Shown: piece after piece, positions 1-64,000 of the stretch
Layout of the letters: every line of letters begins with the position of its first letter
How positions within the stretch are numbered: the stretch's first letter is position 1
Source of the DNA: a virus
IMG/VR virus record: IMGVR_UViG_3300044712_001062
Span: 32,001-96,000 of that record
Strand: one strand, 5' to 3'
Length of the DNA stretch: 64,000 bases
Translations under genes and position numbers: made by a program
Notes under the pieces: model-generated
Databases searched by the model: none
Told to the model about the DNA's origin: nothing
What the model saw: only the letters and a program-made list of their open reading frames with translations

Positions 1-831
1 CAATCGAATATCCTCTTCATTAACCTGATATAATCCTGCTTCTTCAGGAGTTTTACAGCACGAACACTTCAAATATTTATTTTCTGTGCATGTTGGTGGA
101 TATTCCTTGACATTTTGCAAATCATATATTTTTTTCTCCACCGTAGCATCCCGCTTAAAGTCTAAATAATTAATTTCTTTGGTTTGGGGATTAATCAAAC
201 AACCACAAACAATATCCCAATCTTTGAACTCATCTAAATTTTTCAAGATAATTTTATAAAATGTCAATTCATCCTTGATGTTATCCTGGGTAAACTTACT
301 TTGTATAGAACTTTTACCCGTCTTATATTCGTCAATAATCAATTGTTTGCGACCTTCTACTACACCATCCACAATTTTATTGAATGTTCGTTCACTCAAG
401 GTAAAGCCAACATCCTTGGCCATATAAGATAGCATACCAGGAGATACTCTATCATTCCGATCAATGACACCACGAATCTTAAGTCCATGATGATAATACA
501 TTTGCTCGGTGGATACTGGCAAAAAGTATTCACGACCACCCTTAACCAATCGCTTATATTCTTGATCAATAAACCACTTAAGCATATCAACTTCATATGG
601 TGCAAATGATGGATGTATGAAACTATACCAATTGACTGGATCTACTTCCAATGCGTATTTGTGGAATGTTTCGGCAAAATTATGAAAACGGCTTCCCACG
701 GCCATTGAAAAATTCTGCGGATCCTTTTCACCAAGCACATAATTATGATAATATTTTTTTGGACAATACTTCATCAAACTCAAGCGACTTTTGCTTGTAT
801 AATCCTTATATTGATCTACTTCATCACTCAT
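1..831 (-). CDS. Cas4/AddB-like PD-(D/E)XK exonuclease (3' end runs off the window; not in the supplied ORF track)
   Basis: Manual translation from ATG 831: MSDEVDQYKDYTSKSRLSLMKYCPKKYY...GSRFH...IRGVIDRND...IIDEYKTGK...ELTFY...CTENKYLKCSCC. Shows the S-x5-CP, GxxxH, G-x-ID, DxKTG motifs and C-terminal Cys typical of Cas4/AddB nucleases. No stop before position 1. Confidence 0.85.
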   Translation of the reverse strand, partial: MSDEVDQYKDYTSKSRLSLMKYCPKKYYHNYVLGEKDPQNFSMAVGSRFHNFAETFHKYALEVDPVNWYSFIHPSFAPYEVDMLKWFIDQEYKRLVKGGREYFLPVSTEQMYYHHGLKIRGVIDRNDRVSPGMLSYMAKDVGFTLSERTFNKIVDGVVEGRKQLIIDEYKTGKSSIQSKFTQDNIKDELTFYKIILKNLDEFKDWDIVCGCLINPQTKEINYLDFKRDATVEKKIYDLQNVKEYPPTCTENKYLKCSCCKTPEEAGLYQVNEEDIRL

Positions 832-858
832 GATCGTAAAAAAGATAAATGGAGATGC

Positions 859-1680
859 TCAAAAGAACTTTACGCCGGTTCGCTCACTAATAGCAGCCTT
901 GATAGAATCAAATGTTGGATTCTCAATCTCAAATCCCTTAAGATTACCATAATTAGTGCCAGTCACTTTAAAGATTCGCTTATCTCCAATCATCATGACC
1001 TCGCCATAAAATTCAAAGAGATAACCACTACCTTTCTTTGCATCCATTATTTTGATGCCAGTATCTCCTTCATTATTAAACACACTTTTCATCCACATCG
1101 TGCAAACCAAATTCATCTTCGTTTGCTGGAGTAATTCACCAATGGTAAGATATTTGGCCTTTGCCTTTCCATACTCAAACATATATGGCTTTCCAGTCTT
1201 TGGATCTTTCTTGACAGTTGGTGAGTTTTCAAACCAATCCGCGACCCATTGTGACACCGATGAATAACTATCAAATACAATGGTTCCCTTTTCAAGATTC
1301 TTAACTTTCTGCAAAACATCGTGAATATAATCAATGGCCTTGACCTTATCAAAATCACCATTCTCATCACGAACTTTCTGCATGATATTTACATAATAAA
1401 CATCAGTGAGATCTCCCATCTGTTTAAGTGTAATGTCCTCTTTATTTTCAGTGCTAAAGATGTAAATTGGCCTTGGAACATTAAAAGCCAGCGTACTCTT
1501 GCCGCATTTGTCATCTCCATATATCCCAAGTTTAAAAGATCTCACACCAGGAATATTTACCGCTGGTTCAAAATAATCCCCAAATGGATTAGAAGATCCT
1601 ATACCCTTCTCAACTTTTGGAGAATCAACAACCTTCGATGGCGCTGCCTCCTTAACATCGCTTTCTTCCCATTTCGTCAT
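859..1680 (-). CDS. AAA_24/Sak4-like P-loop ATPase (putative phage recombinase / single-strand annealing protein)
   Basis: Walker A GIYGDDKCGKST and Walker B IVFDSYS; lies between an SSB-like gene and a Cas4-like exonuclease, the usual Sak4 context. Confidence 0.75.
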   Translation of the reverse strand: MTKWEESDVKEAAPSKVVDSPKVEKGIGSSNPFGDYFEPAVNIPGVRSFKLGIYGDDKCGKSTLAFNVPRPIYIFSTENKEDITLKQMGDLTDVYYVNIMQKVRDENGDFDKVKAIDYIHDVLQKVKNLEKGTIVFDSYSSVSQWVADWFENSPTVKKDPKTGKPYMFEYGKAKAKYLTIGELLQQTKMNLVCTMWMKSVFNNEGDTGIKIMDAKKGSGYLFEFYGEVMMIGDKRIFKVTGTNYGNLKGFEIENPTFDSIKAAISERTGVKFF

Positions 1681-1983
1681 GTTAAAATTCCACTACTAAA
1701 TTTTTAGTTTGTAGAATATAATGTTGTCTTTGATTAGATATAAAGATAGTGTATACAATGTAAGTTATAAAAGTTAAAATCGAAAAATAAAATGTTTAAT
1801 CATCAAAGCGCGAAAAAATAATAAAAAAAGTTAAAGTATTCAATATGCATAGAGTGCTTTAGTGATGTTCAAAATTGTTGTTGATAAAGTAAGCAACTCA
1901 TCAAAATCACCACTAATTGATTCTCCCTTCATTCTTTCATAAAGAATATTGAGAATTTCATCACCAATATCATTCATAAAAGT

Positions 1984-2184
1984 TTATTCCTTTAATTTCC
2001 ACTGACCACACTTGAAATTCTGTGGATAATCTTCAATTTGTTCCCATTTAGGATTCAATGTGCATTTAAACCTCTTCGTATTATCACTCCCACCAAATCG
2101 ATGCTCACAAGTAATGCAAAATTTATTACCATTGGTGGCAGCCTTTGCCGCTTCAACCAATTCACTCTCATTTTTAACAGCCAT
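1984..2184 (-). CDS. Small Cys-rich hypothetical protein
   Basis: CITC...C...C motif; AAAGG RBS-like sequence upstream; co-oriented with the operon. Confidence 0.6.
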   Translation of the reverse strand: MAVKNESELVEAAKAATNGNKFCITCEHRFGGSDNTKRFKCTLNPKWEQIEDYPQNFKCGQWKLKE

Positions 2185-2221
2185 GATATATTACCTTTAT
2201 ATTTTTCAAAAAAATTAAGGA

Positions 2222-3424
2222 TTAGAGCAATCCTTTGTCGCGAAGTCTTTGAAGCACTGCATCTTTACCGGCATCACGGTTACGGATGACTCCCCAAAGT
2301 TCGTAATACTGGATCATTTCATCCTTATCGTTTTTGAACTGCATCTTACGTCCAACAACAACAACTTCATCACCAATGTTCAGTTCTTCAACATCTTCAA
2401 CAACCGGCAGATAATTAGACTTCATTCCAATTCCGCCGATCAGGTCATCACTATTAATTCTGATTCGTGCTGAAAGACCATCGCCCTCAATCTTCTTCTG
2501 CTGGATAGAACCTGAAGTCGCAAATACAGTTCTTGGATCGGCATCCATCAAAGCATTGAGGTCCATCCAGTGTTCAGTAGTCTGAAGCACTCGCATTGCC
2601 GTTTCATATGCCTTGTCGTAAACACCCTTATCTTCATGACCAAGATCAAATATACTCCAGGTCGTCCCATACTTATTTGCATAGAGAATGCTCTTGCGAC
2701 CAACCTTTGGAACATGACGGAAATCCTTGTTATCTCTATCCCATGGCAAGTTCGCAATTACAAAATCTTCCTTATTTTCATCAACAGTCTTAACAATCTT
2801 ACCATCTTTACCGACAGCACACTGTTCAACTGCAGTGATGATCATTGGGACTTTAACACGAAGAACGGTCTCAATTTCCTCGCCAAACTTCTTATTCTCC
2901 TTGGTTACCGTTGCACCACTTTCATCCTTGTAAGTTGTCTCACGCTCGCTTTCCAGGGGAATTGGATAATCCTTACCGTCCTTTGACTTACCAATCTTGA
3001 TTTTACCACTGGTGATCCACTGGTTAATCATTTCTAGATTTGGAGCATGATTCTTCTCTACATACTCACCAGTTTCGACATCCTTCTCTTTCCAAGTTCC
3101 ACCATTCAAATATCTGTAATACCACTTGCGAATGTCATTCTTCTTGTAGTCGTTCTTATCTTCATACTTGGAAACACCAAGAACAATTGCATATAGCCCC
3201 TTGTTCTTACCTTTCTCAAATTCACTCTTCGCGTATTCAAAGCCACTTGGTCTGAACAAACTTGACACATTGGCAGTTACAATTTTCTCAACTTCAGCAT
3301 CGATGTGTTCAGCATCATAAAACGTGGCCAATTCCACCTTAATTTTTGCTGAATATTCTTCGATCTTCTTCTTAACTACAGCCTCATCAACTGTATATCT
3401 CTCGGCAATTGCTTTATAATCCAT
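2222..3424 (-). CDS. Putative OB-fold ssDNA-binding (RPA/SSB-like) protein
   Basis: 400 aa. The C-terminal pattern GSIQQK...ARIRINSD...LNIGDEVVVVGR resembles an OB fold. First gene of the recombination module. Confidence 0.5.
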   Translation of the reverse strand: MDYKAIAERYTVDEAVVKKKIEEYSAKIKVELATFYDAEHIDAEVEKIVTANVSSLFRPSGFEYAKSEFEKGKNKGLYAIVLGVSKYEDKNDYKKNDIRKWYYRYLNGGTWKEKDVETGEYVEKNHAPNLEMINQWITSGKIKIGKSKDGKDYPIPLESERETTYKDESGATVTKENKKFGEEIETVLRVKVPMIITAVEQCAVGKDGKIVKTVDENKEDFVIANLPWDRDNKDFRHVPKVGRKSILYANKYGTTWSIFDLGHEDKGVYDKAYETAMRVLQTTEHWMDLNALMDADPRTVFATSGSIQQKKIEGDGLSARIRINSDDLIGGIGMKSNYLPVVEDVEELNIGDEVVVVGRKMQFKNDKDEMIQYYELWGVIRNRDAGKDAVLQRLRDKGLL

Positions 3425-3790
3425 GATATAGATCCTTAACTTTCTCGATTTCTTACATGCACAATTGAATGTGCGAGGTTTTTAAAACCCAATTTAGTTT
3501 GTGGGTATTACTAATGTTTGTGTTGAAGTTATAAAAAGATGATCATAGATGCCCATTAAAAAGTATAAAATTGTTAAAATTTAACCTAATATTTCTCGAA
3601 CCCGCATACCTTACCAGTTCGATCCACCATTTTTCCCTTCAACGAACAATATGATATAGTGATCAATTTACCACACCTCGAAATATATTCCATGCCAACC
3701 CTATCTATATACCCACAATCACCACAACATGAAGGCCCAACATATTGATCGCTTTGAAATTCAACGCCAATTTGCTCAATCATATTCCAC

Positions 3791-4171
3791 CTATTTTTCA
3801 ATCTTAATTCCAGTATATCGGTAATTTTCAATTCCTTTCATTGCTTCATCAGTTCGCTTCATATAATAAGCCTTGTTGAAAACCTTAACCCTAAACAGCC
3901 AGTGTTCTTGCCTAACCATAATTTCATACAAATAGTGCCTGGCTAAATGTCTTGTTATACCAAACTTATCTATAAAATCAGTAGTTTGAAGCACCCAGTC
4001 CCATTCCCACTCATTATGATAAAAATCCATAAATCTCTGATACAAACTTCCGTCAAAAAAACAGCAAGGAACCAACTCAACTCTTCGTTTCTTACACGAA
4101 CCATCTTCCTTTATATACTTGCAGAACTTACATTGTGGTTCCACGATATTAGTATTTAAGTTCTTCTTCAT
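3791..4171 (-). CDS. Hypothetical protein (N-terminal Cys cluster, possible wHTH)
   Basis: 126-aa ORF with a TATA-like sequence upstream (~4198-4205). Confidence 0.65.
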   Translation of the reverse strand: MKKNLNTNIVEPQCKFCKYIKEDGSCKKRRVELVPCCFFDGSLYQRFMDFYHNEWEWDWVLQTTDFIDKFGITRHLARHYLYEIMVRQEHWLFRVKVFNKAYYMKRTDEAMKGIENYRYTGIKIEK

Positions 4172-4307
4172 TACCTTTATATATCCAATTAATAGTATTT
4201 AAAGTTTACCATCCAATTTATATATAGTAAATGAATTTGACACTTTTATTTAAAGATTGTGCAATGTAATGACCTTAAACACTACATTTTTATACAAGTT
4301 GTTACAT

Positions 4308-4382
4308 ATTTGTATGTGCCACAAGGTAACAAGACTACTAAAGCAAGGAGTGGGATCCTTTCTTTATTTGTTTTGTTTAGAG
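4308..4382 (+). ncRNA. Dispersed hairpin-RNA element, copy A
   Basis: TTTATACA 4289-4296, 11 nt, ATTTGTATGTGCC. Hairpin AACAAGAC/GUUUUGUU + UAAAG/CUUUA + AAGGA/UCCUU. Ends GTTTTGTTTAGAG. Confidence 0.7.
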
Positions 4383-4517
4383 TATGTGGTAATCGACTTG
4401 TTTTCCCGAAATTAACCATGTAGATTACATTCTCCATATGGGCGTGGGGTTTTCCAAGTTTCAAAAAAGTTTGTATATGGGCTTTGAGTTCTCCACATGG
4501 GCATTATATTTTAGATA

Positions 4518-4826
4518 TTATATTTTTCTTTTTTGGCTTTTGATATTTTTTTGTTTGCGAAGATCGATCATTGTGACATTTGTTGGCGTGGTGAAAGTTT
4601 TGAAACCCCTGCTACACACCGTATGGAAGTAGTTTCGGCTAACCTTGACACTGGGAAACTGCTCAACAAACGCATGGTATATGGCATATTCGACAACTTC
4701 ATCTATATCATATTCAATGCCGAAGTCCCGGACAAAGTCCCTTATGCGTTCGCTCTTGAAGCCTGGGCCATTATCCTCGATGGCCAATGAAGCGAGAAAT
4801 TTGTAAAATTCATCAAGGCGCTCCAA
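4518..4826 (-). CDS. Hypothetical protein
   Basis: 102-aa ORF with GAGGTG RBS upstream of a TTG start. Confidence 0.65.
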   Translation of the reverse strand: MERLDEFYKFLASLAIEDNGPGFKSERIRDFVRDFGIEYDIDEVVEYAIYHAFVEQFPSVKVSRNYFHTVCSRGFKTFTTPTNVTMIDLRKQKNIKSQKRKI

Positions 4827-4958
4827 AATTATACACCTCGAAATATAAAAATTGAACCTATATTAATCATCTATAGGAAAGTGCTCATTACCTATATATA
4901 AATGTTTGGTAACAATGTTACACGATTATTTACAATTTGTGAGTAAAAAATGAAAAAT

Positions 4959-5378
4959 TTAAATGGTCAATCTGATCATTTCACTCATGCCGAATTTTGT
5001 GTCGTGGTGATATGAGCAAACTTTAGCATTGAATGAGATTTTATCCCCAGGTTTGATATCATTAAGCATTAAATATGAAAGTTGATTGACATTTTGAATG
5101 TAGGTGTGATTAGTCACATATTCACCATCGATCATCAAGTCGCCCACCAGTGCATATTTTGAATTGTTACGGTAATGGACACAACCCTTTTTAATGAATC
5201 GCCCAGTGCAATTTACCCAACCCTTATCAAGGAATTTCTTGAGGTATTCACGGCGCTTAAACGAATCATTAGTCACACTTTCATGAGATCCACAGACACA
5301 CCCGTTAATTTGAAATTCATCCTCGATGGTAGTTTTTCCACATTTTACACATTTGACAATTGGTATGCCTTTAATCAT
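4959..5378 (-). CDS. Hypothetical protein, N-terminal Zn ribbon, possible C-terminal OB fold
   Basis: CVKC...CVCG; TTAAATAG box about 22 nt upstream (leaderless). Confidence 0.65.
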   Translation of the reverse strand: MIKGIPIVKCVKCGKTTIEDEFQINGCVCGSHESVTNDSFKRREYLKKFLDKGWVNCTGRFIKKGCVHYRNNSKYALVGDLMIDGEYVTNHTYIQNVNQLSYLMLNDIKPGDKISFNAKVCSYHHDTKFGMSEMIRLTI

Positions 5379-5460
5379 GAATGAAATGTTAGCAGCAAAA
5401 CTATTTAAGTTTAACTATTTGTATGCGGCAAAAGTTTCCTAACAAAAGATCCCAGAAATA

Positions 5461-5524
5461 CTCTAAACAAAACGAAAGAAAAGAAATTTCTTCTTTCTGT
5501 CTTGTTCGTGGGGTACATACAAAT
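5461..5524 (-). ncRNA. Dispersed hairpin-RNA element, copy B
   Basis: Minus strand: TTTATATA (5543-5536), 11 nt, ATTTGTATGTACCC. Hairpin GAACAAGAC/GUUUUGUUU + GAAAGAAGA/UUUUCUUUC. Ends GTTTTGTTTAGAG. Confidence 0.7.
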
Positions 5525-5973
5525 ATATCTTAACTTATATAAAAACCTTGTGACACGAAACAGTTTTGTGAGGTGAACGGATATAACAGGCTACATTTCC
5601 ATATTCTACTTTTCGTTTATACCAAATGTCGTATTCGTCTACAAATTTCATTAGATCGCCTGGACAAACTTTAATCCATTTAGGATCTGTTGGTAGTTGA
5701 TCAGAGATAATAATACTTTTATTACTTTCGATTTTTTCAAAGCGAGTTTTGAGATGCTTTAATTTTCCATACTTCAAATTATGAGTAATAATGTTCATTT
5801 AGGTTCTCCAAGTTATCAATGTTCAGGCAGTAATTTATATTCAATTTTATTGGTTATATCCCTCATTATCATTTCATAGGATATGCCAAATGTTCGTGAT
5901 AGTCCATAGATGTAGGCTGATGCATTTTCAATCTCATCATTATAAGTTTCGGACTTTAACATTGGTGATTACC

Positions 5974-6447
5974 TCATACAAGTATGTTTGAATGATTTCT
6001 ACCAAGATGCCTATCATATTTAACTGGTTCATCGCAGTAAAACATGTCAAGTTCAGAATATTCTGAAAATGTCGTGGTTGTCGATCTACAAGGTTCTTTG
6101 ACATTTTCCAATTTCATTCGCTCGCGATTACTTTTTGCGATTTTTCCATGGCCATTACAAGTTAGGTAATTTTTATCATACCATACTTTAATTTCACTAC
6201 CCAATTTATATTGGTATTGATGAATGCGAGACCAATTACCAGTGGCAAGTTTTACGTGCTTAACTTCATCGCTAACTTTTATTAGCAAGCCTTTGGCAAG
6301 TAACTTACGGTGTAATGATATAGTATATTCACTGTCTAATGTTTCCAAATCGTTGAATGAAAAGGAATTGTTTAGGTATTTTTGGCAAATTTTAGATAAA
6401 ACTTCACTATATATCCAAAATGTATTGCCATGGGGGCGTCCTGCCAT
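5974..6447 (-). CDS. Hypothetical protein (possible winged helix)
   Basis: 157-aa ORF preceded by the ACTTGGAGAAC RBS motif. Confidence 0.65.
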   Translation of the reverse strand: MAGRPHGNTFWIYSEVLSKICQKYLNNSFSFNDLETLDSEYTISLHRKLLAKGLLIKVSDEVKHVKLATGNWSRIHQYQYKLGSEIKVWYDKNYLTCNGHGKIAKSNRERMKLENVKEPCRSTTTTFSEYSELDMFYCDEPVKYDRHLGRNHSNILV

Positions 6448-9400
6448 TTTAGTTCTCCAAGTTGTAATTTTTTGTCATAAATAAAATAGAGGTGTAATGG
6501 TTATATACTTTTCGATTTTATATAACATTAAGGAGGAATTTAAGGCATAAATTGGCTTCATTATTATCTTTACATTTAAATGATAGGAAATTTGAATCAT
6601 CAATTCTATCAGCGCGGATATAAATATGATCTTCGCGGGTTGATAAGGCCAAGATGTCTGAACGTCTAATTACAATGGTTGTTGGGACTGGTGTATTGGT
6701 AATGTCGAATGTTAACCATTTATCATTAGTTTCGATATTTGCAAATGAAAATTCCATAATTGGTTCTCCAAGTTATAAAGTTGTACATGTATTGATAAAA
6801 ATACAATGTGTATACATGGTAATGAATGGTTACTATGCATTCACGTAGTAATTATGTTCACGGGTTCATTATACTTTTTAAATTTCTTGTTCATCAAATC
6901 TTTCAACATCTTCTTTGTGAAGATAGTATGAAGTATTGATGAATTTTTTAAATGTTTCAAAGTAATCTGGATGAAATGTGATGACTTTAGTAGTATCTGA
7001 ATGTTCTGGGGATTCTTTTACAGTTATTTCAATCATATCTTCATATGTCTGAATTTCAAATTTAAGAGTGCAACCGTAATCAGCATAAATATTATAGTTC
7101 ATAGGGTTCTCCAAGTTATAAAATATAGTTCTTAAAGTATAAAAATCTAATCATTCTATGTAGTTTAATACATGAGATTGTTGCCAGGCTTGAAGATCAA
7201 GGGATTTGCCATTTAAATTGTATAGCGGTTTGAAATTATCGCAGCGGAAAACCTGCAGGATGAATTTTCTATATATAAAATTTTGATCACAATTCTGGCA
7301 TATTTTACAGCATTCAATGGGATATTTAAACATTTAATTTTCCTTTTTTGATTTTTTTAATTGTTTAATGAGGGGTTTTCGCTTTGGCTTATCCATAACA
7401 TACTTGCACCATGTGTGATCGTTTAATTGTTCAATTAGATGCTCACATCCTTCACAATCGTTAATTCGTTGATTTAGTGATCGCATTGGGCAATAAAGGA
7501 TGTGATTGTGGTAAATTTTATTTTCCAACATAGAGTTTATCCAAGTTGATAGTTATTTTGGTTCATAACAATCGGATTCTTCAAGGTTCATATTCGCGTA
7601 TGATTGATTTGTAGATTGTGGGTGTGTCATGTAATTGCGGTAACATGTGGCAAATTTAGGGCAATATACGTTTGTGCATAATGTTAGATCCATAATGGTT
7701 CTCCAAGTTATAGATATATATATGTTTGTTTAATAATTATATTTTTGCTCCATGTTTTGTAATCCACGACGTTCACCAAATGCATCTTTTGGATTTCCTG
7801 ATATAGCATCTGGTAATGTGCAATCTATGTATTTTATATTTGCATTTGGAAATTCTTCTTGCAATGATTCCATTTTGTCAAGTGCCAATCTCCTTCCACC
7901 ACTTATCATTTTTGGATATTTACGAAATTCCATGATTATATTACCATCATAATTATAGAATTTAAAATTTGATATGTAATACCAAGAATATTGTTCATCA
8001 GCGTCATAACTTATAGTTATTTCGTGGCCAATATCTTCGATTCCATTAAAGGAGTCTACAGTATCTCTTATATTTTCACAAACGTCTGACATAGTCGAAT
8101 TTGATAAATTTCGTAGTATGGTTGATAATGATTTTATCATGATAATGATTCTCCAAATTACATTTTTTAAATTTAATAATTTTCACTACTTGTTGTTCTC
8201 ATAAATTCTAATTGACCATCGTTGTTTACGTGTAGATTGGTTTTATGGCATTTACACTGCAGCCAATGATGGTAGAGTAACATTACTTTTAGTTGATCGC
8301 TATTAATCATGTAAGTGGTTTGACATATGGGGCATTTAACTGAAATGACATTTGATGCAAGAATTGGTGTGATTACTGGAATATCATCATACATTTTATA
8401 TTCACCAATCATCATAATGGTGTGTAAATTTCAATGTAAAACTATCTGAATATGTTTTACCTTTCATTTCTTCGATTATCTGTTCACATGCACAAATAAT
8501 AATTTGCTTATGTGCTGTTGAAATATCAATGTTTTCCATAATATATACCATTATAATATATTCACGCCATATCCATAGCCTAATAAGAATGATAATATAC
8601 ATGCCATGATTACCAGGGTAATTGTAAATACTGTCCAATATGGTGAATCATGATCACCAAATGATGTGTGTGATAATTTCGTTATTGGTCCGGGCGTCAC
8701 TTTTTCAGAATTTGCTACAACAGTTTTATAAAATCCTGCAGCATGAACTCTTTTCATTACATTCTCTGGTAAATGTGGATTAGCGTTTTTAATACGATCT
8801 TCCCATTCATCATTTGATATTACACCATATTGTGGACTTGCACAACTAACTGGTGTATTATGTCTATTTGGATCGTCGTTAATCATACTTCCTCAATTAC
8901 TTCTTTTATGTTGATAATTTTCATGATGAATATGCATTGATTTGTTTTTCTAATAATACAATACCACATTGGAATGAACATACTTCATAATCACATGATT
9001 CGATATGACAACAATGAAGGGGTGAATTATCTCTAATTGTAATGGAATTATGCGTGCATTCTTTCTTACAATTATCACATAGAATTTGTCTCATTATAGT
9101 AATTTATAGGGTTTAAAAATATATTAAGGTTTGTAATTGATAATGGCCTTTGTTAATTTTTTGAATCCTGGTGTATCTGAAGTATATGTTATATTCATAT
9201 GTGATTTATTTTTCATCCATGAATCTGAACCTGTAATGCAATCTACAAGTTCAATGAGTTCACCAATAGACATTTGAATAGTAATTTGATTATCAGTCAT
9301 TTTTATAAATTTCCTCGCAATACATTAGAAAGGCATTTGCCAATCCTTCTTCAATGGTATCTGCTTTCATTACAAATTGATGGTATGTTTCTTGAATTTC

Positions 9401-10856
9401 ATCATTGTAATCCAATTCATCACCAAATAATACAGACATTACAAAATATTCAAATTCTTCAATACTTCGTGCTGGTAAATTTGAAACACCACGCAATTCA
9501 GCACATTTTAAAATTATTTCGTAAATTTCACCCATGATTAATAACCTCTATATAATTAATACGCTTCGATCATAAATATTCTAACATATGTTGAGATATT
9601 ATATACGTATAAATCTCCATATGACAAATTCCCTGCATGATATACTGATTCAGTGGGATTTAGTTCAGTAAATTCTACAAATGATAATTTGCTAACTAAT
9701 TTTTGAAATATCATTTTAGATGTAGTATTTTTAGATATAAATGATTTACTTCTTAAAATCCAAGAATCATCATTCATTTTTTCTTCTAAATACAAATATG
9801 TATCAACACCCATGATTAATAACCTCTATAATTTTAAATTTTTTGAAAATGTTTGTATTTACCAGCCGAAATCACTTTTTCCAATTACAAACCCAATATC
9901 AGCAATAGTAGTGATAACAACTTTACTATTATTCTCGTGTTCAATAAATATAGGTAAATTTCCATGAGTCTCAATTAGATAATTAAGATTGTTGATAAGT
10001 TCGCCTGCTAACATTTTATACCTCACATGACGGATCATTAGAACCATCTAAATACCAAGATGCATCTGAATCATACATGCAATTTAATGGAAGATTTTTA
10101 TCATCTGTTTCAAGGTAACATGTCCGAAAACATGCTTTGCATTTATAAAAATATGTGAATGTTGTCATAGTTAATCACTTATTATTCTTAAGTTGAAAAA
10201 CTTAAATGTATACTATTCGTTAAATTTCTTTCTTAATTTAAGATACAATTCATATTCTGCTTTTTCAACCGCATCTTTGTTAGCGGTTAGAATTTTAAAT
10301 TTCAAATCATCAAATTTTTCATGCATTTCACAATACAGTGACATTGAATCTTTAAGACCATTATCTCGGTTTAGTTCGATGACTTCGACTTCAAGATTAC
10401 ATGAATCATCAATATATTCAAATGAATCGATTGGATTACCTCTATCATTTAAAATTTTAGTAACAAACCAAATTCTACCTTTTAAAAAGGCATCATCATA
10501 CACATCGGCAAGTCTTGTTAATTTTTCAACTTTTATCATAGTTAATAACCTCTATAATTTTAAATTCGTATAACTTGAATGTTTATTTATGATATTTATT
10601 CTTAAAGTATAATTCTTTTTCCATTTCAAATTCATAAGCATCGAGCAATTCTTTATACATTCGCCCTTTCATTCCACAATCATGAAGGTGTGATTTAATA
10701 CATTGTTCGACATTATCAGAAATTTTCAGTTCATTATATATTTCATTTTTGATTTTATATGCTCGTTTTGATGAATTTAAATGAACTAAAAATTCGGTGA
10801 GGTATAATAATTTTTCTTTAATCATCATAGTATATTAGTTTTTAAAAAACTTAATT

Positions 10857-11363
10857 TTAACTGAATTCGCAGTACATTTGAAATTCGATCATACAATACT
10901 TGAGTTCTTGGATGAATTCATCAGCAGTAAATTGATGACCATATTCATCGATAATAATTTTTTGATCTGGGCAATCTATGAGGCATTTGGTAACCCATGC
11001 TTTATGTTTCATCATCGTCCATGTAAATGACGAGACACCTTGAACACCAATTAATGAAGTTGTATCATTACTATCGAAGCCTAATTCTTTATGAACCGCA
11101 CTATATCCACTTGAAGAACGCTGATTTCCACAATGTGGACATGACTTTAGAGATTTACTGGTATATGATTCATATTGCTCTTTGAACATACCTTTACTAT
11201 GAGCATATTGAGTGCAATTGGCTGATAGGTAAATTCCACAATCATAACAATATAGACCCGCAGCACTTCGTTTACCAATGTGAATGCGAGGATCATCCTC
11301 ATATAGTTCTAATGGATTTTCGATTTTATAGAAATTACAGCCCATTTTAATCAACTCGTCCAT
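10857..11363 (-). CDS. Zn-finger hypothetical protein
   Basis: HIGKRSAAG, CYDC and CPHC motifs; C-terminal IIDEYG...EFS. Confidence 0.7.
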   Translation of the reverse strand: MDELIKMGCNFYKIENPLELYEDDPRIHIGKRSAAGLYCYDCGIYLSANCTQYAHSKGMFKEQYESYTSKSLKSCPHCGNQRSSSGYSAVHKELGFDSNDTTSLIGVQGVSSFTWTMMKHKAWVTKCLIDCPDQKIIIDEYGHQFTADEFIQELKYCMIEFQMYCEFS

Positions 11364-14300
11364 TTATGTAGTCTAACATGTGTTTTTTAGAACAAAAGTG
11401 CACATCTTTTGATAAAAACAGATGTTTTGCATCTTTAATGTTATTACCAATATATGCACCATCATGAGCACTTATACAATAATATAATTCGTCTTCGTTA
11501 ATTGTTACATTACATTGATCGCAAATCATTAGATCCGGTTGTGATTTAAACGACATAAATGTTATTCCTTATAATTGATTAATTACCTTCGTTGTTGATT
11601 ATAAATTGTCATCAAATCTCTAATTTATTAATCAACATTTTCACAACACCTTATAGACATTACAATATCTCCATACTTTATAGTTGCAAACTGTTCAGCA
11701 AGTTGTCTACATGCTTCAACCGTTTCACCTTCTATACCTTCAAGTTTAAGATCTTTAAATTTGACTATAGCATTACATTTCATGATTAATCACTTTCATT
11801 GTTGATTAAATTTTTTAATTCATCATCGGTTACTTTGCTCATTAAGATTCCAATGCCATTGTAATCGGGGTGTGGTTGAGCACGATACAATTTACCACAT
11901 TCATTGCAGGTGCCAATTACTGATTTGTCATGTGCGTCAATTAGAACCATTGTAACGTGATTACACCATGGACATCCACAACCTTCATAGTTGAGTTTTG
12001 GTTGAGTAAAATTTTCAGTGTATTTGCAAGATTTGGAAAATACATAATCTAAATTATTATTCATTTACTTCCTCACATTCATAATCATGATAATCGGTTA
12101 TTTCATAGATTGACCAATTATTAACATTTTCCATTTCTAAATCGGCAATTTCCATAGCAAATTCATCATCATTCGCTTCAATGATTTTTTCATATTGAAC
12201 ATATGCAGTGGCAAATCTAAAAATTTTAAATTTTGACATCGAATATTCTCCATTAATCAAATTTTGGAGATTTAATAATGCGTATTTCGCCAAATTGATC
12301 ACATTGGATTATAAGTGGATTTTCACTTATTGCGTCAATTAACTGGATGAGAAATTCAGTTGCCTTGAACATTCGGTCTTCGCCTGTATATTCAACTGAA
12401 ATGTTGTTCCAATCATCTGACCAATTATGTTTTACAATTTGGACAACTGCATATGATTTAGAACCAGGGGGATTATACTCATGAATCGAAAATATTGGTT
12501 CTTTAACTGAAAATGCGTTGTTGTTGGGTGTTATAATGTAAGTCATCATCAATCCTCGTTTAATGGGCACCATGATGGTCGAACGGTTAGATCATCTTCA
12601 CAAAATCTGTAAAGTATTTGCAGCATTGGTATATTTCCAAGAATTACAGACCCACCTTCAACTTTATAAGATGTACAAAAATGTGGATTATTATACATTT
12701 CATTGAGTGTATGGTGATTATAACATTCATTGCATCCTTGAACATCAAGTCTAAATTTATTCATTCAATTTTACTCTTGCAAATTCCTTCGATATAATCA
12801 ACTATTTGATCAATTTGTTCATTGGATAATTTATTAATTTTAATTTTCATAGATCCTGTTATTATGGGATCTTCTAATTTAAGGTGGTTGTATACTTGAC
12901 GTTTAATTGTTATATTACAATCGGGATTGTTATTCATTTTTTCGAGCATAATAATAATCATCAGGTTTCTTTTGTTCGAGTGATCGTTACAGGTTGATTT
13001 AAGTTAATTGCAAACATTGTGACCTTTAATTAATAGGTGGTAATATTACTTATATTTTACTAATCATTGAATGATTCTAACATCTTTTTGAGTTCCTGGA
13101 CATCATCACCATCGAAATAACTATCAATTACACGATTTACCAAACAATCATCTTCTTTGCAGACTATAATTGCTTCAATGGCATTTTTAAGTGTCAGTAG
13201 TTCATCACCATTAATTTCAATGGTAAATTTACATTCTTTTATGATTTTCATAATAAAATTCTCATATAGTTGTATTTTTTAGATGTTCTTTAATTTCATT
13301 TGGGGTGTAATTAAAATCACATGGCCATACATCTAATATATGCTGATCTGATGAATCACCCCAGAATTCCATTCGTGCATAATAAATATTTGGTGGTCGA
13401 TTTGAACTTCCAAGATCGATACTACAATAGTATCTACCATCACCATCGTGATAAAATCCACATGTCATACAACTTCTATTTTTTCTATTCATAATAAAAT
13501 TTCAAATATATAATTTTATAATTTTTCTACTGCCTCGAACTGCCTAATCAATCCAATAACTTTGGCATACCCCTCTTTTGATTCAACAAACCACGAAGGC
13601 TTATCCTCAAGATGATAGACCATATGTTCAACCATCTCATACTCCGACTCATCAAACGTAATAACTCTACCCTCAATTTTCATAACTTTAGTTCCCCATA
13701 CAAAATCCGAAAAACCATCCCAGTAAAAACGCCGCAACCATCACAAATATCGTTCCACCCGTCAACTCAACAATCATTCTAAACCTTTCCGTTCCACAAT
13801 TTTATCAATATAGTCAGTAATCACGTCAAGTCCCTCATGCCACTTAATATAATACATACATGGCTTATATGCATCCAGTCCTTCGGCATCTGCATAATTT
13901 CTATCTTCTTCAGACTCAAACCCTGACTTCTCTGGTATCATGCAATTACAACTTTCATACTCAATAAAAATACACTGTTCAGGCCAAGTGCAACTATCAG
14001 TATGTAACTTCATCTTCAAACCTCCTACTAACCGGCCTATTCAACTTATCAATTATATCTCCAACAGTTCCCTCAAATTGAGATCCTTCATGCAGCATCA
14101 TATGTGCCATCAATATCCCATTAAGAATCGACTGCTCATATGTCGTCAATTCAATGCAAATAAATTCACTCTTCATTAAATCCACCGATACATCCAACAA
14201 AACACAATTAGTCCAACTACAGCAATACATACCCAAATCGCACTAATAGCATCAATCATTCGACTCCTCCAACATCATATTCGCTGCGATGAGTCCAATT

Positions 14301-14400
14301 TGATATCCCTGATACTCACCCTTCCAGAATCCAATTAAGTAAGACGCCAACGCGGTGAAGGATAACATGAATAGAATAGCGACACACTCAACTGTTCCAA

Positions 14401-14736
14401 TCATTCAGAGTCCCTCCGGAGTGAGAGAACCCATTTTAGCGATTCTTTAAGATATTTATATCTGTCATGAGTATGTTCATTTACTTTACCATATTCAATC
14501 CCTTGATCGATCTTCTCCTTCAACCAATCAGGGATCTCATTTGATTCAACCCGTGTGTTCCATGCTGCGATTGCTTGTTCTATGGTTTCATATTCGTTTA
14601 CTTGACATCCACACACACTACAATCAACACCGTATCCATCTGGCTCACATTCATGTGAAATTGTAGATACATACGCCTCACTTTTACAAAGCGGGCAGGG
14701 CTTCAGGTCATTGATCATCCTTTTGCTCCTTTTCAT
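14401..14736 (-). CDS. Lar-family restriction-alleviation-like Zn-finger protein
   Basis: LKPCPLC...VDCSVCG...EQAIAAWNTR signature. True start is probably the second Met (MINDLKPCP). Confidence 0.75.
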   Translation of the reverse strand: MKRSKRMINDLKPCPLCKSEAYVSTISHECEPDGYGVDCSVCGCQVNEYETIEQAIAAWNTRVESNEIPDWLKEKIDQGIEYGKVNEHTHDRYKYLKESLKWVLSLRRDSE

Positions 14737-15187
14737 TATTTAGACAAGTTAAACTGTAATTATTATCTTCTAAGTATTGCATAATAACATTTTCAGTTCC
14801 CTCTTCAGGGAAACTTAATTTATCTACATTTGGGAAAATACCCATATATTTCTCCACCAAACAACTCACAGTCTGACTTAATGCAATGGGATCTATATTC
14901 CCTGTATCTACTGAGTAAACATCACCTCTGTTCCATCCCCCTATTTCTGGGGAAGCAATATCTGGTACCAATTCCTGCAATGCTGGCTGACCTGAACATA
15001 TTAAGAAGGCAGCACAGATACAATCGGTTAGATCCCGAAATGTTATTCCAGTAATTTCTGTTGATCCCCTGACCCCTAAATCTGTCCATGGCTGACCATC
15101 ATAAGGTCTATACCTACTGTTACTAGAATATTCACCATTTACTGATGCTAACTTCCTTTCGAGAGCATCAAAAAAATCTTCATCCAT
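14708..15187 (-). CDS. Hypothetical phage protein
   Basis: 159-aa ORF, codon-like composition, overlapping stop/start with its neighbours. Confidence 0.7.
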   Translation of the reverse strand: MDEDFFDALERKLASVNGEYSSNSRYRPYDGQPWTDLGVRGSTEITGITFRDLTDCICAAFLICSGQPALQELVPDIASPEIGGWNRGDVYSVDTGNIDPIALSQTVSCLVEKYMGIFPNVDKLSFPEEGTENVIMQYLEDNNYSLTCLNNEKEQKDDQ

Positions 15188-15262
15188 TTATCTTCTCAAG
15201 GACACATTACATTCTAAATATTCAGATTCTCCGCAGAATGGACATGATTTTAATTCACTCAT
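15188..15262 (-). pseudogene. Internally deleted Lar-like remnant (MSELKSCPFCGESEYLECNVSLRR*)
   Basis: Begins with a Lar-type LKxCPFCG and ends SLRR, like the C-terminus of 14401-14736; only 24 aa. Confidence 0.55.
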
Positions 15263-16782
15263 TCAGAGTCCCTCTTGGTTGATTTATACTTTGGACAATA
15301 CACAACGCAATGTAATTTATTACGGCTTTTTTTATGGCGACAATTGCCACACTCATCTACAACCTTCGAGAGTTCCTTGCTATTGTGCTGGTCGATGAGT
15401 AATTGCATCTCTTTTTGACTGAAATTAGAATTGCAGTTAGATTCGCATCCACCAATATCATACAATGTGCATGAACTATACTCCCCATCAAAGAATATAC
15501 ATTCATCATGTCCACGTCTGACCTTCCGTTCTTTGATTGATGAGATCATCTTGGTTCACCGATGTTGTGGTGGTCAATGATTAACTTAACCCATTGCAAT
15601 TCAGTCAATAAGGTTGTTAAAAGCACATTTGATATTTCTCCTTCTCTGTATTGATCATGCAAATCAGAAATTCTAATATCAATATCCCATTTGATATTTT
15701 CTATTACTGATCGTTCCTCAACCGGTGGAATCATGATTTATCCACCATTCGGGTAACTTTTAATTTTTTAATTGCTTTTATGGGAATCCAGACATCGTGA
15801 TCTCTGGGTTTATCTCCACATATAATTATGAACCAATTTTCAGAATCTTCATAATTATTCGCTTCAAAATATTCAATAGACCCACTTTCAAATTCAACGT
15901 AAATATCATAATTATAAGGCATTTATTAGGGCCTCCAAAATTCACCGGTCTCACAATCAACTTCGAAATATCGTTTTATCAAATCTTTAATCATTCGCTG
16001 TGGTGTTGTTTTATATTTTTTCGCCTCGTCCCTCAATGTTATCAATGCCCGTGGATGCACACTTATTGTAATAGTTGGTTTATTACTCATAACCATTCAC
16101 CCTTTGGCATTTTACCAATGTAATTATAATTTCTTCCATGTCCTGCATAAAAACTCCAATTTATACATTCTTTTGCGATTGGTGATGTAAATTTGTCTGG
16201 CATCTCTTTATGTAATCGGGTTAGTAATTTTTGTGCTGCTTCATCCGGGGTATCTGCAAATTCACATTCGCCATCCTGAAGATTTACACCAAAAAGTGCA
16301 CACCATTGATCACCATCTTTATAAACTCGAATCATCGATTTACTCTTGTGAATTATCTCGGTCATTATTCTTCTCCAGGGGATGATAGAATTGCAACAAA
16401 TACAGCATCCATACCATCTTCATTTCCTTCAAGCCCACATGATATACTCAAAATTTCATATCCATCAGATAAATATTGGTTGATTTTATCGTCAAATGTT
16501 TCGTGAACCCATTCTTTTAATGTAACGATCATCTTGGCCATATTTACACCCATGCACCTTTATGGAAATATCCAAATGAGCCTTCCCATGTATAATAATC
16601 AACTCCGAAATATTTAGCAGCATATTTACAAGTTTCTTCTGATGAATAGCCAAATATTCCGTTTTCTGGATGGTGTAGCCAAAATTTCATACCATCGTAA
16701 GTTGCTGGAGCCAAATAATCGCTGTCTCCATCAAACAATGCGATAGTATTAGTATTTGGATGCAGCATTGCAATAAATTCGT

Positions 16783-17151
16783 TCATCGTTTTACTCCAGT
16801 GAATTGTCTCAACCACTTCTTCAATTGGTTGGCAGCCTTTCGTGGCCTGGTCTTTTGGATATCATATAGATGTCTGGCATCAACATACACATTGTAAGAT
16901 TCTCTGGTTCTAATTATGGTTACGTGATGCCACTGACCGTCATTTGGAATCGGTGGATATGTTTGTTGCTTTTGCTTATAACAGAAAAAATCAATGGTAA
17001 AGTCTCCAGATTCAATATTGAAATCTGTTGGACCTTCATGAACTGTGTAGTCCAAATAATCATTAGAATCACTCATTCTTCCCTCATCATTTTCTGGTAA
17101 CATTCTTCGCAATATACACTGAAACCAAAAAGTGGTTCGTTTGATTCCCAC
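16783..17151 (-). CDS. Protein with a LamG/concanavalin-like fragment
   Basis: DFTIDFF...NDGQWHHVTIIR...VYVD motif. Confidence 0.5.
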   Translation of the reverse strand: MGIKRTTFWFQCILRRMLPENDEGRMSDSNDYLDYTVHEGPTDFNIESGDFTIDFFCYKQKQQTYPPIPNDGQWHHVTIIRTRESYNVYVDARHLYDIQKTRPRKAANQLKKWLRQFTGVKR

Positions 17152-17964
17152 CTGATGCCCAGGTGATCTCTACCAACTTTTTCAATTGGTTTGCTACAAA
17201 TCTTGCAATTCATAATTCACTCATTAATTCTTCAGTTATCCATGCTGCCATGTGTTTAGGGCTACAAAAATCCAGTTCATATATTGATGTTTCATTTTTC
17301 AAAATACCAGCACAAATATGATCAAAATGTAACCAGTGATTATCTCCGGCGTAAATATGGATATAATCAGTTTTATCTGTGAGAATATACCCACAATAGT
17401 CACATTTGCATATTTTGATTTCTTCGGTGCTCATAATTAACTCTATAATATATTTTATCAATTATCAATTACTTCTACAATTCGAAATGTATTGATGAAA
17501 TTTTTGGCTTCTTCTACACTATCAAATGTGTTATTTAATAGATATTGATCTCTTGATACGACCTTGTATTTTGTCTGTTTAGGTATAAATTCCTTACAAT
17601 ATATTTTAGCATCCTTGGAATTTTCAAATGGACAATTTGCCATATATCCAGGATTTACATGTTCATGTATTGCACTTATCATATGATTCATACACAATTT
17701 ACATTTGGTATAATCGTTTGAAATTGTATAAAATTTACAATTTATTTTTGTCATGTCAATTACCTATTTATAAATTACCTTTAATTTTTTTCATTTTTAA
17801 TAATTTAGAAAAATAATATAGTTTATTCCTCTAATTGACAATTATGTATAGGTCGTGAAATATATTAAATCTTTTCATTCATAATAATCCATCAATTAAA
17901 TAATTTGTAAGGATGATCAATACAATTACTAATATAATGATCAGTGAGATTTTAAATGTTTTTA

Positions 17965-18315
17965 TCACGCACGACCACCTTGATAATACATATGCGGCCA
18001 AGGATTATCTGGTCTCCCAACTATTGGCGGAGATGCATACCACGTATCGATATCAACTTGTTCAATTTTATGCTGACCATTCTGATTCACATAAGTCACA
18101 AAATAAACAATAACACCACTATATCCAGCATCATGTGGTTGCATTGCCCAACATTTATCCATTGGAGTCCATGTATCCACATTCGTTACAGTAGGCTCTG
18201 ATTTTGGAAACAACTCAAATGCATCAGCAGGTGCAGCACACCACAAAATTATAATTGCAATGACCAGCACTAAAATCCCACAACCAAACAATTCGTATTT
18301 TCTATCATTATTCAT
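17965..18315 (-). CDS. Secreted or membrane-anchored hypothetical protein
   Basis: N-terminal hydrophobic stretch followed by an AxA-like cleavage site. Confidence 0.6.
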   Translation of the reverse strand: MNNDRKYELFGCGILVLVIAIIILWCAAPADAFELFPKSEPTVTNVDTWTPMDKCWAMQPHDAGYSGVIVYFVTYVNQNGQHKIEQVDIDTWYASPPIVGRPDNPWPHMYYQGGRA

Positions 18316-19205
18316 AATTAATGACCAAATCTTACTGATCCACTTGTTCGATGATTAATTGCCGAAAGCAACTTATCCATTCGTTCAACCGTCTTTTCAA
18401 GTTGTTCAATTCGCTGTTCCAATAACTTGACTCGTTCTGCAACTGGATCAACTGGAACTGATCGACTATATGATGGTATCAATGCTTCTAATTCTTTATT
18501 TCCATACCATCGAAGCCAACCTTCATCATTCATTTTTATTCTCCAATTTTAAAGTGTTTATATTATACAATTTATCCCATATATCTTTAATCATAGGTTT
18601 AGCATCTTCATAAATGAAAAATAATCTGCCTGCTTTACCCGGTACAGTTTCACCATATTCACCATAGAGTATCATCCAATCAAAGCATTCATCAATAGCA
18701 AGTGAAACCTGATCAGCGGTTAAGTATGGAGAATCATTTACAATTTTACTGAACCATGAATTAACACCATGTTGCTCTTGATTGTAGATGTATGCGGCTA
18801 CTATGAGTGAATTGTCATAAGTGATTCCATTAATGGTGGTTTGAATCATTTTCATTCTCCAATTAGTGCGAATTCATGTTTGTCAAAATGATCTTTAAAT
18901 TTCATAGTTCCATTAGTTTTTACAAATAATCGAATTATAGGATACCAACCACCATATTTCTTAATGCATTTACATAATTGCTTGTAATGAGATTTACAAA
19001 AATAATAAGTTCCATTTTTGTAAACCACCATTGCATCAGTATCGCACATACTGCATTTAGTTTTATATCCTGCTGTTTCACCATGAACTTTATAATTCAT
19101 GTCTTGCCATTGAACTTCTGCTCCATCAACATAAGTCTTATCATCCAAAAATGATATTAGGTGCATCTTACCTTCAATCATAAACCATCGTTGAACATTC
19201 ATAAT

Positions 19206-19640
19206 TTAACACCAAGTTCTATGGTTTTCAGCAATCCATTCACGACCATCATCGCTTTCATGAATTTCCCAATTAACTCCATCAGGAACTTCAACAACTT
19301 TAATTGAATGTGGCCTACATGCTACTTTATCTGGAAATCTCTCCACAAGATCTATTAATATTGGATTGGATCTATACTCATCTTCGTATCCCCATGGACA
19401 AAAATACAAATCATAATCAAAGTCATCTGAATCGAGTGAATCTCCTTGATCCATAGTTGATATCAAAAATGCTTCTCCATTATATGAAATTGGATCATAT
19501 CGCTTACACATCATTTTATCATTTTCAAGATATTCAACATAAGCATATCCATCTATATTTTGCGATTTCAAAATTTCAAGGCAACCCCATATTGATAAGT
19601 GGAATCCACCAATCTCACAATTGATTGCAATTTTTGTCAT
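19206..19640 (-). CDS. Conserved phage hypothetical protein
   Basis: KIAINxxxGGFxLS...RxxPxLI...IKVVEVPDGVNWEIHExDxGREWIAENHRTW pattern, recalled as recurrent in tailed phages; ACTTGGAGAA RBS. Confidence 0.75.
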   Translation of the reverse strand: MTKIAINCEIGGFHLSIWGCLEILKSQNIDGYAYVEYLENDKMMCKRYDPISYNGEAFLISTMDQGDSLDSDDFDYDLYFCPWGYEDEYRSNPILIDLVERFPDKVACRPHSIKVVEVPDGVNWEIHESDDGREWIAENHRTWC

Positions 19641-20120
19641 TAAAATTCTCCAAGTTTAATCAATTAATTACCAATTACAGGGAAATTCCTTGGTTACTAT
19701 ATTATCAATTTCGAGAATACTCATACCTTTTTGAAAATATGTTTCTCCAAGTTCATTACGTGATTTGTATATTTCATTGTTAAATAAACACTTTTGTTCA
19801 AATTGTATACGCTTCTCACATTTATAACAAAAATGAGCACCATTTTCAATCATTTCATTTCGTATACTTTCTTGTTTAGCAATTTCAATTTCATATTTAT
19901 CAGTCATAATCAACACCTATCAAGAACATCTACAACTACTCTGAATAATTATTAATGCTACAAAGAACGCAAACCAACTCATGAAGTAAATAACTATCCA
20001 TATATTTCCCCCAACAAAATCACTCCCATACACATCATCATATTTCCCTTCGTCGTAATGTGCAGTAGAATAAATCTCATCAGTTAACCCCTCCATATAA
20101 TCATCACGATCTCCCATCAT

Positions 20121-21174
20121 TTACTCCAACAAACCCCTGCAATCTTCAATAACTTGCTGGATGTAACATACAAGGAATATCCCAACAATAATTGCAACTG
20201 CTGCAAGACAGATAATTAATGTTGCACTCATTGTGATCCCAATTAATTCGGCAATATATGCAAGCGCAAGACACATTCCAACAACTAATACTACAATTCC
20301 ACCACCAATTATAACAAGCCACAACAACATACTCGCAACAGCACCTGCATCTGCCAAAATTCGCATAACAATTAACGTGAATAATTTATTCATAATTCAC
20401 CTAAATATACTCCAGGTCTACAATTCATCAATTTATTATCAACAATATAATGATTGGCTTCGTCAAAGTTGTTAAATCCAGATTTAATTACTATATCAAC
20501 ACCACCATCGATAACAATGCCACGATTCAATTCATTAAACAGTGACGTTGTTGCATATATTACAATTTTTTCATTCATAATTCACCCAATACATAAATAA
20601 ATGGCAATAACATAATACAACCAACAATTAAAAGTAATATAACATTTTTATATCTTCTATGTTCATAATTTCTACTTTCAAATAATTCACAAAACGATCC
20701 CATAATACAAATTGTTCCTAAACACGATATTATAATGAATAACACAAGTATTATAAATCTAACTACACCAATTGTTAAAGTTTCAATTATCATTCATAAT
20801 TCACCTGTGATCATAGCACATATAATTAATATTACCATAACAATCATAAGGCTGTATGCACCAGCAAGTAGCCATTCCTTGTTTTCAGCAAATTTAATTA
20901 TCATTAAAATCATTGAACCAAATAACGACAACCCCATCCCAATAATACACAATCCCATTAACACTATTAAAATTTCAATAAACATTTAATCACCAATCAA
21001 CTCATTCCATATAAACAACACAGCACCAATCACCATAATCACATACAATGCCGTGAGTACCCACAAACGATCTTCGATTAATGAATGGAAGAAACAACCA
21101 ATTGTATATAAAAATATTATAAGTATTGGCATAGAAACCATTAATGCTATTAATAATGTAGATTTAATAAACAT
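20121..21174 (-). CDS. Tandem cluster of small proteins, mostly 2-TM membrane proteins (20121-20393, 20390-20578, 20575-20793, 20794-20985, 20986-21174)
   Basis: Hydrophobic 62-90 aa ORFs. Three end in GEL because of the shared junction GGTGAATTATGA (RBS plus overlapping stop/start). Confidence 0.7.
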
Positions 21175-21183
21175 CTAATCACT

Positions 21184-21720
21184 TCATTTGTAATTTTTCA
21201 ACACTGAATTTCGCTTATTTTCACAACATTGGTGTTGTCGTTCGTAGTCTAATTTCTTTTGCTTTTCGGCATTGTCGATTTCTTGGACATGAGATAAATA
21301 CAATTTACTGATATTTAATTTGGCCATTTCATTTTTGAGATCTGTCATCCATGGCCCCTCAACATATTTATGAGAATATCCATCCGCATATATCTCTGGA
21401 TAACAAAATGACGAACTAAATGTTGAGAAATTTTCATCATATTCAAATTTATCATCTATAAGATATATACGAATTAATGTAAATTCATTCTTATTGAAAT
21501 ACTTACAATCACAACTATCTCTAAACCGTGTATAATCTATTAGGAATTTGTCGAAATATATTTCACAAAACGCTGATGATGGAGATCCATAGGCGCCGTA
21601 ATGAGAACTTATCTTCTTATAAGATCCCGTGGGATGTAAATGCAATAACATTTTGACTTTATCATCGAACTTTACAAAATTTGGAGATGGAGATAAAATT
21701 TTCTGTATGAAATTCAACAT
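21184..21720 (-). CDS. Hypothetical protein
   Basis: 178-aa ORF preceded by the AATTTAAAATCATAGAGGTATT cassette motif. Confidence 0.7.
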   Translation of the reverse strand: MLNFIQKILSPSPNFVKFDDKVKMLLHLHPTGSYKKISSHYGAYGSPSSAFCEIYFDKFLIDYTRFRDSCDCKYFNKNEFTLIRIYLIDDKFEYDENFSTFSSSFCYPEIYADGYSHKYVEGPWMTDLKNEMAKLNISKLYLSHVQEIDNAEKQKKLDYERQHQCCENKRNSVLKNYK

Positions 21721-24700
21721 TAGAATACCTCTATGATTTTAAATTCGTAATGGATCTTCAATTTACATCCAGTCAATGAAGTCAGGGCCTTTAACCTGCA
21801 TCATTACATCGTCATTGCACGCTTTTGCAAACGACAGCCCATTCCAAAGTAGAAATAGACCAGTTTCAACATCCTGATTATGTTCAATCATATTGTAACC
21901 TATAATGGCTTCGTCTATGAACCGTCTAACTTCGTTCACTTTATATACTAACTGTCGATGTTCCATTTGAGGAAGATCACTTTCGTTAACTTCTATAATT
22001 CTACTCATTTTAATACCTCTATGATTTTAAATTTGTAAACTAATCACTGATCACCATTTATGACCGCATTGTCTACACTCATGATCGAAATACCGTTTCG
22101 TTAATATCTTATTCCTATTCTCAATATGAGTAACATCATAACTGCCACACATTGGGCAAGTTTCTACTCTATCATTCATCATTTTATACACCTCTATTAT
22201 TTACTACCAGTAACCTTCGTATAAAACACATGATAATTTGGCTAAATCCCAAGCACCCATGTGATATCTACACATTTGATCTTCAGCATAATAATATTCT
22301 TTAACTTGTCGAATTGAATAAACATTACATTTCGATCCATCGCAATGTATACATGAATCAGACATTGTTAAACACCATTTTCTGGATCATAACTTGAACA
22401 TCTATCAATGTTATCATAACATGCTAAAATTCCACGAATTCTTCCTTTAAGTTCACAAAATTGAACATCTTGTAATTTACCATCAGGATCTTCTCGTGTC
22501 CAATATTTAACAAATTCATATCCAGGATACTCAACATTTTTCAATTGACAACTTGGATAATTATCAGCATTATGATCTAAATGTTTACACTTTTGCAATT
22601 CAGACATTATGCACCTCTATCATTTTCATTCATTTTAACGAAGATCCTTAAACATTAAATATATAGTTCCGATAATTAAATAACCAATACAAAATACGTT
22701 AATTGATGTCATTATATAATCTGCAATTGTCATTATGAACCTCTGGGATTATCGAGGATATATGGTTCTCCAATTGGTGAATTTGACAAATCTCCTCTGG
22801 TTACTAATACTGGAATTTCATCACTAATGTTGTATAGTTTTACACTGGTGATACGCACTTGGGTATTATTTAACTTCATTGTATAGGTATAAAGTGATTT
22901 ATCTTTAGTTATGGATGTTACTGTTGCATTTTCAATTGATTCATGATTTGCAAATGAATCATACATTATAATTGTTGCCGTTGCTATTATCCACATTATA
23001 ATAATTATTATTAAAATAAATCCAATGTCCATAATTTTTTCGCTATTCATTTTTAAATTACCAATGATAGGGTTTTCTACATGGGGCTACGTAATATCCA
23101 ACTGGAAATAGTTCACCTTTCATGTAAATGTGTCCATGATATTTACATTTAACACAACTTGTTTCAAATTTCATTGCCTGTTTATCACTTTGAACACATG
23201 GTTCCCAATGCCCATCGGGACAATGAACACCAAGCGATCCATTACAAATTGGGCATTTCATAATTTAATTACCTTTGTTATTTAAGTTCTCATCTCTAAA
23301 ATTTATTCGTGATTCAAATCCTTTGCTTTTTCAAATGCATATCCTCTGGTCATTAGTTCATCAAGATCCACTTGATTTCTAATTTCCATTTCAAGATATA
23401 CAAGATTCCCTGCAATGTTAACCATATCATTCTTTTGCAAACTTTCTTGCATCTTAAATATACAACCTATGCAAAATTCCCGATGAGTGTATTTAATTTT
23501 ATTCATAATTTAATCAACCCAGAAAAAGTCAATTGTTCCATCTCTATTCCATTTATACCAATAATCTCTCTGACATTTAGAACAATATTCTACTCGTGGA
23601 CTATCATTTACATGATCAAAGAAATAATCATCATTGTATCCTGATAGATAAAATGCAGTAGATTTTTCACAATTGCATCTTATATCTTCGGACATAAGAT
23701 CTCTACCACCAATACATTTCCATTTAATTTTCATTTTATTCAACTACTTTAATATATTGACAACCAATTTTAGATTCTATTAATGCATCATAATCAGATT
23801 TATTTTTAACAAATACTGAAATTGGACCATATTCCAAATCTCTCATAAATTTCGATCCACCCATAGAAAAACACACCATCAATTTAACTTCGAATGAATC
23901 ATCCATGATTAAATTAACTTTTTAACTTCAACGATCATAGTCTCAAGAATTTGCACAATATGCTTTAGAACCATCGTGCGTTCTCCTCTCGTAAGCATTT
24001 CATTAGCAGCAAACGTCCGAATGGTCATCATAGATTGATGATGATCGTGATCGATTTGTCTTATAATTTCATCATAAATTGTCATTTAATTCACTTCCTT
24101 TGTAATATTTACAGTAGAACTTTGCTTGTGCCCAACTTTCAAAAGGGCAGTAAATTGGAACTCCCGGATTACTATAATAACATAGATTTCCTTCTGGAGT
24201 AGTATGTTTACATTGAAGACATTTGAGATTTAATTTCATCGTTTTATTCCATCGTCATTTTCAAGCATTTTCCACATATCATTAATATCCCTACGATCAA
24301 AGCATGGAGGTAATACTTTTTTCACACGACTACTTACTTGTGAACGACTATCAAATCCATTGTTTTTGACATTGCATGTATCTCCCCAACCTCCATCTCC
24401 ACCATCGTAAAAAACACACCCAAAACACTGTCCAAATTCTCGTTTATATGTTTCATTCATAATTTATTACCTCAATTCCACGCTATCAATACGAACATCA
24501 GAGCAAATAGCGTTAGTATTATTCCAAGTCCAGTTCCCATAGTTTGGTCGAGAATTGGCCCATTACTTGGATCACAAATCCATTGTCCTGTTTCAGTGAT
24601 GTGGCAATAATATCCACGATCACTGTACGCTGTGTAAATTGGGTTAGTAATATTCATATTAAATTTCTCCATGTTCAAAATTTAATTCAGGGATATGATC

Positions 24701-25363
24701 ACTTGAGTTTGTTGATTTCATAATTTTTACCTGGAATATTTTAGATTATTTTCATTAATTTCTTCAGGTGTTAGGAATTTGTAAGTATCAGTTATTACTT
24801 GATTTTCAATTTCCTCATGGACATATGGCATTACATAATATATTTTTATTAGAATTTCGATGATCAGTAAGATACTTGGCATGTATAGATAATACCAGGG
24901 GAAGTTTATCGTTCCATAGAATTGAGCAGATACAAATGCAAATTGACATATGATCAGCATATAAAATAATACAACTGATAATTTGTTTAATTTGCTATTT
25001 TTCAACTTCTCAATATTTTCACTTGACATTATTATCTCCACGTTTTTTATTTGTTAGATCGATAATGTCAAGGTGGATAACCTTATGACCATTACATAAG
25101 ATACAAATTTTATTTTGTCCTTGACATTTTGGACAAATTACCTTTGCCATATTATATTATATGGAGTTAAAAGAGATAAAGGTTGTGGTTGAGATTTGAA
25201 GGAAGAATAAGGTGGTGAATATCAAAATTTACTTTCAGTTTCGATGATCTCCTTTTGGCAAATTGGACAAGTATATTTTTTACCATTTTCAAATTGAGTT
25301 TCAATCATTTCAACATTACAAATCCCACATAGAATTTTAGTTTCCATTTTAAGTTCTCCAAGT

Positions 25364-26044
25364 TTAATATAAGCGCATTCCATAACACGCAAGAGAATAA
25401 TTACTACTGAATGACGATTTACCAATCACAACCAATTCGATTAAATTATAACCAGCGATTAATGAATTACTTAATGTGACTTCACGCTGTGCATTGGTAG
25501 ATGTTGAGGTATAATCATCATAACCTCCGGAATCCCTTACGCCATTAATATATAAATCATATACTGCACGAGTATTAAATTTATTATTGCTAAAGGATAG
25601 TTTAGTTTCGTTTCCTATTGCGTATATTCTAAATTGATAGCGATCATTGATGGCTGGACTATCCATTATAGTATCATATGATCCAATAGATACTACTTTA
25701 ATAGTGCTATTATTTATGATTTTATTTAATCTTGTTATTGTCCCGGTAACTGGAAGGCAATTATTAGATATATAAGTTCTAATTGCTTTTTCGCTTGGGA
25801 CTTTAAGATCGGTGTTGGTTGATAATGTTCCATCAGTATCCAAATAACTAATTGGCATTTGAGCATCATTAGTAACATTACCAAGCCCTACTTGCGATTT
25901 GGTAACATTATGGGGATTAGTGGTTACATTATCCATATGTCCGGTAGTTTCACTTACCATGTCATTCCAATCACTTGCATTTAAACGACCATTTATAGCA
26001 TCAGTTGGTGCGTTGTCAATTTTAGTAGTTTTCCAAGTCATCAT
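25364..26044 (-). CDS. Tail-fibre-like virion protein
   Basis: NPHNVTKSQVGLGNVTND fibre repeat and DTDGTLS...VPSEKAI motif. Confidence 0.75.
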   Translation of the reverse strand: MMTWKTTKIDNAPTDAINGRLNASDWNDMVSETTGHMDNVTTNPHNVTKSQVGLGNVTNDAQMPISYLDTDGTLSTNTDLKVPSEKAIRTYISNNCLPVTGTITRLNKIINNSTIKVVSIGSYDTIMDSPAINDRYQFRIYAIGNETKLSFSNNKFNTRAVYDLYINGVRDSGGYDDYTSTSTNAQREVTLSNSLIAGYNLIELVVIGKSSFSSNYSLACYGMRLY

Positions 26045-26055
26045 ACACCACCTCG

Positions 26056-26358
26056 TTAAATGCCCTCAAACTCGGCATAAATTTTAACATTAATTGCTCT
26101 ACCTTTGTATATGGAGCCATCAGTCATTTCAGCGTATGATTGGATGATGTAAGTTCCTGCTTCATCCAGATCACCATCAACTGTATTATATTCGATTTGG
26201 CCATTAACTGCACTACCATAAATACTGGCAGTCCATTCTTGTTTGGCTAATGAAGGTTTTCTAACTAATATTTTAACAGTTTGATAATCAGTTAGATCAA
26301 TATTCATATTTAACTGAAAGGTAATTCCTATTGAATTTCGATATATGTAATATGCCAT
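26056..26358 (-). CDS. BppU-like/Ig-fold virion (baseplate) protein
   Basis: VKILVRKPS...W.A....GQIEY...GDLDEAGTYIIQ pattern; located in the tail module. Confidence 0.6.
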   Translation of the reverse strand: MAYYIYRNSIGITFQLNMNIDLTDYQTVKILVRKPSLAKQEWTASIYGSAVNGQIEYNTVDGDLDEAGTYIIQSYAEMTDGSIYKGRAINVKIYAEFEGI

Positions 26359-26417
26359 TGGGGTTCTCCAAGTTTAGACTGGATTTTTACATTATAAAAA
26401 ATAGAGGTGATCAAAAA

Positions 26418-26630
26418 TTAGTAAAGGATCAAGTTGTCTACTTTAGAATTTAATGAAATTGTTTGGTCTACCTGGCTATCTAATGCCAAACTCTTATCGA
26501 TATATGAATCACGAATTACGTCAAATGCTCGATCAGCATGTGTCCATCCAAATGTTAATAGTCCATAAGTAGATTGACCAAAAACAGATGATGGGGTTGC
26601 AGTAACTATTTGTTCATTTTGTCCTGCCAT
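26418..26630 (-). CDS. Small virion-module protein
   Basis: 70-aa ORF with GGAGA RBS, within the tail cluster. Confidence 0.55.
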   Translation of the reverse strand: MAGQNEQIVTATPSSVFGQSTYGLLTFGWTHADRAFDVIRDSYIDKSLALDSQVDQTISLNSKVDNLILY

Positions 26631-26644
26631 AATAATTCTCCATA

Positions 26645-27073
26645 TTATAAATTGGATGAGTTTCCCTCATCTATAATAATTCCTGAATCTCCACCATCCT
26701 CAATAACATCATTAGGTCCTTCAATTACAATTGGATGCGTTCGTTCTGGATAGATGTATAACCATTGAAGTTCTGAATTTGGAAAAGTTCGAGATAAATT
26801 TCCATTTGTTATAGTAAATTTCAATCTATACATTCCAGTATCCATAGTATCTAATATAGTAAATTTGATTAATCCTTCAGTTTGTTCGACAAATTCAACC
26901 TCACCATTTTCCACCAGGTATTTTTTAGTAAAATCGTTAAGAATGCTATATGTTACTTGATCAGTGTCTTTTATAGGATATGGTTCATAATTAACGATTG
27001 TTTTATTATACTGAATTAATTGATAATTTATATTTGGTCGATCTCCTTGTTGAACTCGAATCGTTTCTAACAT
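26645..27073 (-). CDS. BppU N-terminal-like virion protein
   Basis: VQQGDRP...GLIKF...DTGMYRLKFTIT...RTFP pattern. Confidence 0.6.
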   Translation of the reverse strand: MLETIRVQQGDRPNINYQLIQYNKTIVNYEPYPIKDTDQVTYSILNDFTKKYLVENGEVEFVEQTEGLIKFTILDTMDTGMYRLKFTITNGNLSRTFPNSELQWLYIYPERTHPIVIEGPNDVIEDGGDSGIIIDEGNSSNL

Positions 27074-27122
27074 TTTTAAATTTTCCCTTTGTAATTTTTA
27101 AAAATATAATGGTGGTTTAGAA

Positions 27123-29981
27123 TTACCAGAATAGTAATTGTCTCCACATTGGAGTTCCTGCAGCGGCTCCTGTATGCTGGAGTATATATAAGTATTTGAG
27201 GCCATCAATAGTTTGGATGATATCCATTCTTGCACCAATCAATGCTGCACCCATACCATAAGTTACTTGTCCAGCACCTTCAATTGTGCCAGTGACAGTG
27301 TTTAATGCATAAATTCTCCCCGTTGCATTTACTTGGACAAATATTCTGTCTTTGCCATCGTAACACCACATAGTTCCGGTTGTGAATAATTCACTCTGTG
27401 GCATCATGGTGAATGTTAGATCGTAGAGTTCAGTGGTGATGTCATAGCGATCTATTACATTGCTGTTACCACCTCTTGGGATTAAGAAGTATCTGCCGGG
27501 ATTAGTGGTGGAATTTGAAAGCCACTGAATGGAAGTTCCTGCACCTCTTGCTGGTGGATCCATGATAGCGTATACTGAACTGTTGACTACTGGAATTGTA
27601 GTGAAGACACCTACGCACGTAATGGCAGTTGTTGTGTTGCCTGTGATGGCAATTTCTTGACCAGCACCGTCACCAGCGACGATTCGAAGACGTTTTCCTG
27701 CCCACATGTTAGTCTGCCACAATTTAGTAGAATCAGTTAATACTGCGTTGGTTGTGTTGGTAATTGCAGTAACGAGACCATAGGTGTCCATTATTTCGTA
27801 TTTAGTGGTTGCATCTGGGGTGAATCCTGCAGATGAATACGTTAGGGTTGTTGGTGTGTTACTGGTGATGGTAATTTCGTTTTTATCGAATCCGGTGCCA
27901 CTTACTACGCGGAATTTGTAACCAGCCCATTGATTCCCAATCCAGTTTTTAGTGGTGTCAATTAATGTTGTTAGTGATCCACCCGTTGCATATCCAGTTG
28001 CACTTAATGTTGGATTTTTGTATTGAACGGCGCGACCAAAGGGTTTGACATCGTGAATAATGTAGCGGGATGTTCCGTTCGTTGCCGCTGCTCCCATAAC
28101 TGGAGATACAGTGATTGTAGTAGCAGTATTTGCAGTGATTCGACGCAATGTTGCTGCTCCAGCCTGACCTGCTGCTGAAACTTGAATGATTTTACCAATG
28201 TGTTCGCCGGGAGTCCATGCTTGTGATGAATCAGCGATGATAGCGGTAGTTTGTGCTTGTGCTGCGGTGGCCGCTCCTGCTGCAGTAATGGCGAATTCAA
28301 GGGTTGTTAGTGATGGAACTCCTAATACTGTGTAAGTTCCTGCCCATAATGTGTCACCAGTAAATTTAACAGATTCACCAATTTTAATGGCATGACTCAT
28401 TGCAGTAGTGACAAGTCCAACTGTGCCAACTGTGGATATGGTTACGGCACCTGCAGATCCAGTTCCACCAGATGTTGCTGAAGTTCCTGCTGAATATCCA
28501 GAACCACATGCTACGAGTGCAAGTGATGAAATGGCTCCTGCAGTGGTAGTGCCAGTTACTATGACTTTGCCGTTTGTACCGGTGGTTGTTAATGTTAATA
28601 TATCACCAACAGAATAACCAGTTCCTGCGGTTTGTGGGGTTGCTGAAATTGCAGTGACACCAGTTACGTTTCGAGCACCAGAAGTAACACCGTATGCTTC
28701 CATTCCACCAGTTTGGACTGCCATCTGACGAGCAATACCAAAGCCGAATACTGAACCTTGTGTCCAATTGTCGGAATCTTCAAAGTGTTGGTAAATGGCT
28801 GGTGATGCATTTCCTACAAGATATTCAGCATCTCGATTTGCATAAATTTTGTAGACTGATGTGTTGTCAGGTGTAGTGTCGAATGCTCGATTAACAGTGA
28901 GAGTAGTTGGTGAATTGGCAATTATACGACGACCTTGACCGATTCCAGTTCCTGAAGAAATGAACACTTCAAAGTTACAGTATTGATCAACGGTCCATGT
29001 TTTGGTGGAATCTACGATAGTTCGTGCAGTTCCAGATGATGCAGTTCCGGTGTCGTAAATTCCTGCAATTTCACCAGTTCGTTCAATGGCAATGTCAGTT
29101 CCAAGGGCTGCTGTTAATAGACCACCTATGGCTGAACGGGTTGACCATGTATCAGATAAAATGTCGTAAACCTGATAGGTGTAGAATGGTGTTGCTGCTG
29201 CTGAACTCACTAATAGAATTGCACCGCTATGAATCTGGAACCATGAGAGTGAGTCGGGTGTTGGTGAATATGCGGTGTTAACAGTGATAATTTGAGATTC
29301 AATGGTGTAGTTGGTCTGTGTTCCTGCTGCTGATACTGGGAGTGCGTAAGGTGCGGTTGCTGAAAATCCAGTGTTTCCCTGTGCGAAATGTTGTTGCCAG
29401 TTTACATCGTAGAAGTAAAGGTTGGTGGCATCATTATAGAGGATTTTACGGTATTGGGTCTGACCAGTTCCATAGACAAGTTTGCACTGGTAACCTTTCC
29501 ACTGATTAAAGTTCCATTTTTTGACGTTGTCAGTAATGGAGGCTGCTGCAGCGGTAGTACAAACACCGTGATCTTTGATGATTGGTTCTGCAGATGATAG
29601 AATGGTTCGTTCTTGTCCCTGTCCAGTTCCACTCATAATTCGGATAGTTTCGCCATTTAATCGGTTGGCTTGAAGTCCCGGAATTTCGAGGGTTGTTGAA
29701 CTTGGTGCTGATAATACACGACCAACATAACGTCCATATGGTGAAAATTTCATTGCAACGGCAGTTAATGCTGCAGTTGGTGGTGATGCTAATTGAGTGA
29801 AGGTGTCAGTTACAGTATCGTATCTCCAGAAAGTTGCTCCTGATATAACGTAGAAGTATCGTTCTCCGGGAATTTCAACTGCTGACATTGCTGATAATGC
29901 TGGTGTTGCTGCTGGAAGAAATCTCATCCATTCAAAGACAGGCACATCAACTTGTGCTTTATTATTATTTGTTACGGGCAT
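27123..29981 (-). CDS. Large Thr/Gly-rich virion/adhesin protein with ~70-aa beta repeats
   Basis: About five or six repeats of DxTKxWxxNQWxGxxxxIxxGTGxGQxRxIxxNTxTTLT; propeller-like N- and C-terminal parts. Likely start ATG 29981 (GGAG RBS). Confidence 0.8.
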   Translation of the reverse strand: MPVTNNNKAQVDVPVFEWMRFLPAATPALSAMSAVEIPGERYFYVISGATFWRYDTVTDTFTQLASPPTAALTAVAMKFSPYGRYVGRVLSAPSSTTLEIPGLQANRLNGETIRIMSGTGQGQERTILSSAEPIIKDHGVCTTAAAASITDNVKKWNFNQWKGYQCKLVYGTGQTQYRKILYNDATNLYFYDVNWQQHFAQGNTGFSATAPYALPVSAAGTQTNYTIESQIITVNTAYSPTPDSLSWFQIHSGAILLVSSAAATPFYTYQVYDILSDTWSTRSAIGGLLTAALGTDIAIERTGEIAGIYDTGTASSGTARTIVDSTKTWTVDQYCNFEVFISSGTGIGQGRRIIANSPTTLTVNRAFDTTPDNTSVYKIYANRDAEYLVGNASPAIYQHFEDSDNWTQGSVFGFGIARQMAVQTGGMEAYGVTSGARNVTGVTAISATPQTAGTGYSVGDILTLTTTGTNGKVIVTGTTTAGAISSLALVACGSGYSAGTSATSGGTGSAGAVTISTVGTVGLVTTAMSHAIKIGESVKFTGDTLWAGTYTVLGVPSLTTLEFAITAAGAATAAQAQTTAIIADSSQAWTPGEHIGKIIQVSAAGQAGAATLRRITANTATTITVSPVMGAAATNGTSRYIIHDVKPFGRAVQYKNPTLSATGYATGGSLTTLIDTTKNWIGNQWAGYKFRVVSGTGFDKNEITITSNTPTTLTYSSAGFTPDATTKYEIMDTYGLVTAITNTTNAVLTDSTKLWQTNMWAGKRLRIVAGDGAGQEIAITGNTTTAITCVGVFTTIPVVNSSVYAIMDPPARGAGTSIQWLSNSTTNPGRYFLIPRGGNSNVIDRYDITTELYDLTFTMMPQSELFTTGTMWCYDGKDRIFVQVNATGRIYALNTVTGTIEGAGQVTYGMGAALIGARMDIIQTIDGLKYLYILQHTGAAAGTPMWRQLLFW

Positions 29982-29982
29982 A

Positions 29983-30150
29983 TTATACTCCAATCGAATT
30001 TAACTGTGTAATGGTAATTTTGGTTTCATTGAATTCTGCTTCAAGGGATGCATATCGTTCAATGTTACCTTCATTCATTGCGACGATCATTGCCTGTTCA
30101 AGTGTGTTTAGTTTGTTTGTAGCAAACGTCTTTAAAACATCTATATTCAT
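29983..30150 (-). CDS. Small coiled-coil protein (55 aa; below the ORF-track cutoff)
   Basis: MNIDVLKTFATNKLNTLEQAMIVAMNEGNIERYASLEAEFNETKITITQLNSIGV*; fills the gap exactly, GGAG RBS. Confidence 0.65.
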   Translation of the reverse strand: MNIDVLKTFATNKLNTLEQAMIVAMNEGNIERYASLEAEFNETKITITQLNSIGV

Positions 30151-30152
30151 AT

Positions 30153-30695
30153 TTAACTCCATGATAAGTTACTGCGAAGAGTATTTCCATAAATCATTCG
30201 CATATTATCCATTAATTGTAGACGAGGATCAATACCACCAAATGTTGCGACGTTACCCACCGGCACTGCATTAGTTACAGTAGTTACAGTTCCCACAGTT
30301 GTAACAGTTCCGCTGGCAATTATCGCTGAATCACAAACGGTGCGTTGACGTTGTTGAACATCTTGAGTTGCCGATGGCTCTAAAAACTTGGTGATTTGTT
30401 TAAGTTGCCATAAGTTTTTCTCGAAAAAGTCAGCAATGTTGGTTGACATCGCAGCATCATCATAATAAATTTGTAGGATATCACTGTTATCCATTGATGA
30501 TGTATCATAATCCAACGTTAGAACATTGGCATTTACGGTTCCACCAGTTGATGGATCTGCGAAATTGTAAATGATGATATTGTCAGTTACATTCGTAATT
30601 AATAGAACACTTGCAAGTGAAATTGAAGTGTAATCATTAAAAGTGATTTGTCGTGTGGCTTTGTTGAATGTATAGTCAAAAATTAAAGTTTTCAT
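30153..30695 (-). CDS. Virion structural protein (tail/baseplate-associated)
   Basis: YTFN...LLITNVTDNIIIYNFADP...LDYDTSSM...LQIYYD motif, recalled from phage structural proteins. Confidence 0.7.
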   Translation of the reverse strand: MKTLIFDYTFNKATRQITFNDYTSISLASVLLITNVTDNIIIYNFADPSTGGTVNANVLTLDYDTSSMDNSDILQIYYDDAAMSTNIADFFEKNLWQLKQITKFLEPSATQDVQQRQRTVCDSAIIASGTVTTVGTVTTVTNAVPVGNVATFGGIDPRLQLMDNMRMIYGNTLRSNLSWS

Positions 30696-30698
30696 TTC

Positions 30699-33600
30699 TC
30701 ACCCCAAGGCGATTGATAATGCAATGGCAATTGCTTGTGATACTCCACCACTTGAAGCCGGTAACTGACCACTTGGAACTTTACCATCTGCACCCAAACT
30801 TGCTATTCCATTCACATTTCCTTTACTTGATATAAAGGTATCAATCTGTGCATGAGTATTTGTACCTTGATCATAGGTGTGAGAATGAGTGCTAATAGTT
30901 CCAATTAACTTGGCTTCGATTTCAGCACCAGTTATGTCAGAATTCTTTTGGGCATCTGAAGGTGCATGAGTTGCCTGGCTATGATCATATGCAGTTTTAC
31001 CTTTATCACCGACATATGCAGTGGTTGACGATTCTCCTAATGCTAAATGCGCTGATGATATATGAGATTGGATATTAACATTGGCAGGTTCATAAACTCC
31101 AGTGTGATTATGTGTTGATATTGCATATGTTGATGTATCAATGGACCATGTATTTTCTGCAGTTTTCTTTAGTAATCCATATGTTCCAGTTAATGCTGCA
31201 ATGTTTGTTAGATCGGTATCTGCTGGTTGATATACACCACTATGATTATGTGTGGATATAGCGGCATCAGTAATTCCATAACCAGCGAGGGTAGTTGCTG
31301 GATTTTGTTTACCATTCCAAGTTGACTTTTCGGTGTCAGTTACAAAACGGTTGGTTGAATCTTGAGTAATTATACTTGGTGGGTGATTTGCTGGATGAGT
31401 ATAGTTGTTGGCATCACTTGGGGCATGTAATGATGTTATGTGGGTTTGAATTGCTGCATCGGCTGGTTCATAACTGTGAGTGTGGGAATTTATTCCACCA
31501 GTTAATACACTTTCAATTTCACTTTTAGTTATGTCAGAGTTTTTCTGGGCATTGCTTGGAGCATGTGAAGATTGGCTGTGATTGTAGGCAGTGTTACCAT
31601 AATCACCACGGAATGCCGTAGATGAAGTTGTACCGAGTGCCACACCTTCATTAATACGGACGTAAACGGTTCCAGACCACCTATATGCGTAGTTAGTATC
31701 GATGGTAATGTATGCGACTCCAGAATCGCCAGTAACTGGAAGTGCTGCATAATTGGCAACTTCAATGATATCGTCTACGTATGCGGGTAATTGAGTTGTC
31801 GGGATTTTACCACTTTCATTGAGGGATGCCAAACCATTTACTGCACCTTTACTCGCAATAAACGTGTCAATCGTTGAATGTGAATTGGTGCCTGCCCCCG
31901 ATAAGTTTTGGTGAGTGATGTTGCTTTCGTTGATATCGAGGTTTATGGAGTGGTGATCGGTGTCATCGGTTAAACTTAATTTATTACTCAATACGTGAAT
32001 ATTTTTGAATTGGAGGTCTACACCAGACTTTTGGAAGTATAATCCAGTGCCTAAAGTTCCTTGGTTTGATGCTGTATTAACTTCTCCACCAGATCCACCA
32101 CCACTTGCTACGTCAAATAGTCCAAGTTTTCCTGCAGGAATAAACTCTGCTTTAGCAGGATTAGTTAAATCATTTGTACCTTGTTGAACTACAATCCAAC
32201 CACGGAATGTATCGGCTGTGTTGTAGGGGTTTATTTCAATAGCAGTTTGAATTGCAGATTTTGCTGCTTCAAGGGTTGCATATTCAACTTGTCCATATTG
32301 AATGTCATTGGAATTGGTGTATGCGTAGAGTGATACAACTTGAATTGTCCAATATCCTGCAGTTACATCAACGAGTGTTCCGTTTCCATCATCATAGTGA
32401 TCTGGGTCTATAGTTGTTGTGGCTGCTTCATTTGAAACCCATCCACCATCACCGTCTCGATAATAGTAGTAGAATTCACAAGGGCCTTCTGCATTTGATA
32501 CAATGACATTTGGTGATTTTTTAGATACACTGTAATTTGCGCAATTATCGAAAGTTCTACCTGCAGATCGTTTAATAGTTAGACCACTGTTGGCTGAATA
32601 AGTGTTACCCTCGATGTTGAATGCACCGAAATTTTCCAAGAAGTCAGTTAACTGGGCTTGTAAATCACAATTGTAAGTGGGTTCAGTTCGAGCATCAGTA
32701 ATTTCAGTTGCACCGGGACCGGGATGATCAAGCCATCCTATTACAATGAGATCACGACGATCATCATCAGTATACATATCACTGGTAACTAAAATGTCAC
32801 CATCGGCATTGATACAAACATATGAAGTATCGACTGTCGCAATGTAAGGGTCATCAAGGGCTGTTTGCGATTCCCAAGTTACCAAAGTTTTAACAGGGTG
32901 TAACGGATCGGTGTAATTGTTAATGACGATACCTGAACCTGCTGATATGTCAAATTTAGTTGGGTTAACATTGATTGAAAGTTCTCCACCAGTTAATAGA
33001 CCAGTTGATAATGCGGTGATATATTGGTTATGCTCGGCAATTGCAGCAGTTGATAATGGCTTGTTTAAATCACTGGTATTATCAACATTGTTTAATGATA
33101 GATCGGTTTTGGTGAGTCCATGTAGATTTCCAGTTGCTTGAGAGTGATCATAGGCTGTTTTACCACGATCTCCACGGTATGCTGTAGTATTAGTTTCACC
33201 GAGTTGTAAAGTGGTATGATCGTGGGTTGATATAGTGCCGATTAATTTGGCTTCGATTTCAGCCTTGGTTATGTCAGCATTGGCTTGTGCTGAAGCAGGA
33301 GCATGAGGTGTCGAAATATGAGTTTGGATGTTTGCATTGGCTGGTTCTGCCCCAATTTGTGATGCATTAACTCCATGAGGGTTGTTAGTTGCTGAAATGT
33401 GTGATTGGATGTTATTGTTGTAGGGTTCGTAAATTCCACTGTGGTTATGATTGGTATCAGATTTTGCTGATAATGTTGTATCTAAATTTGTTATGTCAGT
33501 TTGAGCATGAACATGTGGATTTGGATTACGAGTATCTGACAACCTGGAATCATTTGTATTAACTTTGTTAGATAGATCAGATGCAGAAGCCTTTAAATTT

Positions 33601-33917
33601 AATTCACTTTCAAGTTCAGCATGTGTTTTAGTTCCAATGTTAGTTAGTAAAGTATGATCTCTCACACCTTCTATCGATCCATTAATCCACGTACCATTTG
33701 AATATTTTAAACCTTGGCCGTTAACTGGAGTATCTATTTGAACGTCCTGGAGATTATCTAATTGATTATCATATGGTAAAGAATTCCAAGATACAATACC
33801 ATTACCAATCTTCCAATTCCCAGTATCGGTTTCGTAGGCTTGCTCGCCTTCAAGTAACACTGGATTGGACATTGACCAATTCAATGCTGTATCTCTCAAA
33901 ACTTGTCTTCGCACCAT
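30699..33917 (-). CDS. Long tail fibre protein (Mtd_N/hyaluronidase-type N-terminal anchor)
   Basis: RDTALNW...NPVLLEGEQAYETDTGNWKIGNG..SWNSLPY N-terminus. HxH repeats, AYRGDRGKTAYDHSQ and HAPSxAQKNSDIT repeats, NGLASL...GKIP.xQLP. Confidence 0.85.
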   Translation of the reverse strand: MVRRQVLRDTALNWSMSNPVLLEGEQAYETDTGNWKIGNGIVSWNSLPYDNQLDNLQDVQIDTPVNGQGLKYSNGTWINGSIEGVRDHTLLTNIGTKTHAELESELNLKASASDLSNKVNTNDSRLSDTRNPNPHVHAQTDITNLDTTLSAKSDTNHNHSGIYEPYNNNIQSHISATNNPHGVNASQIGAEPANANIQTHISTPHAPASAQANADITKAEIEAKLIGTISTHDHTTLQLGETNTTAYRGDRGKTAYDHSQATGNLHGLTKTDLSLNNVDNTSDLNKPLSTAAIAEHNQYITALSTGLLTGGELSINVNPTKFDISAGSGIVINNYTDPLHPVKTLVTWESQTALDDPYIATVDTSYVCINADGDILVTSDMYTDDDRRDLIVIGWLDHPGPGATEITDARTEPTYNCDLQAQLTDFLENFGAFNIEGNTYSANSGLTIKRSAGRTFDNCANYSVSKKSPNVIVSNAEGPCEFYYYYRDGDGGWVSNEAATTTIDPDHYDDGNGTLVDVTAGYWTIQVVSLYAYTNSNDIQYGQVEYATLEAAKSAIQTAIEINPYNTADTFRGWIVVQQGTNDLTNPAKAEFIPAGKLGLFDVASGGGSGGEVNTASNQGTLGTGLYFQKSGVDLQFKNIHVLSNKLSLTDDTDHHSINLDINESNITHQNLSGAGTNSHSTIDTFIASKGAVNGLASLNESGKIPTTQLPAYVDDIIEVANYAALPVTGDSGVAYITIDTNYAYRWSGTVYVRINEGVALGTTSSTAFRGDYGNTAYNHSQSSHAPSNAQKNSDITKSEIESVLTGGINSHTHSYEPADAAIQTHITSLHAPSDANNYTHPANHPPSIITQDSTNRFVTDTEKSTWNGKQNPATTLAGYGITDAAISTHNHSGVYQPADTDLTNIAALTGTYGLLKKTAENTWSIDTSTYAISTHNHTGVYEPANVNIQSHISSAHLALGESSTTAYVGDKGKTAYDHSQATHAPSDAQKNSDITGAEIEAKLIGTISTHSHTYDQGTNTHAQIDTFISSKGNVNGIASLGADGKVPSGQLPASSGGVSQAIAIALSIALG

Positions 33918-33970
33918 AATTACCAATGGTGGATATTTACAATATAAAATAGGGGTGTGGATAAAAATTT

Positions 33971-34531
33971 TTATAATGTTAAAATAGAATGCTTAATTTT
34001 ATCCACAGTAACTTGAAGAGGATATAATCCAGTATCAAAATAAATAACATTCAAATTGAATAATTTAAATATCAATTTATATCTTTCTATTATTGATTCT
34101 GCATATTTAATAGTCATATATTCCTGGCGAGCATTACACCGTTGAAATAAAGTAAATGGTGTTGAATATAAAAATATTACTAATTCGGGTTTGATAATAT
34201 TAGATGGTTGCGCGTTAAACACTTCACTTATTGCATCAAATGGACAACATCCAAATTCCGATTCTAATTTAAGACTTTGATAAGTTAGTGAGCAAATGTA
34301 ACTGCGATCAGAAATTGTTAACTGATCATCATAGACTTTTATGGTGTTGTATAATTTCTCTCGATCTTCTGCAAACAATTTAATTTCGTCAAATGTATTT
34401 TCAACATTGAGTAATTTTAATTTAGTTTCAGGACTTGGTTCTCGAATATATTTTGCCTGAAGGCAATCTTTTAATAGATTAATTATTGTAGTTTTCCCAC
34501 TACCATCACAACCAACAAAATGAATTAACAT
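33971..34531 (-). CDS. tmk: Thymidylate (dTMP) kinase
   Basis: P-loop GCDGSGKTT, REP, and DRSYxxSxxYQ motifs. Confidence 0.9.
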   Translation of the reverse strand: MLIHFVGCDGSGKTTIINLLKDCLQAKYIREPSPETKLKLLNVENTFDEIKLFAEDREKLYNTIKVYDDQLTISDRSYICSLTYQSLKLESEFGCCPFDAISEVFNAQPSNIIKPELVIFLYSTPFTLFQRCNARQEYMTIKYAESIIERYKLIFKLFNLNVIYFDTGLYPLQVTVDKIKHSILTL

Positions 34532-34594
34532 ACTATATATAGTGTGTTAATTATATAAAAAATAGAGGGTGAAAATTTTATAAATTTACAAATT

Positions 34595-34957
34595 TCAAGT
34601 TATATCACTTGCTGATATTCGCTGAATGATTCGAACATTTTCTTTCATATCCTGCATTTTGGCAATGAATATATTTTCAAGATCTTTTCCAATTTGCCTG
34701 GGGGTTTTTGCAGGGGTGTAAACATTGGTTGGTCTGCCAAATCCTGCTCTAATTGTTTCAGATACTCTAATAAACCCCATCATCTTTAATTCTTTAAGAG
34801 CATTTGATACCTCGGGTTGCCTCAAATCAGTAATTCTTTCTATTTCATGTTGAGTAGACTCGGGATTCTGGAGGATAAATGCTAATACCCTCGCATTTCT
34901 TTCTTTCATCGAGAGTTGTTTCATAGCATCGATGATTACTTCGGTGTTTGTTGACAT
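34595..34957 (-). CDS. Archaeal wHTH transcriptional regulator (COG4738-like)
   Basis: EIERITDLRQPEVSNAL...GxGRP...Y motif, recalled as characteristic of methanomicrobial regulators; leaderless, with TATATAAG 22 nt upstream. Confidence 0.85.
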   Translation of the reverse strand: MSTNTEVIIDAMKQLSMKERNARVLAFILQNPESTQHEIERITDLRQPEVSNALKELKMMGFIRVSETIRAGFGRPTNVYTPAKTPRQIGKDLENIFIAKMQDMKENVRIIQRISASDIT

Positions 34958-34979
34958 AATACATAGTATGCGGTCTATG

Positions 34980-34987
34980 CTTATATA
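34980..34987 (-). promoter_or_regulatory. Archaeal TATA box for leaderless HTH gene
   Basis: TATATAAG followed by exactly 22 nt, then ATG (34957). Confidence 0.7.
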
Positions 34988-35297
34988 TGTATCGTTGAAT
35001 CTTACTTTGATTATAGTTTGGAGAATAGATATGAGAATAAATAAATTAAAACAGATAATGTAAGTTTAACTCTTTCATATTCTCCTTGGATGATATATGA
35101 GTTCCTTTACATAACAACGATCGTTTTCAGTTTTTAATTTACAATTTTGACACTTTGGGTTTTGAATACAAGTGTTAATAAAGTTCCTTGTTACCTTAAT
35201 TCTAATCACAAAATATAGATGGACGTGCTATTATTTAATATTTAAGATATGGCGATCATTGGAATATTATAGAAAGGTATTTATAATGTAAAGAACT

Positions 35298-35373
35298 ATT
35301 TGTATGTGCTACGATGACAAAGCAAAATGGAGAAGGACATAAGGAACCCTTTTCCTTTCTGTTTTGTTAAGGG
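35298..35373 (+). ncRNA. Dispersed hairpin-RNA element, copy C
   Basis: TTTATAAT 35280-35287, 10 nt, ATTTGTATGTGCT. Hairpin UGACAAAGCA/UGUUUUGUUA + GGAGAAGG/CCUUUUCC. Ends GTTTTGTTAAGGG. Confidence 0.7.
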
Positions 35374-35758
35374 AATTTCTTGAGATTTAATTTGCTTTTT
35401 TCGATTTGTCGCTTTTCGATATAGTTCTCCAAGAAGGATTTGATGATTATTTGTCTATTGGTTCTCCAAGAAGGACTTAAATGATCAATTATTGACATTC
35501 ACATTCTTATGGTATTCGATGTTATGAGTGTGATCGATGATCATATCGTCTTTGATCTGATATCGAATTCTCATGTGGTTGTATGCGTTGTCTATGAACG
35601 TGCCATAGTTTATGATGTCATAAAGCATGGAGTTGTATTCATTGGTGGTCAATATTCTTTTATGCATAGTGATCGGTTGACAGTATATAAAGGTTTGTAT
35701 AACCCCAGATGAGATTTGACCTCACGAAAGGTTGGTTGGCGTGGAGGATCGATTAATG

Positions 35759-35834
35759 TCATAACAAACAACAAAGAAGAAAAAGATCTGTTTCTTTTCT
35801 TCTGTGTTATTGGTTACTTGGTGCACATACAAAT
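35759..35834 (-). ncRNA. Dispersed hairpin-RNA element, copy D
   Basis: Minus strand: TTTATAAA (35854-35847), 12 nt, ATTTGTATGTGCAC. Hairpin UAAC-AAUAACA-AGAAGAAAAGA / UCUUUUUCUUCU-UGUUGUU-GUUA. Confidence 0.7.
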
Positions 35835-35855
35835 ATGTCTTTACTGTTTATAAAA

Positions 35856-36251
35856 CTATTCTTTGAAATTGGCAAAATGTTCGCGGATGTTTACATGTTT
35901 TGTATCATCCATTAAATTGTATATGGATTCAATTCCACCATCATGAGAGTAGACTCTGATGTATTGTTTTGGGAGATCTTCCCATTTTGAAATTCCTATG
36001 GTTCTGATAATTTTCATTATCAAATCCATACCAGCAGCACTACCAACTCGCTTGGTTTGATTTGTAAGTGGGTAGTTTTTAACATCGTCTAATGCATAGC
36101 CTCCAATACTTTGAGACCATCCACTATCGAGTTTAAGATCTATATAGAATGTAAAGATTCCATGATCTTCAGCGCCGAGATGGGTTTTATTTATTTGAGC
36201 ATTGTGGAGGGTGCATTTGAATCCATTTACTTCTTTTGTTTGTTCAAGCAT
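35856..36251 (-). CDS. Conserved phage hypothetical protein
   Basis: NAxIxxTxLGxEDHGI...QxIGGYALD...IMKII...xxKWEDL pattern. Confidence 0.75.
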   Translation of the reverse strand: MLEQTKEVNGFKCTLHNAQINKTHLGAEDHGIFTFYIDLKLDSGWSQSIGGYALDDVKNYPLTNQTKRVGSAAGMDLIMKIIRTIGISKWEDLPKQYIRVYSHDGGIESIYNLMDDTKHVNIREHFANFKE

Positions 36252-38450
36252 GATGATTACCTAATAATGGTTAGTAGAAAAATACTAATTGCCATGGGGG
36301 CCAACCCCATATGTGAAATTTGTTTAGCATGTAGTAGACGAAAAATGATCCAAGGAGGAATTGAGCGAGTCCGAATATGAAGGTTGGCCAATCTTGAAAG
36401 CGATATCCGTCTATGAGTTCATCGAGTGAGAAATAGATAAGGGCGAAGCCTACCAATCCCCAGAAGGTGAATTCAAGTGGGCCTGTTGAGCCTGGAGGTT
36501 GCAATATCATGATTATTTTCCTAAATGATCATCGATTTCCCATTTCATGGTTTAATTCGTCATTTTTGAGATCTTCGAATTTGTCGATTAGTTTGTTGAA
36601 TCTTTTCAAATCGTTTTCCATAGAGTTGTATAGTGTGTTGAGGCTGTTAACTGATCCGTCAAATTCATCTTCCATGTTGTAAGATTCAAGGAATGTTTCA
36701 AGTTGTTTGGTTACTTTGATTAGTTTATCGTGAATTTCATCGGCTTCAGTATCTTCAGGTGGATTTGATAGGATTACCATAGAGTTTCTCCAAGTTTAAA
36801 ATTTTAATTTATTATACCTACCCATAGGGAAGTATATTTGTGTGGTTCATAATGGCTTGATTGACTTAAAATTTGTATGCGATTTGCTAATCTGATTTTC
36901 ATACATTTTAAAGCAGTGGTACTTCGTATATGAATTCTTTCAATGGTTTGTCCGTTTGTAAATTCGTAGATAGGATAATGATTAATTCTAATTCTTTTGG
37001 CCAATGATGGCATTTGATTTCTCCAAGTAGTAAAATGAAATTGTGGAATGATCACATGAGAACTTTAATTGTTTCCCTGATTTCGATAATTGTATCTTTG
37101 GCTGCTTGGTAATTGTTAAGTTCGATCATGTCCTGGAGATAGTCGTTAAGGTTGGCGATGTAGTTATAGATTTCAGGGTCGATTGGTAGTTTTTTGTAAT
37201 TCATGGGGGTTCTCCTTGTTTGGTATTATAATAGGTTGGTGTGTAAAGATTTAAAGTTTTTGGTTTGGGTTGTTTAGAATTGAGAATAGTTCAATAATCA
37301 CCTTTGTGGTTTAAAATTGAGAATAGTTCACGATCTCATCGGGCAAATGTCTTCGGGAGTGACTGATACGTAATCTTCAATCCATTCATCAAGTTCAGTG
37401 TGGAAATTTTCGTTGATTACTTGCATGATGTCATCGAAGTCATTAGAGTTGATTAAGTGGATTAGATCAGTTTCGAGTCTGGATTTCATGATTAATCATC
37501 CTCATGATGGAGGTTTAGGATTATGGAATTGGTGTCGGGATCTGAATGGTTTATTGAGCAATTTTTGTTAATCCAGTCTTCGAGTTCGAAGGGGCTGATT
37601 GTTTTGATGATGTGCATGACTTCTTCGAATTCGAGGTTGTTAAGTGCTGAAATAAGGGTGACTTTAGAATAATCTTCAGGCATTATAATTCTCCAAGTGG
37701 ATAATGAGGTTGGTTCACTGATCAAATTGATCAATACAGGCTATCGTAATTTTCATCTGCCCAAGTGGTGAGATCATTTGGGTAGTTTTTAAGGATGATG
37801 GTCATTAGATCTTCGAAGGAATTGAGATTTATGTAAGTGTCAATTACTCTTTCGATGATTGGCTGTGTTTCGGTGGTTGGTTGGTTCATTTTGAGTTCTC
37901 CAAGTTGTTAATTTTAGGTGAAATCAATTGCTGCGAAATCATCATAGAGTTCAACTGCTTTGTTTGTCCAATAAATGAACCATTTAAGACGATCTACCAT
38001 TCCATCGATGTTTGTTTGATCTTTGGATAATTCTGGGAACATTTCTATGATCTGATCTCTGGTGATGGTATTTAATTTGTTAATTTCATTTATTAGTGGT
38101 TTTATCAGTGCGATATCTCTTTCATTTGAATTTGGATAATTTCTCATTGCATGATAAATGTCAATTCCTATGAGGCGTTCGAAGAATATCCAGAAATGAG
38201 TAGAACCACTCCGATATGATTCTTTTGGCCATAGAGTTACTGCAGGATCGCAAATGTCTATTTCAGAATTTGGACATTGGGTTACATAGATGAATTGATA
38301 TTCTTCTACAATGGGGCTTTCATTGGTTGTTAGAATTTCATTGATAATTGTTTGTGGATCTGGGAATGTTAGTTTTCCAATTGTTACGTCAAGAGTCATG
38401 TTGTAGTTCTCCATGTGGATAGTGAGGTTTGTAGATAATCAAGGGTCAGT

Positions 38451-39380
38451 TCAATAATCGAGTTCCATGGCGATTTTGATACCTTCGGCAGTTAAAATTC
38501 TGCCTCGTGAGGTTTTTTCGATATAACCGTTTGACATTAGGATTGGTTCGTGCATTGTTTTGATTACTTGTTCATCTTCTCCGATTTGATTGGCGATGTT
38601 TGAAAGTCCGACTGGTGAGGCATTGAAGATGTAGAACATAGCGTGAAGCATTGCTCTATCAGTTTTATCAAGGCCATTTTCATCGATTCCTGTAAGTGCG
38701 AGTGCTGTAAGGACGACTTGGGAATCTACGAAGGTTATTTGATTTGATATTATGTGATCGCGGATTCTTCTGATGAACTGGAGAGCGTTACGGGGGACTG
38801 ACCTACTGGCTTTAGCGATTGTTGAAATGGCATCATGGCTATATGAAATGTTTTCAGCATCCATGTTCATTGAGATGATTTGATGGAGTTCATCGATTGT
38901 GTAGGATGAGAGTCTGATTTGAATGGGGAAACGGTTGTATAGTGGTGTTGGAATCATTGCAAGTTCAGTTGTTGCTGCGATGATGGTGATTTTTTTACCT
39001 GGAATCCTTACCATACGATCTGGATAGCGGATGCTCACCAATCCACTTTCGAGATATTCATAAAGGCTTTCAGAAGTAGTGCTATCGAGGCTGTGCAGTT
39101 CATCTAAGAATAGTATATCATTGTCCTTCATTTTGAGGATTTTAGTGTTGAGGATTTGAGGAGAGTTTTTTATTGTGGAGCACATGAGTTTTTCAACGTG
39201 GACATTCATTTCTTTGCCAATAAGCATGGCCAATTCTGATTTTCCACAGCCTGAACATCCTGCGATGAATACATGATCGAGGGGTTCATTGCGTAGTTTA
39301 GATGCATTTATAGATTCTTTTAGGAGAGCCTTGGTGTTGTCGTTGCCGATATAGTCATTGAATGATTTAATTTCTTTCAT
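38451..39380 (-). CDS. ruvB: Holliday-junction branch-migration helicase RuvB
   Basis: FNDYIG, LDHVFIAGxxGCGKS, ILFLDELH, IAATT, LYNRF, SRSVPRNA...RRIRD, GIDENGLD, PVGL, EPIL...IEKTSRGR: all canonical RuvB motifs. Confidence 0.95.
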   Translation of the reverse strand: MKEIKSFNDYIGNDNTKALLKESINASKLRNEPLDHVFIAGCSGCGKSELAMLIGKEMNVHVEKLMCSTIKNSPQILNTKILKMKDNDILFLDELHSLDSTTSESLYEYLESGLVSIRYPDRMVRIPGKKITIIAATTELAMIPTPLYNRFPIQIRLSSYTIDELHQIISMNMDAENISYSHDAISTIAKASRSVPRNALQFIRRIRDHIISNQITFVDSQVVLTALALTGIDENGLDKTDRAMLHAMFYIFNASPVGLSNIANQIGEDEQVIKTMHEPILMSNGYIEKTSRGRILTAEGIKIAMELDY

Positions 39381-41520
39381 GGTTGATTGTCCTTGGGTTT
39401 TTAAATTTTAGATTTCGTTGATTGTGTGATAGTTTGGTTGGCGAATTATCCAGCGTGCAAAGTCATTAGTGGGATTCTTGAGCCACATGATGTATGGTTT
39501 TTGTGTTTTTACGTTTTTAAATGATACTTCATATTCATTGCTTGTTGGATAGTAGTGAATGTAATTGAGATGATAATGGTTGATCATTCCTTGTATACAC
39601 ATTTGCATTTCATATGATGAAATTTTACTCCATTGATGGTCAGTGTTGATACTTTGAAATAACATGATGGATGATCCTTTGGTTTTTAAATTTTTAAAAT
39701 TTGTTAATTTTTTAGATGATCTCAAGTTTATCATTATCAACTAATTTCCACATGAGACCTTTGCCGTCCATTAACAGGATGGTTTGAGTGGTCTGGTCTT
39801 TACATAGGTGAAGTTCTGGAGTGAACTGGAATGAATTTAGTTGGTTGATTAGTGCCTGGAGGATCAATTGAGAGACGTAGAGGTCTTTACTGGTGAACTT
39901 TCCAATATCGCAGATGATTGACATTTGTGTTTTAAATGTTGTGTTTTTCATGATGTTAAATTTTTAGATCCATAGAGGATCTGAAAATTGTGTGGTGGTG
40001 GACGGCTCAACTCCAGTCTATGAGACCCATGCTCATGAGTTCTTCTTTTGATAATTTCATTTTTTGTTGGACTCGATGACATTTTAAGATTGAACATTTT
40101 GCTGGATCGCAGTGGTGGAGTGTGTTTGTGATGTATGTACAGGTTTTAATGATATCACCTTTGTTCCATAATATATTAGTTAAATGTATATTTAGTTGTT
40201 TTCAATTGTATCATGATCATTGGTTGTTAGGTGGTCAAATGGAGGGGGGAAATCTACCAAATTGTTGTATAGATTGTGAATGAGGTCGATTGATGATCGA
40301 ATTACGTTGTTTTTCATATCAGTGTAATAGCCACTGGAGTTGATGAATTCATCAAGGGATTTATAGAGGCAGGATGTTATACAATCGTGGGTTAAATGGA
40401 TGTTCATGCCATTGTCATCGAGATAGCCAAGGATCATAATGGCATCGAAATAGTTCAACAATCCTGAATTGACATCCTGGATGATTTGAGTATTGAAATC
40501 TGTGTTATCAGGATCATATAGGGTATCTTCAAGTGGTGTATAACATGGTTCGAAATAGAGTTCAGTGTAGTAATGTTCATTGAGCCATTCTCGGTTTAGT
40601 GGTGAGGTGGTTAGTGTTATCATGATGGGTTCCTTGGTTTTAGAATTTTAAATAATGTGATGATCGATTTTGTGATGATCGAATTGGTGATGATCTACTA
40701 ATTCCAACTTTCAATTACTTTATTATGATTATCATATTCTACAAGTTTATCATACCATTCGTTATTACATTGTAGAAAATCAGTCCCTTCATTGTTTATG
40801 ATTTTGATGGCTTCTTGATCATTTTCAGCCTCAAATTCATATTCCATGGTTGTAATAAATGTGTATTTTTTCATGGTGGTGTTCTCCAAGTTTTAAAATT
40901 CTGTAAATTTGTTTAGTTCTTTGTTATAGAGCAATTTTGATTCTACATAATCACAATCTTCTAAAAGTTCTGATATCTGTTGTTTAGTTCTGTTTGATAA
41001 TTTGAAATTGGTTGTTAGATGGCTTACTCCTTTTCTAATTTCATTAATTTGATCTATGTTCATGATAAGAAATCCTTTTAGAATTTTAATGGAGTTATTT
41101 TTGGTAAAGTTTTTTGATTATTTGATCAATCATTTCAATGTCATTTGGTGTGTTATGAGATGATTGGCTCATCCGCTTAAGCATTAGTGTGCTGAATAAG
41201 AATGAGGTTTCATCATCTGTGAAATGTAATCCTTGGGCCTTCTCATTGGACATTTGCGATCTCCTGGAACATGATGTGATTGTCGTGGATTTTGAAAGTT
41301 TTGGGGTAGAGTTGTACGAGGGTGAGTGGTTCAAGGTGGATTTTTGAAGCATAGGATAACTTCATTTTGTGAGTTTTGGATTTTGCGAGTTTGACTTTGA
41401 GTTTTATGGCTTTGTCGTAAGGGGTTTCACTGGCTGCGATTAGTTGTTTTTTCAATTGGCGCTTGAGGGATGGGGTTAGTTCAGTCATTATGGTTCTCCA
41501 AGTTTTAAAAATTTTAATTG

Positions 41521-42054
41521 TTAAGATTTTTTAATTGGTTTAAAGAATTTTTTGAGGTGGTCAATTACTGGTTCGGGTATGACTCTAATTAACCATTCAT
41601 TGCCAAATGGTATGTTTCCTTCGTTGTAGAGTTCTGGGTGATTAATTTTGAGCCATTTAGCATTGTCAGGTGTCCAACATGGTTCAAGGTTGGCTGATTG
41701 GAGGGCATGATACTGTTTTTGAGTGATACAACGGGATGCCAGGTGATAATTATTCCAGATTGCGAGGATTTCAATGAGGTCGCTTCGATTTTTGGGATTG
41801 TCGATTTCATTCAGATAGGTTGATTTGATGGTATCTTGGATTTGGCCAACCGATTCAGGTTGTCTGTGGAATTTTTCGTAGATTTCTCCAGTTAGGGAAA
41901 TTTCGGTGTAGTCAGGAGTTGGTGATTGATCAATCCACGAACGCCGAGTTTCCCAATGACATTGGTTAATTTCGAGGTCGATTACGATACGAGTTCCATT
42001 GGTTGTTTTGAAGGTTCGTGTAAAAGTTTGTGTGTTTAGAATGTCTGCGGGCAT
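41521..42054 (-). CDS. Hypothetical phage protein
   Basis: SLTGEI...SVGQI...WNNYHL...FGNEWL motif. True start is the ATG after TTGGAGAAC (the ORF track's TTG start is part of the RBS). Confidence 0.7.
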   Translation of the reverse strand: MPADILNTQTFTRTFKTTNGTRIVIDLEINQCHWETRRSWIDQSPTPDYTEISLTGEIYEKFHRQPESVGQIQDTIKSTYLNEIDNPKNRSDLIEILAIWNNYHLASRCITQKQYHALQSANLEPCWTPDNAKWLKINHPELYNEGNIPFGNEWLIRVIPEPVIDHLKKFFKPIKKS

Positions 42055-45000
42055 GATGTTCTCCAAGTTTTAAAAATTTTTAAACGATTAGTTTTTCTCA
42101 TTGGTCAGTGTTTTACAGTAGATGTGAAATAACTCATCTTTTGGGAATTTTGATTCGGTGAATTCGTTTAGTTTTTCCCAAGCATCATTAGAGTTAGATG
42201 CATCGATGAGGATAGTTCCTTCGATGTTAAACATGTAGGTTGTCATTTAAAATCTCCAAGTTTTAAAAATTTATGGAATCGAAATTGATAGTAATTTCAA
42301 ATTTTTCGCCAATAGGATTGTTTTCTTCATCTGTGATTGTAATAAATACTTGTGTATTAGTCACAGTCATTGATTCATTGTTAAGTTTTTGATTTGCTTC
42401 TTTAATGAATTTCGCAAGTGTTTCGCTGCTATTGGCTTTAATTGTAGTTTTTTTAATAATTTCAATTTCAAAATAATCCATTATCATACTCCTTTGTTTT
42501 AAAAATTTTAATTGTTAGTTCCCCACATCTTGAGGCCTTTGTAGGTTTCAATAAAGTGGTAATCGTTGTTCAGATACTGCTCAAAGGTTTTGAACATTTT
42601 AGTTTGAACCTGCTTTGCAGTGATTTTATAGATTTGGACTTCTTTGTTGTCGTTTATGTATTCAACGATTGTAGAAGTTCCTTGCTTGAATACTCGTGCT
42701 TCAGTGAGGTCAAGTCCAAATTCTTCGAGGGGTGTTTTGTTTTCAAATTCAAACCACATTGTTGTCATGAATTAATGTTGGTTGTTTATGGTTATAAAGG
42801 TTTGGTGTGAGGTTGCTCCAAAGTGAAAAAATAAGGAGATTTTACTTTATTCTGGGGGATCAAATGATGATTTCATCAATCTATTAGCGTAAGCGCGAAG
42901 ACTGATGGCGTTGTCGATTTTGAGTTTGAAAGATTCTGGCTGATCGAAATCGCCATGAACGTCAATTTGACCACCTGTGCTTGGGGTGCCCAGGCGAATG
43001 ACATCTGGGATTTTCTCAGGTTTTGAGATGTGTAGGTTAAACATGGTAGTTCACGGGGGTTGTTTTCAAAATTTGATTAATAGGCTATTTCCATTGCGTT
43101 TTTGAAAAGTTTAGAATGGTTGTTTCCTTCGGAATTCCAGGTGGAGTATCCACCATATGCTATGAGGGCTTCGACTTTCATTTCATTGGTGATTTCAGGC
43201 TCGTTTGTTAGACTGGAGTAATGTAAAGCGTTTTCAATTATTAGTTCATCGATTTCGCTTAAGGTTAGTTCATGGACTTCAATGAGGTATTTATTTGGGT
43301 GATTGTGGTCCATTGCATGATGGAGGTTTGTTAGGGAAATTACTTGATAGGTGTCATTGTCTGTGGTTTTGTACCATGAGCCATCCCATTCAGACCAATT
43401 GAGGTCGCCAGTGAGGAAGTTCCAAGATTTAGGTAAAGGTGGATTAGTGGTCATTTTAAGTTCCTTGGTTTATGATAAATCTTCAATGCCTAATATGTTA
43501 TTGAATCTTTTAATGACATCAACATTACAATGATATACAATAATAGGAATTACTTTCTTATTTTCCATAATAAGTGCTTGTTTGGCTTTGTTGGTGTCTT
43601 TACTGAATTGTACTTCGATGAACTTATGAAGTTTATCAGAGTAATAGAGTTTCATATAACACCAATACCGTTCAGAGTCATTGTAATGTTCGGCAATCAA
43701 TTCAATTGTTGATATGTCAATAATTTTATTTGTGTGCTTACAAGTATGTTCACAAATAGTTGTATAAAGAGGGCAAATTTCTGATTCTGTTTTCATTTTC
43801 GCTTCTATTTTTGGTTCTGGTTCTATTTCAATTGTCATTGGTTTTTCCTTGGGTTCAAATCTTTCAAAAAATGCTACTATTTCTTTCCATTGAACCCACG
43901 TCATTACATGATAAGTCCCGTCATCATAATCGAACCTTACCATAGGTTGTTCATTTGAGTAATACGTTGATGGTTGCATGTTTTATTTCTCCAAGTTTTA
44001 AAATTTTTAATTGTTTAATATCTTGTAAAGCCATTTTCGAATTTGGATTTTAAATTGGGATATGCATTTATTAATTTGTCATATGTTTTTTGTATGTCAT
44101 GCTTGGTAGGATTATGTTCACTTCTGGTCATTTGGAAATGCTTTAGACTTGAAATAATAAGTTCCAAGTCATCATTGTTTAATTCAATAGACATTTTATG
44201 ATCCTTTGTTTTTTAAATTTTAGAGTTAGTTCGATCATTTTGTTTAATAATTACTTATGATGTAATCGTGGAGGAGTGATCGGTAGGCTTCATTACATAG
44301 AGTGATAAAGGATGATTTGTCAATTTCACGATCTAACATTTTACTTTCGAGATGGCTGATGAAATTGTAATCGTCTATGATGTTGCAGAGATCGCTTGGG
44401 GTTTTAATGAAGTCGTTGTTTTCACAGTAGTAAAAGGCATTGTCGAATACTTCATCACTGTTTAGGTTTAGCCCTTCTTCATGGTAGAAAATGTTCAGAT
44501 GGGCGTGCAGTTGTTTTTGTAAGGTGTAAGTGTATGACATTAGGTACTCCTTGGTTTTTAGAATTTTTAAATGGTTGATGATCAAATTGTTCATTGATCA
44601 ATACCTTGGGTTTTTTAAATTTTAAATGGGGTTATTTTTCATTAATATCAATAGTCATTTTTTTTACTTTTTTCCAATTTGGTTTAACTTTGTAAGAATC
44701 ACATAAACATGCTGATGGTTCAAAATATTCACGATCATTAAAACATTCCATTAATGCAAAACACGGGACTTCAATAGAGTCACAATCATCACATCGAAAT
44801 AGATTATAGTTTACTTCATTCATAATTACTCATTGGGTTTTAGAATCTTAAAGGAGTTGTTTTAGAACCATATAAAATTTATTACGTTTACAATTGTTAG
44901 GAATATCAATGCATAAATTAGGATGTTTTCTATTGTAAATAATAGAAATGTTATGATTGATCCATGCTTCCACATTTCAGGAGTAAATGATTCAGTAGTT

Positions 45001-45593
45001 ACATTTCTGTTTTTTACAGCACACATATATCCAAGTATGCATATAAATCCTAATATAGCAGCAATTGATAAATTTGTCCAGAAAAGTTTGTTAATAATTT
45101 CTATCATAGATGTCCTTCGATGAATTCATAAACATCATCATTTGTTTCGATAGGCTCTTCAGAATTTAAATAATCATTGATAATTTCAACAATTTTAGAA
45201 GTTGGAAAATTATTAGATACTAAAGCATTAAGCAATGTATCATGTGTCTCGTAATTCATGATTTAATACTCTGAAAGTTTATCGGGTTCAAAATCGATTA
45301 TGATGTATCCACGTGGGCAATCACCACGTAAGCAACAAGATATATTCCTATAAAATAAATCACAATCATATTCGCATGATTCAAATTTAGCCATAATTTT
45401 AATCCTCATTATTTTTCATTTGAGTTTTACAACCATTATAGTAATATTCATTGAGGTTATCTTTGAATATTATTACTTCATGGCATTTGGAAGGTTTTTC
45501 ACAGATGTAATAGTTGTTTTCTTCTCTCATAGTGTCATTGCATACTGGGCATATCATGTGATACTCCTTGGTTTTTAGAATTTTAAGGGGGTT

Positions 45594-46167
45594 GTTTTCA
45601 AATTTGAGATGTTCAAATGGCTATGCTGAATGTTATTTTTAGGGAGTGAGCCTAAATAATAATTTGGTATTTTTAAATTTAGAAAAGTGAAGTGATCATA
45701 TAGGTGAGTTGATCATATAGGTGATGATCTTATTCGGGATTTAAGATCAGGTGGATTGGGGTCCATTGCGAGTGATGAAAGGTTTAAGGTTTTCAGTATG
45801 GCTTACTGGATGGTGTTTTTACATGGGCATCAGCCATCAGCACAAATTAAGGATTGAACCTTGGAATTTATGAAAATAAGTAAGGGGGTTACTTATTTTT
45901 GACAAAGAAAACGGGACGCATTTGTAGTTTTTAATGAGGATATCAGCCTCCAAAATGTAAGTAGGGATTGAGCCTACGTTACATCGAACACTATGAATTA
46001 GTAATAGGTTTGGTGAGGTGATTGTTTGGTGGTCAATGATAGTTTGTATATTAAGACTTCAGGAGTTATAGTTCATCAATGAGGATCGGTTCACTGATCG
46101 ACTATTAGTTTTTATTCAGGGTTTCGCCTGGACAATTAGAAGTGGAGTGAACCACTATCTAATTACC
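45594..46167 (-). ncRNA. Array of four structured units: T-loop-like long hairpin + short hairpin + UAAAAAC
   Basis: Units at 46106-46167, 45925-45985, 45815-45872 and 45594-45662. Loops GG-UUCACU-CC, GG-CUCAAUC-CC, GG-UUCAAU-CC, GG-CUCACUC-CC. Stems differ in sequence but keep pairing. No long ORF. Confidence 0.6.
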
Positions 46168-46207
46168 ATACACGTAGACATTTCATTTCTATTTTTTTTG
46201 TTTGTCG

Positions 46208-46277
46208 ACATTTGGCATCAGAAAATGAATAGGATAAACATTTTTAGTAATTAATCATTTCATCATTTGCCTAATGT
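46208..46277 (-). ncRNA. Box C/D-like (K-turn) small RNA directly 3' of tRNA-Leu
   Basis: ACAUU-A-GGCA-A-AUGAUGA ... CUGA-UGCC-A-AAUGU: perfect box C and box D in canonical K-turn register with a terminal stem. Confidence 0.65.
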
Positions 46278-46281
46278 TTAA

Positions 46282-46364
46282 TGGGTAATAGCCGATTTGC
46301 ACGGCTGAACTCCTATGAGGCGACATCTTGAGTGTCGTGGGTTTGACTGCTTCCCTAATTACCC
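46282..46364 (-). tRNA. tRNA-Leu(CAA), variant D/T loops
   Basis: GGGTAAT/ATTACCC acceptor stem; GGG/CCC D stem; CGACA-CT-CAA-GA-TGTCG anticodon arm; long variable arm CTC-ATAG-GAG; AGCCG-TGCAAAT-CGGCT T arm; discriminator A; no encoded CCA. Confidence 0.85.
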
Positions 46365-46754
46365 AAAATTTGAGCATTTGGTTGGTTGATGTTCGATACC
46401 TCACACTTTGGAAACAGGTTAGTGTTTCATTGGCCTCTCATCACATGACCAATCCGGGTGAGTATCGGATTTGAAATGATCATGCACATGTGGAGATTGG
46501 TGAACTGACTTCCATTTGTATATGGTTGTTAGTTCCCTGTTATGTATATTGTATGTCAGAGGTTATATACATTTTGGTTGGTAGTTTGAATCTGGGAAAG
46601 TTTGTTTCTTTGATTCGTTGCTACGATACTAATGTTGGTTTGATTAGTATTTATAGTTATGGGATTTATAATTTGTTAAAATTGAGAAGGGTTATCAGTT
46701 TTGAGAAGAGTAAAGGATCTGAAAATGGTGTGATCGCTAATTAGGTTCTCCAAG

Positions 46755-46925
46755 TGCACCCATAGACAGAATCAGAGTGTGAACTTCCAGCCCCTTCTGT
46801 TTAGAGCAGTTTGGATGGGTATGTGCGCAGGATGATCGTGTTAGGGAATTGTGTTTAGAGGATAGGGATGCTCACGTAAACAGTGAGGGTGTGGTAAGAC
46901 ACATCTTCATCTGTCTATGGGTGCA
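46755..46925 (-). ncRNA. ~170-nt closed ncRNA with a perfect 16-bp terminal inverted repeat
   Basis: TGCACCCATAGACAGA (46755-46770) and its exact reverse complement (46910-46925). Minus-strand TTTAAATA (46954-46947) plus 22 nt puts the TSS at the G of GCACCC. Confidence 0.7.
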
Positions 46926-46949
46926 AAATAATGTAGGTATTGACTGTAT

Positions 46950-47402
46950 TTAAATGTTTGTCTGGTTAGAATTTTTGTAGTTAAGGATCTCTGAATCGCA
47001 AAGTTGATCGCAAATTGAGGTATAGTGATTTTCTCTTGGATTCCATGTGAGGGTTATGTGGGTGTTGGTGAATAGGGCTTGGCCAAGGATGGTGATTGTA
47101 TTGTGGAGTTTTTTTAAGGTTGGATTGTTGATTTTGTAAGAGCCGTTTAGTTGGTTGATTAGTAATTGTGAATCGCTTATGAGGTGGATATCAGTTTCAT
47201 TGGTGATTAGGTGTTTGTTATGCATGAGGTAGGTTAGTGCTTCGATCATGGCTGTGTACTCAGCGATGTTGTTAGTGGTGTTAATGCCTACTATGCCGGA
47301 TGATTGGTGAGCAAGGCGATCATCTATGAGGATTACATAGGCGAATGCTGCGATTCCTGGATTGGGTTGTGCCCCTCCATCTGTGTAGATTTTAAGTGTC
47401 AT
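46950..47402 (-). CDS. rnhA: Ribonuclease HI
   Basis: IYTDGGAQPNPG, TNNIAEY, SDSQLLINQLNGSYKI, PRENxxxxxCDQL: D-E-D-D catalytic set. Confidence 0.92.
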   Translation of the reverse strand: MTLKIYTDGGAQPNPGIAAFAYVILIDDRLAHQSSGIVGINTTNNIAEYTAMIEALTYLMHNKHLITNETDIHLISDSQLLINQLNGSYKINNPTLKKLHNTITILGQALFTNTHITLTWNPRENHYTSICDQLCDSEILNYKNSNQTNI

Positions 47403-47412
47403 GATAGATCCT

Positions 47413-47802
47413 TTATGGTCTTCTCAATTTGTGGTTAATGATATATAGTTCTCGTCTACGATCACATATCATGTGAATTGAGAATATTGTTTTCCCATTG
47501 ACTATTATTTCGATTGGCCTATATAAACTGATGATGTAGCAAAGTCTTTTTTCTTTTGATTTGAGAGGTTTTTTGTCCATGAAATATGCTGTTATTATTT
47601 CGGTGAGGTATTGTTCCATTTGAGGATCATCAACTATTATTGAGTAGGTATAATTATGGTGATAGAGATGTTGTTTATTTGCTACGTGATATATTGCGTA
47701 TTTTAGGGGGTTTCCCATGAACTCTTTTGTGATGGATTTTTTAATGTTGTTGATTGTGACGTGAGTGATTGGTGGTTTGGTCGATATGGAGATTAATACC
47801 AT
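47413..47802 (-). CDS. Hypothetical protein
   Basis: 129-aa ORF with a TATA-like sequence upstream; co-oriented with rnhA. Confidence 0.55.
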   Translation of the reverse strand: MVLISISTKPPITHVTINNIKKSITKEFMGNPLKYAIYHVANKQHLYHHNYTYSIIVDDPQMEQYLTEIITAYFMDKKPLKSKEKRLCYIISLYRPIEIIVNGKTIFSIHMICDRRRELYIINHKLRRP

Positions 47803-47865
47803 AGGATCTATTAGTTGGGATGATATTTATATTTTGTGATTTATATATGGGCAATGAGAATAGTG

Positions 47866-47930
47866 TGGTGATCAAATTTGTGGTGATGGACGATCTTGTG
47901 GTGATGGACGGGTTTTGGTAATGGGCGATC
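47866..47930 (+). repeat. Short tandem repeats (TTGTGGTGATGGACG-like, ~18-bp period)
   Basis: tttgtggtgatggacgatc / ttgtggtgatggacgggt / tttggtaatgggcgatc. Confidence 0.6.
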
Positions 47931-48376
47931 TATTGAATATGATGTATAGGATAAAGGTTGATAGTGGTGTGGTTGATTTAGATTATTTGAATAAGATTGG
48001 GAGGTGTGATGAGTATTTTAGGTTGAAGGCTTTTGAATGGTGGATGAATGATAAGATGGGGGGTTTTGATAAAGTGGTTTTTGATAATGGTGGGATGTTT
48101 GTATTGAAGAATGAGAGAATGGTTGGCAGTGAATGGGGGATAGATGATCAAATTGAGGGTGATGAGTTTTATAAATGGGGGATTGATGAATTTTGTAAGG
48201 CGATGTTTGTTTTTGGCGATTGGTGGAGGTGGGAGAGATTTCCTGGAGATTTGTATTTTGTAAAGGGGTGTGTTATTAGGGATATGATTGATGAATTGTG
48301 GAAAGGTGGTGAGGATTGGCTGGCATGTGCATTGGTGAAAAGTTTGGATAGGGGTGAAGGTATTGTTTATACTTAG
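47915..48376 (+). CDS. Hypothetical protein (acidic, Trp/Gly-rich)
   Basis: 153-aa open frame; composition shaped by the local G/T skew. Confidence 0.5.
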   Translation: MVMGDLLNMMYRIKVDSGVVDLDYLNKIGRCDEYFRLKAFEWWMNDKMGGFDKVVFDNGGMFVLKNERMVGSEWGIDDQIEGDEFYKWGIDEFCKAMFVFGDWWRWERFPGDLYFVKGCVIRDMIDELWKGGEDWLACALVKSLDRGEGIVYT

Positions 48377-48490
48377 GGATTTTAATGGGGGTTAAAAATG
48401 AAGATTAATTACTAATCAATTATTGGGGTTTAAAAATGAGAAAGGTTTACTAATTGATTATTGATAGAGGATCTGAAAATAATGTGATGA

Positions 48491-49219
48491 TCAAATTTCA
48501 TCGAATTTTAATTTACGTGTTTTGATTTTTTCATATACGAGGCGGCGATCTTTCATGGTAGTTGGCTTTCCACAGTCAAGTCTTACATTGAAACGGGGAA
48601 CATTCATGTGCATGTGTTTGTATAGTGCGAGATTGAGATCGTGGTGTTTGCGTTCATCTTCGTTTACGATGTGAGCAATACCAGTAATTTTCTTTTTATT
48701 GTGGTTATTTGGATCATGTTGGAATTCGTGCTGATTTGTTTCACAATCTATTGAGCAGAATGAGCAGTCATATGGATTGGTTGTTTTGAAGGCACGTCCA
48801 CACCACTCACAGTAGTACCAGATGGAACGATACCCACGATTATTATCAGCGCAATGTCGGCTGCAATAGATTTTCCGACCTTCTTCAATGTGAATTGAGT
48901 AGGCTTGAAAATCAGAGAAACATGCTGCACATCGTTTGGTCAGGAGTCCATCAGGTTTGATTTTGTTTTTATTGGATGGTTTAAACCGATTGGAATTTCC
49001 ACAATGCTTACAATATTGCTGATCTTTTTTATTGGTGAATTTAATTCGACCACATCTATCGCAGATTAAGACGAAACCGGATTTTGAGCCACGCCCGCAT
49101 GGGGGTCGTTGATCTTCTACGATTTGCTTGTGTGCTGCGAATTTGGGATTGCGGAAGTTGTTTCGGTAGTCTTTTTCGGTTGCGAGTTTTATGAATTCAT
49201 CAAATGGAATGGTTGACAT
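48491..49219 (-). CDS. Multi-Zn-finger protein (CxxC...YCSxxC repeats)
   Basis: CDRCG, CKHCG, CAAC...YCSRHC, CEWCG...FCSIDC; ACTTGGAGAAAC RBS. Confidence 0.75.
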   Translation of the reverse strand: MSTIPFDEFIKLATEKDYRNNFRNPKFAAHKQIVEDQRPPCGRGSKSGFVLICDRCGRIKFTNKKDQQYCKHCGNSNRFKPSNKNKIKPDGLLTKRCAACFSDFQAYSIHIEEGRKIYCSRHCADNNRGYRSIWYYCEWCGRAFKTTNPYDCSFCSIDCETNQHEFQHDPNNHNKKKITGIAHIVNEDERKHHDLNLALYKHMHMNVPRFNVRLDCGKPTTMKDRRLVYEKIKTRKLKFDEI

Positions 49220-50208
49220 TGGGTTTCTCCAAGTAATAGTTCTCCAAGTGGATATTATTGATCAATAAGTGAATTGATTGGTAATATATTGGTGGTTATT
49301 ATATTTAATAGTAGTGAGGGTGATATTTGATTAGTTGGAAAATTTAGAAGCAGTATATTTTTTTGATTGGTAAAATTGAGAAGAATAATAGTTTTGTTGG
49401 GTGTATAAGTGATTGCTTATAGTCTTTTGGTGGTGTGATCTGCAGTGGAAATCGTGCTTGGTGAGTGGAAGATTGGAGGGGTGATTGGATTGGAGGGTAG
49501 ATTGGGGTTGGATTTTTCAGGAGTTACAAAGGGTTTATATACTGGTAGAGACAATACTACTCACCTCTGGGATGGATGAATAAAGTAGTGTGTGTGATAT
49601 TGAGGTTAGAAATGGAATGGGGGCTGATGCTTCCCCCTTTTCCGTTTTTAAGTGCTACATATATATATGACCCCCCAAAAAAAAGGTGGGGGGTTTACCC
49701 AGGGACCATTGAACTATAACATAACCACAATTTAAATTCCAAGTAAGATTCTTTTTTATTTTAGTGCCAATTTTGTTTTCATATAGTATCTGCGTTTTGG
49801 GTAACAAATCGCAAAAGTGATTTTCAAAAAGGAGAAAGCACATGCTCCAGTTTTAAGATCTGGATTTTTATCTATCCCAAACTGACTTTCGGATCGATTT
49901 TTTTAGATATAATTCTCGCGCCTGCCAGCGATAACGATTTAATAAAAGATTATAAAATATTTATTGATCCCAGTTTGCTTCTCTTACTTCCCCCCGATTA
50001 TTGGCAAAATGGGCTTGAATCTGGAATTCGACAGTATACAATGCTTGGATAATTTTATCGAGCAAGAATTATACGGTTTGCTTTGTTTACAAATCAGAGA
50101 ATAGAACTTGCTTTGTTTAAAAAATCCAAGAAAGGTTTATATGTGGGCAATAAATGTGGAGGCTTAACAAAAATTGAGGAAAGTGGTGTGAAAAATATAA
50201 AATTTGAT

Positions 50209-50424
50209 CTATAAAATTTTCCACTTGGATCTAATTTTGTCAGACTTGAGGTAGGCTTTGGTGAGGAGATCTTCAGCACGCCTGATATCTGCATCAATGC
50301 CACTGAGTTCCATGAGTAAGGTGGTGGAGGCTTCTCGATAGCCACTTCTGGCCATTTCATTAGCGTGGTTTGTGCATAATTTTTTGATTTGGTTGATTTC
50401 CTGGAGGGTGCTTTCCATCGACAT
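50209..50424 (-). CDS. Small coiled-coil hypothetical protein
   Basis: 71-aa ORF with a TTTAAAA box upstream. Confidence 0.55.
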   Translation of the reverse strand: MSMESTLQEINQIKKLCTNHANEMARSGYREASTTLLMELSGIDADIRRAEDLLTKAYLKSDKIRSKWKIL

Positions 50425-50545
50425 ACATATTACATGGGCGTATTAGGTTTTAAAGGTTGTTATTGGGGTGTCTTGGATTGAGAAAATATGACATTTTGAT
50501 AGATGGGCTTAAATATATGGATAGATTTTTATAGTTTGGTGTTTT

Positions 50546-50620
50546 ATTTGTATGTGCCAAACGGGACAGATGACAAGGAAAGAGGAGAATCATTTCCTTT
50601 TTCCTGTTGTTTGTTTCAAG
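50546..50620 (+). ncRNA. Dispersed hairpin-RNA element, copy E
   Basis: TTTTATAG 50527-50534, 11 nt, ATTTGTATGTGCC. Hairpin GGGACAGAUGACA/UGUUGUUUGUUUC (13 bp, 5 G-U) + GGAAAGAGGAGA/UUUCCUUUUUCC. Confidence 0.72.
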
Positions 50621-50861
50621 GTGGTTTTCGAAATTTTATAATACCCGAGATATCGGTTATTAAATGCATGTTGTTAACTTTTCTATTTTGTTCAATGTGT
50701 CCGGAGCCATCGGACATTGGATATAATACCCCCGAATGGTGTTGTTAAATTATATTAATTGATTATTATAATTTGTTCATCGGTCAGTGTAACACGGACC
50801 AGCCTAAACTTATAAAGATTTTGGTGCGCAAATGTTTCTGGCTAAAAGAGTTCAAAGACTG

Positions 50862-50924
50862 CTCTAAACAAAACAAAGAAGGAAGGTTTTCCCTTTTCGT
50901 TTTGCTCGTTAGGCACATACAAAT
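50862..50924 (-). ncRNA. Dispersed hairpin-RNA element, copy F
   Basis: Minus strand: TATATAAA (50944-50937), 12 nt, ATTTGTATGTGCCT, purine-rich arm, pyrimidine-rich arm, then GTTTTGTTTAGAG. Confidence 0.72.
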
Positions 50925-51059
50925 AAGTATTGACTGTTTATATACTTATTGATGGCACACACATTCGAACGCTATTGAGGTTGTTGGTTGGTGGTATGGT
51001 TGATCGTTTTATGGATTATAATGGCATGGTGTGATGATGTGAGATGATGATAGGCATTT

Positions 51060-51193
51060 TTTCGCGGTAACTATAGAGGTTTTTTGTATTGTCTTTTTTT
51101 AGAAAAAATACCTGGAAAAGTTTAGGTAAAAATTTCGCGGTAACTGGGAAGACTTTTTTCTTTGTTTTTTTAAATTAAAAATACCTGGAAAAG
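51060..51193 (+). repeat. Two imperfect 73-bp tandem repeats
   Basis: TTTCGCGGTAACT at 51060 and 51133; ATACCTGGAAAAG at 51108 and 51181 (both 73 apart). Confidence 0.8.
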
Positions 51194-51843
51194 CAAAGTT
51201 AAAAAATTTTAGTAAAGTTAAAAGATGTTGAATTGTGTGGTCACTTATATCCTGGGATTAATATATTAAAATTTGAATAAAAGTAAGGTGGTTTGATAGG
51301 TAGTATTATAGTAGGTTGTGGTGTTGTTTGGTATTTAAAGGAAGATAGATCGATAGGTTTATATATTTTTAGATCTAATTTTATTATGTCAAAGGTGAAG
51401 TGAATGTATAAATCAAAAATGTATAAAACCAAAGTGGCTTTGTTGTTTGGACTGAATACTGTATTATTGTATACAATTGTATTTGTATCATGGTTTAAGG
51501 TGTTCTGATGTTGTTACAAGGTGAATACCCCCATTTGGTTGAAGGACTTATAAATCAGTACAAATGTTTAAACTGTGGACATTATTTACAACTTGTTTCA
51601 CTTGGTTATAATTATCCAGATATGATAATATGCGATCAGAAAGAATGTTCATATATGAAGGTGCTATAAAATGGAAAAAATCGAATGTAGTTTAATTACT
51701 GCTATGGAGATCATGAATGAGAATTATGCTTTGTATACTTTAGAACGAGATATGACTAATTATACCTGGTATCATAATGGTGTTGGATTAGGATCTTACA
51801 ATGAGTATACAAAGGAATTTGTGTATAGGGAGGTTTGATTATT

Positions 51844-52272
51844 ATGGATAAATCAGAATTAATTAAAAAGATACTTGATAACATGGAATATATGGAAGAG
51901 ATTCGTGGAGGTATCTGGAAATGCAAAGATGAGACTTATCAGGATCTATACTTTGAGGCTCATCAAGATATGCTTCCTGATGATTGGAGATATAAGATGA
52001 TACATGATAGTTTGATCGCGCTCGGGGAAGTCGAAGAAGGCTATGATGTCATGGAAGCATTAGACAGCCATATACCAATTTATACTCATGAACTCATGGC
52101 ATGGATGGGATCAAGGAATGATAGATATAGTTATGTTGATCAGGCAATTGAAGATTTTGGTAAGGCTGACAGCATCATTAATGATATCATGGCGGGATAT
52201 CTGAAGGAATTGGAAGAGGTTTATTATTCAGTTGATCAGTGGATAGATGAACATGTTGATGAGGATTTATAA
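51844..52272 (+). CDS. Ocr (T7 gp0.3)-like acidic DNA-mimic / anti-restriction protein
   Basis: Very acidic helical protein. EALDSHIPIYTHELMAWM aligns by eye with Ocr AADNAVPHYYADIFSVM. GGAGGT RBS. Confidence 0.6.
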   Translation: MDKSELIKKILDNMEYMEEIRGGIWKCKDETYQDLYFEAHQDMLPDDWRYKMIHDSLIALGEVEEGYDVMEALDSHIPIYTHELMAWMGSRNDRYSYVDQAIEDFGKADSIINDIMAGYLKELEEVYYSVDQWIDEHVDEDL

Positions 52273-52754
52273 TGGTAGTGAATATGGAAGACTCAAATCC
52301 TATTGCATTGGCTAATGAGATGCATATTGTATATGATAGACTCAAGGATCATGAAGATTCTTTATGGCCTTTGGAAGATGGGGGACATTACCATAAGGTA
52401 TTTTTTGGGCAGATATGGATTAGTGATATTTGGAATGATGTTGAAGAAGCGCTTGAATCGTATGGTCTTTGGATAGAGACAGGGGAAGATGATGGCGCTG
52501 ATGTTTACGTATGTGGGAATGACACATTACATTTTTGTAAAAATTGCAAGTGGATGGATAAAGGAGAGTATGAATTAAGATTAGAGGTTTGTAGATGTTA
52601 TAAACCTCAAAATATTATCCAAAGAGGAAATATCTTAAAATTTGATCATTGCGATAAGGGATCATTGGCTTGCTATTATTATGTAGAAAGGACTGATGAT
52701 AATGCGAATGACTATAAGGATACATTAGAATTTAAAGCAGGATGTTATCTATGA
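52272..52754 (+). CDS. Hypothetical protein, acidic N-terminus plus Cys-rich C-terminus
   Basis: TAATG overlap with the Ocr-like gene; FCKNCKW...C...C. Confidence 0.7.
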   Translation: MVVNMEDSNPIALANEMHIVYDRLKDHEDSLWPLEDGGHYHKVFFGQIWISDIWNDVEEALESYGLWIETGEDDGADVYVCGNDTLHFCKNCKWMDKGEYELRLEVCRCYKPQNIIQRGNILKFDHCDKGSLACYYYVERTDDNANDYKDTLEFKAGCYL

Positions 52755-52966
52755 GTGATGATTTGAAATTTTTAGCGGATGAGATCAATAGGAAAAATGC
52801 TCTATTGCGATATTATCGTTCAAGGGTTGATCCTCATAGTCATATGGCTGCAATTGCCATAAGTGGTGAGTTAGAAGGATTGAGAAGGCAAAGGGATCAA
52901 GTTAAGGCAGATGTAAGGCTGGATAGGTTGATCAGTAGATATCCAAATGTTAGGAGGTTACTTTAA
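52742..52966 (+). CDS. Small hypothetical protein
   Basis: ATGA overlap; followed by a T-rich terminator. Confidence 0.6.
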   Translation: MLSMSDDLKFLADEINRKNALLRYYRSRVDPHSHMAAIAISGELEGLRRQRDQVKADVRLDRLISRYPNVRRLL

Positions 52967-52976
52967 TTTTTTTTTA
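52962..52976 (+). terminator. Archaeal oligo-T terminator
   Basis: TTTAATTTTTTTTTT immediately after the stop codon of a + strand operon. Confidence 0.5.
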
Positions 52977-52980
52977 ATGG

Positions 52981-53262
52981 CCAGTGATATTTTTGTGATA
53001 TTTTTGTGATATTTTTTTTTCGATTTTTTCAAGTGTTACGAATGTGAGATTTTTCACATCACAATTTTTCCAGTGATGTTGGTGTTACGAATGTCCAGGT
53101 TAGTGTTATCACAATTTGTTCAGTGATATCACAAAATAGTGTTATGGATTTGATGATTGGTGTTACTGTGATGTGGGTTTGTATGTGGTGATGTTAGATC
53201 GGCGGGTTAATAGTGGGGGGATTGACGAATGGTTGGTGATGTGGGGTTAGTGATATCACTGG
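52981..53262. repeat. Cluster of GTGATA/GTGTTA/GTGATG and inverted ATCAC motifs (iteron-like)
   Basis: GTGATATTTTT x3 in tandem, GTGTTACGAATGT x2, palindromes GTGATATCAC x2; non-coding. Confidence 0.7.
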
Positions 53263-53340
53263 GAATAAAAAACGGGGCGGTAGCGGTGGGTAATACATGA
53301 AAGCTGGTGTATATAAATCAATCCCAATATTTTCCAATTT

Positions 53341-53518
53341 TATCAACCGAAAATTTAATCAACCAAAAAAACATATTAAAAATTACACCCATAAAATTTC
53401 AAAATTACATCCACACCTCCATTAAATTTTATCAAACGAAAAATCTACCCAACCCCCTCCTATTTTTATCAAACGAAAAAATTAACTTTGATACCATCAT
53501 TCATTCTATCAAACGAAA
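53341..53518 (+). repeat. Four TATCAA(A/C)CGAAA direct repeats (iteron-like)
   Basis: Copies start at 53341, 53430, 53467 and 53507. Confidence 0.8.
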
Positions 53519-53550
53519 CTTTCAAATAATGTAAACAACCACCACCCCTT

Positions 53551-53793
53551 ATGTCTAAAAAACGCACTTGCACTTGTGAATTTTGCTCCACCACCTTCCC
53601 AACCTACCTCAACGAACTTCTCCGTGGTCGTGCACAAACTTGCTCCAAACAATGTGCAGGAAAATTCAAGCATAAGAGCGCCACGAGCAAAATATGCCCC
53701 ATATGTTCAACAAAGTTTTCAACTTACTCCAATAGAACTCATTGTTGCAACGAATGCCAAGATATATCAAAGGCACTCCTTTCACAACCTTAA
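53551..53793 (+). CDS. Zn-finger protein
   Basis: CEFC...TCSKQC...CPIC...CCNEC. Confidence 0.65.
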   Translation: MSKKRTCTCEFCSTTFPTYLNELLRGRAQTCSKQCAGKFKHKSATSKICPICSTKFSTYSNRTHCCNECQDISKALLSQP

Positions 53794-53807
53794 AATAACG
53801 TCAATAA

Positions 53808-54083
53808 GTGATCACTATTATGGAACCAATTACCATAATCGGCTATATCCTATCAGCTCTTATAGTCGGAATACCCCTAGTCTACACCTATTCGAAAAAA
53901 CTTGGTCTTGCCCTATCATTCATCTATGAATTCCTAAACATCATCTCATCATACATGAATGGCGATCTCGATCACGAATTCACAGATTCTGAAAAACTCG
54001 CTCTTGCAGATTCAGTAATTGCTCTCGGCAAGCGAATCGACGAAAATCTAGACATCGACGCCATATTAAATTTTAAAAAATAA
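53808..54083 (+). CDS. Small membrane protein (holin-like, uncertain)
   Basis: N-terminal hydrophobic helices and a charged C-terminus. Confidence 0.55.
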   Translation: MITIMEPITIIGYILSALIVGIPLVYTYSKKLGLALSFIYEFLNIISSYMNGDLDHEFTDSEKLALADSVIALGKRIDENLDIDAILNFKK

Positions 54084-54158
54084 TTGATCATTAAACAAAT
54101 CTAATTTTTAAACCACAAAAATGATCAGATCTCATAGAAAACTTTTTATAAAGTAAAA

Positions 54159-54446
54159 TTGCATATTATGTGTAGCATTTATTCGAACCGAAAACCTACA
54201 GTGATCACTATGGTAGATATTGCAGCAGAAAAAATCATTAAGGAATATCCAAATGGATATACTATTAGACAGGACGCCGATCTGACCAACAAGGAAGATG
54301 GAATTACTTACTCCGATTACCAGATCGTCAATCCGCAGGGCAAAGTCCTTGTTCACGATGAAGATCTTGGAGTTCTCGAATCCTTCATTGCAAACCCAGT
54401 GTTCCTTGAGCGCCTGGAAAAATCCGGGTCAATCGTCAAACGCTAA
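54159..54446 (+). CDS. Hypothetical protein
   Basis: Probable start at the internal Met (MVDIAAEK) with a GTGA RBS; followed by a T-rich stretch. Confidence 0.65.
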   Translation: MHIMCSIYSNRKPTVITMVDIAAEKIIKEYPNGYTIRQDADLTNKEDGITYSDYQIVNPQGKVLVHDEDLGVLESFIANPVFLERLEKSGSIVKR

Positions 54447-54558
54447 TTGACAATTAACAATTAACTTTTCAAGATACCAAATCACCTCCTTCTATTTTTC
54501 CCCAAACAAAACCATCCGAGTAATAAGTTTTATATACTCAACCACCCTACACTACTCC

Positions 54559-55254
54559 ATGGATTTAACATTAGCAATCATCCTATTCACTTTGATCGCC
54601 ATAACGATCATCTTCCTATTCCCAGACATAATCGGCCTCATAGCCATATTTGGATTATTCACCCTAATGTTTCTATTCCCCCTCATCTTCATAGGCTGCG
54701 GAACAAATCAAATCGCCTTTAACGAAGATACTAACACCACAACATTTGGCAAATCCCAATGGAAATTACCCTGGCAAAAATCCTCGGTAATGCCCAACAC
54801 CCCTGATAAAATCTACCATGATATAACCCTAACAACTTACACATCTGAAGGAACCCCCATCAACTTCTACTTCGACATGCAAAATGTCAAATTCAACAAG
54901 GTGGGCTTCGATAAATTCCAAATCCACAGCCAATCCGACTACAACAAAGTAATGAACGATCTAGTAATCCGAATTGTATCCAAACACACCTCAACATGGA
55001 CCAACGATTACGCTCATTACACCGGGACCAAACTAGACGACGAAATCGGCCAGGAAATCTACGACTACATCCAAAATTCAGATTACCATACTCTCTTCAA
55101 ATACACCGAAACCCCCTATGACAAGAGACGCCTCAACATGTTCCTGTTCTCAATAGCAGGTAGCAACGAACTCGAAAGTCCCTACACCTGTATAGATTAC
55201 AGCGGATACTGCCAAGGATTAACCACCGCAACAAACATCAAAAAATCCAATTAA
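54559..55254 (+). CDS. Membrane protein, possibly divergent SPFH/band-7-like
   Basis: Two TM helices, then GxxxWKLPW...TSEGTPI pattern; leaderless (TTTATATA 54529-54536 plus 22 nt). Confidence 0.55.
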   Translation: MDLTLAIILFTLIAITIIFLFPDIIGLIAIFGLFTLMFLFPLIFIGCGTNQIAFNEDTNTTTFGKSQWKLPWQKSSVMPNTPDKIYHDITLTTYTSEGTPINFYFDMQNVKFNKVGFDKFQIHSQSDYNKVMNDLVIRIVSKHTSTWTNDYAHYTGTKLDDEIGQEIYDYIQNSDYHTLFKYTETPYDKRRLNMFLFSIAGSNELESPYTCIDYSGYCQGLTTATNIKKSN

Positions 55255-55295
55255 CACCAAAACATTTTTATACTATTAAAAATATACTATAAATC

Positions 55296-55877
55296 ATGAA
55301 AGAAAAAATTTTATCAAATCTCATACTTAACACTACTTGTGAATATTCAGAATTCATCATCCCACTATCATTACTCACACAATCCAACAACCAAACATTA
55401 TCAAAAAAAGTCACATTCAATGCTGATTGGTGTAATACATCACCCGAAGAAATAAAGAGTGGTATAGCAAAAACTTCTTTAATGCTATCGAATCGCATAG
55501 ATCTCGAAATTATAAAACTATTAATTAATTTTCAAAACCCACTTACTTTCATATCTAAAGATAAATGGAAAAATGGAGGGATTGCATATGACATTGGGGA
55601 ATCAATTCCACAAGAACACATAACACTATTCTATCCACTCAAACTATACCAGTATAATATACATGAGCAACTTAAAGAACTTTCAAATTTCCATACAATA
55701 AAAGCAATTGGCACTATGAAATTGAACCGCATAAATAAGGCAATAGTAATCGCATCTGAAACCCCAATACAAATAACATATAATATATCATTCGATGGCG
55801 ATCAAATGGGCAATTTCGATTACACTATTAAAATAGATCCAAATGCTGATATCTACATCATAGAAAATATTTGCTAA
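55296..55877 (+). CDS. Hypothetical protein
   Basis: 193-aa ORF with a TATA box upstream. Confidence 0.65.
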   Translation: MKEKILSNLILNTTCEYSEFIIPLSLLTQSNNQTLSKKVTFNADWCNTSPEEIKSGIAKTSLMLSNRIDLEIIKLLINFQNPLTFISKDKWKNGGIAYDIGESIPQEHITLFYPLKLYQYNIHEQLKELSNFHTIKAIGTMKLNRINKAIVIASETPIQITYNISFDGDQMGNFDYTIKIDPNADIYIIENIC

Positions 55878-56088
55878 AATCACCCACCCCTATTTTATTC
55901 CCTGCAAAAAATATGCGCTAATGGTTCTCCAAGTCATTATATACAACCTGAACACCCCCAACCTACCAAACATTTAAATACTTTAACTACCAACATACTA
56001 AATGCAAGGGATGTTGTTAACTGATCCACTAACAAACCCTTAAAATTCGATCATTAATTAATCAATGATCACCAAGGAGCAAATTCAA

Positions 56089-56313
56089 ATGTCAAACGAA
56101 GTATCTTACCCAATCGCAACTACCGAATCAATCATTAAGAAGAATGCAGGCGTTCACCGCATTTCACATGGCGCTGGAGTAAAACTCGCAAGTCTCGCAG
56201 CATCACATATCATCGATCTCGCAACCAAGGCCAACACCGTGGCAACTCACGCTGGACGCACTACGATCCGCGAAGAAGATATCGATGTAGTTCTCGGCCT
56301 CTCCTCAAATTAA
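56089..56313 (+). CDS. Archaeal HMf-type histone
   Basis: YPIATTESIIKKNAGVHRIS...A...ATHAGRTTIREEDI matches the histone-fold consensus LPxAxxxRI..xxxRVS...HAGRKTIKxEDI. AAGGAG RBS before ATG 56089. Confidence 0.9.
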   Translation: MSNEVSYPIATTESIIKKNAGVHRISHGAGVKLASLAASHIIDLATKANTVATHAGRTTIREEDIDVVLGLSSN

Positions 56314-56386
56314 AAATTTAACTTCTCCAAGTCTAAAATCTGAATCATACGTGGCATAATCAACCATTACTTTTTTAAATTATCAC

Positions 56387-56459
56387 AGTCCTATAGTGTA
56401 GTGGCCAACCATACTGGATTTTGAGTCCGGTGACACCAGTTCGAATCTGGTTAGGACTA
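56387..56459 (+). tRNA. tRNA-Gln(TTG)
   Basis: AGTCCTA/TAGGACT acceptor stem (A1-U72, archaeal Gln type); D loop TAGTGGCCAA; CTGGA-TT-TTG-AG-TCCGG anticodon arm; ACCAG-TTCGAAT-CTGGT T arm; no CCA. Confidence 0.92.
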
Positions 56460-56631
56460 TCATGAAAACCTTAAATTTCTCCAAACCTTCACCAAACCCA
56501 ACCATTCAAATGATCGCACAAATGGTCCATCACAACGAACTACCATTTACACACGCTCTATACATCCTCCAGGTCGATCCTGAAGAACTTCAAGCACTAC
56601 TAACAATCTACCCTAAAAAAGTTTAAAAAAA

Positions 56632-56952
56632 TTAATGTGAATGATTACAAGTAGTTGCCTGACAATCACAACCAATCGATGTCCAAGAAGTATTATGAGT
56701 AAGTTCAATACCATTCACATAAAGAAGCCCACTCACTACACTACCACTTGGCACTTCAACATCTTCTAAATCCTGATTGACAAATTCCTCGAATTCTTCT
56801 TGCAATCTACCTAATTCCTCACACTTCCGATCAATTTCACCTTCCAATCTCTCAATCTTACTCAATTTCCCCTTAATCTGATCCTTAACCCACTTAATTT
56901 TCTTCTCCATCATTTCACTCTCAACTTCATCAACTAATTCGCCAATAATCAT
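56632..56952 (-). CDS. Coiled-coil hypothetical protein
   Basis: 106 aa; ATAGAGGT RBS motif. Confidence 0.65.
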   Translation of the reverse strand: MIIGELVDEVESEMMEKKIKWVKDQIKGKLSKIERLEGEIDRKCEELGRLQEEFEEFVNQDLEDVEVPSGSVVSGLLYVNGIELTHNTSWTSIGCDCQATTCNHSH

Positions 56953-57017
56953 AATAAATTACCTCTATAACTTAACTTTTATACCTAACAATATATAAAA
57001 CTATCCCAAAAACCCAC

Positions 57018-57284
57018 CTAATTATACTTCTCAATTACATCCATCATGCCTTCAAACAACTCCTGCCCCAATTTCGTAACAAAAACAACCACATCATTCC
57101 CATTGGATCTTTGCCCAACTAACCCGCCATTCACTAAAATCTCCAATGTCTGAACAGCCTTAATACCCCCCAACTCCAATGGCCCATTCTCATAAATGTC
57201 CACAAAAACATCATAAGTTCGCTCATTCAACGCAACAACATTATTTCTATATTCTTCATAATATTTTAAGGGGGTTCTTTTCAT
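57018..57284 (-). CDS. Small wHTH-like protein
   Basis: LxxxGLV...VTKLG wing motif. Confidence 0.55.
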   Translation of the reverse strand: MKRTPLKYYEEYRNNVVALNERTYDVFVDIYENGPLELGGIKAVQTLEILVNGGLVGQRSNGNDVVVFVTKLGQELFEGMMDVIEKYN

Positions 57285-57468
57285 TATTCCCCACCCTTTT
57301 CAAACTCAATAACAATCTTTTCGATCATCTTACAAATTTCATTGCAAATTTCGGCCAATTCATAAAACAATAAACTTATGACCTCAAAAATCATCCCCAT
57401 AAAAGCAAATGGCAACATAAAAACCAACACTATAAACAACCTAATCCCCTTACGATAATTTTCCATAT

Positions 57469-57936
57469 TCAACCATCCCCCAACAAGCATTCGTCATTTG
57501 CCCAGGCATTGCAAAATCCAACTGCCAGTTTCTCAATCATCATCTCGAAAATACTATTGCCAAAGTCATTCAATGGCTTTTTCCTCTCCAAATACCCCAA
57601 AAAGTTATCGCAAACAATATGAACCATCTCATGAGTAACCGTCAGCATCCAATCAATGCCAACCACATCCTTATTCACAAAAATAACATACTTATTAAGC
57701 GTCCTTTGCGACTCATAATATCCATGGACACAACCATCAATCCCCTTCAACTTAATATGATCATCGTCAATAATCTCGCCATACACATCACAGTCATTCA
57801 ACCTCATCAAATCCTGCAATTCGATAATATATCTGGCCAAATTTACATCATTCAATTCCATATAACAAACTATATACAACAACACATATAAAAGCCCAAC
57901 CCAAAAGTTTAAATAATCTATTTTTTTCGATCTCAA
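57469..57936 (-). CDS. HExxH zincin-like metallopeptidase domain protein
   Basis: LTVTHEMVHI followed by a downstream E. Start codon uncertain. Confidence 0.6.
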   Translation of the reverse strand: MRSKKIDYLNFWVGLLYVLLYIVCYMELNDVNLARYIIELQDLMRLNDCDVYGEIIDDDHIKLKGIDGCVHGYYESQRTLNKYVIFVNKDVVGIDWMLTVTHEMVHIVCDNFLGYLERKKPLNDFGNSIFEMMIEKLAVGFCNAWANDECLLGDG

Positions 57937-58007
57937 CGACTACTATTTGCGAACTTTTATAACTCACGCGCACATAAAACCCTGCTAAAAAAGACCCGGA
58001 AAAACTA

Positions 58008-58078
58008 CTCTAACAAAAACAAAGGAAAAGGAAATGATCTTCCTCTTCTTTTATTCTTGCGTTGGGGTACATACAAAT
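58008..58078 (-). ncRNA. Dispersed hairpin-RNA element, copy G
   Basis: Minus strand: TTTATAAA (58098-58091), 12 nt, ATTTGTATGTACCCC. Hairpin GCAAGAAUAAA/UUUGUUUUUGU + GAAGAGGAAG/UUUCCUUUUC. Ends GTTAGAG. Confidence 0.72.
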
Positions 58079-58149
58079 AAGAATAACCAATTTATAAAAC
58101 TATTGTTCCACGATAATTATTAATGTTATAATAACAAATATACTCGTAT

Positions 58150-58722
58150 ATGTTCATCAAACCAATTCAAACACGATATCAAGGTTATAATTTTCGAAGT
58201 AGGCTTGAAGCACGTTGGGCAGTATTTTTCGACGCTTTAAACATCAACTGGGAATATGAAAGTGAAGGATATGTATTGCCAAATGGCAAAAATTATCTCC
58301 CAGATTTTTATTTACCACAAGTAAACATGTATGTAGAAGTAAAGCCAAAGATTGGTTTTGATGAAATTGCTCTTTCTAAATGTAAAGAACTTGTAATGTC
58401 ATTAAAATGTGGAATATTGCTTGCCGAAGGAATGCCAGGATCTACCCCAGTTATAAATGGCTATGAATATGGCGAGCAACTATACGAAGATGATGGAACA
58501 TACATAAATCCAAACCCTGACGAATACATTGCGGCAAAATACCAATATCATCTATGGAATCCACATAATTACCATCAATGCGAAGGTAGATTTTATAACG
58601 ATCCTGGTTGGTATCCCAATTATGTATATTATATGGACGAAATTTACAAAAATATCATCAATGAAGCGGCGAACAAAGCAAAAAGTGCGAGATTTGAATT
58701 TGGTCAAAATGGCCCAACATAA
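58150..58722 (+). CDS. PD-(D/E)XK-family nuclease
   Basis: FRSRLEARWAVFFD...WEYE.EG...YLPDFYLP...EVKP. Confidence 0.85.
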   Translation: MFIKPIQTRYQGYNFRSRLEARWAVFFDALNINWEYESEGYVLPNGKNYLPDFYLPQVNMYVEVKPKIGFDEIALSKCKELVMSLKCGILLAEGMPGSTPVINGYEYGEQLYEDDGTYINPNPDEYIAAKYQYHLWNPHNYHQCEGRFYNDPGWYPNYVYYMDEIYKNIINEAANKAKSARFEFGQNGPT

Positions 58723-58734
58723 AAAATTTAATCA

Positions 58735-59124
58735 TCAAATTTTAATAACCTTATAGTCATTTGGCAAATCCTCAACCTCATCCACCACAATCCCTTCTAC
58801 AAATTTTGAATTATCCTCCTCAATGACCTCCAACTCCCAATTTTTACCATCATCATCTTCAGGTAAATCAAACGCCCTACTACATTTCGAACACAACGCA
58901 TATCTACCAGACTTAAAAATCGGATTAACATAACATATCCTATAATTATAACTATAACATTCTGGGCACTTAATCTTCTCAAAAATAGGATCGTTTAATA
59001 AATCCTGCTCATCTACATCAAATGGTTGAACCTTCGTTACTTCATTCCATACATTCACAACAACCCACATAATCACAAACATCAATAACATACCTATTAG
59101 TATTTCCACGATCATAACATACAA
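58735..59124 (-). CDS. Membrane-anchored Zn-ribbon protein
   Basis: N-terminal TM helix; CPEC...CSKC. Confidence 0.6.
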   Translation of the reverse strand: MYVMIVEILIGMLLMFVIMWVVVNVWNEVTKVQPFDVDEQDLLNDPIFEKIKCPECYSYNYRICYVNPIFKSGRYALCSKCSRAFDLPEDDDGKNWELEVIEEDNSKFVEGIVVDEVEDLPNDYKVIKI

Positions 59125-59210
59125 AACACCTACCCATTATATATAAATATAGCACAAAAATTTATATACTCAACCAACACCTTTAAATACTATAAATCCC
59201 AACTCATATT

Positions 59211-59696
59211 ATGGTTTTTATACTTACTCAAGAATACAATACTACCATTGGGAATGCTCCAGCCCGCGATATCCTGGATCTTCAAGGTTACACCAATTAT
59301 CGCATTATCAAAGACGAAAATGGCGAATATAATGTATATATTGTATATGGAGAGCAATCCAACGCTCTATTTAAAGTGCCAAGTGAAAAAGAATGTGTGA
59401 CCATCATGCAAAATATCCTCACATACCACGCGAAGCATGAAAATCACATAATTTGCGATATTAATGCCTTTTTAATCCCAGAAGTCAATCCCGAAGGCAC
59501 AACAGTAGAAGAACTTCACGATCTAATCCTGGAAGTTGCCGAATTACATGGCTACGATGAATTAGTCTCATTATATGAACATAAACTCGAAGAACTCGAA
59601 ACCAATTTATCTGAAGATCCTAACTTCCAGTCAATAATGAACACTGTTGAAAAATTAGATAAAGGTATTGCACCACTTGGAGAACTCAAATTATGA
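59211..59696 (+). CDS. Hypothetical protein (packaging operon)
   Basis: Leaderless (TTTAAATA plus 21 nt); ATGA overlap with the next gene. Confidence 0.7.
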   Translation: MVFILTQEYNTTIGNAPARDILDLQGYTNYRIIKDENGEYNVYIVYGEQSNALFKVPSEKECVTIMQNILTYHAKHENHIICDINAFLIPEVNPEGTTVEELHDLILEVAELHGYDELVSLYEHKLEELETNLSEDPNFQSIMNTVEKLDKGIAPLGELKL

Positions 59697-60229
59697 TTCG
59701 CGATGAATGTCCAATATGCAAGAGTGGAGCATTTGGCCTCAAATGGACAAGGGATTATTTCGCACGAGACGACATAACCGCTCAAGATCTCGCAACTCAC
59801 TTCAGCATAACCACTGAAGATGTCATGGATCACATTAACAACCATGAAATTTGCGTGGGAGTTACCACCACTTCAAATGGCCGACAAGTCAAAGAACTTC
59901 GAAGTCCCGATCTACTATTAGACGAATTGGGTGTTCTATACAGTATTGTTCGTGATTGTGTTGAATACATTCGTCAAGATGGCGAGTGGGATACCGTAAA
60001 AATTGATCAACTTACTAAATTATCCAAGGAATGCACAAACATAATCAGTAAAATAGGCGAGTTCCAAGGTCGTCTAAAGCCAACCACCACCATTGAAAAT
60101 AAAATTCTACACGTTGAAGGAAATTTAAATACAGTAACCAGTTTACTTTCAGGAGGAATTCTATGTCCAACTTGCCAGAAAAAGGCAGATCGCATGATTG
60201 AAGACATTACACCAACACTCATTGAATAA
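59693..60229 (+). CDS. Putative terminase small subunit
   Basis: CPIC...HTH...HxxxH N-terminus and helical oligomerisation region; immediately upstream of TerL. Confidence 0.6.
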   Translation: MIRDECPICKSGAFGLKWTRDYFARDDITAQDLATHFSITTEDVMDHINNHEICVGVTTTSNGRQVKELRSPDLLLDELGVLYSIVRDCVEYIRQDGEWDTVKIDQLTKLSKECTNIISKIGEFQGRLKPTTTIENKILHVEGNLNTVTSLLSGGILCPTCQKKADRMIEDITPTLIE

Positions 60230-60267
60230 CCCACCTTTTTATATAACGTAAATATTCACTTTGATTA

Positions 60268-61743
60268 GTGTCAGAAACTTTATCACTCAAAGAACGCCTT
60301 GAATATGCCAAAACAGTCAATAAGGCACGCAACGATCCAATTTGGTTCTTAAGAGATGTGATGGGATGGAAAACAATATTCCCAAAACAAGAAGAAATTA
60401 TTAGAACATTTTATCAATATAAATATGATCAAACACTTCCGGAATTTAAAAAGTTAATAATCAAAGCGGGTCAAAGATCGGGTAAAACGGTATTAGGAGG
60501 CAAGATAGCCTCTTTTGAATTTTTCGAACTGGTGAGTTTGGACAACCCACATGAACACTTCAATGTTCTTCCAAGTCAGCCAATTGCTATTTCTTGTGTT
60601 GCAGCAGGCCGTGAACAAGCAATGGACGGTATCTACGCAGTTATGCGCAATGATATTGAACAAAGCGAGTGGTTTAATCAATGGTTCGATCTAAAAATCA
60701 ATGATGGTCGAATTACCTGCCCAAAAAAGAATGTATTTGCCCAAGTGACTGCAGCGAAAGCAGGGAGTGGCGCAGGCACTGGATATACCTCAAAATTTTC
60801 ATTAGCCGATGAAATAGACCTATTTCAGCAAACGGACTCCAAAGTGGGCGCAGAAATTGTTTGGTCAAAAATGGTTAACTCTACTCAAAGTTTAGGTATA
60901 AAAGGTAAGTGCATGGCCATTTCATCCACTCAATTTTCGGGTGGGATGATTGAAAAATTGTACGGTGATGGAATATATGAAGATACCACATTAACTTACG
61001 ATCTCAAAACATGGGAATGTAATCCACGATTCAATGAAGCCGCTCTCCGTGAAGAATATAAATATAAAATGGAAATGTTCTGGAGAGATTTTGCAAATCG
61101 ACCCGATGTATCTGGTGGACTAGTATTCCCACAAGGAGTTCGTTTCAACCGCAATATCACAAATGTATTCGAAACTGATCGAATTCCCGAAGAATCACAA
61201 CGACATTATCATGTTCTTGCGTGCGATCCTGCATACCGCAACGATTCTTTTGGTATGTCATGTGGGTATCGTGATGGCAATCACATAATTATCGACGGGG
61301 TAATGAAATTCGAAAAACGCGATACAAATGACGCATATGTCCTTCCATCCGACATCGAAGCAGGAATCGAAAAAGCAATACACGATCTCAATGTCACCAC
61401 CCTCATATATGATACTGATACCATGATGCAAGTCATCGAGAAATGTGATAATCAATGGGGTGTTGAAACGCTTAAACATATTGCTGATTCTGAAGTTTAT
61501 GGAACTTGGATGAGCCTGAATGATGATGTTGGTGAATTTAACTTGGATGTTGTATATAACGAACATTTAAAGAGAGAAGCCGAACAACTCATCAAAGTTC
61601 AAAAAGCACGAGGTATAAAAGTCGATCACACTGCCTACTCAAGCAAAGATTTGGCAGATACGACTGCTCACTGTATTTGGTATTTAGCCAACAACGAAGG
61701 CGGATCCATCTACACCCCAAGTGGTGGAATATACCGCATCTAA
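60268..61743 (+). CDS. terL: Terminase large subunit
   Basis: Walker A AGQRSGKT, Walker B LADEID, coupling motif ISS, nuclease LACDPA..ND and KDLAD. Confidence 0.92.
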   Translation: MSETLSLKERLEYAKTVNKARNDPIWFLRDVMGWKTIFPKQEEIIRTFYQYKYDQTLPEFKKLIIKAGQRSGKTVLGGKIASFEFFELVSLDNPHEHFNVLPSQPIAISCVAAGREQAMDGIYAVMRNDIEQSEWFNQWFDLKINDGRITCPKKNVFAQVTAAKAGSGAGTGYTSKFSLADEIDLFQQTDSKVGAEIVWSKMVNSTQSLGIKGKCMAISSTQFSGGMIEKLYGDGIYEDTTLTYDLKTWECNPRFNEAALREEYKYKMEMFWRDFANRPDVSGGLVFPQGVRFNRNITNVFETDRIPEESQRHYHVLACDPAYRNDSFGMSCGYRDGNHIIIDGVMKFEKRDTNDAYVLPSDIEAGIEKAIHDLNVTTLIYDTDTMMQVIEKCDNQWGVETLKHIADSEVYGTWMSLNDDVGEFNLDVVYNEHLKREAEQLIKVQKARGIKVDHTAYSSKDLADTTAHCIWYLANNEGGSIYTPSGGIYRI

Positions 61744-61881
61744 TTTTTATTCCCACTCCATTTATATAAGGACAATAACCTCATTTCATCACACGATCAT
61801 TGGATCGTCAAACTCCGAAGCAATTGAGGTGTGGAAATCCTCACACTATATTATCCAATTGTTTTGTCGGGATAGAAGCCA

Positions 61882-63561
61882 ATGGCTCTCCCAGAGTATA
61901 ATGAGGTTGAATTTATGTCTGAAACAAAATCGAAGCGTAGACAACGCTATAAATTTTCTGCAGCCTCCAATCGAACGCCAAACAAATTGCCAACGCAATC
62001 TTTTACTCGTCCGTGCGTATCGGGAGTCGCTGTTCATCAGGCAAATTCATCTAATTTCGTTAATTTTTTAAACGGCATATCGGACTTCGCGAATGAGCCA
62101 AAAGACGATCTTCTCGAACACATGTATACCATGGAACCCGAGATCGCAAGTGCAGTGGACAGTTTCGCACTTATGGTTCGCGAATCCTTTAAATACTTTG
62201 ATGTAATTAACGATACAGAATTAGATAATTTGCCAGACAAATTAGAAATTGACGATCAAACATTTGATTTCTCCAAGGCCAATAACAAATTACTTCGTGA
62301 AATGGTAGATGTCGCCAATAAACTTTCCAAGGAACTTGACATCAAAAATCTATACGAAATTTATGCATCAGTATTGTTCATGCATGGGAATCTATTCCTT
62401 AAAATCAACAAAAACTTATCATTAACAGTCCTTCCAAATGATCGCGTAACAGTATTAGACACCCTCAACCGCCTGCAGGATTCAGCAAGTGGTAATACAA
62501 TCGACGATCTCATGATGCAGGCTAATTTCCTCGTTGTTGATGAAAATTTAGACACCCAGAAAATCTACAACAAAGGCGAGTTCATCATCATCAGATTCCG
62601 CGACACCCCACTCTATGTTGAAGACTCTAAAGGCCGAGTAACCTACGGAATATACGGTGTTTCGCCACTTCGACGCACTATCATCCCAGTATGGTATAAG
62701 CGTATTATTATGGCCAATGACGCACTCTGGCGATACCGAAACGTCCCACGCCTGCACGTACAATTGGCAGCCGAATCATTCAATTCGTTGAACTTCCAGG
62801 GAAATCCAGAACTTCGCCGCCAAAAAGCCGAAGGTGCAGCAACATCCGCATTATCACAGCAAGCCGCTGTAATGGAAGAACAAGGCCCCGATCAAGCATT
62901 CATCACATTGGACACCACTAAAATTTCCACGGTGGACGCTAATTCCGGCGGATATATGCAAGCAAATGAACTTCTAAACCAAGTTAATGAATCTATATTT
63001 TCAGCCGTTAATATGCCCGTCTCGATCATCAAGGGAGTTTCATCATCCAATTATGCAAGTGAACTTGTGATATACGCACATGCAAGCATAAAAGTTGCCC
63101 AAATCGCTGATAAAATTTCCCGAGTAATCCTCAAGATCATGAAGGAAAGACTTCGTCTTATCAACCCATCATATCCAGTTGAATTCCTCGAATGCAATAT
63201 AAGCGCAGACATCAGTGCAAACCCACTTGACAACCTCAAAAAGGCTCAATTCAAATACGCAATGTCTGGATGCTACACAGAAACCGAAATACGACGAACT
63301 ACCGGTGATAAACCCCTTACCGAAGAACAAAAGAATTCCAGCGAACTCATCAAGAAGTTCGAAGCAGAAGTCAAAAATCTCAACACAAAACAAACAACAT
63401 TTGCTGATTACAACACACCTGGTGGAAATTCCAATGGGCAAACATCATACCCAACCACCTCTCATAGCGCTGACAAACAACCAACAGACACCGCACAAGC
63501 CGTCATCAACAAAGGGGCCAACAGCAAAATAAACGAAAAAACCGGAATGAAACCCATCTAA
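61882..63561 (+). CDS. Portal protein
   Basis: About 550 aa directly after TerL; YGVSPL motif, SNYAS, and TETEIR..G..PL C-terminal motif. Start may be 61915. Confidence 0.85.
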   Translation: MALPEYNEVEFMSETKSKRRQRYKFSAASNRTPNKLPTQSFTRPCVSGVAVHQANSSNFVNFLNGISDFANEPKDDLLEHMYTMEPEIASAVDSFALMVRESFKYFDVINDTELDNLPDKLEIDDQTFDFSKANNKLLREMVDVANKLSKELDIKNLYEIYASVLFMHGNLFLKINKNLSLTVLPNDRVTVLDTLNRLQDSASGNTIDDLMMQANFLVVDENLDTQKIYNKGEFIIIRFRDTPLYVEDSKGRVTYGIYGVSPLRRTIIPVWYKRIIMANDALWRYRNVPRLHVQLAAESFNSLNFQGNPELRRQKAEGAATSALSQQAAVMEEQGPDQAFITLDTTKISTVDANSGGYMQANELLNQVNESIFSAVNMPVSIIKGVSSSNYASELVIYAHASIKVAQIADKISRVILKIMKERLRLINPSYPVEFLECNISADISANPLDNLKKAQFKYAMSGCYTETEIRRTTGDKPLTEEQKNSSELIKKFEAEVKNLNTKQTTFADYNTPGGNSNGQTSYPTTSHSADKQPTDTAQAVINKGANSKINEKTGMKPI

Positions 63562-63653
63562 ATTTTTCATTTTTACGCGACAAATCTCAAGGCTCATATG
63601 GAGAACCAATTCCCTAACACCACAATTTTTGAAAGAACAAACGCCCCCAAATA

Positions 63654-63732
63654 CTCCTTAACAAAACGAAAAAGAAAGTCCGGATCTCATCCCGTCTTCC
63701 TGTTCATTTTGTTGCGTGAGGCACATACAAAT
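63654..63732 (-). ncRNA. Dispersed hairpin-RNA element, copy H
   Basis: Minus strand: TTTATATA (63753-63746), 13 nt, ATTTGTATGTGCCT. Hairpin AACAAAAUGAA/UUCGUUUUGUU + AGGAAG/CUUUCU + GGAU/AUCC. Ends GTTTTGTTAAGGAG. Confidence 0.72.
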
Positions 63733-63846
63733 ATACTCTTAACTATATATAAAACTATTGTATAATATACATTTTTAATACTTAAAATTATAAAACATTA
63801 TTATCACTACCTTTATATAAGGACAATTTTATAAATCTTTGCCAAG

Positions 63847-64000
63847 ATGTCAATCCACAATCATGTTAAGGATTTCCAAACATATGTCATTGATAGCCCC
63901 ATTGTAACTGCGGGTAAATTTACTGACAAATCTGGGAAAACTCTTGAATTATCAAGCGATGATGTGGCGAGTATCTTCAACGATGTTAACAGCCAAGTTG
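63847..64000 (+). CDS. Start of probable prohead protease/scaffold (partial)
   Basis: MSIHNHVKDFQTYVIDSPIVTAGKFTDKSGKTLELSSDDVASIF... open to the window end; position after the portal. Confidence 0.5.
   Translation, partial: MSIHNHVKDFQTYVIDSPIVTAGKFTDKSGKTLELSSDDVASIFNDVNSQV

Follow-up and report, generated by a model that had tools for sequence, protein, structure and literature searches.

Eight intergenic stretches of one viral DNA window (64,000 nucleotides, positions 32,001 to 96,000 of the record IMGVR_UViG_3300044712_001062) share a TATA box, the decamer ATTTGTATGT and an imperfect hairpin, which raises the question of whether they are genes for small structured RNAs and what such a repeated unit could do in a 135-kb virus whose hosts are probably methanogenic archaea. 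An earlier note had described them as a family of eight. Within the window this number stands: the exact decamer occurs eight times (0.78 expected; none of 100 shuffles reached eight), and all eight occurrences lie in the intergenic copies that had been named, A to H. It does not stand for the full virus record (135,061 bp), which holds 17 copies, all intergenic, with no others found there by our covariance models R1 and R2. The recommended search of related virus genomes was also productive, as R2 recovered 21 further units in four related records (nine in G002, five in G001, five in G003 and two in L148), giving a pooled set of 38 copies from five records; the same model retrieved no unit from unrelated viral DNA (80 loci, 723,510 nt).

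Promoter, hairpin and stop signals

The units present a constant order of TATA box, invariant ATTTGTATGT, predicted start at a G or A, leader, hairpin and U4 tracts. The TATA box attributed to each of the eight window copies is there, as a TATA-like word 12-13 nt before the decamer (a spacer of 10-13 nt had been given). Throughout the 17 copies this word ends 21-24 nt (22-23 nt for the leading word) before the G/A that follows the decamer, the arrangement of an archaeal TBP/TFB promoter, with the TATA box at a fixed distance before a pyrimidine-purine start (T|G or T|A). The start had been placed at this G/A by analogy with leaderless genes, and the TATA-to-start spacing of the units (22-23 nt) indeed equals the leaderless-gene spacing: among the 198 genes of the virus examined, 18 of 34 strict TATA octamers sit 20-24 nt before an ATG, with a peak at 22. 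The promoter-proximal motif is fixed within a genome and differs between lineages (ATTTGTATGT here, CCACCTGTATGT in G002, AGGTATGT in G003), which suggests coordinated regulation of the whole set.

The leader measures 5-10 nt, slightly wider than the 7-10 nt proposed, and the hairpin contains 16-25 pairs instead of about 20-25. In all eight window copies the 5' arm is rich in purines and the 3' arm in pyrimidines, and G-U pairs are as common as had been noticed (59 of 330 predicted pairs over the 17 copies). The description of the junction as GTTTTGTTTAGAG-like is accurate for part of the set, being exact in three of the eight copies and within two mismatches in five, and looser in D, E and H. 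The structure is specific to the strand downstream of the TATA box, the sense RNA being more stable than its reverse complement in 17/17 copies (mean fold -18.1 vs -10.1 kcal/mol), regardless of the direction of the neighbouring genes and including seven plus-strand copies amid leftward genes. When each arm of these copies was shuffled internally, only 0-29 of 500 shuffles per copy were equally stable (mean z -3.1), showing that the hairpins go beyond what arm composition gives.

The pairing is kept while the arms diverge. Among the 38 copies, 83.6% of the cells are paired vs 71.3% when shuffled, double-change cells number 112 vs 38.8, slid registers pair only 54-67% of cells, and none of 500 shuffles attains the observed values, in counts that are tilted toward the model's own structure because the alignment was fitted to it. 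The stem base (AACAA/UUGUU) and the 3' purine tail (AGAG) are common to all 38 copies. Loops and arms are unconserved, no single-stranded seed is conserved, and the hairpin sequences are wholly turned over between relatives at kept sites.

A run of T4 or longer is present inside the 3' arm in every one of the 17 copies, and an extra T4 run follows within 12 nt of the hairpin in eight (background 9.7%) and within 30 nt in 13 (background 21%); after the hairpin, no U4 run was seen in copy D within 260 nt or in copy H within 119 nt. Judging from the sequence, the units agree with a U-tract terminator, which calls for at least one and ideally at least two U4 tracts at the 3' end of the transcript. 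The strongest terminators of Methanococcus are those with two or more U4 tracts, which give the top termination efficiency and the strongest aCPSF1 binding and need no hairpin (PMC8716108). The closely spaced U4 tracts of the units resemble these aCPSF1-assisted terminators, which in that account need neither a hairpin nor an attached promoter, whereas in the units the first U-tracts are base-paired within a conserved hairpin and a promoter of their own lies 50-62 nt upstream.

The absence of a match to any known RNA family, already suspected, was borne out with Rfam release 15, where tRNA alone exceeded the gathering threshold in the whole window; permissive scans of copies E and F and of the A-B region gave matches of at most 22.7 bits against thresholds of 39-70. 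A literature search found no published description of such a promoter-hairpin unit. The units do not resemble box C/D sRNAs either, with box C (RUGAUGA) in 0/17 copies, box D (CUGA) in 1/17 and both in none. The earlier proposal of a self-promoted family of structured small RNAs is therefore favoured by the promoter geometry, the strand-specific fold, the covariation, the U-tracts, the TATA boxes of the downstream genes and the lack of both a conserved ORF and an Rfam match, while the starts, ends and abundance of the RNAs are predictions. The promoter geometry, the compensatory changes and the stability of the hairpin only on the promoter strand support it well, and it is quite likely that each unit's own promoter drives the transcription of a short hairpin RNA.

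Copies in the window and their placement at operon borders

Copy A (4273..4388, plus strand; model match 65.9 bits, E 2.6e-9) has ATTTGTATGT at 4308-4317, a predicted start at G 4318, 23 nt after the end of the TATA word, and a long-form hairpin with the GTTTTGTTTAGAG junction (fold of -16.1 vs -11.8 kcal/mol, the second value here and below being that of the reverse complement; z -3.8 after arm shuffling). The leftward gene 3791-4171 starts back-to-back with this unit, which faces inward to copy B (5455..5559, minus strand), the best model match at 92.7 bits, which displays a TATA box at 5545-5538, ATTTGTATGT at 5524-5515, a predicted start at A 5514, an 18-bp hairpin, AGAG at 5464-5461 and a T4 run 17 nt past the hairpin (-16.2 vs -9.5 kcal/mol; z -2.6). 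Upstream, copy B adjoins the stop codon of gene 5535-5798 on the same strand; the gene after the unit (ATG 5378) is preceded, at 23 nt, by a TATA-like word of its own.

Copies C (35264..35379, plus strand; 71.6 bits) and D (35759..35868, minus strand; 62.9 bits, E 9.9e-9) face each other across 0.54 kb with no convincing gene. The former has a long-form hairpin (20 pairs, 11-nt loop), the junction GTTTTGTTAAGGG and a T6 run 26 nt past the hairpin (-20.1 vs -14.1 kcal/mol; z -3.6); the latter, with the most diverged junction (TTGTTGTTTGTTATGA), is preceded on its strand by gene 35856-36251, whose stop it adjoins (-16.2 vs -13.3 kcal/mol; z -2.7). Similarly, copies E (50512..50627, plus strand; 68.7 bits) and F (50856..50958, minus strand; 84.8 bits) face each other across 0.38 kb without a gene. 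Copy E forms the longest hairpin (25 pairs, seven of them G-U), with the junction GTTTGTTTCAAGG and a T4 run 7 nt past the hairpin (-28.3 vs -11.8 kcal/mol; z -4.6; 0/500 shuffles equally stable), and copy F, in which GTTTTGTTTAGAG is exact, has the canonical short form (-16.8 vs -10.0 kcal/mol; z -2.6).

The last two copies are unpaired. Copy G (58002..58112, minus strand; 75.6 bits), whose predicted RNA begins with ACC and whose hairpin is followed by T5 and T6 runs, is arranged back-to-back with the promoter of gene 58150-58722, which runs rightward, and the leftward four-gene operon downstream of the unit is preceded by a separate TATA-like word (-19.8 vs -10.9 kcal/mol; z -3.1). Copy H (63648..63767, minus strand; 71.5 bits) is flanked by two structural genes that run rightward and encode proteins of 559 aa and 374 aa, pointing against both (-18.3 vs -10.9 kcal/mol; z -3.0), and G002 has an element in identical orientation at this syntenic site.

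Outside the family, an RNA of about 171 nt is predicted at 46755..46925 (minus strand), with a TATA-like word 22 nt upstream and a fold of -58.5 kcal/mol (z -6.8). Its long stem closes a 60-nt open C/A-rich loop carrying CCUCUAAAC and GCGCACAUACCC, complementary to the two conserved ends of the family (GUUUAGAG and GUAUGUGC), and two of the four junction-motif matches found outside the elements in the window are within it, 54 nt apart. From these sequence matches, it is possibly linked to the hairpin units.

Over the full record the 17 units are located only at operon borders, seven next to the stop codon of a gene on their own strand, the other ten divergent from the promoter or start of an oppositely directed gene. 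All couples separated by at most 4.1 kb are convergent (12/12: seven here, three in G002, one in G001 and one in L148), none being tandem or divergent. This convergent pairing at operon borders was absent from the earlier note, and the layout of promoter and hairpin at borders in inward-facing couples is new in this analysis. The seven pairs of this virus form inverted repeats around segments of 0.26-4 kb; four enclose accessory operons (NrdD, glutaredoxin, dCMP deaminase, SAM decarboxylase, phosphoesterase) and three are empty.

The sites are kept among viruses with 42-63% capsid identity. A pair lies between the 167-aa and 2318-aa structural genes in four of the five records, with a single copy there in the fifth, and the pair around the phosphoesterase operon is found in G002 too, with 40-47% identity of the cargo proteins. 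The architecture of the units, their conserved strand-specific structure, their promoter geometry and this conserved placement are read directly from the DNA.

A same-direction gene follows 87-152 nt downstream in five of the 17 copies, and a separate TATA-like word precedes the start of each of these genes by 21-24 nt, as seen directly in four, as the stretch viewed for the fifth ends about 2 nt short of the called start. The other 12 copies have no same-direction gene downstream and meet the 3' end of a gene or the partner element. Six genes run head-on into a unit, five of them with a T5-T6 run of their own beforehand, so that the unit is not required as their terminator.

A proposed boundary role in cis and its alternatives

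The placement at borders and in pairs points to a role in cis, as punctuation of transcription units, at least as much as to a trans-acting RNA. A boundary function between operons is the main role that we favour, although its chances are somewhat below even. Each copy would be an independent, very short archaeal transcription unit, in which TBP and TFB would bind the consensus TATA box, with ATTTGTATGT at -10 to -1 probably also bearing a lineage-specific regulator site, and RNA polymerase would initiate at the G/A that follows. The purine-rich arm would be transcribed first, the U/C-rich arm would then fold back onto it, and transcription would end at two or more U4 tracts within and just past the 3' arm, yielding a folded RNA some 60-90 nt long. 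The strong promoter complex and the multi-U-tract terminator would together end incoming transcription in the sense direction and oppose head-on transcription, leaving the neighbouring operons under their own promoters, and the hairpin would hold the U-rich product folded and stable. The transcription of the units, their 3' ends and this insulating effect are what we infer from the features above. Nevertheless, terminators need no promoter of their own, one member of the empty pair before the 2318-aa gene meets no incoming transcription, copies D and H show no U4 run after the hairpin over the distances given, and most of the head-on genes already have their own T-run.

Archaeal termination does not need a hairpin (PMC8716108), and yet the hairpin is clearly selected, which suggests a role for the RNA product itself. 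Structured RNAs acting in trans, for instance as an anti-defence RNA or as a decoy that captures a factor binding U-tracts or double-strand RNA, are nearly as likely as the boundary role, although still doubtful. The 17 units would mass-produce one hairpin type that a host or viral protein recognises by its shape, stem base and AGAG tail, and operon borders would merely be harmless spots for such genes in a compact genome. The high copy number, the compensatory changes, the stem base and 3' tail conserved in all 38 copies, the promoter motif invariant per genome and variable between lineages, with the coordinated regulation that it suggests, and the loop sequences of the 171-nt RNA complementary to both conserved ends would all fit. 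However, trans action leaves the 12/12 convergent close couples and the conservation of sites in distant relatives unexplained, loops and arms are unconserved, no partner protein was found by a Pfam scan of 50 proteins (another 10 were also scanned), and no counterpart of the 171-nt RNA was seen in the relatives, whose records are roughly 45% complete. Among particular trans roles, RNA anti-CRISPRs are solitary repeat units, and the variability of the arms among copies makes a mimic of a host CRISPR repeat unlikely; the unconserved arms and the lack of a conserved single-stranded seed argue against the guide RNAs proposed earlier, and the inward-facing pairs against replication primers.

It is unlikely that the units are recombination cassettes serving as exchange sites for accessory genes, with the empty pairs as vacant landing sites, in the style of the promoter-early stem-loops (PeSLs) of T4-type phages. 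PeSLs, as described in the available portions of PMC2839356 and PMC4122927, likewise join a promoter to a stem-loop in many intergenic repeats of a large tailed virus, flank accessory genes and have a stem-loop with a terminator role. The units share this repeated intergenic junction of promoter and stem-loop, with a promoter of archaeal TATA type, not sigma-70. In the same portions of these sources, PeSLs are bacterial sigma-70 terminator/promoter composites in which the stem-loop precedes the promoter and stops transcription from upstream, their stems consist of G/C tracts, and they are direct repeats that flank ORFans and recombine, giving indels and mini-circles. In contrast, the order in the units is TATA box, start and hairpin in 17/17 copies, so that the hairpin belongs to the transcript of that promoter; their stems combine a purine arm with a U-rich arm and many G-U pairs; and the 12 couples are all inverted. 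Exchange between the inverted copies around a cargo would invert it rather than excise or insert it. The accessory operons inside four of the seven pairs, a G002 insert of about 0.65 kb with a gene before the 2318-aa gene (where this virus, G001 and L148 have 120-135 nt) and a G002 pair in place of the single copy at genome position 124067 would agree with gene exchange. Nevertheless, identity between copies is limited to roughly 13-20 bp, hairpins are not more alike within pairs than between pairs (0.65 vs 0.70), the phosphoesterase cargo and its pair kept in G002 indicate stability instead of shuffling, and the virus assembles as a single contig with no joints over 20 kb (from one DNA run, and contigs drop rare variants).

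The order of promoter, hairpin and U-tracts is also that of a promoter-proximal terminator, and five of the copies have a same-direction gene close downstream; the units could then be regulated leaders or attenuators that halt transcription unless a viral antiterminator acts, as at the lambda late promoter. We find this reading still harder to accept, given that the 12 remaining copies have no such gene, that each of the five downstream genes is preceded, at leaderless distance, by a separate TATA-like word, and that read-through out of inward-facing copies would be antisense to the cargo. In lambda, oop and the 6S late leader consist of a promoter followed within about 60-200 nt by a terminator, producing a small RNA, and oop converges on the 3' end of an adjacent gene, like six of the 17 units. 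However, the lambda RNAs are single-copy, bacterial and have defined antisense or antitermination roles, unlike the 17 units of variable sequence with an archaeal promoter and a paired layout. The dispersed stoperators of mycobacteriophages, and their start-associated sequences with extended hairpin forms, have an invariant 10-14 bp motif in about 10-30 intergenic copies per genome, which differs between lineages and is the presumed target of a phage regulator blocking transcription; these are bare protein-binding sites or lie just before start codons, whereas the units combine a TATA promoter with a conserved RNA hairpin.

More speculative again, with a slim chance, is that 17 strong promoters flood the cell with folded U4-rich RNAs that titrate aCPSF1 or Sm-like U-binding proteins, loosening termination genome-wide or in the long viral operons, with the 171-nt RNA as a timer or sponge. 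Finally, a mobile element (MITE or transposon-like, with the promoter block as terminal inverted repeat) or a leaderless micro-ORF from the ATG in ATTTGTATGT is very improbable despite the inverted repeats around 0.26-4 kb and the ATG in 17/17 copies, as there is no target-site duplication (longest shared flank words of 4-5 nt in six of seven pairs, against a random mean of 4.6, the outer flanks of the seventh sharing an 8-nt TATA word), the cargo proteins are metabolic with no transposase, relatives carry the units at syntenic sites, the two members of a pair have unrelated arms, the ATG frames span 4-143 codons (at most six in 3/17) and are not longer than the other two frames, and the conserved 3' motif is read in differing frames with no shared peptide beyond MC/MY.

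Implications for archaeal viruses

To our knowledge, little is known of the partitioning of archaeal virus genomes into transcription units, or of the small RNAs that viruses encode in archaea. The module described here is compact and easily synthesised; it joins a conserved RNA hairpin and multi-U4 stop signals to a consensus archaeal promoter, and its strict inward-facing layout has been retained while the capsid protein diverged to 42% identity. It offers a test bed for whether RNA hairpins matter in archaeal termination, whether promoter complexes can insulate adjacent operons and whether archaeal viruses deploy abundant structured RNAs against their hosts, and it could supply methanogen genetics with an insulator part that is ready for use. 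RNAs acting in trans would represent a new class of viral RNA and, should they titrate aCPSF1 or Sm-like proteins, the first RNA-based takeover of archaeal transcription termination.

Copies and architecture of the elements

The earlier note had placed eight copies of the element (A to H) in the window by their invariant decamer ATTTGTATGT, and exactly these eight places were recovered, against 0.78 occurrences expected and with a count reached by none of 100 shuffles. Over the whole record, ATTTGTATGT occurs 18 times, 16 occurrences showing the complete architecture and two, within coding sequence, lacking it, and one further copy reads ACTTGTATGT instead, giving 17 copies in total. A covariance model built from nine copies matched these 17 only in the whole record (E up to 1), and a second model, built from 22 copies (R2), again retrieved these 17 alone. 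The MAFFT alignments (A1 and A2) left the hairpin arms out of register; the fold of one copy was supplied as structure, followed by re-alignment to the model. A first pattern scan of viral contigs was too loose, giving 114 single chance hits, and none of the 80 listed was an element according to R2, which had no match in 723,510 nt from 80 unrelated viral loci. A stricter pattern scan of metagenomes yielded one true contig (L148, a short contig carrying a convergent pair) and two chance hits. The record spans 135,061 bp, of which the window covers bases 32001-96000. The two ends of the record (genome positions 1-174 and 134888-135061) form a 174-nt terminal overlap with one mismatch, indicating that the genome is probably complete and either circular or circularly permuted. 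No RNA sequencing run was found to contain this DNA; over window 34000-53999, the one DNA run that did, a possible source of the record, gave one contig of 134,917 nt, in which neither joints nor variants at the elements were seen.

On the element strand, a TATA-like word stands at the upstream end of each copy (17/17), followed, after a spacer of 12-13 nt, by ATTTGTATGT (or its single variant) and then G or A, a leader of 5-10 nt, and a hairpin (16-25 pairs) whose 5′ arm is rich in purines and whose 3′ arm is rich in U and C. The base of the stem pairs (G)ACAA to UUGUU(U), and an AGAG-like tail lies 3′ of the hairpin. The promoter-proximal motif is uniform inside a genome and different among lineages. 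Nearly all of 38 copies from five records share the core GTATGT(G/A)C and the UUGUU...AG.G end. The most canonical copies, with a short hairpin and an exact junction, are those after a same-direction gene and account for six of the eight best R2 scores, and the hairpins of the inward-facing ‘+’ copies tend to be longer and more diverged; these could be two functional subclasses. A closing helix formed by the 5′ leader with the 3′ tail seemed promising in the copies at genome positions 709, 36308, and 104483 but was rejected, since over the 17 copies it was no better than with shuffled leaders (mean score 10.4 vs 9.7).

Upstream of the 198 genes examined, 18 of 34 strict TATA octamers sit 20-24 nt before the start codon, with a peak at 22, as expected for leaderless genes of archaea. 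The TATA-like word of every element (17/17) ends 21-24 nt upstream of the G/A (22-23 nt for the leading word), a base preceded by T, and this agreement with the gene starts of the virus supports the transcription start predicted previously at this base. A bacterial promoter (Bacteroidota-type -7 box) was discarded given this calibration, the archaeal histone gene, the ERCC4 nuclease, and the relative in a Methanospirillum MAG. The resemblance to a spliceosomal intron (GUAUGU ... polypyrimidine ... UAG) is considered a coincidence in view of the tailed virus, the archaeal-type promoter, and the fixed TATA-GUAUGU distance.

Another signal, ACTTGGAGAA, occurs 28 times in the record, with an ATG 4-8 nt later in 21 cases (e.g., on the gene strand at window 5798-5812, 6447-6461, and 41488-41502), and is the predicted ribosome-binding block, unusually long and near-invariant, of the non-leaderless genes. 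One or two words of the form GTTCTCCA(N)3-4GG lie shortly downstream of each of copies A, C, and H (window 4420-4500, 35420-35480, and 63590-63620); on the opposite strand, they contain the GGAGAA core of this block, with no start codon after it.

Selection on the hairpin and the probable transcription unit

Chance pairing is good between a purine arm and a U-rich arm, and therefore each arm was shuffled within itself. The real folds of the 17 copies have a mean of -18.1 kcal/mol, against shuffle means of -7.4 to -15.2 per copy (mean z -3.1; in each copy, between 0 and 29 of 500 shuffles reach the real stability), and G-U accounts for 59 of the 330 predicted pairs. The reverse complement is weaker in every copy (mean -10.1 kcal/mol), including the seven ‘+’ copies located among leftward genes, which places selection on the RNA of the element’s own strand regardless of its neighbours. 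When the 38 copies were aligned to the model, 83.6% of cells were paired vs 71.3% after shuffling, and both-side changes amounted to 112 cells vs 38.8; sliding the registers by 1-3 columns reduced pairing to 54-67%, and none of 500 shuffles reached the observed values. This alignment was fitted to the structure and hence leans toward it; the per-copy arm shuffles are independent of this alignment. Covariation in the 38 copies appears as an excess of paired cells and double changes. The author of the earlier note knew of no RNA family for the elements, and Rfam agrees: at gathering level, only the tRNA was retrieved in the whole window, with far sub-threshold noise over the elements. A C/D box RNA was rejected, as Box C/D motifs are absent.

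A same-direction gene lies downstream of only five of the 17 copies, and each of these genes is preceded by a TATA-like word of its own, 21-24 nt before the start (directly visible for four, the sequence examined for the fifth ending ~2 nt short of the called start), which argues for independent units rather than leaders. In 8/17 copies, the hairpin is followed by a T4 run at most 12 nt away, against a background of 9.7%; extending the distance to 30 nt raises this to 13/17, against 21%, and a run of T4 or longer is found inside the 3′ arm of all 17. In Methanococcus maripaludis, termination is signalled by U4 tracts, a hairpin being unnecessary, and at least two such tracts give the top efficiency and the strongest aCPSF1 binding (PMC8716108). 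From the U4 tracts of the elements, the predicted product would be an RNA of ~60-90 nt. Judging from these sequence features, the elements are probably autonomous short transcription units.

Placement, relatives, and host

Along the record, the strands of the copies follow the order + - + - + - + - + - + - - - + - -. The copy after each ‘+’ copy is a ‘-’ copy, 0.26 to 4.05 kb off, resulting in seven inward-facing pairs and three single copies. Four pairs enclose leftward operons of accessory genes, namely a phosphoesterase with two small genes in one, NrdD, glutaredoxin, SAM decarboxylase, and dCMP deaminase in another, and proteins without Pfam matches in the remaining two; between the copies of the other three pairs lie 0.26-0.54 kb without a convincing gene. 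The start of seven copies coincides with, or lies only a few bases from, the stop codon of a gene in the same direction, and the other ten are back-to-back with the start of an oppositely running gene. This placement at operon borders and in inward-facing pairs is a new finding. Upstream of the glutaredoxin and the full-length NrdD, a small separate ORF (genome positions 13048-13479, minus strand) matches only the last ~55 residues of the anaerobic ribonucleotide reductase (the C-terminal end of the NRDD profile), and could encode a spare-part protein or reflect a split gene.

Relatives were reached through capsid homologues, namely the viral contigs G001 (63% identity) and G002 (42%) and the MAG contigs G003. 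Two closer relatives of ~130 kb, represented by the proteins P0003 and P0004, have a capsid that is 84% identical. The capsid protein alone retrieved no viral-contig relative, the capsid alignment two, and the alignment of a second structural protein the same two. R2 matched nine copies in G002, five in G001, five in G003, and two in L148. All 12 couples at most 4.1 kb apart are convergent (seven in this record, three in G002, and one each in G001 and L148). The pair between the structural genes of 167 and 2318 aa is present in this record, G001, G002, and L148, with one copy there in G003; gene-by-gene comparison also located the phosphoesterase-operon pair in G002, where the site and orientation of copy H recur. 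These shared pairs, together with copy H, show that sites are kept across relatives. Turnover is also observed, as G002 carries a 0.65-kb insert within the pair between the 167-aa and 2318-aa genes and a pair where this genome has a single copy (genome position 124067). Elsewhere in the window (30699-33926, minus strand), a 1075-aa protein has the N-terminal domain of the Bordetella phage major tropism determinant (Mtd_N, E 5e-8). This determinant is the usual target of diversity-generating retroelements; among the proteins scanned, no reverse transcriptase was noticed.

Regarding the host, an 82-aa protein with an archaeal histone fold (window 56065-56313, plus strand; PF00808, E 1.4e-8), here in a tailed virus, the ERCC4 nuclease, the family B polymerase, and the anaerobic ribonucleotide reductase point to an archaeon, and a relative with 44% capsid identity sits in a MAG titled Methanospirillum sp. 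The capsid alignment matched one of 301 sampled genomes of that MAG’s order, the MAG itself, and the host assignment is tentative since one bin only bears the capsid gene.

Possible roles and comparison with described systems

A boundary role in cis, which we regard as plausible, though short of probable, best accounts for the strictness with which the copies keep to borders, the pairs facing inward around operons, the multiple U4 tracts, and the freedom of the arm sequences. Nevertheless, five of the six genes meeting an element head-on have their own T5-T6 run first, archaeal terminators do not need a hairpin, a terminator needs no promoter, and one member of an empty pair has no incoming transcription. 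These same four points favour an action of the RNA product itself, as a shape-recognised decoy or a regulator produced from many loci, a slightly less likely alternative that leaves the pairing unexplained. A recombination role like that of PeSL cassettes is improbable, since the copies are inverted and their cargo is stable, and an attenuator, failing in 12 of the 17 copies, is less credible still. The mobile-element and micro-ORF readings both failed their tests and were rejected, the latter because the frames open from the conserved ATG (4 to 143 codons) do not exceed the other two frames in length and have no peptide in common.

In addition to the elements, a candidate 171-nt RNA (window 46755-46925, minus strand), with a TATA-like word at the usual distance (46947-46954), is closed by a long stem in its predicted fold (-58.5 kcal/mol, z -6.8). 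CCUCUAAAC and GCGCACAUACCC, the complements of the family’s two conserved ends, lie in its open C/A-rich loop of 60 nt, and two of the four junction-motif matches outside elements in the window fall in this locus, whose ‘+’ strand reads like tail-head-tail fragments of old elements. The locus could represent either an antisense partner to the family or what remains of old copies; no counterpart was found in the half-complete relatives. A copy of ACTTGGAGAA beside this RNA is among the few without a start codon after them. The surrounding ~1.4 kb (window ~45560-46950, minus strand), without convincing ORFs and holding a tRNA-Leu(CAA) (46281-46365), looks like a non-coding RNA operon.

In the main texts of the papers searched, no description of such a family in archaeal viruses was found. 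The closest described systems include small promoter-proximal RNAs of phages and the regulator sites dispersed in mycobacteriophage genomes. The promoter/terminator cassettes (PeSLs) of T4-type phages (PMC2839356, PMC4122927) and archaeal U-tract terminators (PMC8716108) are also close. None of these systems, as described, joins a promoter of archaeal type to a conserved hairpin in the transcript, U4 tracts, and a layout in convergent pairs. In terms of wider classes, the elements fall with composite promoter-terminator repeats or with viral small RNA genes.

Follow-up and report, generated by a model that had tools for sequence, protein, structure and literature searches.

On the minus strand of the window, the whole 64,000-nt stretch of DNA analysed here, four hairpins with loops of the form GG-YUCAMU(C)-CC lie between positions 46167 and 45594 (Table 1, hairpin 1 of each unit). 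The four hairpins are real and their clustering is non-random. Judged from sequence, their helix lengths, 5' bulge and loop fit the top half of a tRNA, formed by the acceptor stem and the T arm. Our preferred reading, held tentatively and with somewhat less than even confidence, is that they mark, in the manner of t-elements, the places where RNase P and RNase Z would cut a minus-sense precursor that has no T5 terminators. The coordinates and sequences of the units in an initial annotation of this DNA were confirmed, as were its extra perfect hairpin at 45873-45899 and its description of unit 4 as looser, with a UGAAAAC tail.

Table 1. Features of the region, listed along the minus strand; positions are those of the window.
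Feature	Position	Strand	Sequence or fold
TATA-like site	46944-46959	-	AAACATTTAAATACAG; 9.6 bits (PWM from the 16 dispersed promoters of the virus)
tRNA-Leu(CAA)-like cloverleaf	46281-46365	-	Found by ARAGORN; directly upstream of the units
Box C/D sRNA-like gene	46209-46277	-	AUGAUGA ... CUAA ... UGUUUA ... CUGA, closed by GGCA/UGCC
Unit 1, hairpin 1	46131-46167	-	RNAfold: 10 bp + U bulge + 5 bp, loop UUCACU
Unit 1, hairpin 2 and tail	46108-46130	-	CAGG-CGAAAC-CCUG (46130-46117), AA-UAAAAAC (46114-46108)
Unit 2, hairpin 1	45954-45985	-	RNAfold: 7 bp (one G.U) + C bulge + 5 bp, 7-nt loop CUCAAUC
Unit 2, hairpin 2 and tail	45927-45950	-	GAGG-CUGAUAU-CCUC (45950-45936), AU-UAAAAAC (45933-45927)
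Perfect 11-bp hairpin	45873-45899	-	Loop CCCCC; between units 2 and 3
Unit 3, hairpin 1	45841-45872	-	RNAfold: 8 bp + CC bulge + 4 bp, loop UUCAAU
Unit 3, hairpin 2 and tail	45815-45837	-	AUGG-CUGAUGC-CCAU (45837-45823), G-UAAAAAC (45821-45815)
Unit 4, hairpin 1	45633-45662	-	RNAfold (45661-45634): 4 bp + A bulge + 6 bp, 7-nt loop CUCACUC
Unit 4, second hairpin (different)	45594-45618	-	AUUUGA-ACAUC-UCAAAU (45618-45602), then U-UGAAAAC
Gene-start cassette	45562-45604	-	CCCCC-UUAAAAUUC-UAAAAAC-CAAGGAG-N6-AUG; serves the 52-aa ORF 45557-45399

For hairpin 1 of the four units together, RNAfold gives 49 base pairs with no mismatches, four of the pairs being G.U (pairs were counted by script, and the comparison is between four paralogous units of one virus). 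The stems have almost no sequence in common, while the loop and its closing GG/CC are conserved. The stems had been described as compensatory between units, and the lack of any mismatch despite their differing sequences bears this out. Stems that diverge but stay fully paired, around a conserved loop, point to selection that maintains the fold and, in the loop, the sequence itself. Unit 2 (7+5 bp) has the most tRNA-like geometry; unit 1 is also 7+5 bp if its outer G-C, G.U and U.G pairs are taken as leader/trailer pairing, and an extra U-A pair (45662/45633) is possible in unit 4, giving 5+6 bp.

The sequence GGYTCAMTCC occurs at six sites on the two strands of the 135,061-bp virus record, and four of these fall within 510 nt on one strand. 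We defined a hairpin descriptor as the loop motif with an inner stem of at least 4 bp, a 5' bulge of 0-3 nt and an outer stem of at least 5 bp. Four of the six motif sites in the genome pass, compared with none of 122 in 289 other loci (2.43 Mb); with a looser loop the figures are 4 of 11 and 1 of 338, respectively.

In a tRNA the acceptor stem and the T arm stack as 7+5 bp into a 12-bp helix. The stacked helices of units 1 to 4 measure 12 or 15, 12, 12 and 11 bp, respectively, and in all four units the bulge is on the 5' strand, at the place where tRNA nucleotides 8-48 would leave. The units are not full tRNAs, a reading that we rejected on the grounds, among others, that only 1-2 nt stand in place of those nucleotides. 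The T-loop motif consists of a 7-nt loop with a G53-C61 closing pair, a reverse-Hoogsteen U54/A58 pair, U55 and C56. The closing G-C, U55 and C56 are present in all four loops, and the equivalents of U55, C56 and A57 are invariant; U54 is found in two loops and A58 in two, with both in unit 3 only. Two loops are of 7 nt and two of 6 nt, and the loop GGUUCAAUCC is one base short relative to the common T arm. The T-arm likeness claimed in the initial annotation stands for the minihelix geometry and the resemblance of the loop, and in part for the elbow, with U54/A58 in one of four loops and 6 nt in two.

Conservation of the loop and closing GG/CC on drifting stems would be expected if the loop were recognised by a protein, and this pattern, together with the presence of four copies in a row, would suit minihelices that, whether released or made separately, are themselves the product, acting as decoys that titrate the CCA-adding enzyme, T-loop modification enzymes or tRNA-directed defence nucleases. 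However, no partner protein appears among the neighbouring ORFs, in which Pfam finds only an RNase H and a weak zinc ribbon, and U54 and A58, normally needed by tRNA-binding enzymes, vary. Decoys of this kind are in our view unlikely. Anticodon nucleases, proposed in the initial annotation, are unlikely targets, since the units have no anticodon arm and the 7-nt CUGAU loop occurs only in hairpin 2 of units 2 and 3. The combination of conserved loop and variable stems could also mark sites for an RNA-binding protein, or leader stability elements, unrelated to tRNA processing and merely T-arm-derived or T-arm-like. The incomplete T-loop signature (one of four) is consistent with this, and the UAAAAAC that the units share with the gene-start cassette of the operon hints at expression control. 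On the other hand, this explanation leaves the 12-bp stack, the 5' bulge and the tRNA-like neighbour as coincidences, and the Pfam search of the neighbouring ORFs reveals no candidate protein; we consider it improbable.

All four G.U pairs of hairpin 1 require the minus strand. Folding z-scores on the minus and plus strands, respectively, were -3.76 and -3.04 for unit 1, -2.74 and -1.90 for unit 2, -1.24 and +0.09 for unit 3, and -1.45 and +0.25 for unit 4, and for the 711-nt region they were -5.55 on the minus strand versus -4.01 on the plus strand. With no G.U pairs and poorer z-scores on the plus strand, the data support RNA-type hairpins read on the minus strand. A further minus-only G.U pair was read by eye in a hairpin at about 46103-46065.

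The opposite strand could in principle hold four small RNA genes, each with a GTTTTTAWT promoter (the complement of UAAAAAC), a start at the hairpin base and a T5-T8 terminator, the T-arm likeness then being coincidental. The sequences GTTTTTATT, GTTTTTAAT and GTTTTTACA lie 29-31 nt ahead of the loop motif in units 1 to 3, GTTTTTAWT is so placed that a start some 25 nt further on would fall at the hairpin base, and T8 at 46192, T5 at 45896 and T5 at 45670 follow units 1, 3 and 4. The virus, moreover, already has 16 dispersed TATA-promoted hairpin RNA genes, located on both strands. However, the PWM of those 16 promoters finds no plus-strand site of at least 8 bits in 45300-47100, against 166 genome-wide, and no promoter above 8 bits for the units on either strand. 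Read on the plus strand, the four G.U pairs become A.C mismatches, every unit has a poorer z-score, close to 0 in units 3 and 4, unit 4 has no promoter motif at matching spacing, and hairpin 2, whose outer pairs covary, is left unexplained. We therefore judge plus-strand genes to be quite unlikely.

Genome-wide, 144 hairpins of 4 bp have the form NNGG-N6/7-CCNN, and the three of them with TRAAAAC within 0-3 nt are exactly those of units 1 to 3. A permissive test, in which any 4-bp hairpin before TRAAAAC counts, is passed by 31 of 73 sites, so that hairpin 2 by itself is weak evidence. UAAAAAC is not specific to the units: it also forms part of the gene-start cassette, a promoter- or 5'-UTR-like element with paralogues ahead of many operon genes, and the second-hairpin segment of unit 4 runs into the cassette of the next ORF. 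In hairpin 2 of unit 3 an alternative pairing, AUGGCU/AGCCAU, is available. Kissing between loop 1 and loop 2, suggested in the initial annotation, would involve only three complementary bases, no more than chance could give, and was not retained. We also rejected a CRISPR repeat reading of hairpin 2 and its tail: the only match, to CRISPR-DR52, is at chance level (14.7 bits versus a gathering score of 50, E 4.5), and the copies are just 70-80% alike over 20 nt rather than near-identical.

The host type is archaeal, as indicated by the 16 TTTATATA-promoted RNA genes and by a histone-fold gene that gave a signal in archaeal controls only; the histone look-alikes are archaeal or viral and define no clear phylum. 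In a DNA sequencing run that is a possible source of the record, the stretch lies inside a single 134,917-nt contig with zero differences. The units are contained in a 1.4-kb A/T-rich stretch with no ORF, and they share their orientation with the tRNA-like cloverleaf, 114 nt upstream, and with the C/D-like RNA. Across 45380-47000 there are no runs of at least five T on the minus strand, compared with 12 on the plus strand. The TATA-like site at 46944-46959 ranks 74th of the 166 genome-wide sites above 8 bits and is the sole one in 45300-47100; it lies at the upstream end and is the candidate promoter of a minus-sense precursor.

In the whole record ARAGORN detects tRNA-Leu and tRNA-Gln only. 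The tRNA-Leu-like cloverleaf is atypical: its D stem has 3 bp, its D loop lacks GG and its T loop reads UGCAAAU. It does not match the Rfam tRNA model at E<=10, even in a 291-nt search. The C/D-like gene matched at least 20 C/D families below threshold, the best being SNORD47 (24.2 bits, E 0.018, 291-nt search). We considered C/D guides directed at the units or at tRNA-Leu and discarded them, as no target was found; the candidate inverted repeats overlap the D' box, and the palindrome UAAUUA is their basis. A search of genome_contigs with the exact 3' part of tRNA-Gln gave no matches. In a second non-coding island of the virus there is a tRNA-like element that lacks an anticodon but has a canonical T arm, which we count in favour of the t-element-like reading.

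Searches of Rfam 15 at gathering score gave tRNA-Gln as the sole match in the 64-kb window. At E<=10 the tRNA model (RF00005) had no match in 45000-47000, and GOLLD, ROOL, Y RNA and other ornate or phage-linked RNAs had none in 45000-47000 or in 46090-46380; the proposed GOLLD-, ROOL- or Y-RNA-like identity was accordingly abandoned. Of the large modular RNA or polycistron proposed in the initial annotation, a polycistron is the part that agrees with the single orientation behind tRNA-like and C/D-like genes, the lack of ORFs and the lack of T5; membership of a known ornate RNA family is not supported by these searches.

Two further explanations deny the units a processing role. Decayed tRNA genes or tRNA-fragment attP sites, with no RNA function of their own, might be suspected given that tRNA clusters occur in large viruses, that the neighbouring tRNA-Leu is itself atypical and that a tRNA-like gene of the halovirus HF2 is interpreted as attP (PMC8707807). 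However, it is unlikely that nucleotides 8-48 were lost exactly, four times independently, to leave perfect helices unless selection acted, all 49 pairs persist though the stems cannot be aligned, and attP has no need of the complementary 5' strand. Furthermore, tyrosine integrase (PF00589) has no matches in the record, which is 83% complete, and the T arm and 3' strand of unit 2 (21 nt; the only unit queried) have no exact match in the genomes of 185,579 species. This origin is very unlikely. The ORF-free A/T-rich stretch, which contains a number of perfect inverted repeats along with 17-nt tandem repeats (45687-45720), might instead suggest an element acting at the DNA level, such as an origin of replication or a packaging site, whose hairpins would extrude from single-stranded DNA. 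Yet the cumulative GC skew climbs steadily across the region, turning at about 25 kb and 53 kb of the window but not at the units, and the wobble asymmetry, the conserved loops and the variable arms suit an element read in single-stranded form from one strand, the same one that is sense for the flanking genes; we regard such an element as most improbable. A DGR template was also rejected, as the record has no reverse transcriptase and the region is unrepeated elsewhere except for the cassette.

No relatives of the locus or of the virus were found in the viral and metagenome contigs searched. The neighbouring RNase H gene has relatives at 2 loci in viral contigs and at 91 in metagenome contigs, 80 of which were compared (30-47% identity); these loci show no synteny and the loop motif is never in a hairpin there. 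The RuvB-like protein and the 242-aa protein each had 0 relatives. In viral contigs, the pattern combining loop 1 with the hairpin 2 loop gave more than 112 matches and the gene-start cassette pattern 95, all single and chance-like; the pattern of the dispersed hairpin family gave 14 matches, none with the family's promoter, and that of the C/D RNA ends gave none.

Among the explanations considered, a cuttable polycistron is the best reading because the units are minus-strand RNA hairpins with tRNA-like geometry, in one orientation, in a region free of ORFs and of T5 runs. Each unit combines an acceptor-type stem with a T-type arm, in a stretch that lies behind a promoter-like site. Three elements of the following model are inferred: that a single precursor is transcribed, that RNase P and RNase Z cut it, and what hairpin 2 and UAAAAAC do. 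One long, mainly non-coding minus-strand precursor would start at the TATA-like site near 46955 and would take in the tRNA-Leu-like cloverleaf, the C/D-like RNA and all four units before entering the operon downstream. Host RNase P would cut each minihelix at its 5' base and RNase Z would cut past the first unpaired base 3' of it, so that individual small RNAs and the downstream mRNA would be parted from the precursor. The GG/CC hairpin, 0-3 nt further on, would become the 5'-terminal hairpin of the released downstream piece, possibly shielding it from 5'-3' decay. The model gives hairpin 2 and UAAAAAC just a loose role, a point against it.

Such a mechanism is feasible in the light of the t-element literature: in Haloferax, t-elements flanking an RNA are reported to be cut by RNase P and tRNase Z (PMC4326828), and in plant mitochondria t-elements and plain stem-loops are reported to mark mRNA ends (PMC1920247). 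Several findings count against the t-element-like reading. U54 and A58 occur together in one loop of four, two loops have 6 nt, the helix is 15 bp long in unit 1 when the outer pairs are formed and 11 bp in unit 4, and the Rfam tRNA model is blind in this region, the neighbouring tRNA-Leu included. In addition, C residues right after the discriminator are reported to hamper RNase Z (PMC7479834), and the sequence past the discriminator in unit 1 is G-UCC. Cutting and decoy functions could also be combined: the excised, anticodon-less top halves would persist as stable mimics occupying tRNA-binding host factors, while each cut would also free a hairpin-capped viral small RNA, including the C/D guide RNA and C/A-rich RNAs antisense to the 16 dispersed hairpin RNAs, making the locus a viral small-RNA factory on the host tRNA-maturation pathway. 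We think this combined module unlikely.

Acceptor/T-arm minihelices are in vitro substrates of RNase P and of the CCA-adding enzyme. They also serve as in vitro substrates of archaeal RNase Z (PMC7479834). Like the units, these laboratory constructs have a 12-bp coaxial helix capped by a T loop and no D or anticodon arm; unlike the units, they are cut-down versions of real tRNAs, whereas the units have partly non-canonical loops and no encoded CCA. The t-elements found upstream of 5S rRNA in Haloferax volcanii and those of plant mitochondria resemble the units in being non-decoding tRNA-like folds within longer transcripts, and there the cuts by RNase P and RNase Z give the neighbouring RNAs their ends (PMC4326828, PMC1920247), which for the units is proposed only. 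Plain stem-loops that mimic acceptor stems are also proposed to work in plant mitochondria (PMC1920247). The t-elements described are mostly (imperfect) cloverleaves and single, whereas here a virus carries four bare acceptor/T-arm hairpins in succession. Another difference from t-elements is the coupling of units 1 to 3 to a second small hairpin and UAAAAAC.

A viral array of comparable layout is found in murine gammaherpesvirus 68, where each of eight TMER units has a tRNA-like element followed by hairpins, and tRNase Z cleaves the tRNA-like part off the hairpins that follow it (PMC4838037). The TMERs differ in belonging to a eukaryotic virus, in being transcribed by Pol III and in having full tRNA-like cloverleaves and Dicer-processed pre-miRNA hairpins, and they show no sequence relation to the units. 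The HF2 attP shares with our locus a low-scoring tRNA-like sequence in an archaeal virus, but it is one fragment beside an integrase, matching host tRNA genes (PMC8707807), rather than four self-paired hairpins; the present record contains no integrase match, and unit 2, the sole unit queried, has no genomic match. The archaeal-virus literature on tRNA-like sequences that we examined concerns an attP fragment and an ordinary viral tRNA and gives no indication of such arrays, and we found no publication joining archaeal viruses, tRNA-like sequences and RNase P.

Punctuation of a precursor by tRNA-like signals is a strategy known from plant mitochondria, the 5S rRNA of Haloferax and a mouse herpesvirus, and no example from archaeal viruses was found in the literature searched. 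If the units are indeed cut by RNase P and RNase Z, archaeal viruses would use host tRNA maturation to obtain several small RNAs and an mRNA from a single precursor. The units would then also be compact natural processing tags, of 30-37 nt, for archaeal genetics, and would provide a handle on how this virus produces its unusually many non-coding RNAs.

The window covers bases 32001-96000 of an IMG/VR virus record, 135,061 bp long with an estimated completeness of 83%. It contains a stretch of roughly 1.4 kb that lacks any credible ORF, between an RNase H gene and a 52-aa zinc-ribbon ORF. Read in the minus sense, this stretch holds a tRNA-Leu(CAA)-like gene, a box C/D-like RNA and then four hairpin units, u1 to u4. 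In each unit RNAfold gives a first hairpin (hairpin 1, resembling the acceptor stem and T arm of a tRNA) made of two stacked stems with a 1-2-nt bulge between them, always on the 5' strand, and a loop closed by two G-C pairs. The tandem array reported in the initial annotation is confirmed at 46167-45594 (minus strand): all four units fold, and the 49 RNAfold pairs of hairpin 1 are all standard, four of them G.U. The loop GG-YUCAMU(C)-CC is kept across the units, while the stems of different units are too divergent in sequence to align. In u1-u3 a 4-bp, GG/CC-closed hairpin (hairpin 2; loops CGAAAC, CUGAUAU and CUGAUGC) lies 0-3 nt past hairpin 1, and the tail UAAAAAC follows after 1-2 nt. Unit u4 instead has a 6-bp hairpin after 14 nt, then UGAAAAC, and its end runs into the gene-start cassette (a sequence block recurring before genes of the minus-strand operon) of the next ORF.

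Features of the hairpin-unit locus and related elements of the window
Feature	Position	Strand	Details
RNase H gene	47402-46950	minus	Pfam RNase_H, E 6.9e-10
TATA-like site	46959-46944	minus	PWM 9.6 bits, rank 74; at RNase H gene stop codon
tRNA-Leu(CAA)-like gene	46365-46281	minus	ARAGORN
Box C/D sRNA-like gene	46277-46209	minus	4 nt past tRNA-Leu-like gene; sub-threshold Rfam matches
u1 hairpin 1	46167-46131	minus	10+5 bp, loop UUCACU
u2 hairpin 1	45985-45954	minus	7+5 bp, loop CUCAAUC
u3 hairpin 1	45872-45841	minus	8+4 bp, loop UUCAAU
u4 hairpin 1	45662-45633	minus	5+6 bp (RNAfold: 4+6), loop CUCACUC
52-aa zinc-ribbon ORF	45557-45399	minus	
Histone-fold gene, 74 aa	56089-56313	plus	PF00808, 34.9 bits; ~75 nt upstream of tRNA-Gln
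Dispersed hairpin RNA genes, e.g.	4309(+), 5523(-), 35299(+), 35833(-), 50547(+), 50923(-), 58077(-), 63731(-)		

The tRNA-Leu-like gene is atypical, with a D stem of 3 bp, a D loop without GG and the T loop UGCAAAU, and the Rfam tRNA model gave no match to it even at E<=10. The C/D-like RNA (C box AUGAUGA, D' CUAA, C' UGUUUA, D CUGA; terminal stem GGCA/UGCC) matched more than 20 Rfam C/D families, all below threshold, the best being SNORD47 (24.2 bits, E 0.018 in a 291-nt search). Its 13-nt D guide matches 63710 (minus), within one of the virus's dispersed hairpin RNA genes, with one mismatch, and also pairs with 54593 (minus) with one G.U. Several repeats lie nearby. Directly upstream of u4, two tandem 17-nt repeats (45687-45720; minus sense CACCUAUAUGAUCAACU / CACCUAUAUGAUCACUU) are followed by a AAAUUUAAAAAUA block. 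The C/A-rich u1-u2 spacer holds AUCACCUC at 46022-46015 (minus), similar to the anti-Shine-Dalgarno sequence at the 16S rRNA 3' end; the operon cassettes have GGAG. Directly past the TATA-like site, a perfect 16-nt inverted repeat (46755-46770 / 46910-46925, minus) encloses about 170 nt, and between 46755 and 46925 CUCUAAACA occurs twice (~46860 and ~46806, minus), antisense to UGUUUAGAG, with which the dispersed hairpin RNAs end.

The loop motif GGYTCAMTCC has six sites on the two strands of the record, four of them within u1-u4. A descriptor combining this motif with an inner stem of at least 4 bp, a 5' bulge of 0-3 nt and an outer stem of at least 5 bp was passed by four of the six sites. 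Across 2.43 Mb of other sequence (289 loci) it was passed by 0 of 122 sites; many of those loci had been chosen for carrying the loop motif. With a looser loop, 4 of 11 candidates passed in this genome versus 1 of 338 elsewhere, the lone pass being unrelated GC-rich sequence. When the loop was reduced to NUC, 21 such hairpins were found genome-wide, and of these u1-u4 show the longest clean stems. TRAAAAC lies within 3 nt of 3 of the 144 NNGG-N6/7-CCNN hairpins of the genome, which are those of u1-u3. Under a permissive test 31 of the 73 TRAAAAC sites have some 4-bp hairpin ahead of them; hairpin 2 is therefore persuasive solely within the composite. We found no paralogue of the units elsewhere in the virus genome, and protein-neighbour and DNA-pattern searches of viral and metagenome contigs returned no relatives of the virus or the locus.

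The units could alternatively be read on the plus strand, as hairpin RNA genes with promoters of their own. Such a layout resembles the dispersed hairpin RNA genes: in u1-u3 GTTTTTAWT precedes the hairpin base by about 25 nt, and runs of T8, T5 and T5 lie past u1, u3 and u4, respectively. However, the four G.U pairs of hairpin 1 require the minus strand, becoming A.C mismatches on the plus strand, and a PWM built from the promoters of the 16 dispersed elements gives no unit site (none above the 8-bit cut-off before any unit on either strand). Shuffle z-scores are also worse on the plus strand for every unit (minus / plus: u1, -3.76 / -3.04; u2, -2.74 / -1.90; u3, -1.24 / +0.09; u4, -1.45 / +0.25), and for the 711-nt region they are -5.55 on the minus and -4.01 on the plus strand. 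We therefore regard the plus-strand reading as unlikely. Every flanking gene lies on the minus strand, as do the tRNA-like gene and the C/D-like RNA. T runs of at least five in 45380-47000 number 0 on the minus and 12 on the plus strand, a weak argument for the minus strand because of base skew. With moderate confidence we take the minus strand to be the RNA sense.

In tRNA, the 7-bp acceptor stem stacks on the 5-bp T stem; the 3' strand is continuous, and the 5' strand exits the helix at nucleotide 8 and re-enters at 49. The stacked helix measures 12 bp in u2 and u3, 11 bp in u4 and 15 bp in u1, or 12 bp there if the outer G-C, G.U and U.G count as leader/trailer pairing. The u3 sequence GGUUCAAUCC is one base short of the common T arm GGUUCAAAUCC. 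Equivalents of U55, C56 and A57 and the closing pairs are invariant in u1-u4. U54 and A58 occur in two loops each, together in u3 only, and two units have a 6-nt loop. The likeness to tRNA is partial. No Rfam family matches u1-u4 at any threshold applied, so the proposed likeness to GOLLD or ROOL is not supported; the units belong to no described RNA family. Decayed tRNA genes or an attP are very unlikely, because all pairs are intact although the stems are unalignable, the 83%-complete record has no integrase, and the genomes of 185,579 species contain nothing identical to the u2 T arm plus 3' strand.

A second ORF-free, GC-richer island (record 25,555-26,090, minus), some 5.9-6.4 kb before the window start, has its own TTTATATA box and matched no Rfam family at E<=5. 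It includes an anticodon-less tRNA-like element (record 25,951-25,888, minus). The acceptor of this element has 7 bp, a tetraloop hairpin of 6 bp stands where the anticodon arm would be, and the T arm, GAUGG-UUCGAUU-CCAUC, is canonical; its fold z-score, -0.28, is non-significant. Thus tRNA-like parts recur in non-coding stretches of this genome.

In the 16 dispersed elements a conserved TTTGTATGTRC lies about 22 nt past a TTTATATA-type box and leads into a long hairpin; the spacer is about 14 nt, the hairpin has a purine and a pyrimidine arm, and TTTTGTTTAGAG follows. A pattern scan of IMG/VR gave 14 matches, none with the promoter, and detected these genes in no other virus. The TTTATATA-type promoters and the histone-fold gene, whose matches among control genomes are confined to three archaeal ones with histones, fit an archaeal host. 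Above 8 bits the PWM finds 166 sites genome-wide and one in 45300-47100, the TATA-like site. UAAAAAC has 25 minus-strand sites in the record, four of them in 46114-45571. It is the second A-rich block of the cassette (C-rich)-TTAAAATT-Y-TAAAA(A)C-C-AAGGAG-N5-8-ATG, which precedes at least 10 minus-strand operon genes (39380-45604); the unit tail is therefore a sense-strand signal common to gene starts. The ATG is some 25 nt downstream of the first A/T block, so the cassette may serve leaderless mRNAs as a promoter while also bearing an SD-like GGAG. The genuine tRNA-Gln is followed after 3 nt by the 13-mer UGAAAACCUUAAA (56463-56475, plus), which recurs between u3 and u4 (45795-45783, minus), so that (U/G)AAAAC is found repeatedly 3' of tRNA or tRNA-like ends. 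Elsewhere, a 1075-aa protein (30699-33926, minus) has an N-terminal Mtd_N (major tropism determinant) domain; the 83%-complete record has no reverse transcriptase (PF00078), and thus no diversity-generating retroelement is evident.

Two further functions were weighed. The conserved loop would suit decoy RNAs, but a candidate partner protein was not found, and we consider this role rather improbable. The absence of a skew signal in the region makes an origin of replication highly improbable. The interpretation offered in the initial annotation is partly supported. The best-supported reading, tentative but plausible, is that the units are t-element-like signals (tRNA-like processing signals) in a long minus-sense precursor. 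Among known systems, t-elements come closest in function and the MHV68 TMER array in layout. The principle has published precedents: in plant mitochondria the ends of mRNAs are marked by t-elements and by acceptor-like stem-loops (PMC1920247), and in each of the eight TMERs of MHV68 a tRNA-like element is coupled to downstream hairpins, which tRNase Z releases (PMC4838037). A literature search found no description of such top-half mimic arrays in archaeal viruses; among the papers it listed, one describes for halovirus HF2 a lone attP fragment that is tRNA-like (PMC8707807) and another an ordinary viral tRNA in HFTV1 (bioRxiv 10.64898/2026.09.13.751334). Methanogen RNase Z enzymes still cut pre-tRNAs without D, anticodon or T arm, provided that the acceptor stem is present and the 5' end mature (PMC7479834).

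We infer every functional step of the t-element-like reading from the four paralogues. Each hairpin 1 would be cut by RNase P at its 5' base, and by RNase Z just past the first unpaired base on its 3' side. These cuts would free the C/D-like RNA, three inter-unit pieces, each beginning with hairpin 2, and the downstream mRNA.

What the first reader, a model, noticed from the sequence alone, without database searches (positions are those of the whole stretch)
46208..46364. Dicistronic tRNA-box C/D RNA in an archaeal virus
Seen: 4 nt after the tRNA-Leu discriminator begins a stem-closed RNA with a perfect box C (AUGAUGA) and box D (CUGA) in K-turn register, with a possible D' (CUAA) and two ~12-nt guide-length segments (AAUGAUUAAUUA; UCCUAUUCAUUUU). 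Established: archaeal C/D sRNAs bind L7Ae/Nop5/fibrillarin to guide 2'-O-methylation, and tRNA-snoRNA dicistrons released by RNase Z are known in plants. Inference: the virus may hijack host C/D RNPs to methylate or protect RNAs, or titrate L7Ae. The guides can alternatively pair with each other (GAAAUGA/UCAUUUUC), giving only a K-turn hairpin.
Basis: partly seen in the sequence, partly recalled or inferred. Interest (0 to 1): 0.7.

Follow-up and report, generated by a model that had tools for sequence, protein, structure and literature searches.

The report
Kink-turn RNA hairpin after viral tRNA
A tailed virus of methane-producing archaea carries, four bases after an odd tRNA-Leu-like gene, a 70-base RNA hairpin closed by a textbook box C/D kink-turn; it probably docks the host protein L7Ae but does not look like a working methylation guide.

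Summary
On the minus strand, 4 nt after the ARAGORN tRNA-Leu(CAA), lies a 10-position stem (9 Watson-Crick pairs), a 3-nt bulge, AUGAUGA, 38 nt of AU-rich sequence and CUGA, in exact kink-turn register. An equally good arrangement arose in 1 of 1000 simulated genomes. It is the only such element in the 135-kb record.

The virus is archaeal and methanogen-associated.

It fails as a canonical archaeal C/D guide. There is no C'/D' kink-loop, only CUAA and AUGUUUA. The two "guides" can pair with each other. No target better than shuffled guides was found in rRNAs of five Methanomicrobiales or in the virus. Every Rfam C/D hit is below threshold.

It is absent from six related viral records and from pattern scans of two collections. 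No RNA data exist.

tRNA-C/D dicistrons are already known in archaea (PMC3491384, PMC7994747).

Best reading: a tRNA-linked, L7Ae-binding kink-turn RNA of unknown role. This scan's earlier, unchecked AI notes report kink-turn hairpins in other archaeal viruses.

The parts
46282..46364 (-). tRNA-Leu(CAA)-like gene: G1-C72 acceptor, discriminator A73, long variable arm, no encoded CCA. It is aberrant, with T-loop UGCAAAU (G at position 55) and a D-loop without GG.
   Evidence: ARAGORN (46281-46365). No Rfam RF00005 hit at gathering or at E<=10. No host tRNA match in 81 Methanomicrobiales genomes by BLAST.
46278..46281 (-). 4-nt linker UUAA between the discriminator and the closing stem. RNase Z cleavage here is inferred, not shown.
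   Evidence: Sequence. The processing step is inferred from PMC3491384.
46268..46277 (-). 5' strand of the closing (C) stem, ACAUUAGGCA.
   Evidence: Pairs with 46217-46208, 9 of 10 Watson-Crick. Statistics.
46260..46267 (-). Bulge A plus box C AUGAUGA. L1-L3 = A,A,U; G.A and A.G partners; U for the U.U pair; G for the G-C pair.
   Evidence: The consensus RUGAUGA is quoted in PMC5539422.
46222..46259 (-). AU-rich interior: 12-nt AAUGAUUAAUUA, CUAA, AAAUGUUUA, 13-nt UCCUAUUCAUUUU. It has no C'/D' kink-loop. Its ends can pair (GAAAUGA/UCAUUUUC) to extend the helix beyond the kink.
   Evidence: Target searches were negative.
46218..46221 (-). Box D, CUGA.
46208..46217 (-). 3' strand of the closing stem, UGCCAAAUGU.
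46133..46165 (-). Downstream tRNA-like minihelix: an 8-bp acceptor-like stem plus a GUGG-UUCACU-CCAC T-arm-like hairpin, 42 nt after the element. It is a possible 3' processing boundary (inferred).
   Evidence: (150-nt fold, z -3.1).

Best explanation
The element is a virus-encoded box C/D-type kink-turn stem-loop RNA of about 70 nt. It is transcribed as one unit with the tRNA-Leu-like gene 4 nt upstream.

Most likely course of events:
1. The precursor is cut after the tRNA discriminator by host RNase Z, which creates the 5' end of the hairpin RNA.
2. The closing stem plus AUGAUGA/CUGA folds into a kink-turn that host L7Ae binds.
3. The resulting small RNP is a stable 'orphan' C/D-like particle. 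It may act as an L7Ae-dependent stabilising or processing module of the non-coding RNA island, or as an L7Ae sink. It is not a canonical dual-guide 2'-O-methylation RNA.

Shown: the sequence architecture and its improbability by chance, the archaeal (methanogen-related) nature of the virus, and the presence of Nop5 in candidate host genomes. Inferred: transcription, RNase Z release, L7Ae binding and any downstream role.
For: - Exact kink-turn register with 9 of 10 Watson-Crick closing pairs.
- 1 of 1000 simulated genomes reach this, and it is the only hit of a relaxed kink-turn scan in the genome, against a simulated mean of 0.05.
- 13 of 23 weak Rfam hits in a 1.6-kb search, and 32 of 35 in a 211-nt search, are C/D-box families stacked on 46207-46278(-).
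- It has the same strand as the tRNA and the flanking genes, and the reverse strand has no such motif.
- No CCA is encoded, which suits RNase Z.
- Archaeal tRNA-sRNA dicistrons released by RNase Z are documented (PMC3491384; PMC7994747).
- L7Ae binds C/D-like kink-turns outside guide RNAs, for example in mRNAs (PMC5539422).
- Archaeal host: NrdD is 53-56% identical to methanogen proteins. All 10 organism-named hits among the top 120 are Methanomicrobiales. 79 of the 80 best genome loci are methanogen or Methanoperedens archaea.
- Further host evidence: a histone fold, ERCC4 and PolB, and a tRNA-Gln matching 5 of 5 Methanomicrobiales genomes.
- Nop5 is present in 5 of 5 of those genomes.
- The interior lacks C'/D' boxes and has no target, which favours a kink-turn hairpin over a guide.
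Against: - There is no evidence of expression or of a discrete RNA.
- There is no conservation. The tRNA plus element is absent from six related viral records, including the two with an RNase H homologue in the same neighbourhood, and pattern scans gave no homologue. It is therefore a singleton without covariation.
- Folding energy is not exceptional (z -1.4 and -1.7).
- In a 150-nt context the minimum-energy fold uses a competing hairpin (CAUUAGG.AAAUGA with UCAUUU.UCUGAUG) that destroys the kink-turn.
- All Rfam scores are under the gathering thresholds (best 26 bits against 45).
- The upstream 'tRNA' fails Rfam's tRNA model, so RNase Z recognition is uncertain.
- The virus encodes no L7Ae, Nop or fibrillarin of its own (the record is 83% complete).
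Confidence: 0.5

Rival explanations
1. It is a genuine methylation-guide C/D sRNA. It assembles with host L7Ae, Nop5 and fibrillarin and uses one or both 12-13-nt spacers to direct 2'-O-methylation of a host or viral RNA that was not sampled here.
For: - Boxes C and D are perfect, and the C-to-CUAA spacer is exactly 12 nt.
- The tRNA-sRNA dicistron layout matches N. equitans sRNA8 (PMC3491384).
- The host lineage has Nop5.
- The D-side spacer forms a 10-bp run (9 Watson-Crick + 1 G.U, N+5 paired) with 16S rRNA 1174-1185 of one genome, G008. That site sequence occurs in 5 of 401 genomes sampled from the phylum.
- The true host is unknown.
Against: - CUAA and AUGUUUA cannot form a C'/D' kink-loop. 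The abstract of PMC8413462 (listing) calls the archaeal C'/D' pair essential.
- Host-lineage sRNAs have perfect C, D', C' and D boxes.
- The 10-bp rRNA match is equalled by 24 of 150 shuffled guides.
- By pair count, shuffled guides equal or beat the real ones in 32 of 60 and 60 of 60 trials.
- Host-genome matches with at most 1 mismatch number 66 against 65 for the reversed control (D side). For the D' side they number 102 against 40, and none lies in an rRNA operon.
- The virus holds no perfect complement other than the opposite strand of the element itself.
- The spacers are 8-23% G+C and partly complementary to each other.
Confidence: 0.15
2. It is an ordinary spacer or processing hairpin, or an alternative long hairpin, in a tRNA-derived non-coding island. 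The C and D boxes are fortuitous and no L7Ae is involved.
For: - In the 150-nt context the minimum-energy fold is a non-kink hairpin.
- The island is full of hairpins and T-arm-like minihelices.
- The element is a singleton without conservation.
Against: - The combination of exact RUGAUGA, exact CUGA, correct 3-nt bulge register and 9 of 10 Watson-Crick closing pairs occurred in 1 of 1000 simulated genomes.
- It occurred in none of six related genomes.
- The competing fold relies on G.U pairs, and RNAfold cannot credit the G.A pairs or protein binding.
Confidence: 0.2
3. It is a decaying remnant: a host tRNA-sRNA dicistron or a tRNA cluster captured by the virus and now eroding. Neither the aberrant tRNA nor the C/D-like RNA is functional.
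For: - The tRNA-Leu fails Rfam's tRNA model and lacks the G19/U55 elbow nucleotides.
- Several T-arm-like fragments lie downstream.
- Related viruses G003 and G004 carry real tRNA clusters while G001, G002, G005 and G006 carry none.
- The interior of the element has the AT-rich composition of neutral sequence.
Against: - Decay should have hit boxes C and D and the 10-position stem as much as the interior, yet these are perfect.
- No host tRNA-Leu resembling the viral one was found in 81 genomes of the order, so recent capture is not visible.
Confidence: 0.15

Closest known systems
[quoted passage not shown] Source: PMC3491384 and PMC7994747, passages read.
   Same: The C/D-type RNA starts a few nt after the tRNA 3' end on the same strand. 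tRNA 3' processing by RNase Z would create its 5' end.
   Different: The known cases are cellular, have conserved C, D', C' and D boxes (Figure 4 legend of PMC3491384) and are abundant RNAs. This one is viral, lacks C'/D', follows an aberrant tRNA and has no expression data.
Canonical archaeal box C/D sRNAs, such as the TGATGA-12-CTGA-n-TGATGA-12-CTGA sRNA found here in 3 of 5 Methanomicrobiales genomes.
   Same: Box C, box D and the kink-turn register. One nominal 12-nt spacer.
   Different: It has no kink-loop, a 10-position terminal stem (more like eukaryotic snoRNAs, which is where the Rfam sub-threshold hits come from), AU-rich spacers without targets, and a 38-nt interior instead of about 35 nt with boxes.
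Kink-turns bound by L7Ae outside guide RNAs, such as the l7ae mRNA leader and other mRNAs of S. acidocaldarius (PMC5539422, passages read).
   Same: A stand-alone C/D-like bulged and non-bulged strand pair closing a hairpin, with no guide function required.
   Different: Those sit in mRNA leaders or coding regions and regulate translation. This one is 650 nt from the next ORF start and is fused to a tRNA-like gene.
TIGR-Tas systems of phages and archaeal viruses (PMC12045711, passages read).
   Same: Virus-borne RNAs with box C/D-like anchors and dual spacers.
   Different: TIGR needs a Nop-domain Tas protein next to an array of repeated units, and its boxes are CCA/UG without kink-turns. No Nop domain was found in this record and the element is single.
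Plant tRNA-snoRNA dicistrons (Kruszka 2003), seen only as a reference. Epstein-Barr virus v-snoRNA1 is recalled, not searched.
   Same: tRNA-linked or virus-encoded C/D RNAs with a terminal stem and a weak C'/D' pair.
   Different: They belong to a eukaryotic setting.

Membership tests
Archaeal box C/D sRNA (methylation guide) | Box C RUGAUGA near the 5' end and box D CUGA near the 3' end. | tested here: met
   AUGAUGA at 46266-46260 and CUGA at 46221-46218.
Archaeal box C/D sRNA (methylation guide) | Internal C'/D' boxes forming a second kink-turn or kink-loop. | tested here: not met
   Only CUAA and AUGUUUA are present and no tandem G.A is possible. Host-lineage sRNAs have perfect C'/D' boxes.
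Archaeal box C/D sRNA (methylation guide) | About 12-nt spacers complementary to rRNA or tRNA, with the target at N+5. | tested here: inconclusive
   Spacers are 12 and 13 nt. The best rRNA match, a 10-bp run in 1 of 9 rRNAs from 5 genomes, is equalled by 24 of 150 shuffles. No excess appears in host genomes or the virus. The true host is unknown.
Archaeal box C/D sRNA (methylation guide) | Score at or above the gathering threshold of an Rfam C/D family. | tested here: not met
   The best score is 26 bits against a threshold of 45. All hits are sub-threshold.
Archaeal box C/D sRNA (methylation guide) | Assembly with L7Ae, Nop5 and fibrillarin. | not testable with these tools
   Only availability could be tested. 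Nop5 is present in 5 of 5 candidate host-lineage genomes and none of the three proteins is encoded by the virus.
Kink-turn (box C/D type) L7Ae-binding motif | Canonical helix, 3-nt bulge, tandem sheared G.A/A.G, then a non-canonical helix (U.U, G-C). | tested here: met
   Sequence register. Chance 1 of 1000. The positional rules are recalled from the kink-turn literature, and the C/D consensus is quoted in PMC5539422.
Kink-turn (box C/D type) L7Ae-binding motif | Binding by L7Ae and kinked geometry. | not testable with these tools
   No RNA-protein tool was available.
Dicistronic tRNA-C/D sRNA gene | The sRNA lies immediately 3' of a tRNA on the same strand, with no room for a promoter. | tested here: met
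   The linker is 4 nt.
Dicistronic tRNA-C/D sRNA gene | The upstream gene is a bona fide tRNA. | tested here: inconclusive
   ARAGORN calls it a tRNA. Rfam's tRNA model gives no hit at E<=10. The T-loop has G55 and the D-loop lacks GG.
Dicistronic tRNA-C/D sRNA gene | Precursor made and cut by RNase Z. | not testable with these tools
   No RNA run holds the stretch.
TIGR-Tas | A Nop-domain Tas protein beside an array of repeated dual-spacer units. | tested here: not met
   PF01798 was not found in the record at E<=1. The element is single.

The most novel reading that the evidence does not exclude
The virus makes its own box C/D-type RNP RNA. It is punched out of a tRNA-punctuated non-coding operon by host RNase Z and RNase P. 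It uses host L7Ae, and perhaps Nop5-fibrillarin, either to methylate an unsampled host or viral RNA or to draw L7Ae away from ribosome and sRNP assembly. I know of no described archaeal-virus C/D-type RNA. In the paper library, two searches found none. The only paper holding both 'box sRNA' and 'archaeal virus' is the TIGR-Tas paper.
Probability: 0.2. Interest if true: 0.7.

Novelty: new variant of a known kind. Interest (0 to 1): 0.4.

Why it matters
If the RNA is made and binds L7Ae, it would show that archaeal viruses borrow the host's kink-turn and L7Ae recognition system through their own small RNAs. It would also show that they use the tRNA-linked route of sRNA biogenesis so far described only in a few archaeal cells and in plants. 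That would open a testable route to viral interference with archaeal ribosome or sRNP biogenesis.

As it stands, the element is a single, unconserved, unexpressed-as-far-as-known instance. It is a lead rather than a result.

Tried and rejected
- **Homologues by DNA pattern, stem-proximal bases plus boxes in viral contigs.** 6 hits, all in unrelated sequence with G+C 0.39-0.54, and two were duplicates.
- **T-arm plus box C plus box D in metagenome contigs.** 6 hits, 0 of 6 with an ARAGORN tRNA.
- **T-arm 17-mer in viral contigs.** 7 hits, 0 of 7 with a tRNA.
- **Relatives by protein.**
  - The RNase H query gave 2 distant loci whose records are not held.
  - The terminase query gave G001.
  - The NrdD alignment gave G002-G006.
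  - All six records were fetched and scanned. None has the tRNA-Leu or a C/D-like element.
- **Expression.** No RNA holder is listed. The only run is the probable source DNA. Laying it showed one identical contig and no variants.
- **Generic kink-turn scan** (any stem of at least 7, NNN-GA...GA). 294 hits against about 248 in simulations, so it is uninformative.
- **Second C/D candidate at window 25995-26051(-).** It overlaps an ORF start (ATGATGA = Met-Met) and was rejected.
- **The candidate at 6972-7058(+)** dropped out under the narrower gap.
- **Canonical C/D pattern in viral contigs.** 1 hit, on an unrelated contig.
- **Canonical T-loop followed by ATGATGA...CTGA in viral contigs.** 86 stretches, 80 fetched. 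Only 3 have a flanking stem of at least 5, and the best is a G.U/T-run pseudo-stem. No second clear case was found.
- **Viral tRNA-Leu plus element against 81 genomes of the order.** 2 weak hits to the AT-rich interior only.
- **First NrdD scan of genome contigs** found nothing.
- **TIGR-Tas reading** was rejected because no Nop domain was found.
- **Supplements.** Supplementary files of the papers were closed, and Tripp 2017 was not read. Their sRNA tables may list further tRNA-sRNA dicistrons.

Full report
**What is there.** The feature lies on the minus strand, the strand of all neighbouring genes. ARAGORN calls an 85-nt tRNA-Leu(CAA) at 46365-46281. Read as G1-C72 with discriminator A73, it spans 46364-46282 and has no encoded CCA.

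After the linker UUAA comes a 70-nt element at 46277-46208. Its parts, in order:
- ACAUUAGGCA, the 5' strand of the stem
- a single A
- AUGAUGA, box C
- AAUGAUUAAUUA, 12 nt
- CUAA
- AAAUGUUUA
- UCCUAUUCAUUUU, 13 nt
- CUGA, box D
- UGCCAAAUGU, the 3' strand of the stem

The stem has nine Watson-Crick pairs and one A.A. The stem ends, then three bulged bases (A, A, U), then G.A, A.G, U.U and G-C. That is the geometry of the box C/D kink-turn. The box consensus is quoted in PMC5539422. The positional nomenclature is recalled.

**Is it more than chance?** I simulated the 135-kb genome with a first-order Markov model.
- RUGAUGA...CUGA 25-62 nt apart, with at least 9 of 10 Watson-Crick pairs in this exact register, appeared in 1 of 1000 genomes.
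- With G.U allowed it appeared in 11 of 600.
- With three offsets and one mismatch it appeared in 4 of 200.
- In six related viral records, 0 of 61 C..D pairs reached 8 of 10.
- A relaxed kink-turn definition found this element alone in the genome, against a simulated mean of 0.05.
- Rfam gives nothing at gathering thresholds. At permissive E-values, 13 of 23 hits in 1.6 kb and 32 of 35 hits in 211 nt are C/D-box snoRNA families piled on 46207-46278(-). The best is 26 bits against a threshold of 45. These hits are not independent of each other.
- Thermodynamic stability is ordinary (z -1.4 and -1.7).

I conclude that the box and stem arrangement is real design rather than accident. That rests on one sequence.

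**Whose virus is it?** The window is 32001-96000 of a 135,061-bp IMG/VR record that is 83% complete. It carries a tail fibre, a terminase-like gene, PolB, a UvrD-like helicase, RNase H, a RuvB-like ATPase, ERCC4, thymidylate synthase and NrdD.
- An 82-aa ORF at 56065-56313 is a histone fold (PF00808, E 1.4e-8).
- NrdD has unnamed, probably viral, relatives at 58-82% identity. Cellular proteins follow at 53-56%. All 10 hits that carry an organism name among the top 120 are Methanomicrobiales.
- 79 of the 80 best genome loci are methanogen or Methanoperedens archaea. The other is an 11-kb contig in a Saccharibacteria MAG at 74%.
- The viral tRNA-Gln matches tRNAs in 5 of 5 Methanomicrobiales genomes at 73-84% identity.
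- Eight dispersed hairpin genes each carry a TATA box at fixed distance.

The host is therefore archaeal and probably a class II methanogen. The exact host is unknown, and the virus's G+C of 36% is much lower than I recall for most Methanoregulaceae. The only sequencing run that holds the stretch is a rhizosphere DNA run, probably the source.

**The tRNA.** Rfam's tRNA model finds the tRNA-Gln at 56.8 bits. It gives no hit for the tRNA-Leu at gathering, at E<=10 in 1.6 kb, or in 211 nt. Its T-loop reads UGCAAAU, with G where U55 is expected, and its D-loop has no GG. No host tRNA resembled it by BLAST in 81 genomes of the order. It is best called tRNA-like. Acceptor and T-arm, which I recall are what RNase Z reads, are intact.

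**Is it a C/D guide sRNA?** Three defining features were tested.

(i) The C'/D' pair. CUAA and AUGUUUA cannot make tandem G.A pairs. In the same host lineage a canonical sRNA with perfect C, D', C' and D boxes and 12-nt spacers is found in 3 of 5 genomes. The abstract of PMC8413462 (listing only) calls the archaeal C'/D' pair essential.

(ii) Targets.
- Against 4 LSU and 5 SSU rRNAs of five Methanomicrobiales, the best pair counts (11 of 12 with 1-5 G.U) are matched by shuffled guides in 32 of 60 trials (D' side) and 60 of 60 trials (D side).
- The best contiguous duplex is a 10-bp run at 16S 1174-1185 of one genome. Shuffled guides match it in 24 of 150 trials.
- That site sequence occurs in 5 of 401 genomes of the phylum, and no better variant was seen.
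- Whole-genome matches with at most 1 mismatch number 66 against 65 for the reversed control (D side). For the D' side they number 102 against 40, and none lies in an rRNA operon.
- The virus itself has no perfect complement.

(iii) The two spacers can pair with each other, which extends the helix beyond the kink.

The virus encodes no Nop, L7Ae or fibrillarin. The candidate hosts encode Nop5 (5 of 5). The element therefore has the C/D kink-turn but not the rest of a guide RNA.

**Conservation.** None could be shown. G001 (terminase 51% identical) and G006 (NrdD 68%) have RNase H homologues followed by small ORFs. They have no tRNA and no C/D-like element. G003 and G004 have tRNA clusters without such an element. 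Three DNA pattern scans gave only chance hits. A scan for any canonical T-loop followed by ATGATGA...CUGA in IMG/VR gave no convincing second case.

**Context and alternative folds.** The element lies in a 1.4-kb stretch without credible ORFs between RNase H (46950-47402) and a small gene starting at 45557.
- There is no room for a promoter between tRNA and element.
- The nearest TATA-like boxes on this strand lie 180-300 nt upstream of the tRNA. This is my reading.
- No T-run follows the element.
- 42 nt downstream sits a tRNA-like minihelix (46165-46133). This suggests tRNA-style punctuation that could release an RNA of about 116 nt (inferred).
- In that 150-nt context RNAfold prefers a different hairpin that consumes box D. 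A conformational alternative therefore exists. Neither protein binding nor G.A pairs are in that energy model.

**Literature.** tRNA-C/D sRNA dicistrons processed by RNase Z are described for N. equitans, I. hospitalis and T. tenax (PMC3491384 and PMC7994747, passages). The layout itself is therefore known in archaea. L7Ae also binds C/D-like kink-turns in mRNAs (PMC5539422). TIGR-Tas systems put box C/D-like guide arrays into archaeal viruses, but they need a Nop-domain protein (PMC12045711), which is absent here. Two searches found no paper describing an archaeal-virus C/D sRNA or a virus-encoded L7Ae ligand. This scan's earlier AI notes report kink-turn hairpins in other archaeal viruses. 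Those are unchecked leads, not support.

**Verdict.**

| Reading | Probability |
|---|---|
| tRNA-linked kink-turn hairpin RNA that docks host L7Ae, role unknown | about 0.5 |
| True methylation guide | about 0.15 |
| Fortuitous boxes on an ordinary hairpin | about 0.2 |
| Decaying remnant | about 0.15 |

It is a new variant of known kinds. Interest is moderate because the element is a singleton with neither expression nor conservation evidence.

Noticed in passing
window 4308-4382(+), 5461-5524(-), 35298-35373(+), 35759-35834(-), 50546-50620(+), 50862-50924(-), 58008-58078(-), 63654-63732(-): Eight dispersed hairpin RNA genes. Each has a TTTTTATA-like TATA box about 10-13 nt before ATATTTGTATGT(G/A)CC, a purine-rich 5' arm and a U-rich 3' arm. 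I saw no kink-turn in them.
   Followed up: partly
window 46165-46133(-) and further T-arm-like hairpins down to about 45840(-): A tRNA-like minihelix (8-bp acceptor-like stem plus a GUGG-UUCACU-CCAC hairpin) lies 42 nt after the element. GGCUCAAUCCC and GGUUCAAUCC hairpins lie further on. The island may be a punctuated or decayed tRNA cluster.
   Followed up: partly
window 46954-46755(-): A closed RNA with a terminal stem of about 15 bp, flanked by UGAAGA and CUGAU. By my reading the tandem G.A sits in a continuous helix without the 3-nt bulge, so it is not a classical kink-turn.
   Followed up: no
G000:C1:10821-12836 (L019), outside the window: The viral NrdD (671 aa) has no intein. Several close unnamed homologues of 1000-1150 aa carry intein/LAGLIDADG domains (PF14528, PF14890).
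   Followed up: no
L163:14177-14226(-): This is the only exact hit in viral contigs of a canonical archaeal C/D sRNA pattern: perfect C, D', C' and D boxes, 12-nt spacers and a T-run after it. It lies on an unrelated 28.9-kb contig with 51% G+C.
   Followed up: no
L061 (genome contigs): The best NrdD match (74%) is an 11-kb contig binned into a Candidatus Saccharibacteria MAG. It is probably a misbinned relative of this virus.
   Followed up: no
window 56065-56313(+) and 56387-56459(+): A histone-fold gene is followed 73 nt later by a canonical archaeal-type tRNA-Gln(UUG).
   Followed up: partly
L159, L160, L161 (host-lineage genomes G011, G007, G008): A canonical C/D sRNA with nearly identical guides is conserved in 3 of 5 Methanomicrobiales genomes. 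It is useful as a positive control for host sRNA style.
   Followed up: no

Follow-up and report, generated by a model that had tools for sequence, protein, structure and literature searches.

In an uncultured tailed virus of archaeal type, a 171-nt inverted-repeat element adjacent to the RNase HI gene is best explained as a fold-back small-RNA gene that would derive from the dispersed hairpin-RNA family of the same virus and likely act by pairing, as an antisense RNA or sponge, a tentative reading of the sequence to which we give a probability of roughly 40%. That the element is tied to the hairpin family beyond chance is supported by the exclusivity of the shared motifs and by duplex energies. 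In this respect the original prediction holds in part, whereas its proposal that particular family copies or their tails are targeted does not.

The element lies within the 64,000-nt window that was analyzed, part of a 135-kb virus record, and its features are collected in Table 1. It is bounded by a perfect 16-nt inverted repeat (TGCACCCATAGACAGA and TCTGTCTATGGGTGCA, with 139 nt between the arms), and a TATA box, TTTAAATA, located 21 nt upstream of the stem on the minus strand, overlaps the stop codon of the adjacent ORF, at the coordinates originally given; Pfam and PHROG likewise agree with the assignment of this upstream gene to RNase HI. The element contains ORFs of only 27 and 34 aa, which start with GTG/TTG and lack a ribosome-binding site, and a tRNA/tmRNA search found neither in it. 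Directly after the 3′ arm is a ribosome-binding context (CTTGGAGAAcc) that has 31 copies in the genome, 22 of which are followed by an ATG 4–8 nt downstream; the copy at the element has no ATG within 25 nt downstream. The motif ATTTTCAGATCCTTTA, which contains a T4 tract, occurs exactly three times in the window vs 0.32 expected, each time on the minus strand, with one copy 11–26 nt past the stop codon of a 242-aa ORF, and the copy that follows the stem may represent the 3′ end or terminator of a minus-strand RNA. The promoter region is also repeated, with ~80% identity, at 46630–46660.

Table 1. Features of the inverted-repeat element and its immediate surroundings (window coordinates).
Feature	Position	Strand	Basis or remark
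TATA/BRE-type box TTTAAATA of the minus-strand unit	46947..46954	-	Sequence; aligned with 17 family promoters
Promoter spacer ACAGTCAATACCTAC + ATTATTT	46926..46946	-	Counterpart of family spacer plus first part of 5′ motif
Closing stem, 5′ arm of the minus-strand RNA, UGCACCCAUAGACAGA	46910..46925	-	Inverted repeat; paired in MFE
Closing stem, 3′ arm	46755..46770	-	Inverted repeat; paired in MFE
Right module, diverged family-like unit, sense on minus	46862..46936	-	Alignment A3, 8/17 family units
Apical loop, ~60 nt, G-poor, predicted unpaired	46809..46868	-	P(unpaired), composition, alignment A3
Mid module, hairpin-less (apical-loop region on the other strand)	46813..46868	+	Alignment A3
Left module, family-like unit, sense on plus, without TATA box	46743..46816	+	Alignment A3
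First exact 3′-motif copy TGTTTAGAG; extends to the 13-nt match with unit F	46798..46806	+	
Second exact TGTTTAGAG copy	46852..46860	+	
Orphan ribosome-binding context CTTGGAGAAcc, directly after the 3′ arm	46744..46754	-	
ATTTTCAGATCCTTTA, T4-containing motif, 29–44 nt after the stem	46711..46726	-	Candidate 3′ end/terminator
RNase HI gene, immediate upstream neighbor, outside the RNA	46950..47402	-	Pfam RNase_H 6.9e-10; phrog_531 2.3e-20

The hairpin-RNA family comprises 17 units in the 135-kb genome (nhmmer, all at E <= 2e-9), which share a plan consisting of a TATA box, 11–14 nt, the 5′ motif ATTTGTATGT(G/A)C, a leader, a hairpin of 20–25 bp, and the 3′ motif TTGTTTAGAG with a T-tract; in canonical units, the 5′ arm of the hairpin is purine-rich and the 3′ arm pyrimidine-rich. 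The expected start of transcription falls within the 5′ motif, and the T-tract is part of the 3′ motif, positions that would be typical of protein or polymerase signals. Plus- and minus-strand units form convergent pairs at seven places in the genome, and such pairs are found in relatives as well. Five related virus records also carry the family, in conserved form and with end motifs specific to each virus, and the position of the element beside RNase HI could be meaningful, as three related viruses likewise have a family-type unit adjoining their RNase HI gene. Searches of viral contigs with family sequence gave at least 108 single chance matches to the 5′ motif, and the two-motif pattern gave seven matches there, six of them to one unrelated sequence and one to another; in genome contigs, the family pattern had 15 single chance matches in assorted bacteria, and nhmmer over 216 public-collection loci returned matches to the 5′ motif only and no family unit. 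Among the papers listed in a brief full-text search, we found no description of the family.

The element aligns as three diverged family-like modules, of which two (left and mid) are on the plus strand and one (right), with a promoter, is on the minus strand. The 9-mer TGTTTAGAG occurs 11 times in the 135-kb genome, nine times in family units, twice in the element and nowhere else, while GTATGTGC occurs 19 times, 15 times in family units, once in the element and three times elsewhere; the family 5′ motif GTATGTGC at 46819 and the second TGTTTAGAG at 46852 had both been noted before. The order of the right module is promoter, leader, and then CUGUUUAcguGAGCA, which corresponds to the 3′ motif with a 3-nt insertion and without the T-tract. 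Its TATA box, BRE-like ACA and spacer match family promoters at family spacing, with an 11-nt identity in the spacer, ACAGTCAATAC, to unit F (by-eye alignment of family upstream regions) and with 14 nt between the box and the 5′-motif position, within the 11–14 nt of the family. Scored with the family-promoter PWM, this promoter reaches 6.9 bits and ranks 148th of 270,070 positions, which is inside the leave-one-out range of the family yet below 12 of the 17 family promoters. No family-type TATA box accompanies the left and mid modules. Further likenesses to the family are the leader of the element, in which TGCACCCATAGACAGA resembles TGTGCCCATGGACA, the exact 3′ motif that it carries twice, and the convergent arrangement of its modules.

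In other respects the element is unlike a family unit. None of the three modules keeps the near-invariant 5′ motif, whose position is taken by ATTATTTTGCAC in the right module (7/12), by GTATGTGC alone in the mid module and by CTCCAAGTGCAC in the left module, and the purine/pyrimidine hairpin is absent from all of them. The 3′ motif is exact in the left and mid modules and reads CTGTTTAcgtGAGCA in the right module, in no case followed by a T-tract. Moreover, whereas each family unit folds on itself, the two outer modules of the element pair with each other. The family profile fails to recognize the element, for which nhmmer reports a single 16-nt match at E = 18.

The minus-strand RNA has a predicted MFE of -59.2 kcal/mol (z = -6.8) with 45 pairs, all Watson-Crick. 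The two outer modules are inverted copies of one another that are identical at 16 of 16 positions and then step sharply to ~76% identity. The reverse complement of the left module forms the 3′ half of the hairpin, and mismatches between the arms have no G-U asymmetry that would name a strand. The small helices predicted earlier (UGUG/CACA and CUCAC/GUGAG) are present, as is the C/A-rich apical loop of about 60 nt, which has 60 unpaired nucleotides (A19 C25 G3 U13). This loop carries CCUCUAAACACA (46850–46861), an anti-3′ motif, and GCGCACAUAC (46819–46828), an anti-5′ motif, with P(unpaired) of 0.97 and 0.87, respectively. The GC content of the element is 47.4%, vs 34–36% in the flanks and a mean of 34.2% in family units, which places it in the top 2.8% of 171-nt windows, and the boundaries of this GC island coincide with those of the element. 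We take the island and the step from the perfect stem to ~76% identical arms as hints of selection.

Against the 17 family RNAs, the minus-strand RNA has a mean duplex energy of -40.8 kcal/mol, a value that was reached by 0 of 120 shuffles (-28.2 +/- 2.5 kcal/mol) and 0 of 130 real segments (-26.0 +/- 3.2 kcal/mol). Most of this complementarity is due to the 3′ half (-39.5) and to the antisense of the left module, which averages -39.4 kcal/mol against the 17 units vs -25.1 for its sense strand; for reference, the value is -55.3 for true antisense units and -36.5 for sense units. The better-placed promoter sits on the strand that renders the family motifs antisense, and two of the three anti-motifs are in the open loop. 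It counts against the antisense reading that the segment with the strongest antisense potential is held in the element's own stem, as is one of the two anti-3′ motifs (P(unpaired) 0.18). As in a sponge sRNA, a region predicted to be accessible is thus combined with complementarity to putative partners beyond chance. The complementarity is explained by descent, because the element consists of three diverged family-like modules, two of which are inverted relative to the promoter; an antisense function may thus exist but need not be invoked.

The loop had originally been described as a mosaic of antisense matches to the family copies F, H and G. The exact matches exist (13 nt, 50858–50870; 14 nt, 63607–63620; 9 nt, 57968–57976), but their copy specificity has to be given up: the 13-nt match is the conserved 3′ motif of the family, the 14-nt match lies ~27 nt beyond unit H without extension, and the 14-nt and 9-nt 'tail' matches are outside the units and at chance level; TATGTGCGC is observed twice vs 0.53 expected. 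A Smith-Waterman search for tail homology in the 200 nt downstream of each unit recovered only the 14-nt H match (with 3 nt more after a gap) and the 3′ motif of one pair's partner unit. The argument that matches of 13–14 nt would be unlikely by chance was likewise not confirmed. The element has three matches of at least 13 nt to the whole genome, the third being 14 nt on the same strand (GGATGATCGTGTTA) inside a UvrD-helicase ORF, and at least three such matches occur in 2.4% of 2000 dinucleotide shuffles and in 42% of 1500 random real 171-nt segments.

From these features we propose how a fold-back RNA gene might operate. Transcription from the retained minus-strand promoter would start at the first base of the stem, read through the first module, whose 3′ motif would have lost its T-tract through a CGU insertion, and end near the T4-containing motif ~30–45 nt after the stem. 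The resulting RNA of ~200 nt would fold into an imperfect hairpin of 45 bp, all of them Watson-Crick, that is closed by the 16-bp perfect stem. The RNA would expose complements of the conserved 3′ motif (UGUUUAGAG) and 5′ motif (GUAUGUGC) in its 60-nt, G-poor loop, and its 3′ arm would represent a full-length antisense of a generic family unit. Through the loop, the RNA could pair with the conserved ends, putatively kept in the mature RNAs, of many members of the family, or of all 17, and would thereby serve as an antisense regulator or sponge for the whole family rather than for particular copies.

The element has no match in Rfam, either with the whole window at gathering score or with 46200–47000 at E <= 10, a search that did place a C/D-like RNA 480 nt away. 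Like an archaeal box C/D sRNA, the element carries AUGAAGA (6/7 of RUGAUGA) and CUGA by its terminal stem, where tandem G-A pairs are possible, and the predicted C/D-like letters UGAAGA...CUGA indeed adjoin the stem. The k-turn geometry of such sRNAs is absent, as the UGA/GAU tandem G-A loop is a symmetric 3x3 loop and lacks the 3-nt bulge; the element also has no C′/D′ boxes, and at 171 nt it is unlike box C/D sRNAs of ~50–70 nt. No internal UGAUGA/CUGA pair was seen in it by eye, and the 135-kb record contains no L7Ae or Nop domain. A box C/D identity is therefore not supported, on the grounds of geometry, Rfam and the absence of L7Ae and Nop domains from the record.

One RNA complementary to a sequence common to many RNAs or loci recalls the tracrRNA, whose anti-repeat pairs with crRNA repeats, and the bridge RNA of IS110/IS621. 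Unlike those systems, there are here no arrays and no IS110 DEDD recombinase or reverse transcriptase: the 135-kb record has 0 matches to IS110 DEDD (PF01548) at E <= 0.1, with control genomes positive, and 0 matches to RVT_1 (PF00078), and Pfam scans of 38 larger ORFs found no Cas-like proteins. An IS110-type bridge RNA is rejected for want of a recombinase gene in the record, and a retron ncRNA for want of a reverse transcriptase, the RVT_3 match being the RNase H fold itself. The bridge, guide or C/D-type mechanism once considered for the hub thus finds neither its proteins in the record nor an Rfam match or k-turn geometry in the RNA. With its short non-coding core between terminal inverted repeats that match perfectly over 16 bp, the element also resembles a MITE or fold-back element, an identity that we reject because the element is single-copy in the virus, has no target-site duplication (its flanks, ...CCAAG and AAATA..., share no direct repeat >= 3 nt) and has no two-arm copy in 596 Gb of prokaryote genomes or in viral contigs. 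Sponges of the AgvB type, which are bacterial and Hfq-dependent and are aimed at host sRNAs, titrate these through an exposed complementary segment. The element is likewise a virus-encoded candidate small RNA in which an exposed segment is complementary to other small RNAs that it would titrate, but it would be directed at the 17 RNAs of the virus itself, in a host of archaeal type, and its expression and pairing are predicted. AgvB of EHEC prophages has been described as a phage-encoded anti-sRNA, or sponge (PMC4104026).

No homologue of the element was found, including in the five related virus records that carry the hairpin family, where BLAST gave only matches of 14–29 nt and where four candidate inverted repeats with perfect arms of at least 13 nt were found, none resembling the element. 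The arm 16-mer had four single-arm matches in viral contigs, both arms together had 0 matches in a 596-Gb prokaryote genome collection, and blastn against 50,697 phage records found none. In the three relatives with RNase HI, and in two short metagenome contigs, the RNase HI gene is followed directly by an ORF rather than by such an element. Relatives of the RNase HI itself were found at 2 distant loci in viral contigs and at 80 loci in metagenome contigs, the closest three with 55, 44 and 40% identity and on contigs of 1–1.9 kb that lack the element. No relative of the 242-aa neighbor was found, and the 133-kb contig encoding a 72%-identical PolB is absent from the viral contigs collection. 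A search for sequencing runs listed one DNA run, the probable source, and no RNA run; the DNA run contained one identical contig and no variants.

The element could instead be a functionless by-product, namely a convergent pair, now compact and decayed, together with part of a third unit, which a local duplication or recombination event would have left beside RNase HI, with the antisense matches reflecting homology only. We judge this unlikely, though far from negligible. The family normally occurs in plus/minus convergent pairs, the modules keep neither hairpin nor invariant 5′ motif, the profile match is at E = 18, the surroundings look rearranged (the orphan ribosome-binding motif and the second promoter-region copy), and none of the five related records has a counterpart. 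Decay in a 36%-GC genome would, however, not be expected to leave GC 13 points above family units and flanks with boundaries matching those of the element. The 16-bp stem is moreover perfect while the remaining arms are ~76% identical, the promoter is well placed, and the loop is almost free of G and of structure. It is quite improbable that the element serves, as DNA or as a decoy RNA, to gather three or four family-motif sites that titrate or recruit one viral or host protein, such as a transcription, termination or processing factor, irrespective of the strand transcribed; shared binding sites for one protein had also been offered as an alternative in the original prediction. The 3′ motif is found outside the family only at the element's two copies, alongside one 5′ motif, and the motif positions at the transcription start and T-tract may be typical of protein or polymerase signals; yet no candidate binding protein was found, the neighboring ORFs having no Pfam or PHROG match, and the element's motifs lack the promoter or hairpin context that they have in the family.

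We consider it very unlikely that the element is a cis-acting end of a longer transcript, whether as a hairpin that stabilizes or terminates the 3′ end of the RNase HI operon mRNA or as the 5′ leader of a precursor that runs on into the downstream tRNA-like, C/D-like and minihelix RNAs. It does begin on the strand of RNase HI, 24 nt past the stop codon of this gene, it is followed on that strand by a 1.3-kb ORF-poor stretch with a tRNA-Leu-like gene and the C/D-like RNA, and the T4-containing motif, also found after another ORF, is just downstream. The element nevertheless has its own family-type promoter at the canonical distance, the RNase HI genes of relatives have no such 3′ structure, and the family motifs would be left unexplained. 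Equally little probability attaches to transcription of the plus strand, where two tandem hairpin-less sense units would be degenerate extra copies and the minus-strand promoter would be inactive or serve something else. Every family motif of the element is sense-oriented there, a plus-strand TATA-like site at 46657–46683 (4.8 bits, rank 266) and a T5 tract at 46970–46974 lie on either side, and the plus-strand fold has an energy of -67.4 kcal/mol (z = -4.5). This TATA-like site is, however, 76–98 nt upstream of the element, vs the family spacing of 11–14 nt, and scores below the minus-strand site; the z-score is weaker than the -6.8 of the minus strand; and the surrounding genes, the C/D-like RNA and the tRNA-like RNA are all on the minus strand. 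The minus-strand promoter is thus better placed and higher scoring, and the minus strand remains the candidate for the transcribed one.

Returning to a fold-back RNA gene derived from the family, we speculate further that, in a clade of ~130-kb archaeal-type tailed viruses, probably methanogen-infecting, that encode self-promoted hairpin RNAs genome-wide, this virus evolved from these units an 'anti-hairpin' RNA, a single transcript whose G-free loop would present complements of the invariant 5′ and 3′ ends of the family and which could bind all 17 family RNAs at once, titrate them or guide their processing and so form a master antisense switch of an sRNA regulon, an extension that we hold to be rather improbable. 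To our knowledge, the regulatory RNAs of archaeal viruses are almost unexplored. The analysis corrects the claim of a copy-specific antisense 'mosaic', and even if the element is functionless, it documents that the family can give rise to further structured RNAs through inverted duplication. Should the minus-strand RNA exist and pair with the family RNAs, it would constitute an sRNA-against-sRNA circuit wholly encoded by an archaeal virus and would offer an experimental handle on the function of the hairpin-RNA family.

The 171-nt element beside the RNase HI gene is well supported as a family-derived fold-back element that carries, relative to its best promoter, antisense copies of conserved motifs of the virus's dispersed hairpin-RNA family. 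The structural features of the original prediction are all present, namely a perfect 16-bp inverted repeat, a minus-strand TATA box (TTTAAATA) spanning the RNase HI stop codon, UGAAGA and CUGA adjoining the stem, two small helices and an unpaired apical loop of 60 nt with just 3 G, as are the 13-, 14- and 9-nt exact matches and the additional GTATGTGC and TGTTTAGAG. The minus-strand RNA has a predicted fold of −59.2 kcal/mol (z = −6.8) and the plus-strand RNA one of −67.4 kcal/mol (z = −4.5). At 47.4% GC, close to the local tRNA genes, the element is a GC island that coincides exactly with its own extent (flanks, 34–36%; family units, 34.2%).

A profile made from the units recovers 17 family members in the record and no more (E ≤ 2e-9). 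They are arranged as TATA box, 11–14 nt, ATTTGTATGT(G/A)C, leader, a 20–25 bp hairpin whose 5′ arm is purine and whose 3′ arm is pyrimidine, TTGTTTAGAG and T-tract. Units often form plus/minus convergent pairs with gene groups or nothing between them, and their upstream conservation ends at the BRE, which fits a promoter and not a transposon end. Twenty profile matches (E ≤ 0.05), representing 19 loci, were obtained in five related virus records (PolB 36–57% identical), where inspection by eye of the loci (L323–L348) revealed TATA boxes, purine/pyrimidine hairpins, virus-specific 5′ motifs and 3′ motifs such as TTTTGTTATG; some of these units are also convergent pairs (17406+/17677− in record G001, 88366+/88803− in G003). 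By profile and inspection, this virus shares the family with the five related records. All three relatives with an RNase HI gene have a family-type unit on that gene's strand, ~200–600 nt upstream, whereas the family-derived element of this virus sits just downstream.

Alignment with 8 of the 17 units resolved the element into three family-like modules. The outer two, left and right, form an inverted duplication in which 16/16 positions are identical, followed by 31 matches, 10 mismatches and 10 gap columns; this gives rise to the long hairpin. The right-module spacer shares an 11-nt identity with that of unit F, a single family copy. All 11 copies of TGTTTAGAG in the record lie either in family units (nine) or in the element (two, both on the plus strand), and GTATGTGC has 15 copies in units, one in the element and three elsewhere. 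None of the three modules contains the family hairpin or an intact family 5′ motif, and the family profile gives E = 18 on the element. Judged by its sequence, the element derives from the family but does not belong to it.

Positions of the element, its modules and associated features (window coordinates unless marked)
Feature	Position	Strand	Remarks
Element	46755-46925		inverted-repeat stretch
16-bp arms	46755-46770/46910-46925
RNase HI gene	46950-47402	minus
TATA box	46947-46954	minus	TTTAAATA
Left module	46743-46816	plus	alignment with family units
Mid module	46813-46868	plus	alignment with family units; hairpin-less
Right module	46936-46862	minus	alignment; with TATA box, 3′ motif broken by CGT
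CTTGGAGAA examples	41494-41502, 43987-43995, 46746-46754	minus
ATTTTCAGATCCTYTA	39973-39988, 46711-46726, 48465-48480	minus
CATAACTATAAATACTAATCAAACCAACATTA	46630-46660	minus	second promoter-region copy
C/D-like RNA	46211-46274	minus	stem-closed
tRNA-Leu(CAA)	46281-46365	minus	ARAGORN
Tandem repeats	51060-51205		two of 73 nt
PolB	record 23216-25510		outside window
Unit near RNase HI	G004:93707-94315		profile E 0.0068
Unit near RNase HI	G001:33595-33927		profile E 0.2; expanded
Unit near RNase HI	G003:105765-106168		by eye only; expanded

The loop had been proposed to be a mosaic of copy-specific antisense matches to the family, with its 13–14 nt matches beyond chance. Against the whole genome the element has three, not two, exact matches of at least 13 nt, the third (14 nt) being on the same strand and within the helicase gene. 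At least three such matches arose in 2.4% of 2,000 shuffled elements, and in 42% of 1,500 real segments, each 171 nt long, from this repeat-rich genome. What matches over 13 nt is the conserved 3′ motif of unit F, the other 14-nt match lies beyond unit H, another single copy, and does not extend, and the 9-nt match has a chance expectation of ~40%. Because match counts are near chance, the 13-nt match is a conserved motif and the 14-nt match falls outside the unit, copy-specific targeting is unsupported.

The minus strand is rather likely, from sequence signals, to be the one transcribed. Its TATA box ranks 148th of 270,070 positions against the family promoter, inside the leave-one-out range of the family, and sits at family spacing, so that the predicted start is the first stem base; a thrice-found motif with a T4 tract lies 29–44 nt past the stem, and neighboring genes and RNAs are all on the minus strand. 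A sense transcript from the plus strand, favored by a weaker TATA-like site (rank 266) 76–98 nt upstream of the element and a T5 tract after it, is improbable as an account of the element. Arm mismatches show no G-U asymmetry and so indicate neither strand. The thrice-found motif, ATTTTCAGATCCTYTA, occurs in the window only on the minus strand (0.32 copies expected), once 11–26 nt past the stop codon of a 242-aa ORF, and may be a terminator or regulatory site.

Predicted duplexes between the minus-strand RNA and the 17 family RNAs average −40.8 kcal/mol, a value reached by none of the controls (120 shuffles, −28.2 ± 2.5; 130 real segments, −26.0 ± 3.2); the corresponding values are −55.3 for true antisense units and −36.5 for sense units. 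The signal resides in the 3′ half, which is antisense to the left module (−39.4) and, with one anti-3′ motif, a complement of the family 3′ motif, is sequestered within the stem that the element itself forms (P(unpaired) 0.18). The open loop holds a second anti-3′ motif (0.97) and an anti-5′ motif (0.87).

As a C/D sRNA the element was rejected, as its G-A loop is symmetric, C′/D′ boxes are absent, no Rfam match falls on it and the 135-kb record has neither Nop nor L7Ae domains. Bridge RNA and retron readings were also rejected, with no IS110-like or reverse-transcriptase genes in the record, as was a MITE. A separate stem-closed RNA with AUGAUGA...CUGA has many sub-threshold Rfam C/D snoRNA matches (best 26 bits vs gathering score 45); it lies a few nt past a tRNA-Leu(CAA) that the Rfam tRNA model does not match even at E ≤ 10. 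The promoter region of the element recurs as CATAACTATAAATACTAATCAAACCAACATTA, ~80% identical and ~100 nt downstream of the element, which suggests another small transcription unit directed at the tRNA-like gene. CTTGGAGAA occurs 31 times in the whole record (~1 expected), 28 of them on the minus strand. An ATG follows 22 copies at 4–8 nt, and 20 of these open ORFs of at least 41 codons, which marks a ribosome-binding context under strong conservation. In five copies, including the one abutting the element, no ATG comes within 25 nt.

The record is a linear IMG/VR virus of 135,061 bp (estimated completeness 83%), of which the window covers bases 32001–96000, and the only public run with it, a rhizosphere metagenome, is probably its source. 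It encodes family-B DNA polymerase (PolB), UvrD-type helicase, anaerobic ribonucleotide reductase NrdD, MT-A70 methylase, RuvB-like ATPase, RNase HI, tail-tube proteins and Mtd_N-headed fiber proteins, with promoters of the archaeal BRE/TATA kind and genes on the minus strand to ~82 kb of the record and the plus strand beyond. PolB relatives are 72% identical on a 133-kb JGI contig, 61% on a 65-kb contig and 55% in a sequence labeled Methanospirillum sp. MAG by its source; the last, with NrdD, is a hint, not proof, of an anaerobic methanogen host. Plus-strand GC skew in the window is negative to ~24 kb, positive at 26–53 kb and negative thereafter, and since its sign changes while genes stay on the minus strand to ~50 kb, it does not follow transcription. 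The tandem repeats (75% identical) adjoin the convergent pair of units E and F, close to the minus-to-plus switch.

A relic would fit the lack of any homologue of the element in viral contigs, a 596-Gb genome collection, 50,697 phage records and the five related records, the ORF that in relatives directly follows RNase HI without the element, the ribosome-binding motif without start codon abutting the stem, and the degenerate promoter-region duplicate 270 nt away. Function is favored by the GC island exactly over the element, arm identity that steps from perfect to ~76%, the retained promoter and the loop almost without G. We consider a relic unlikely. A cluster of protein sites is less likely still, and an end structure acting in cis is as improbable as the plus-strand transcript. 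We tentatively prefer an antisense or sponge sRNA, at a probability of about 40%; its nearest functional analogy would be a phage-encoded anti-sRNA (PMC4104026).
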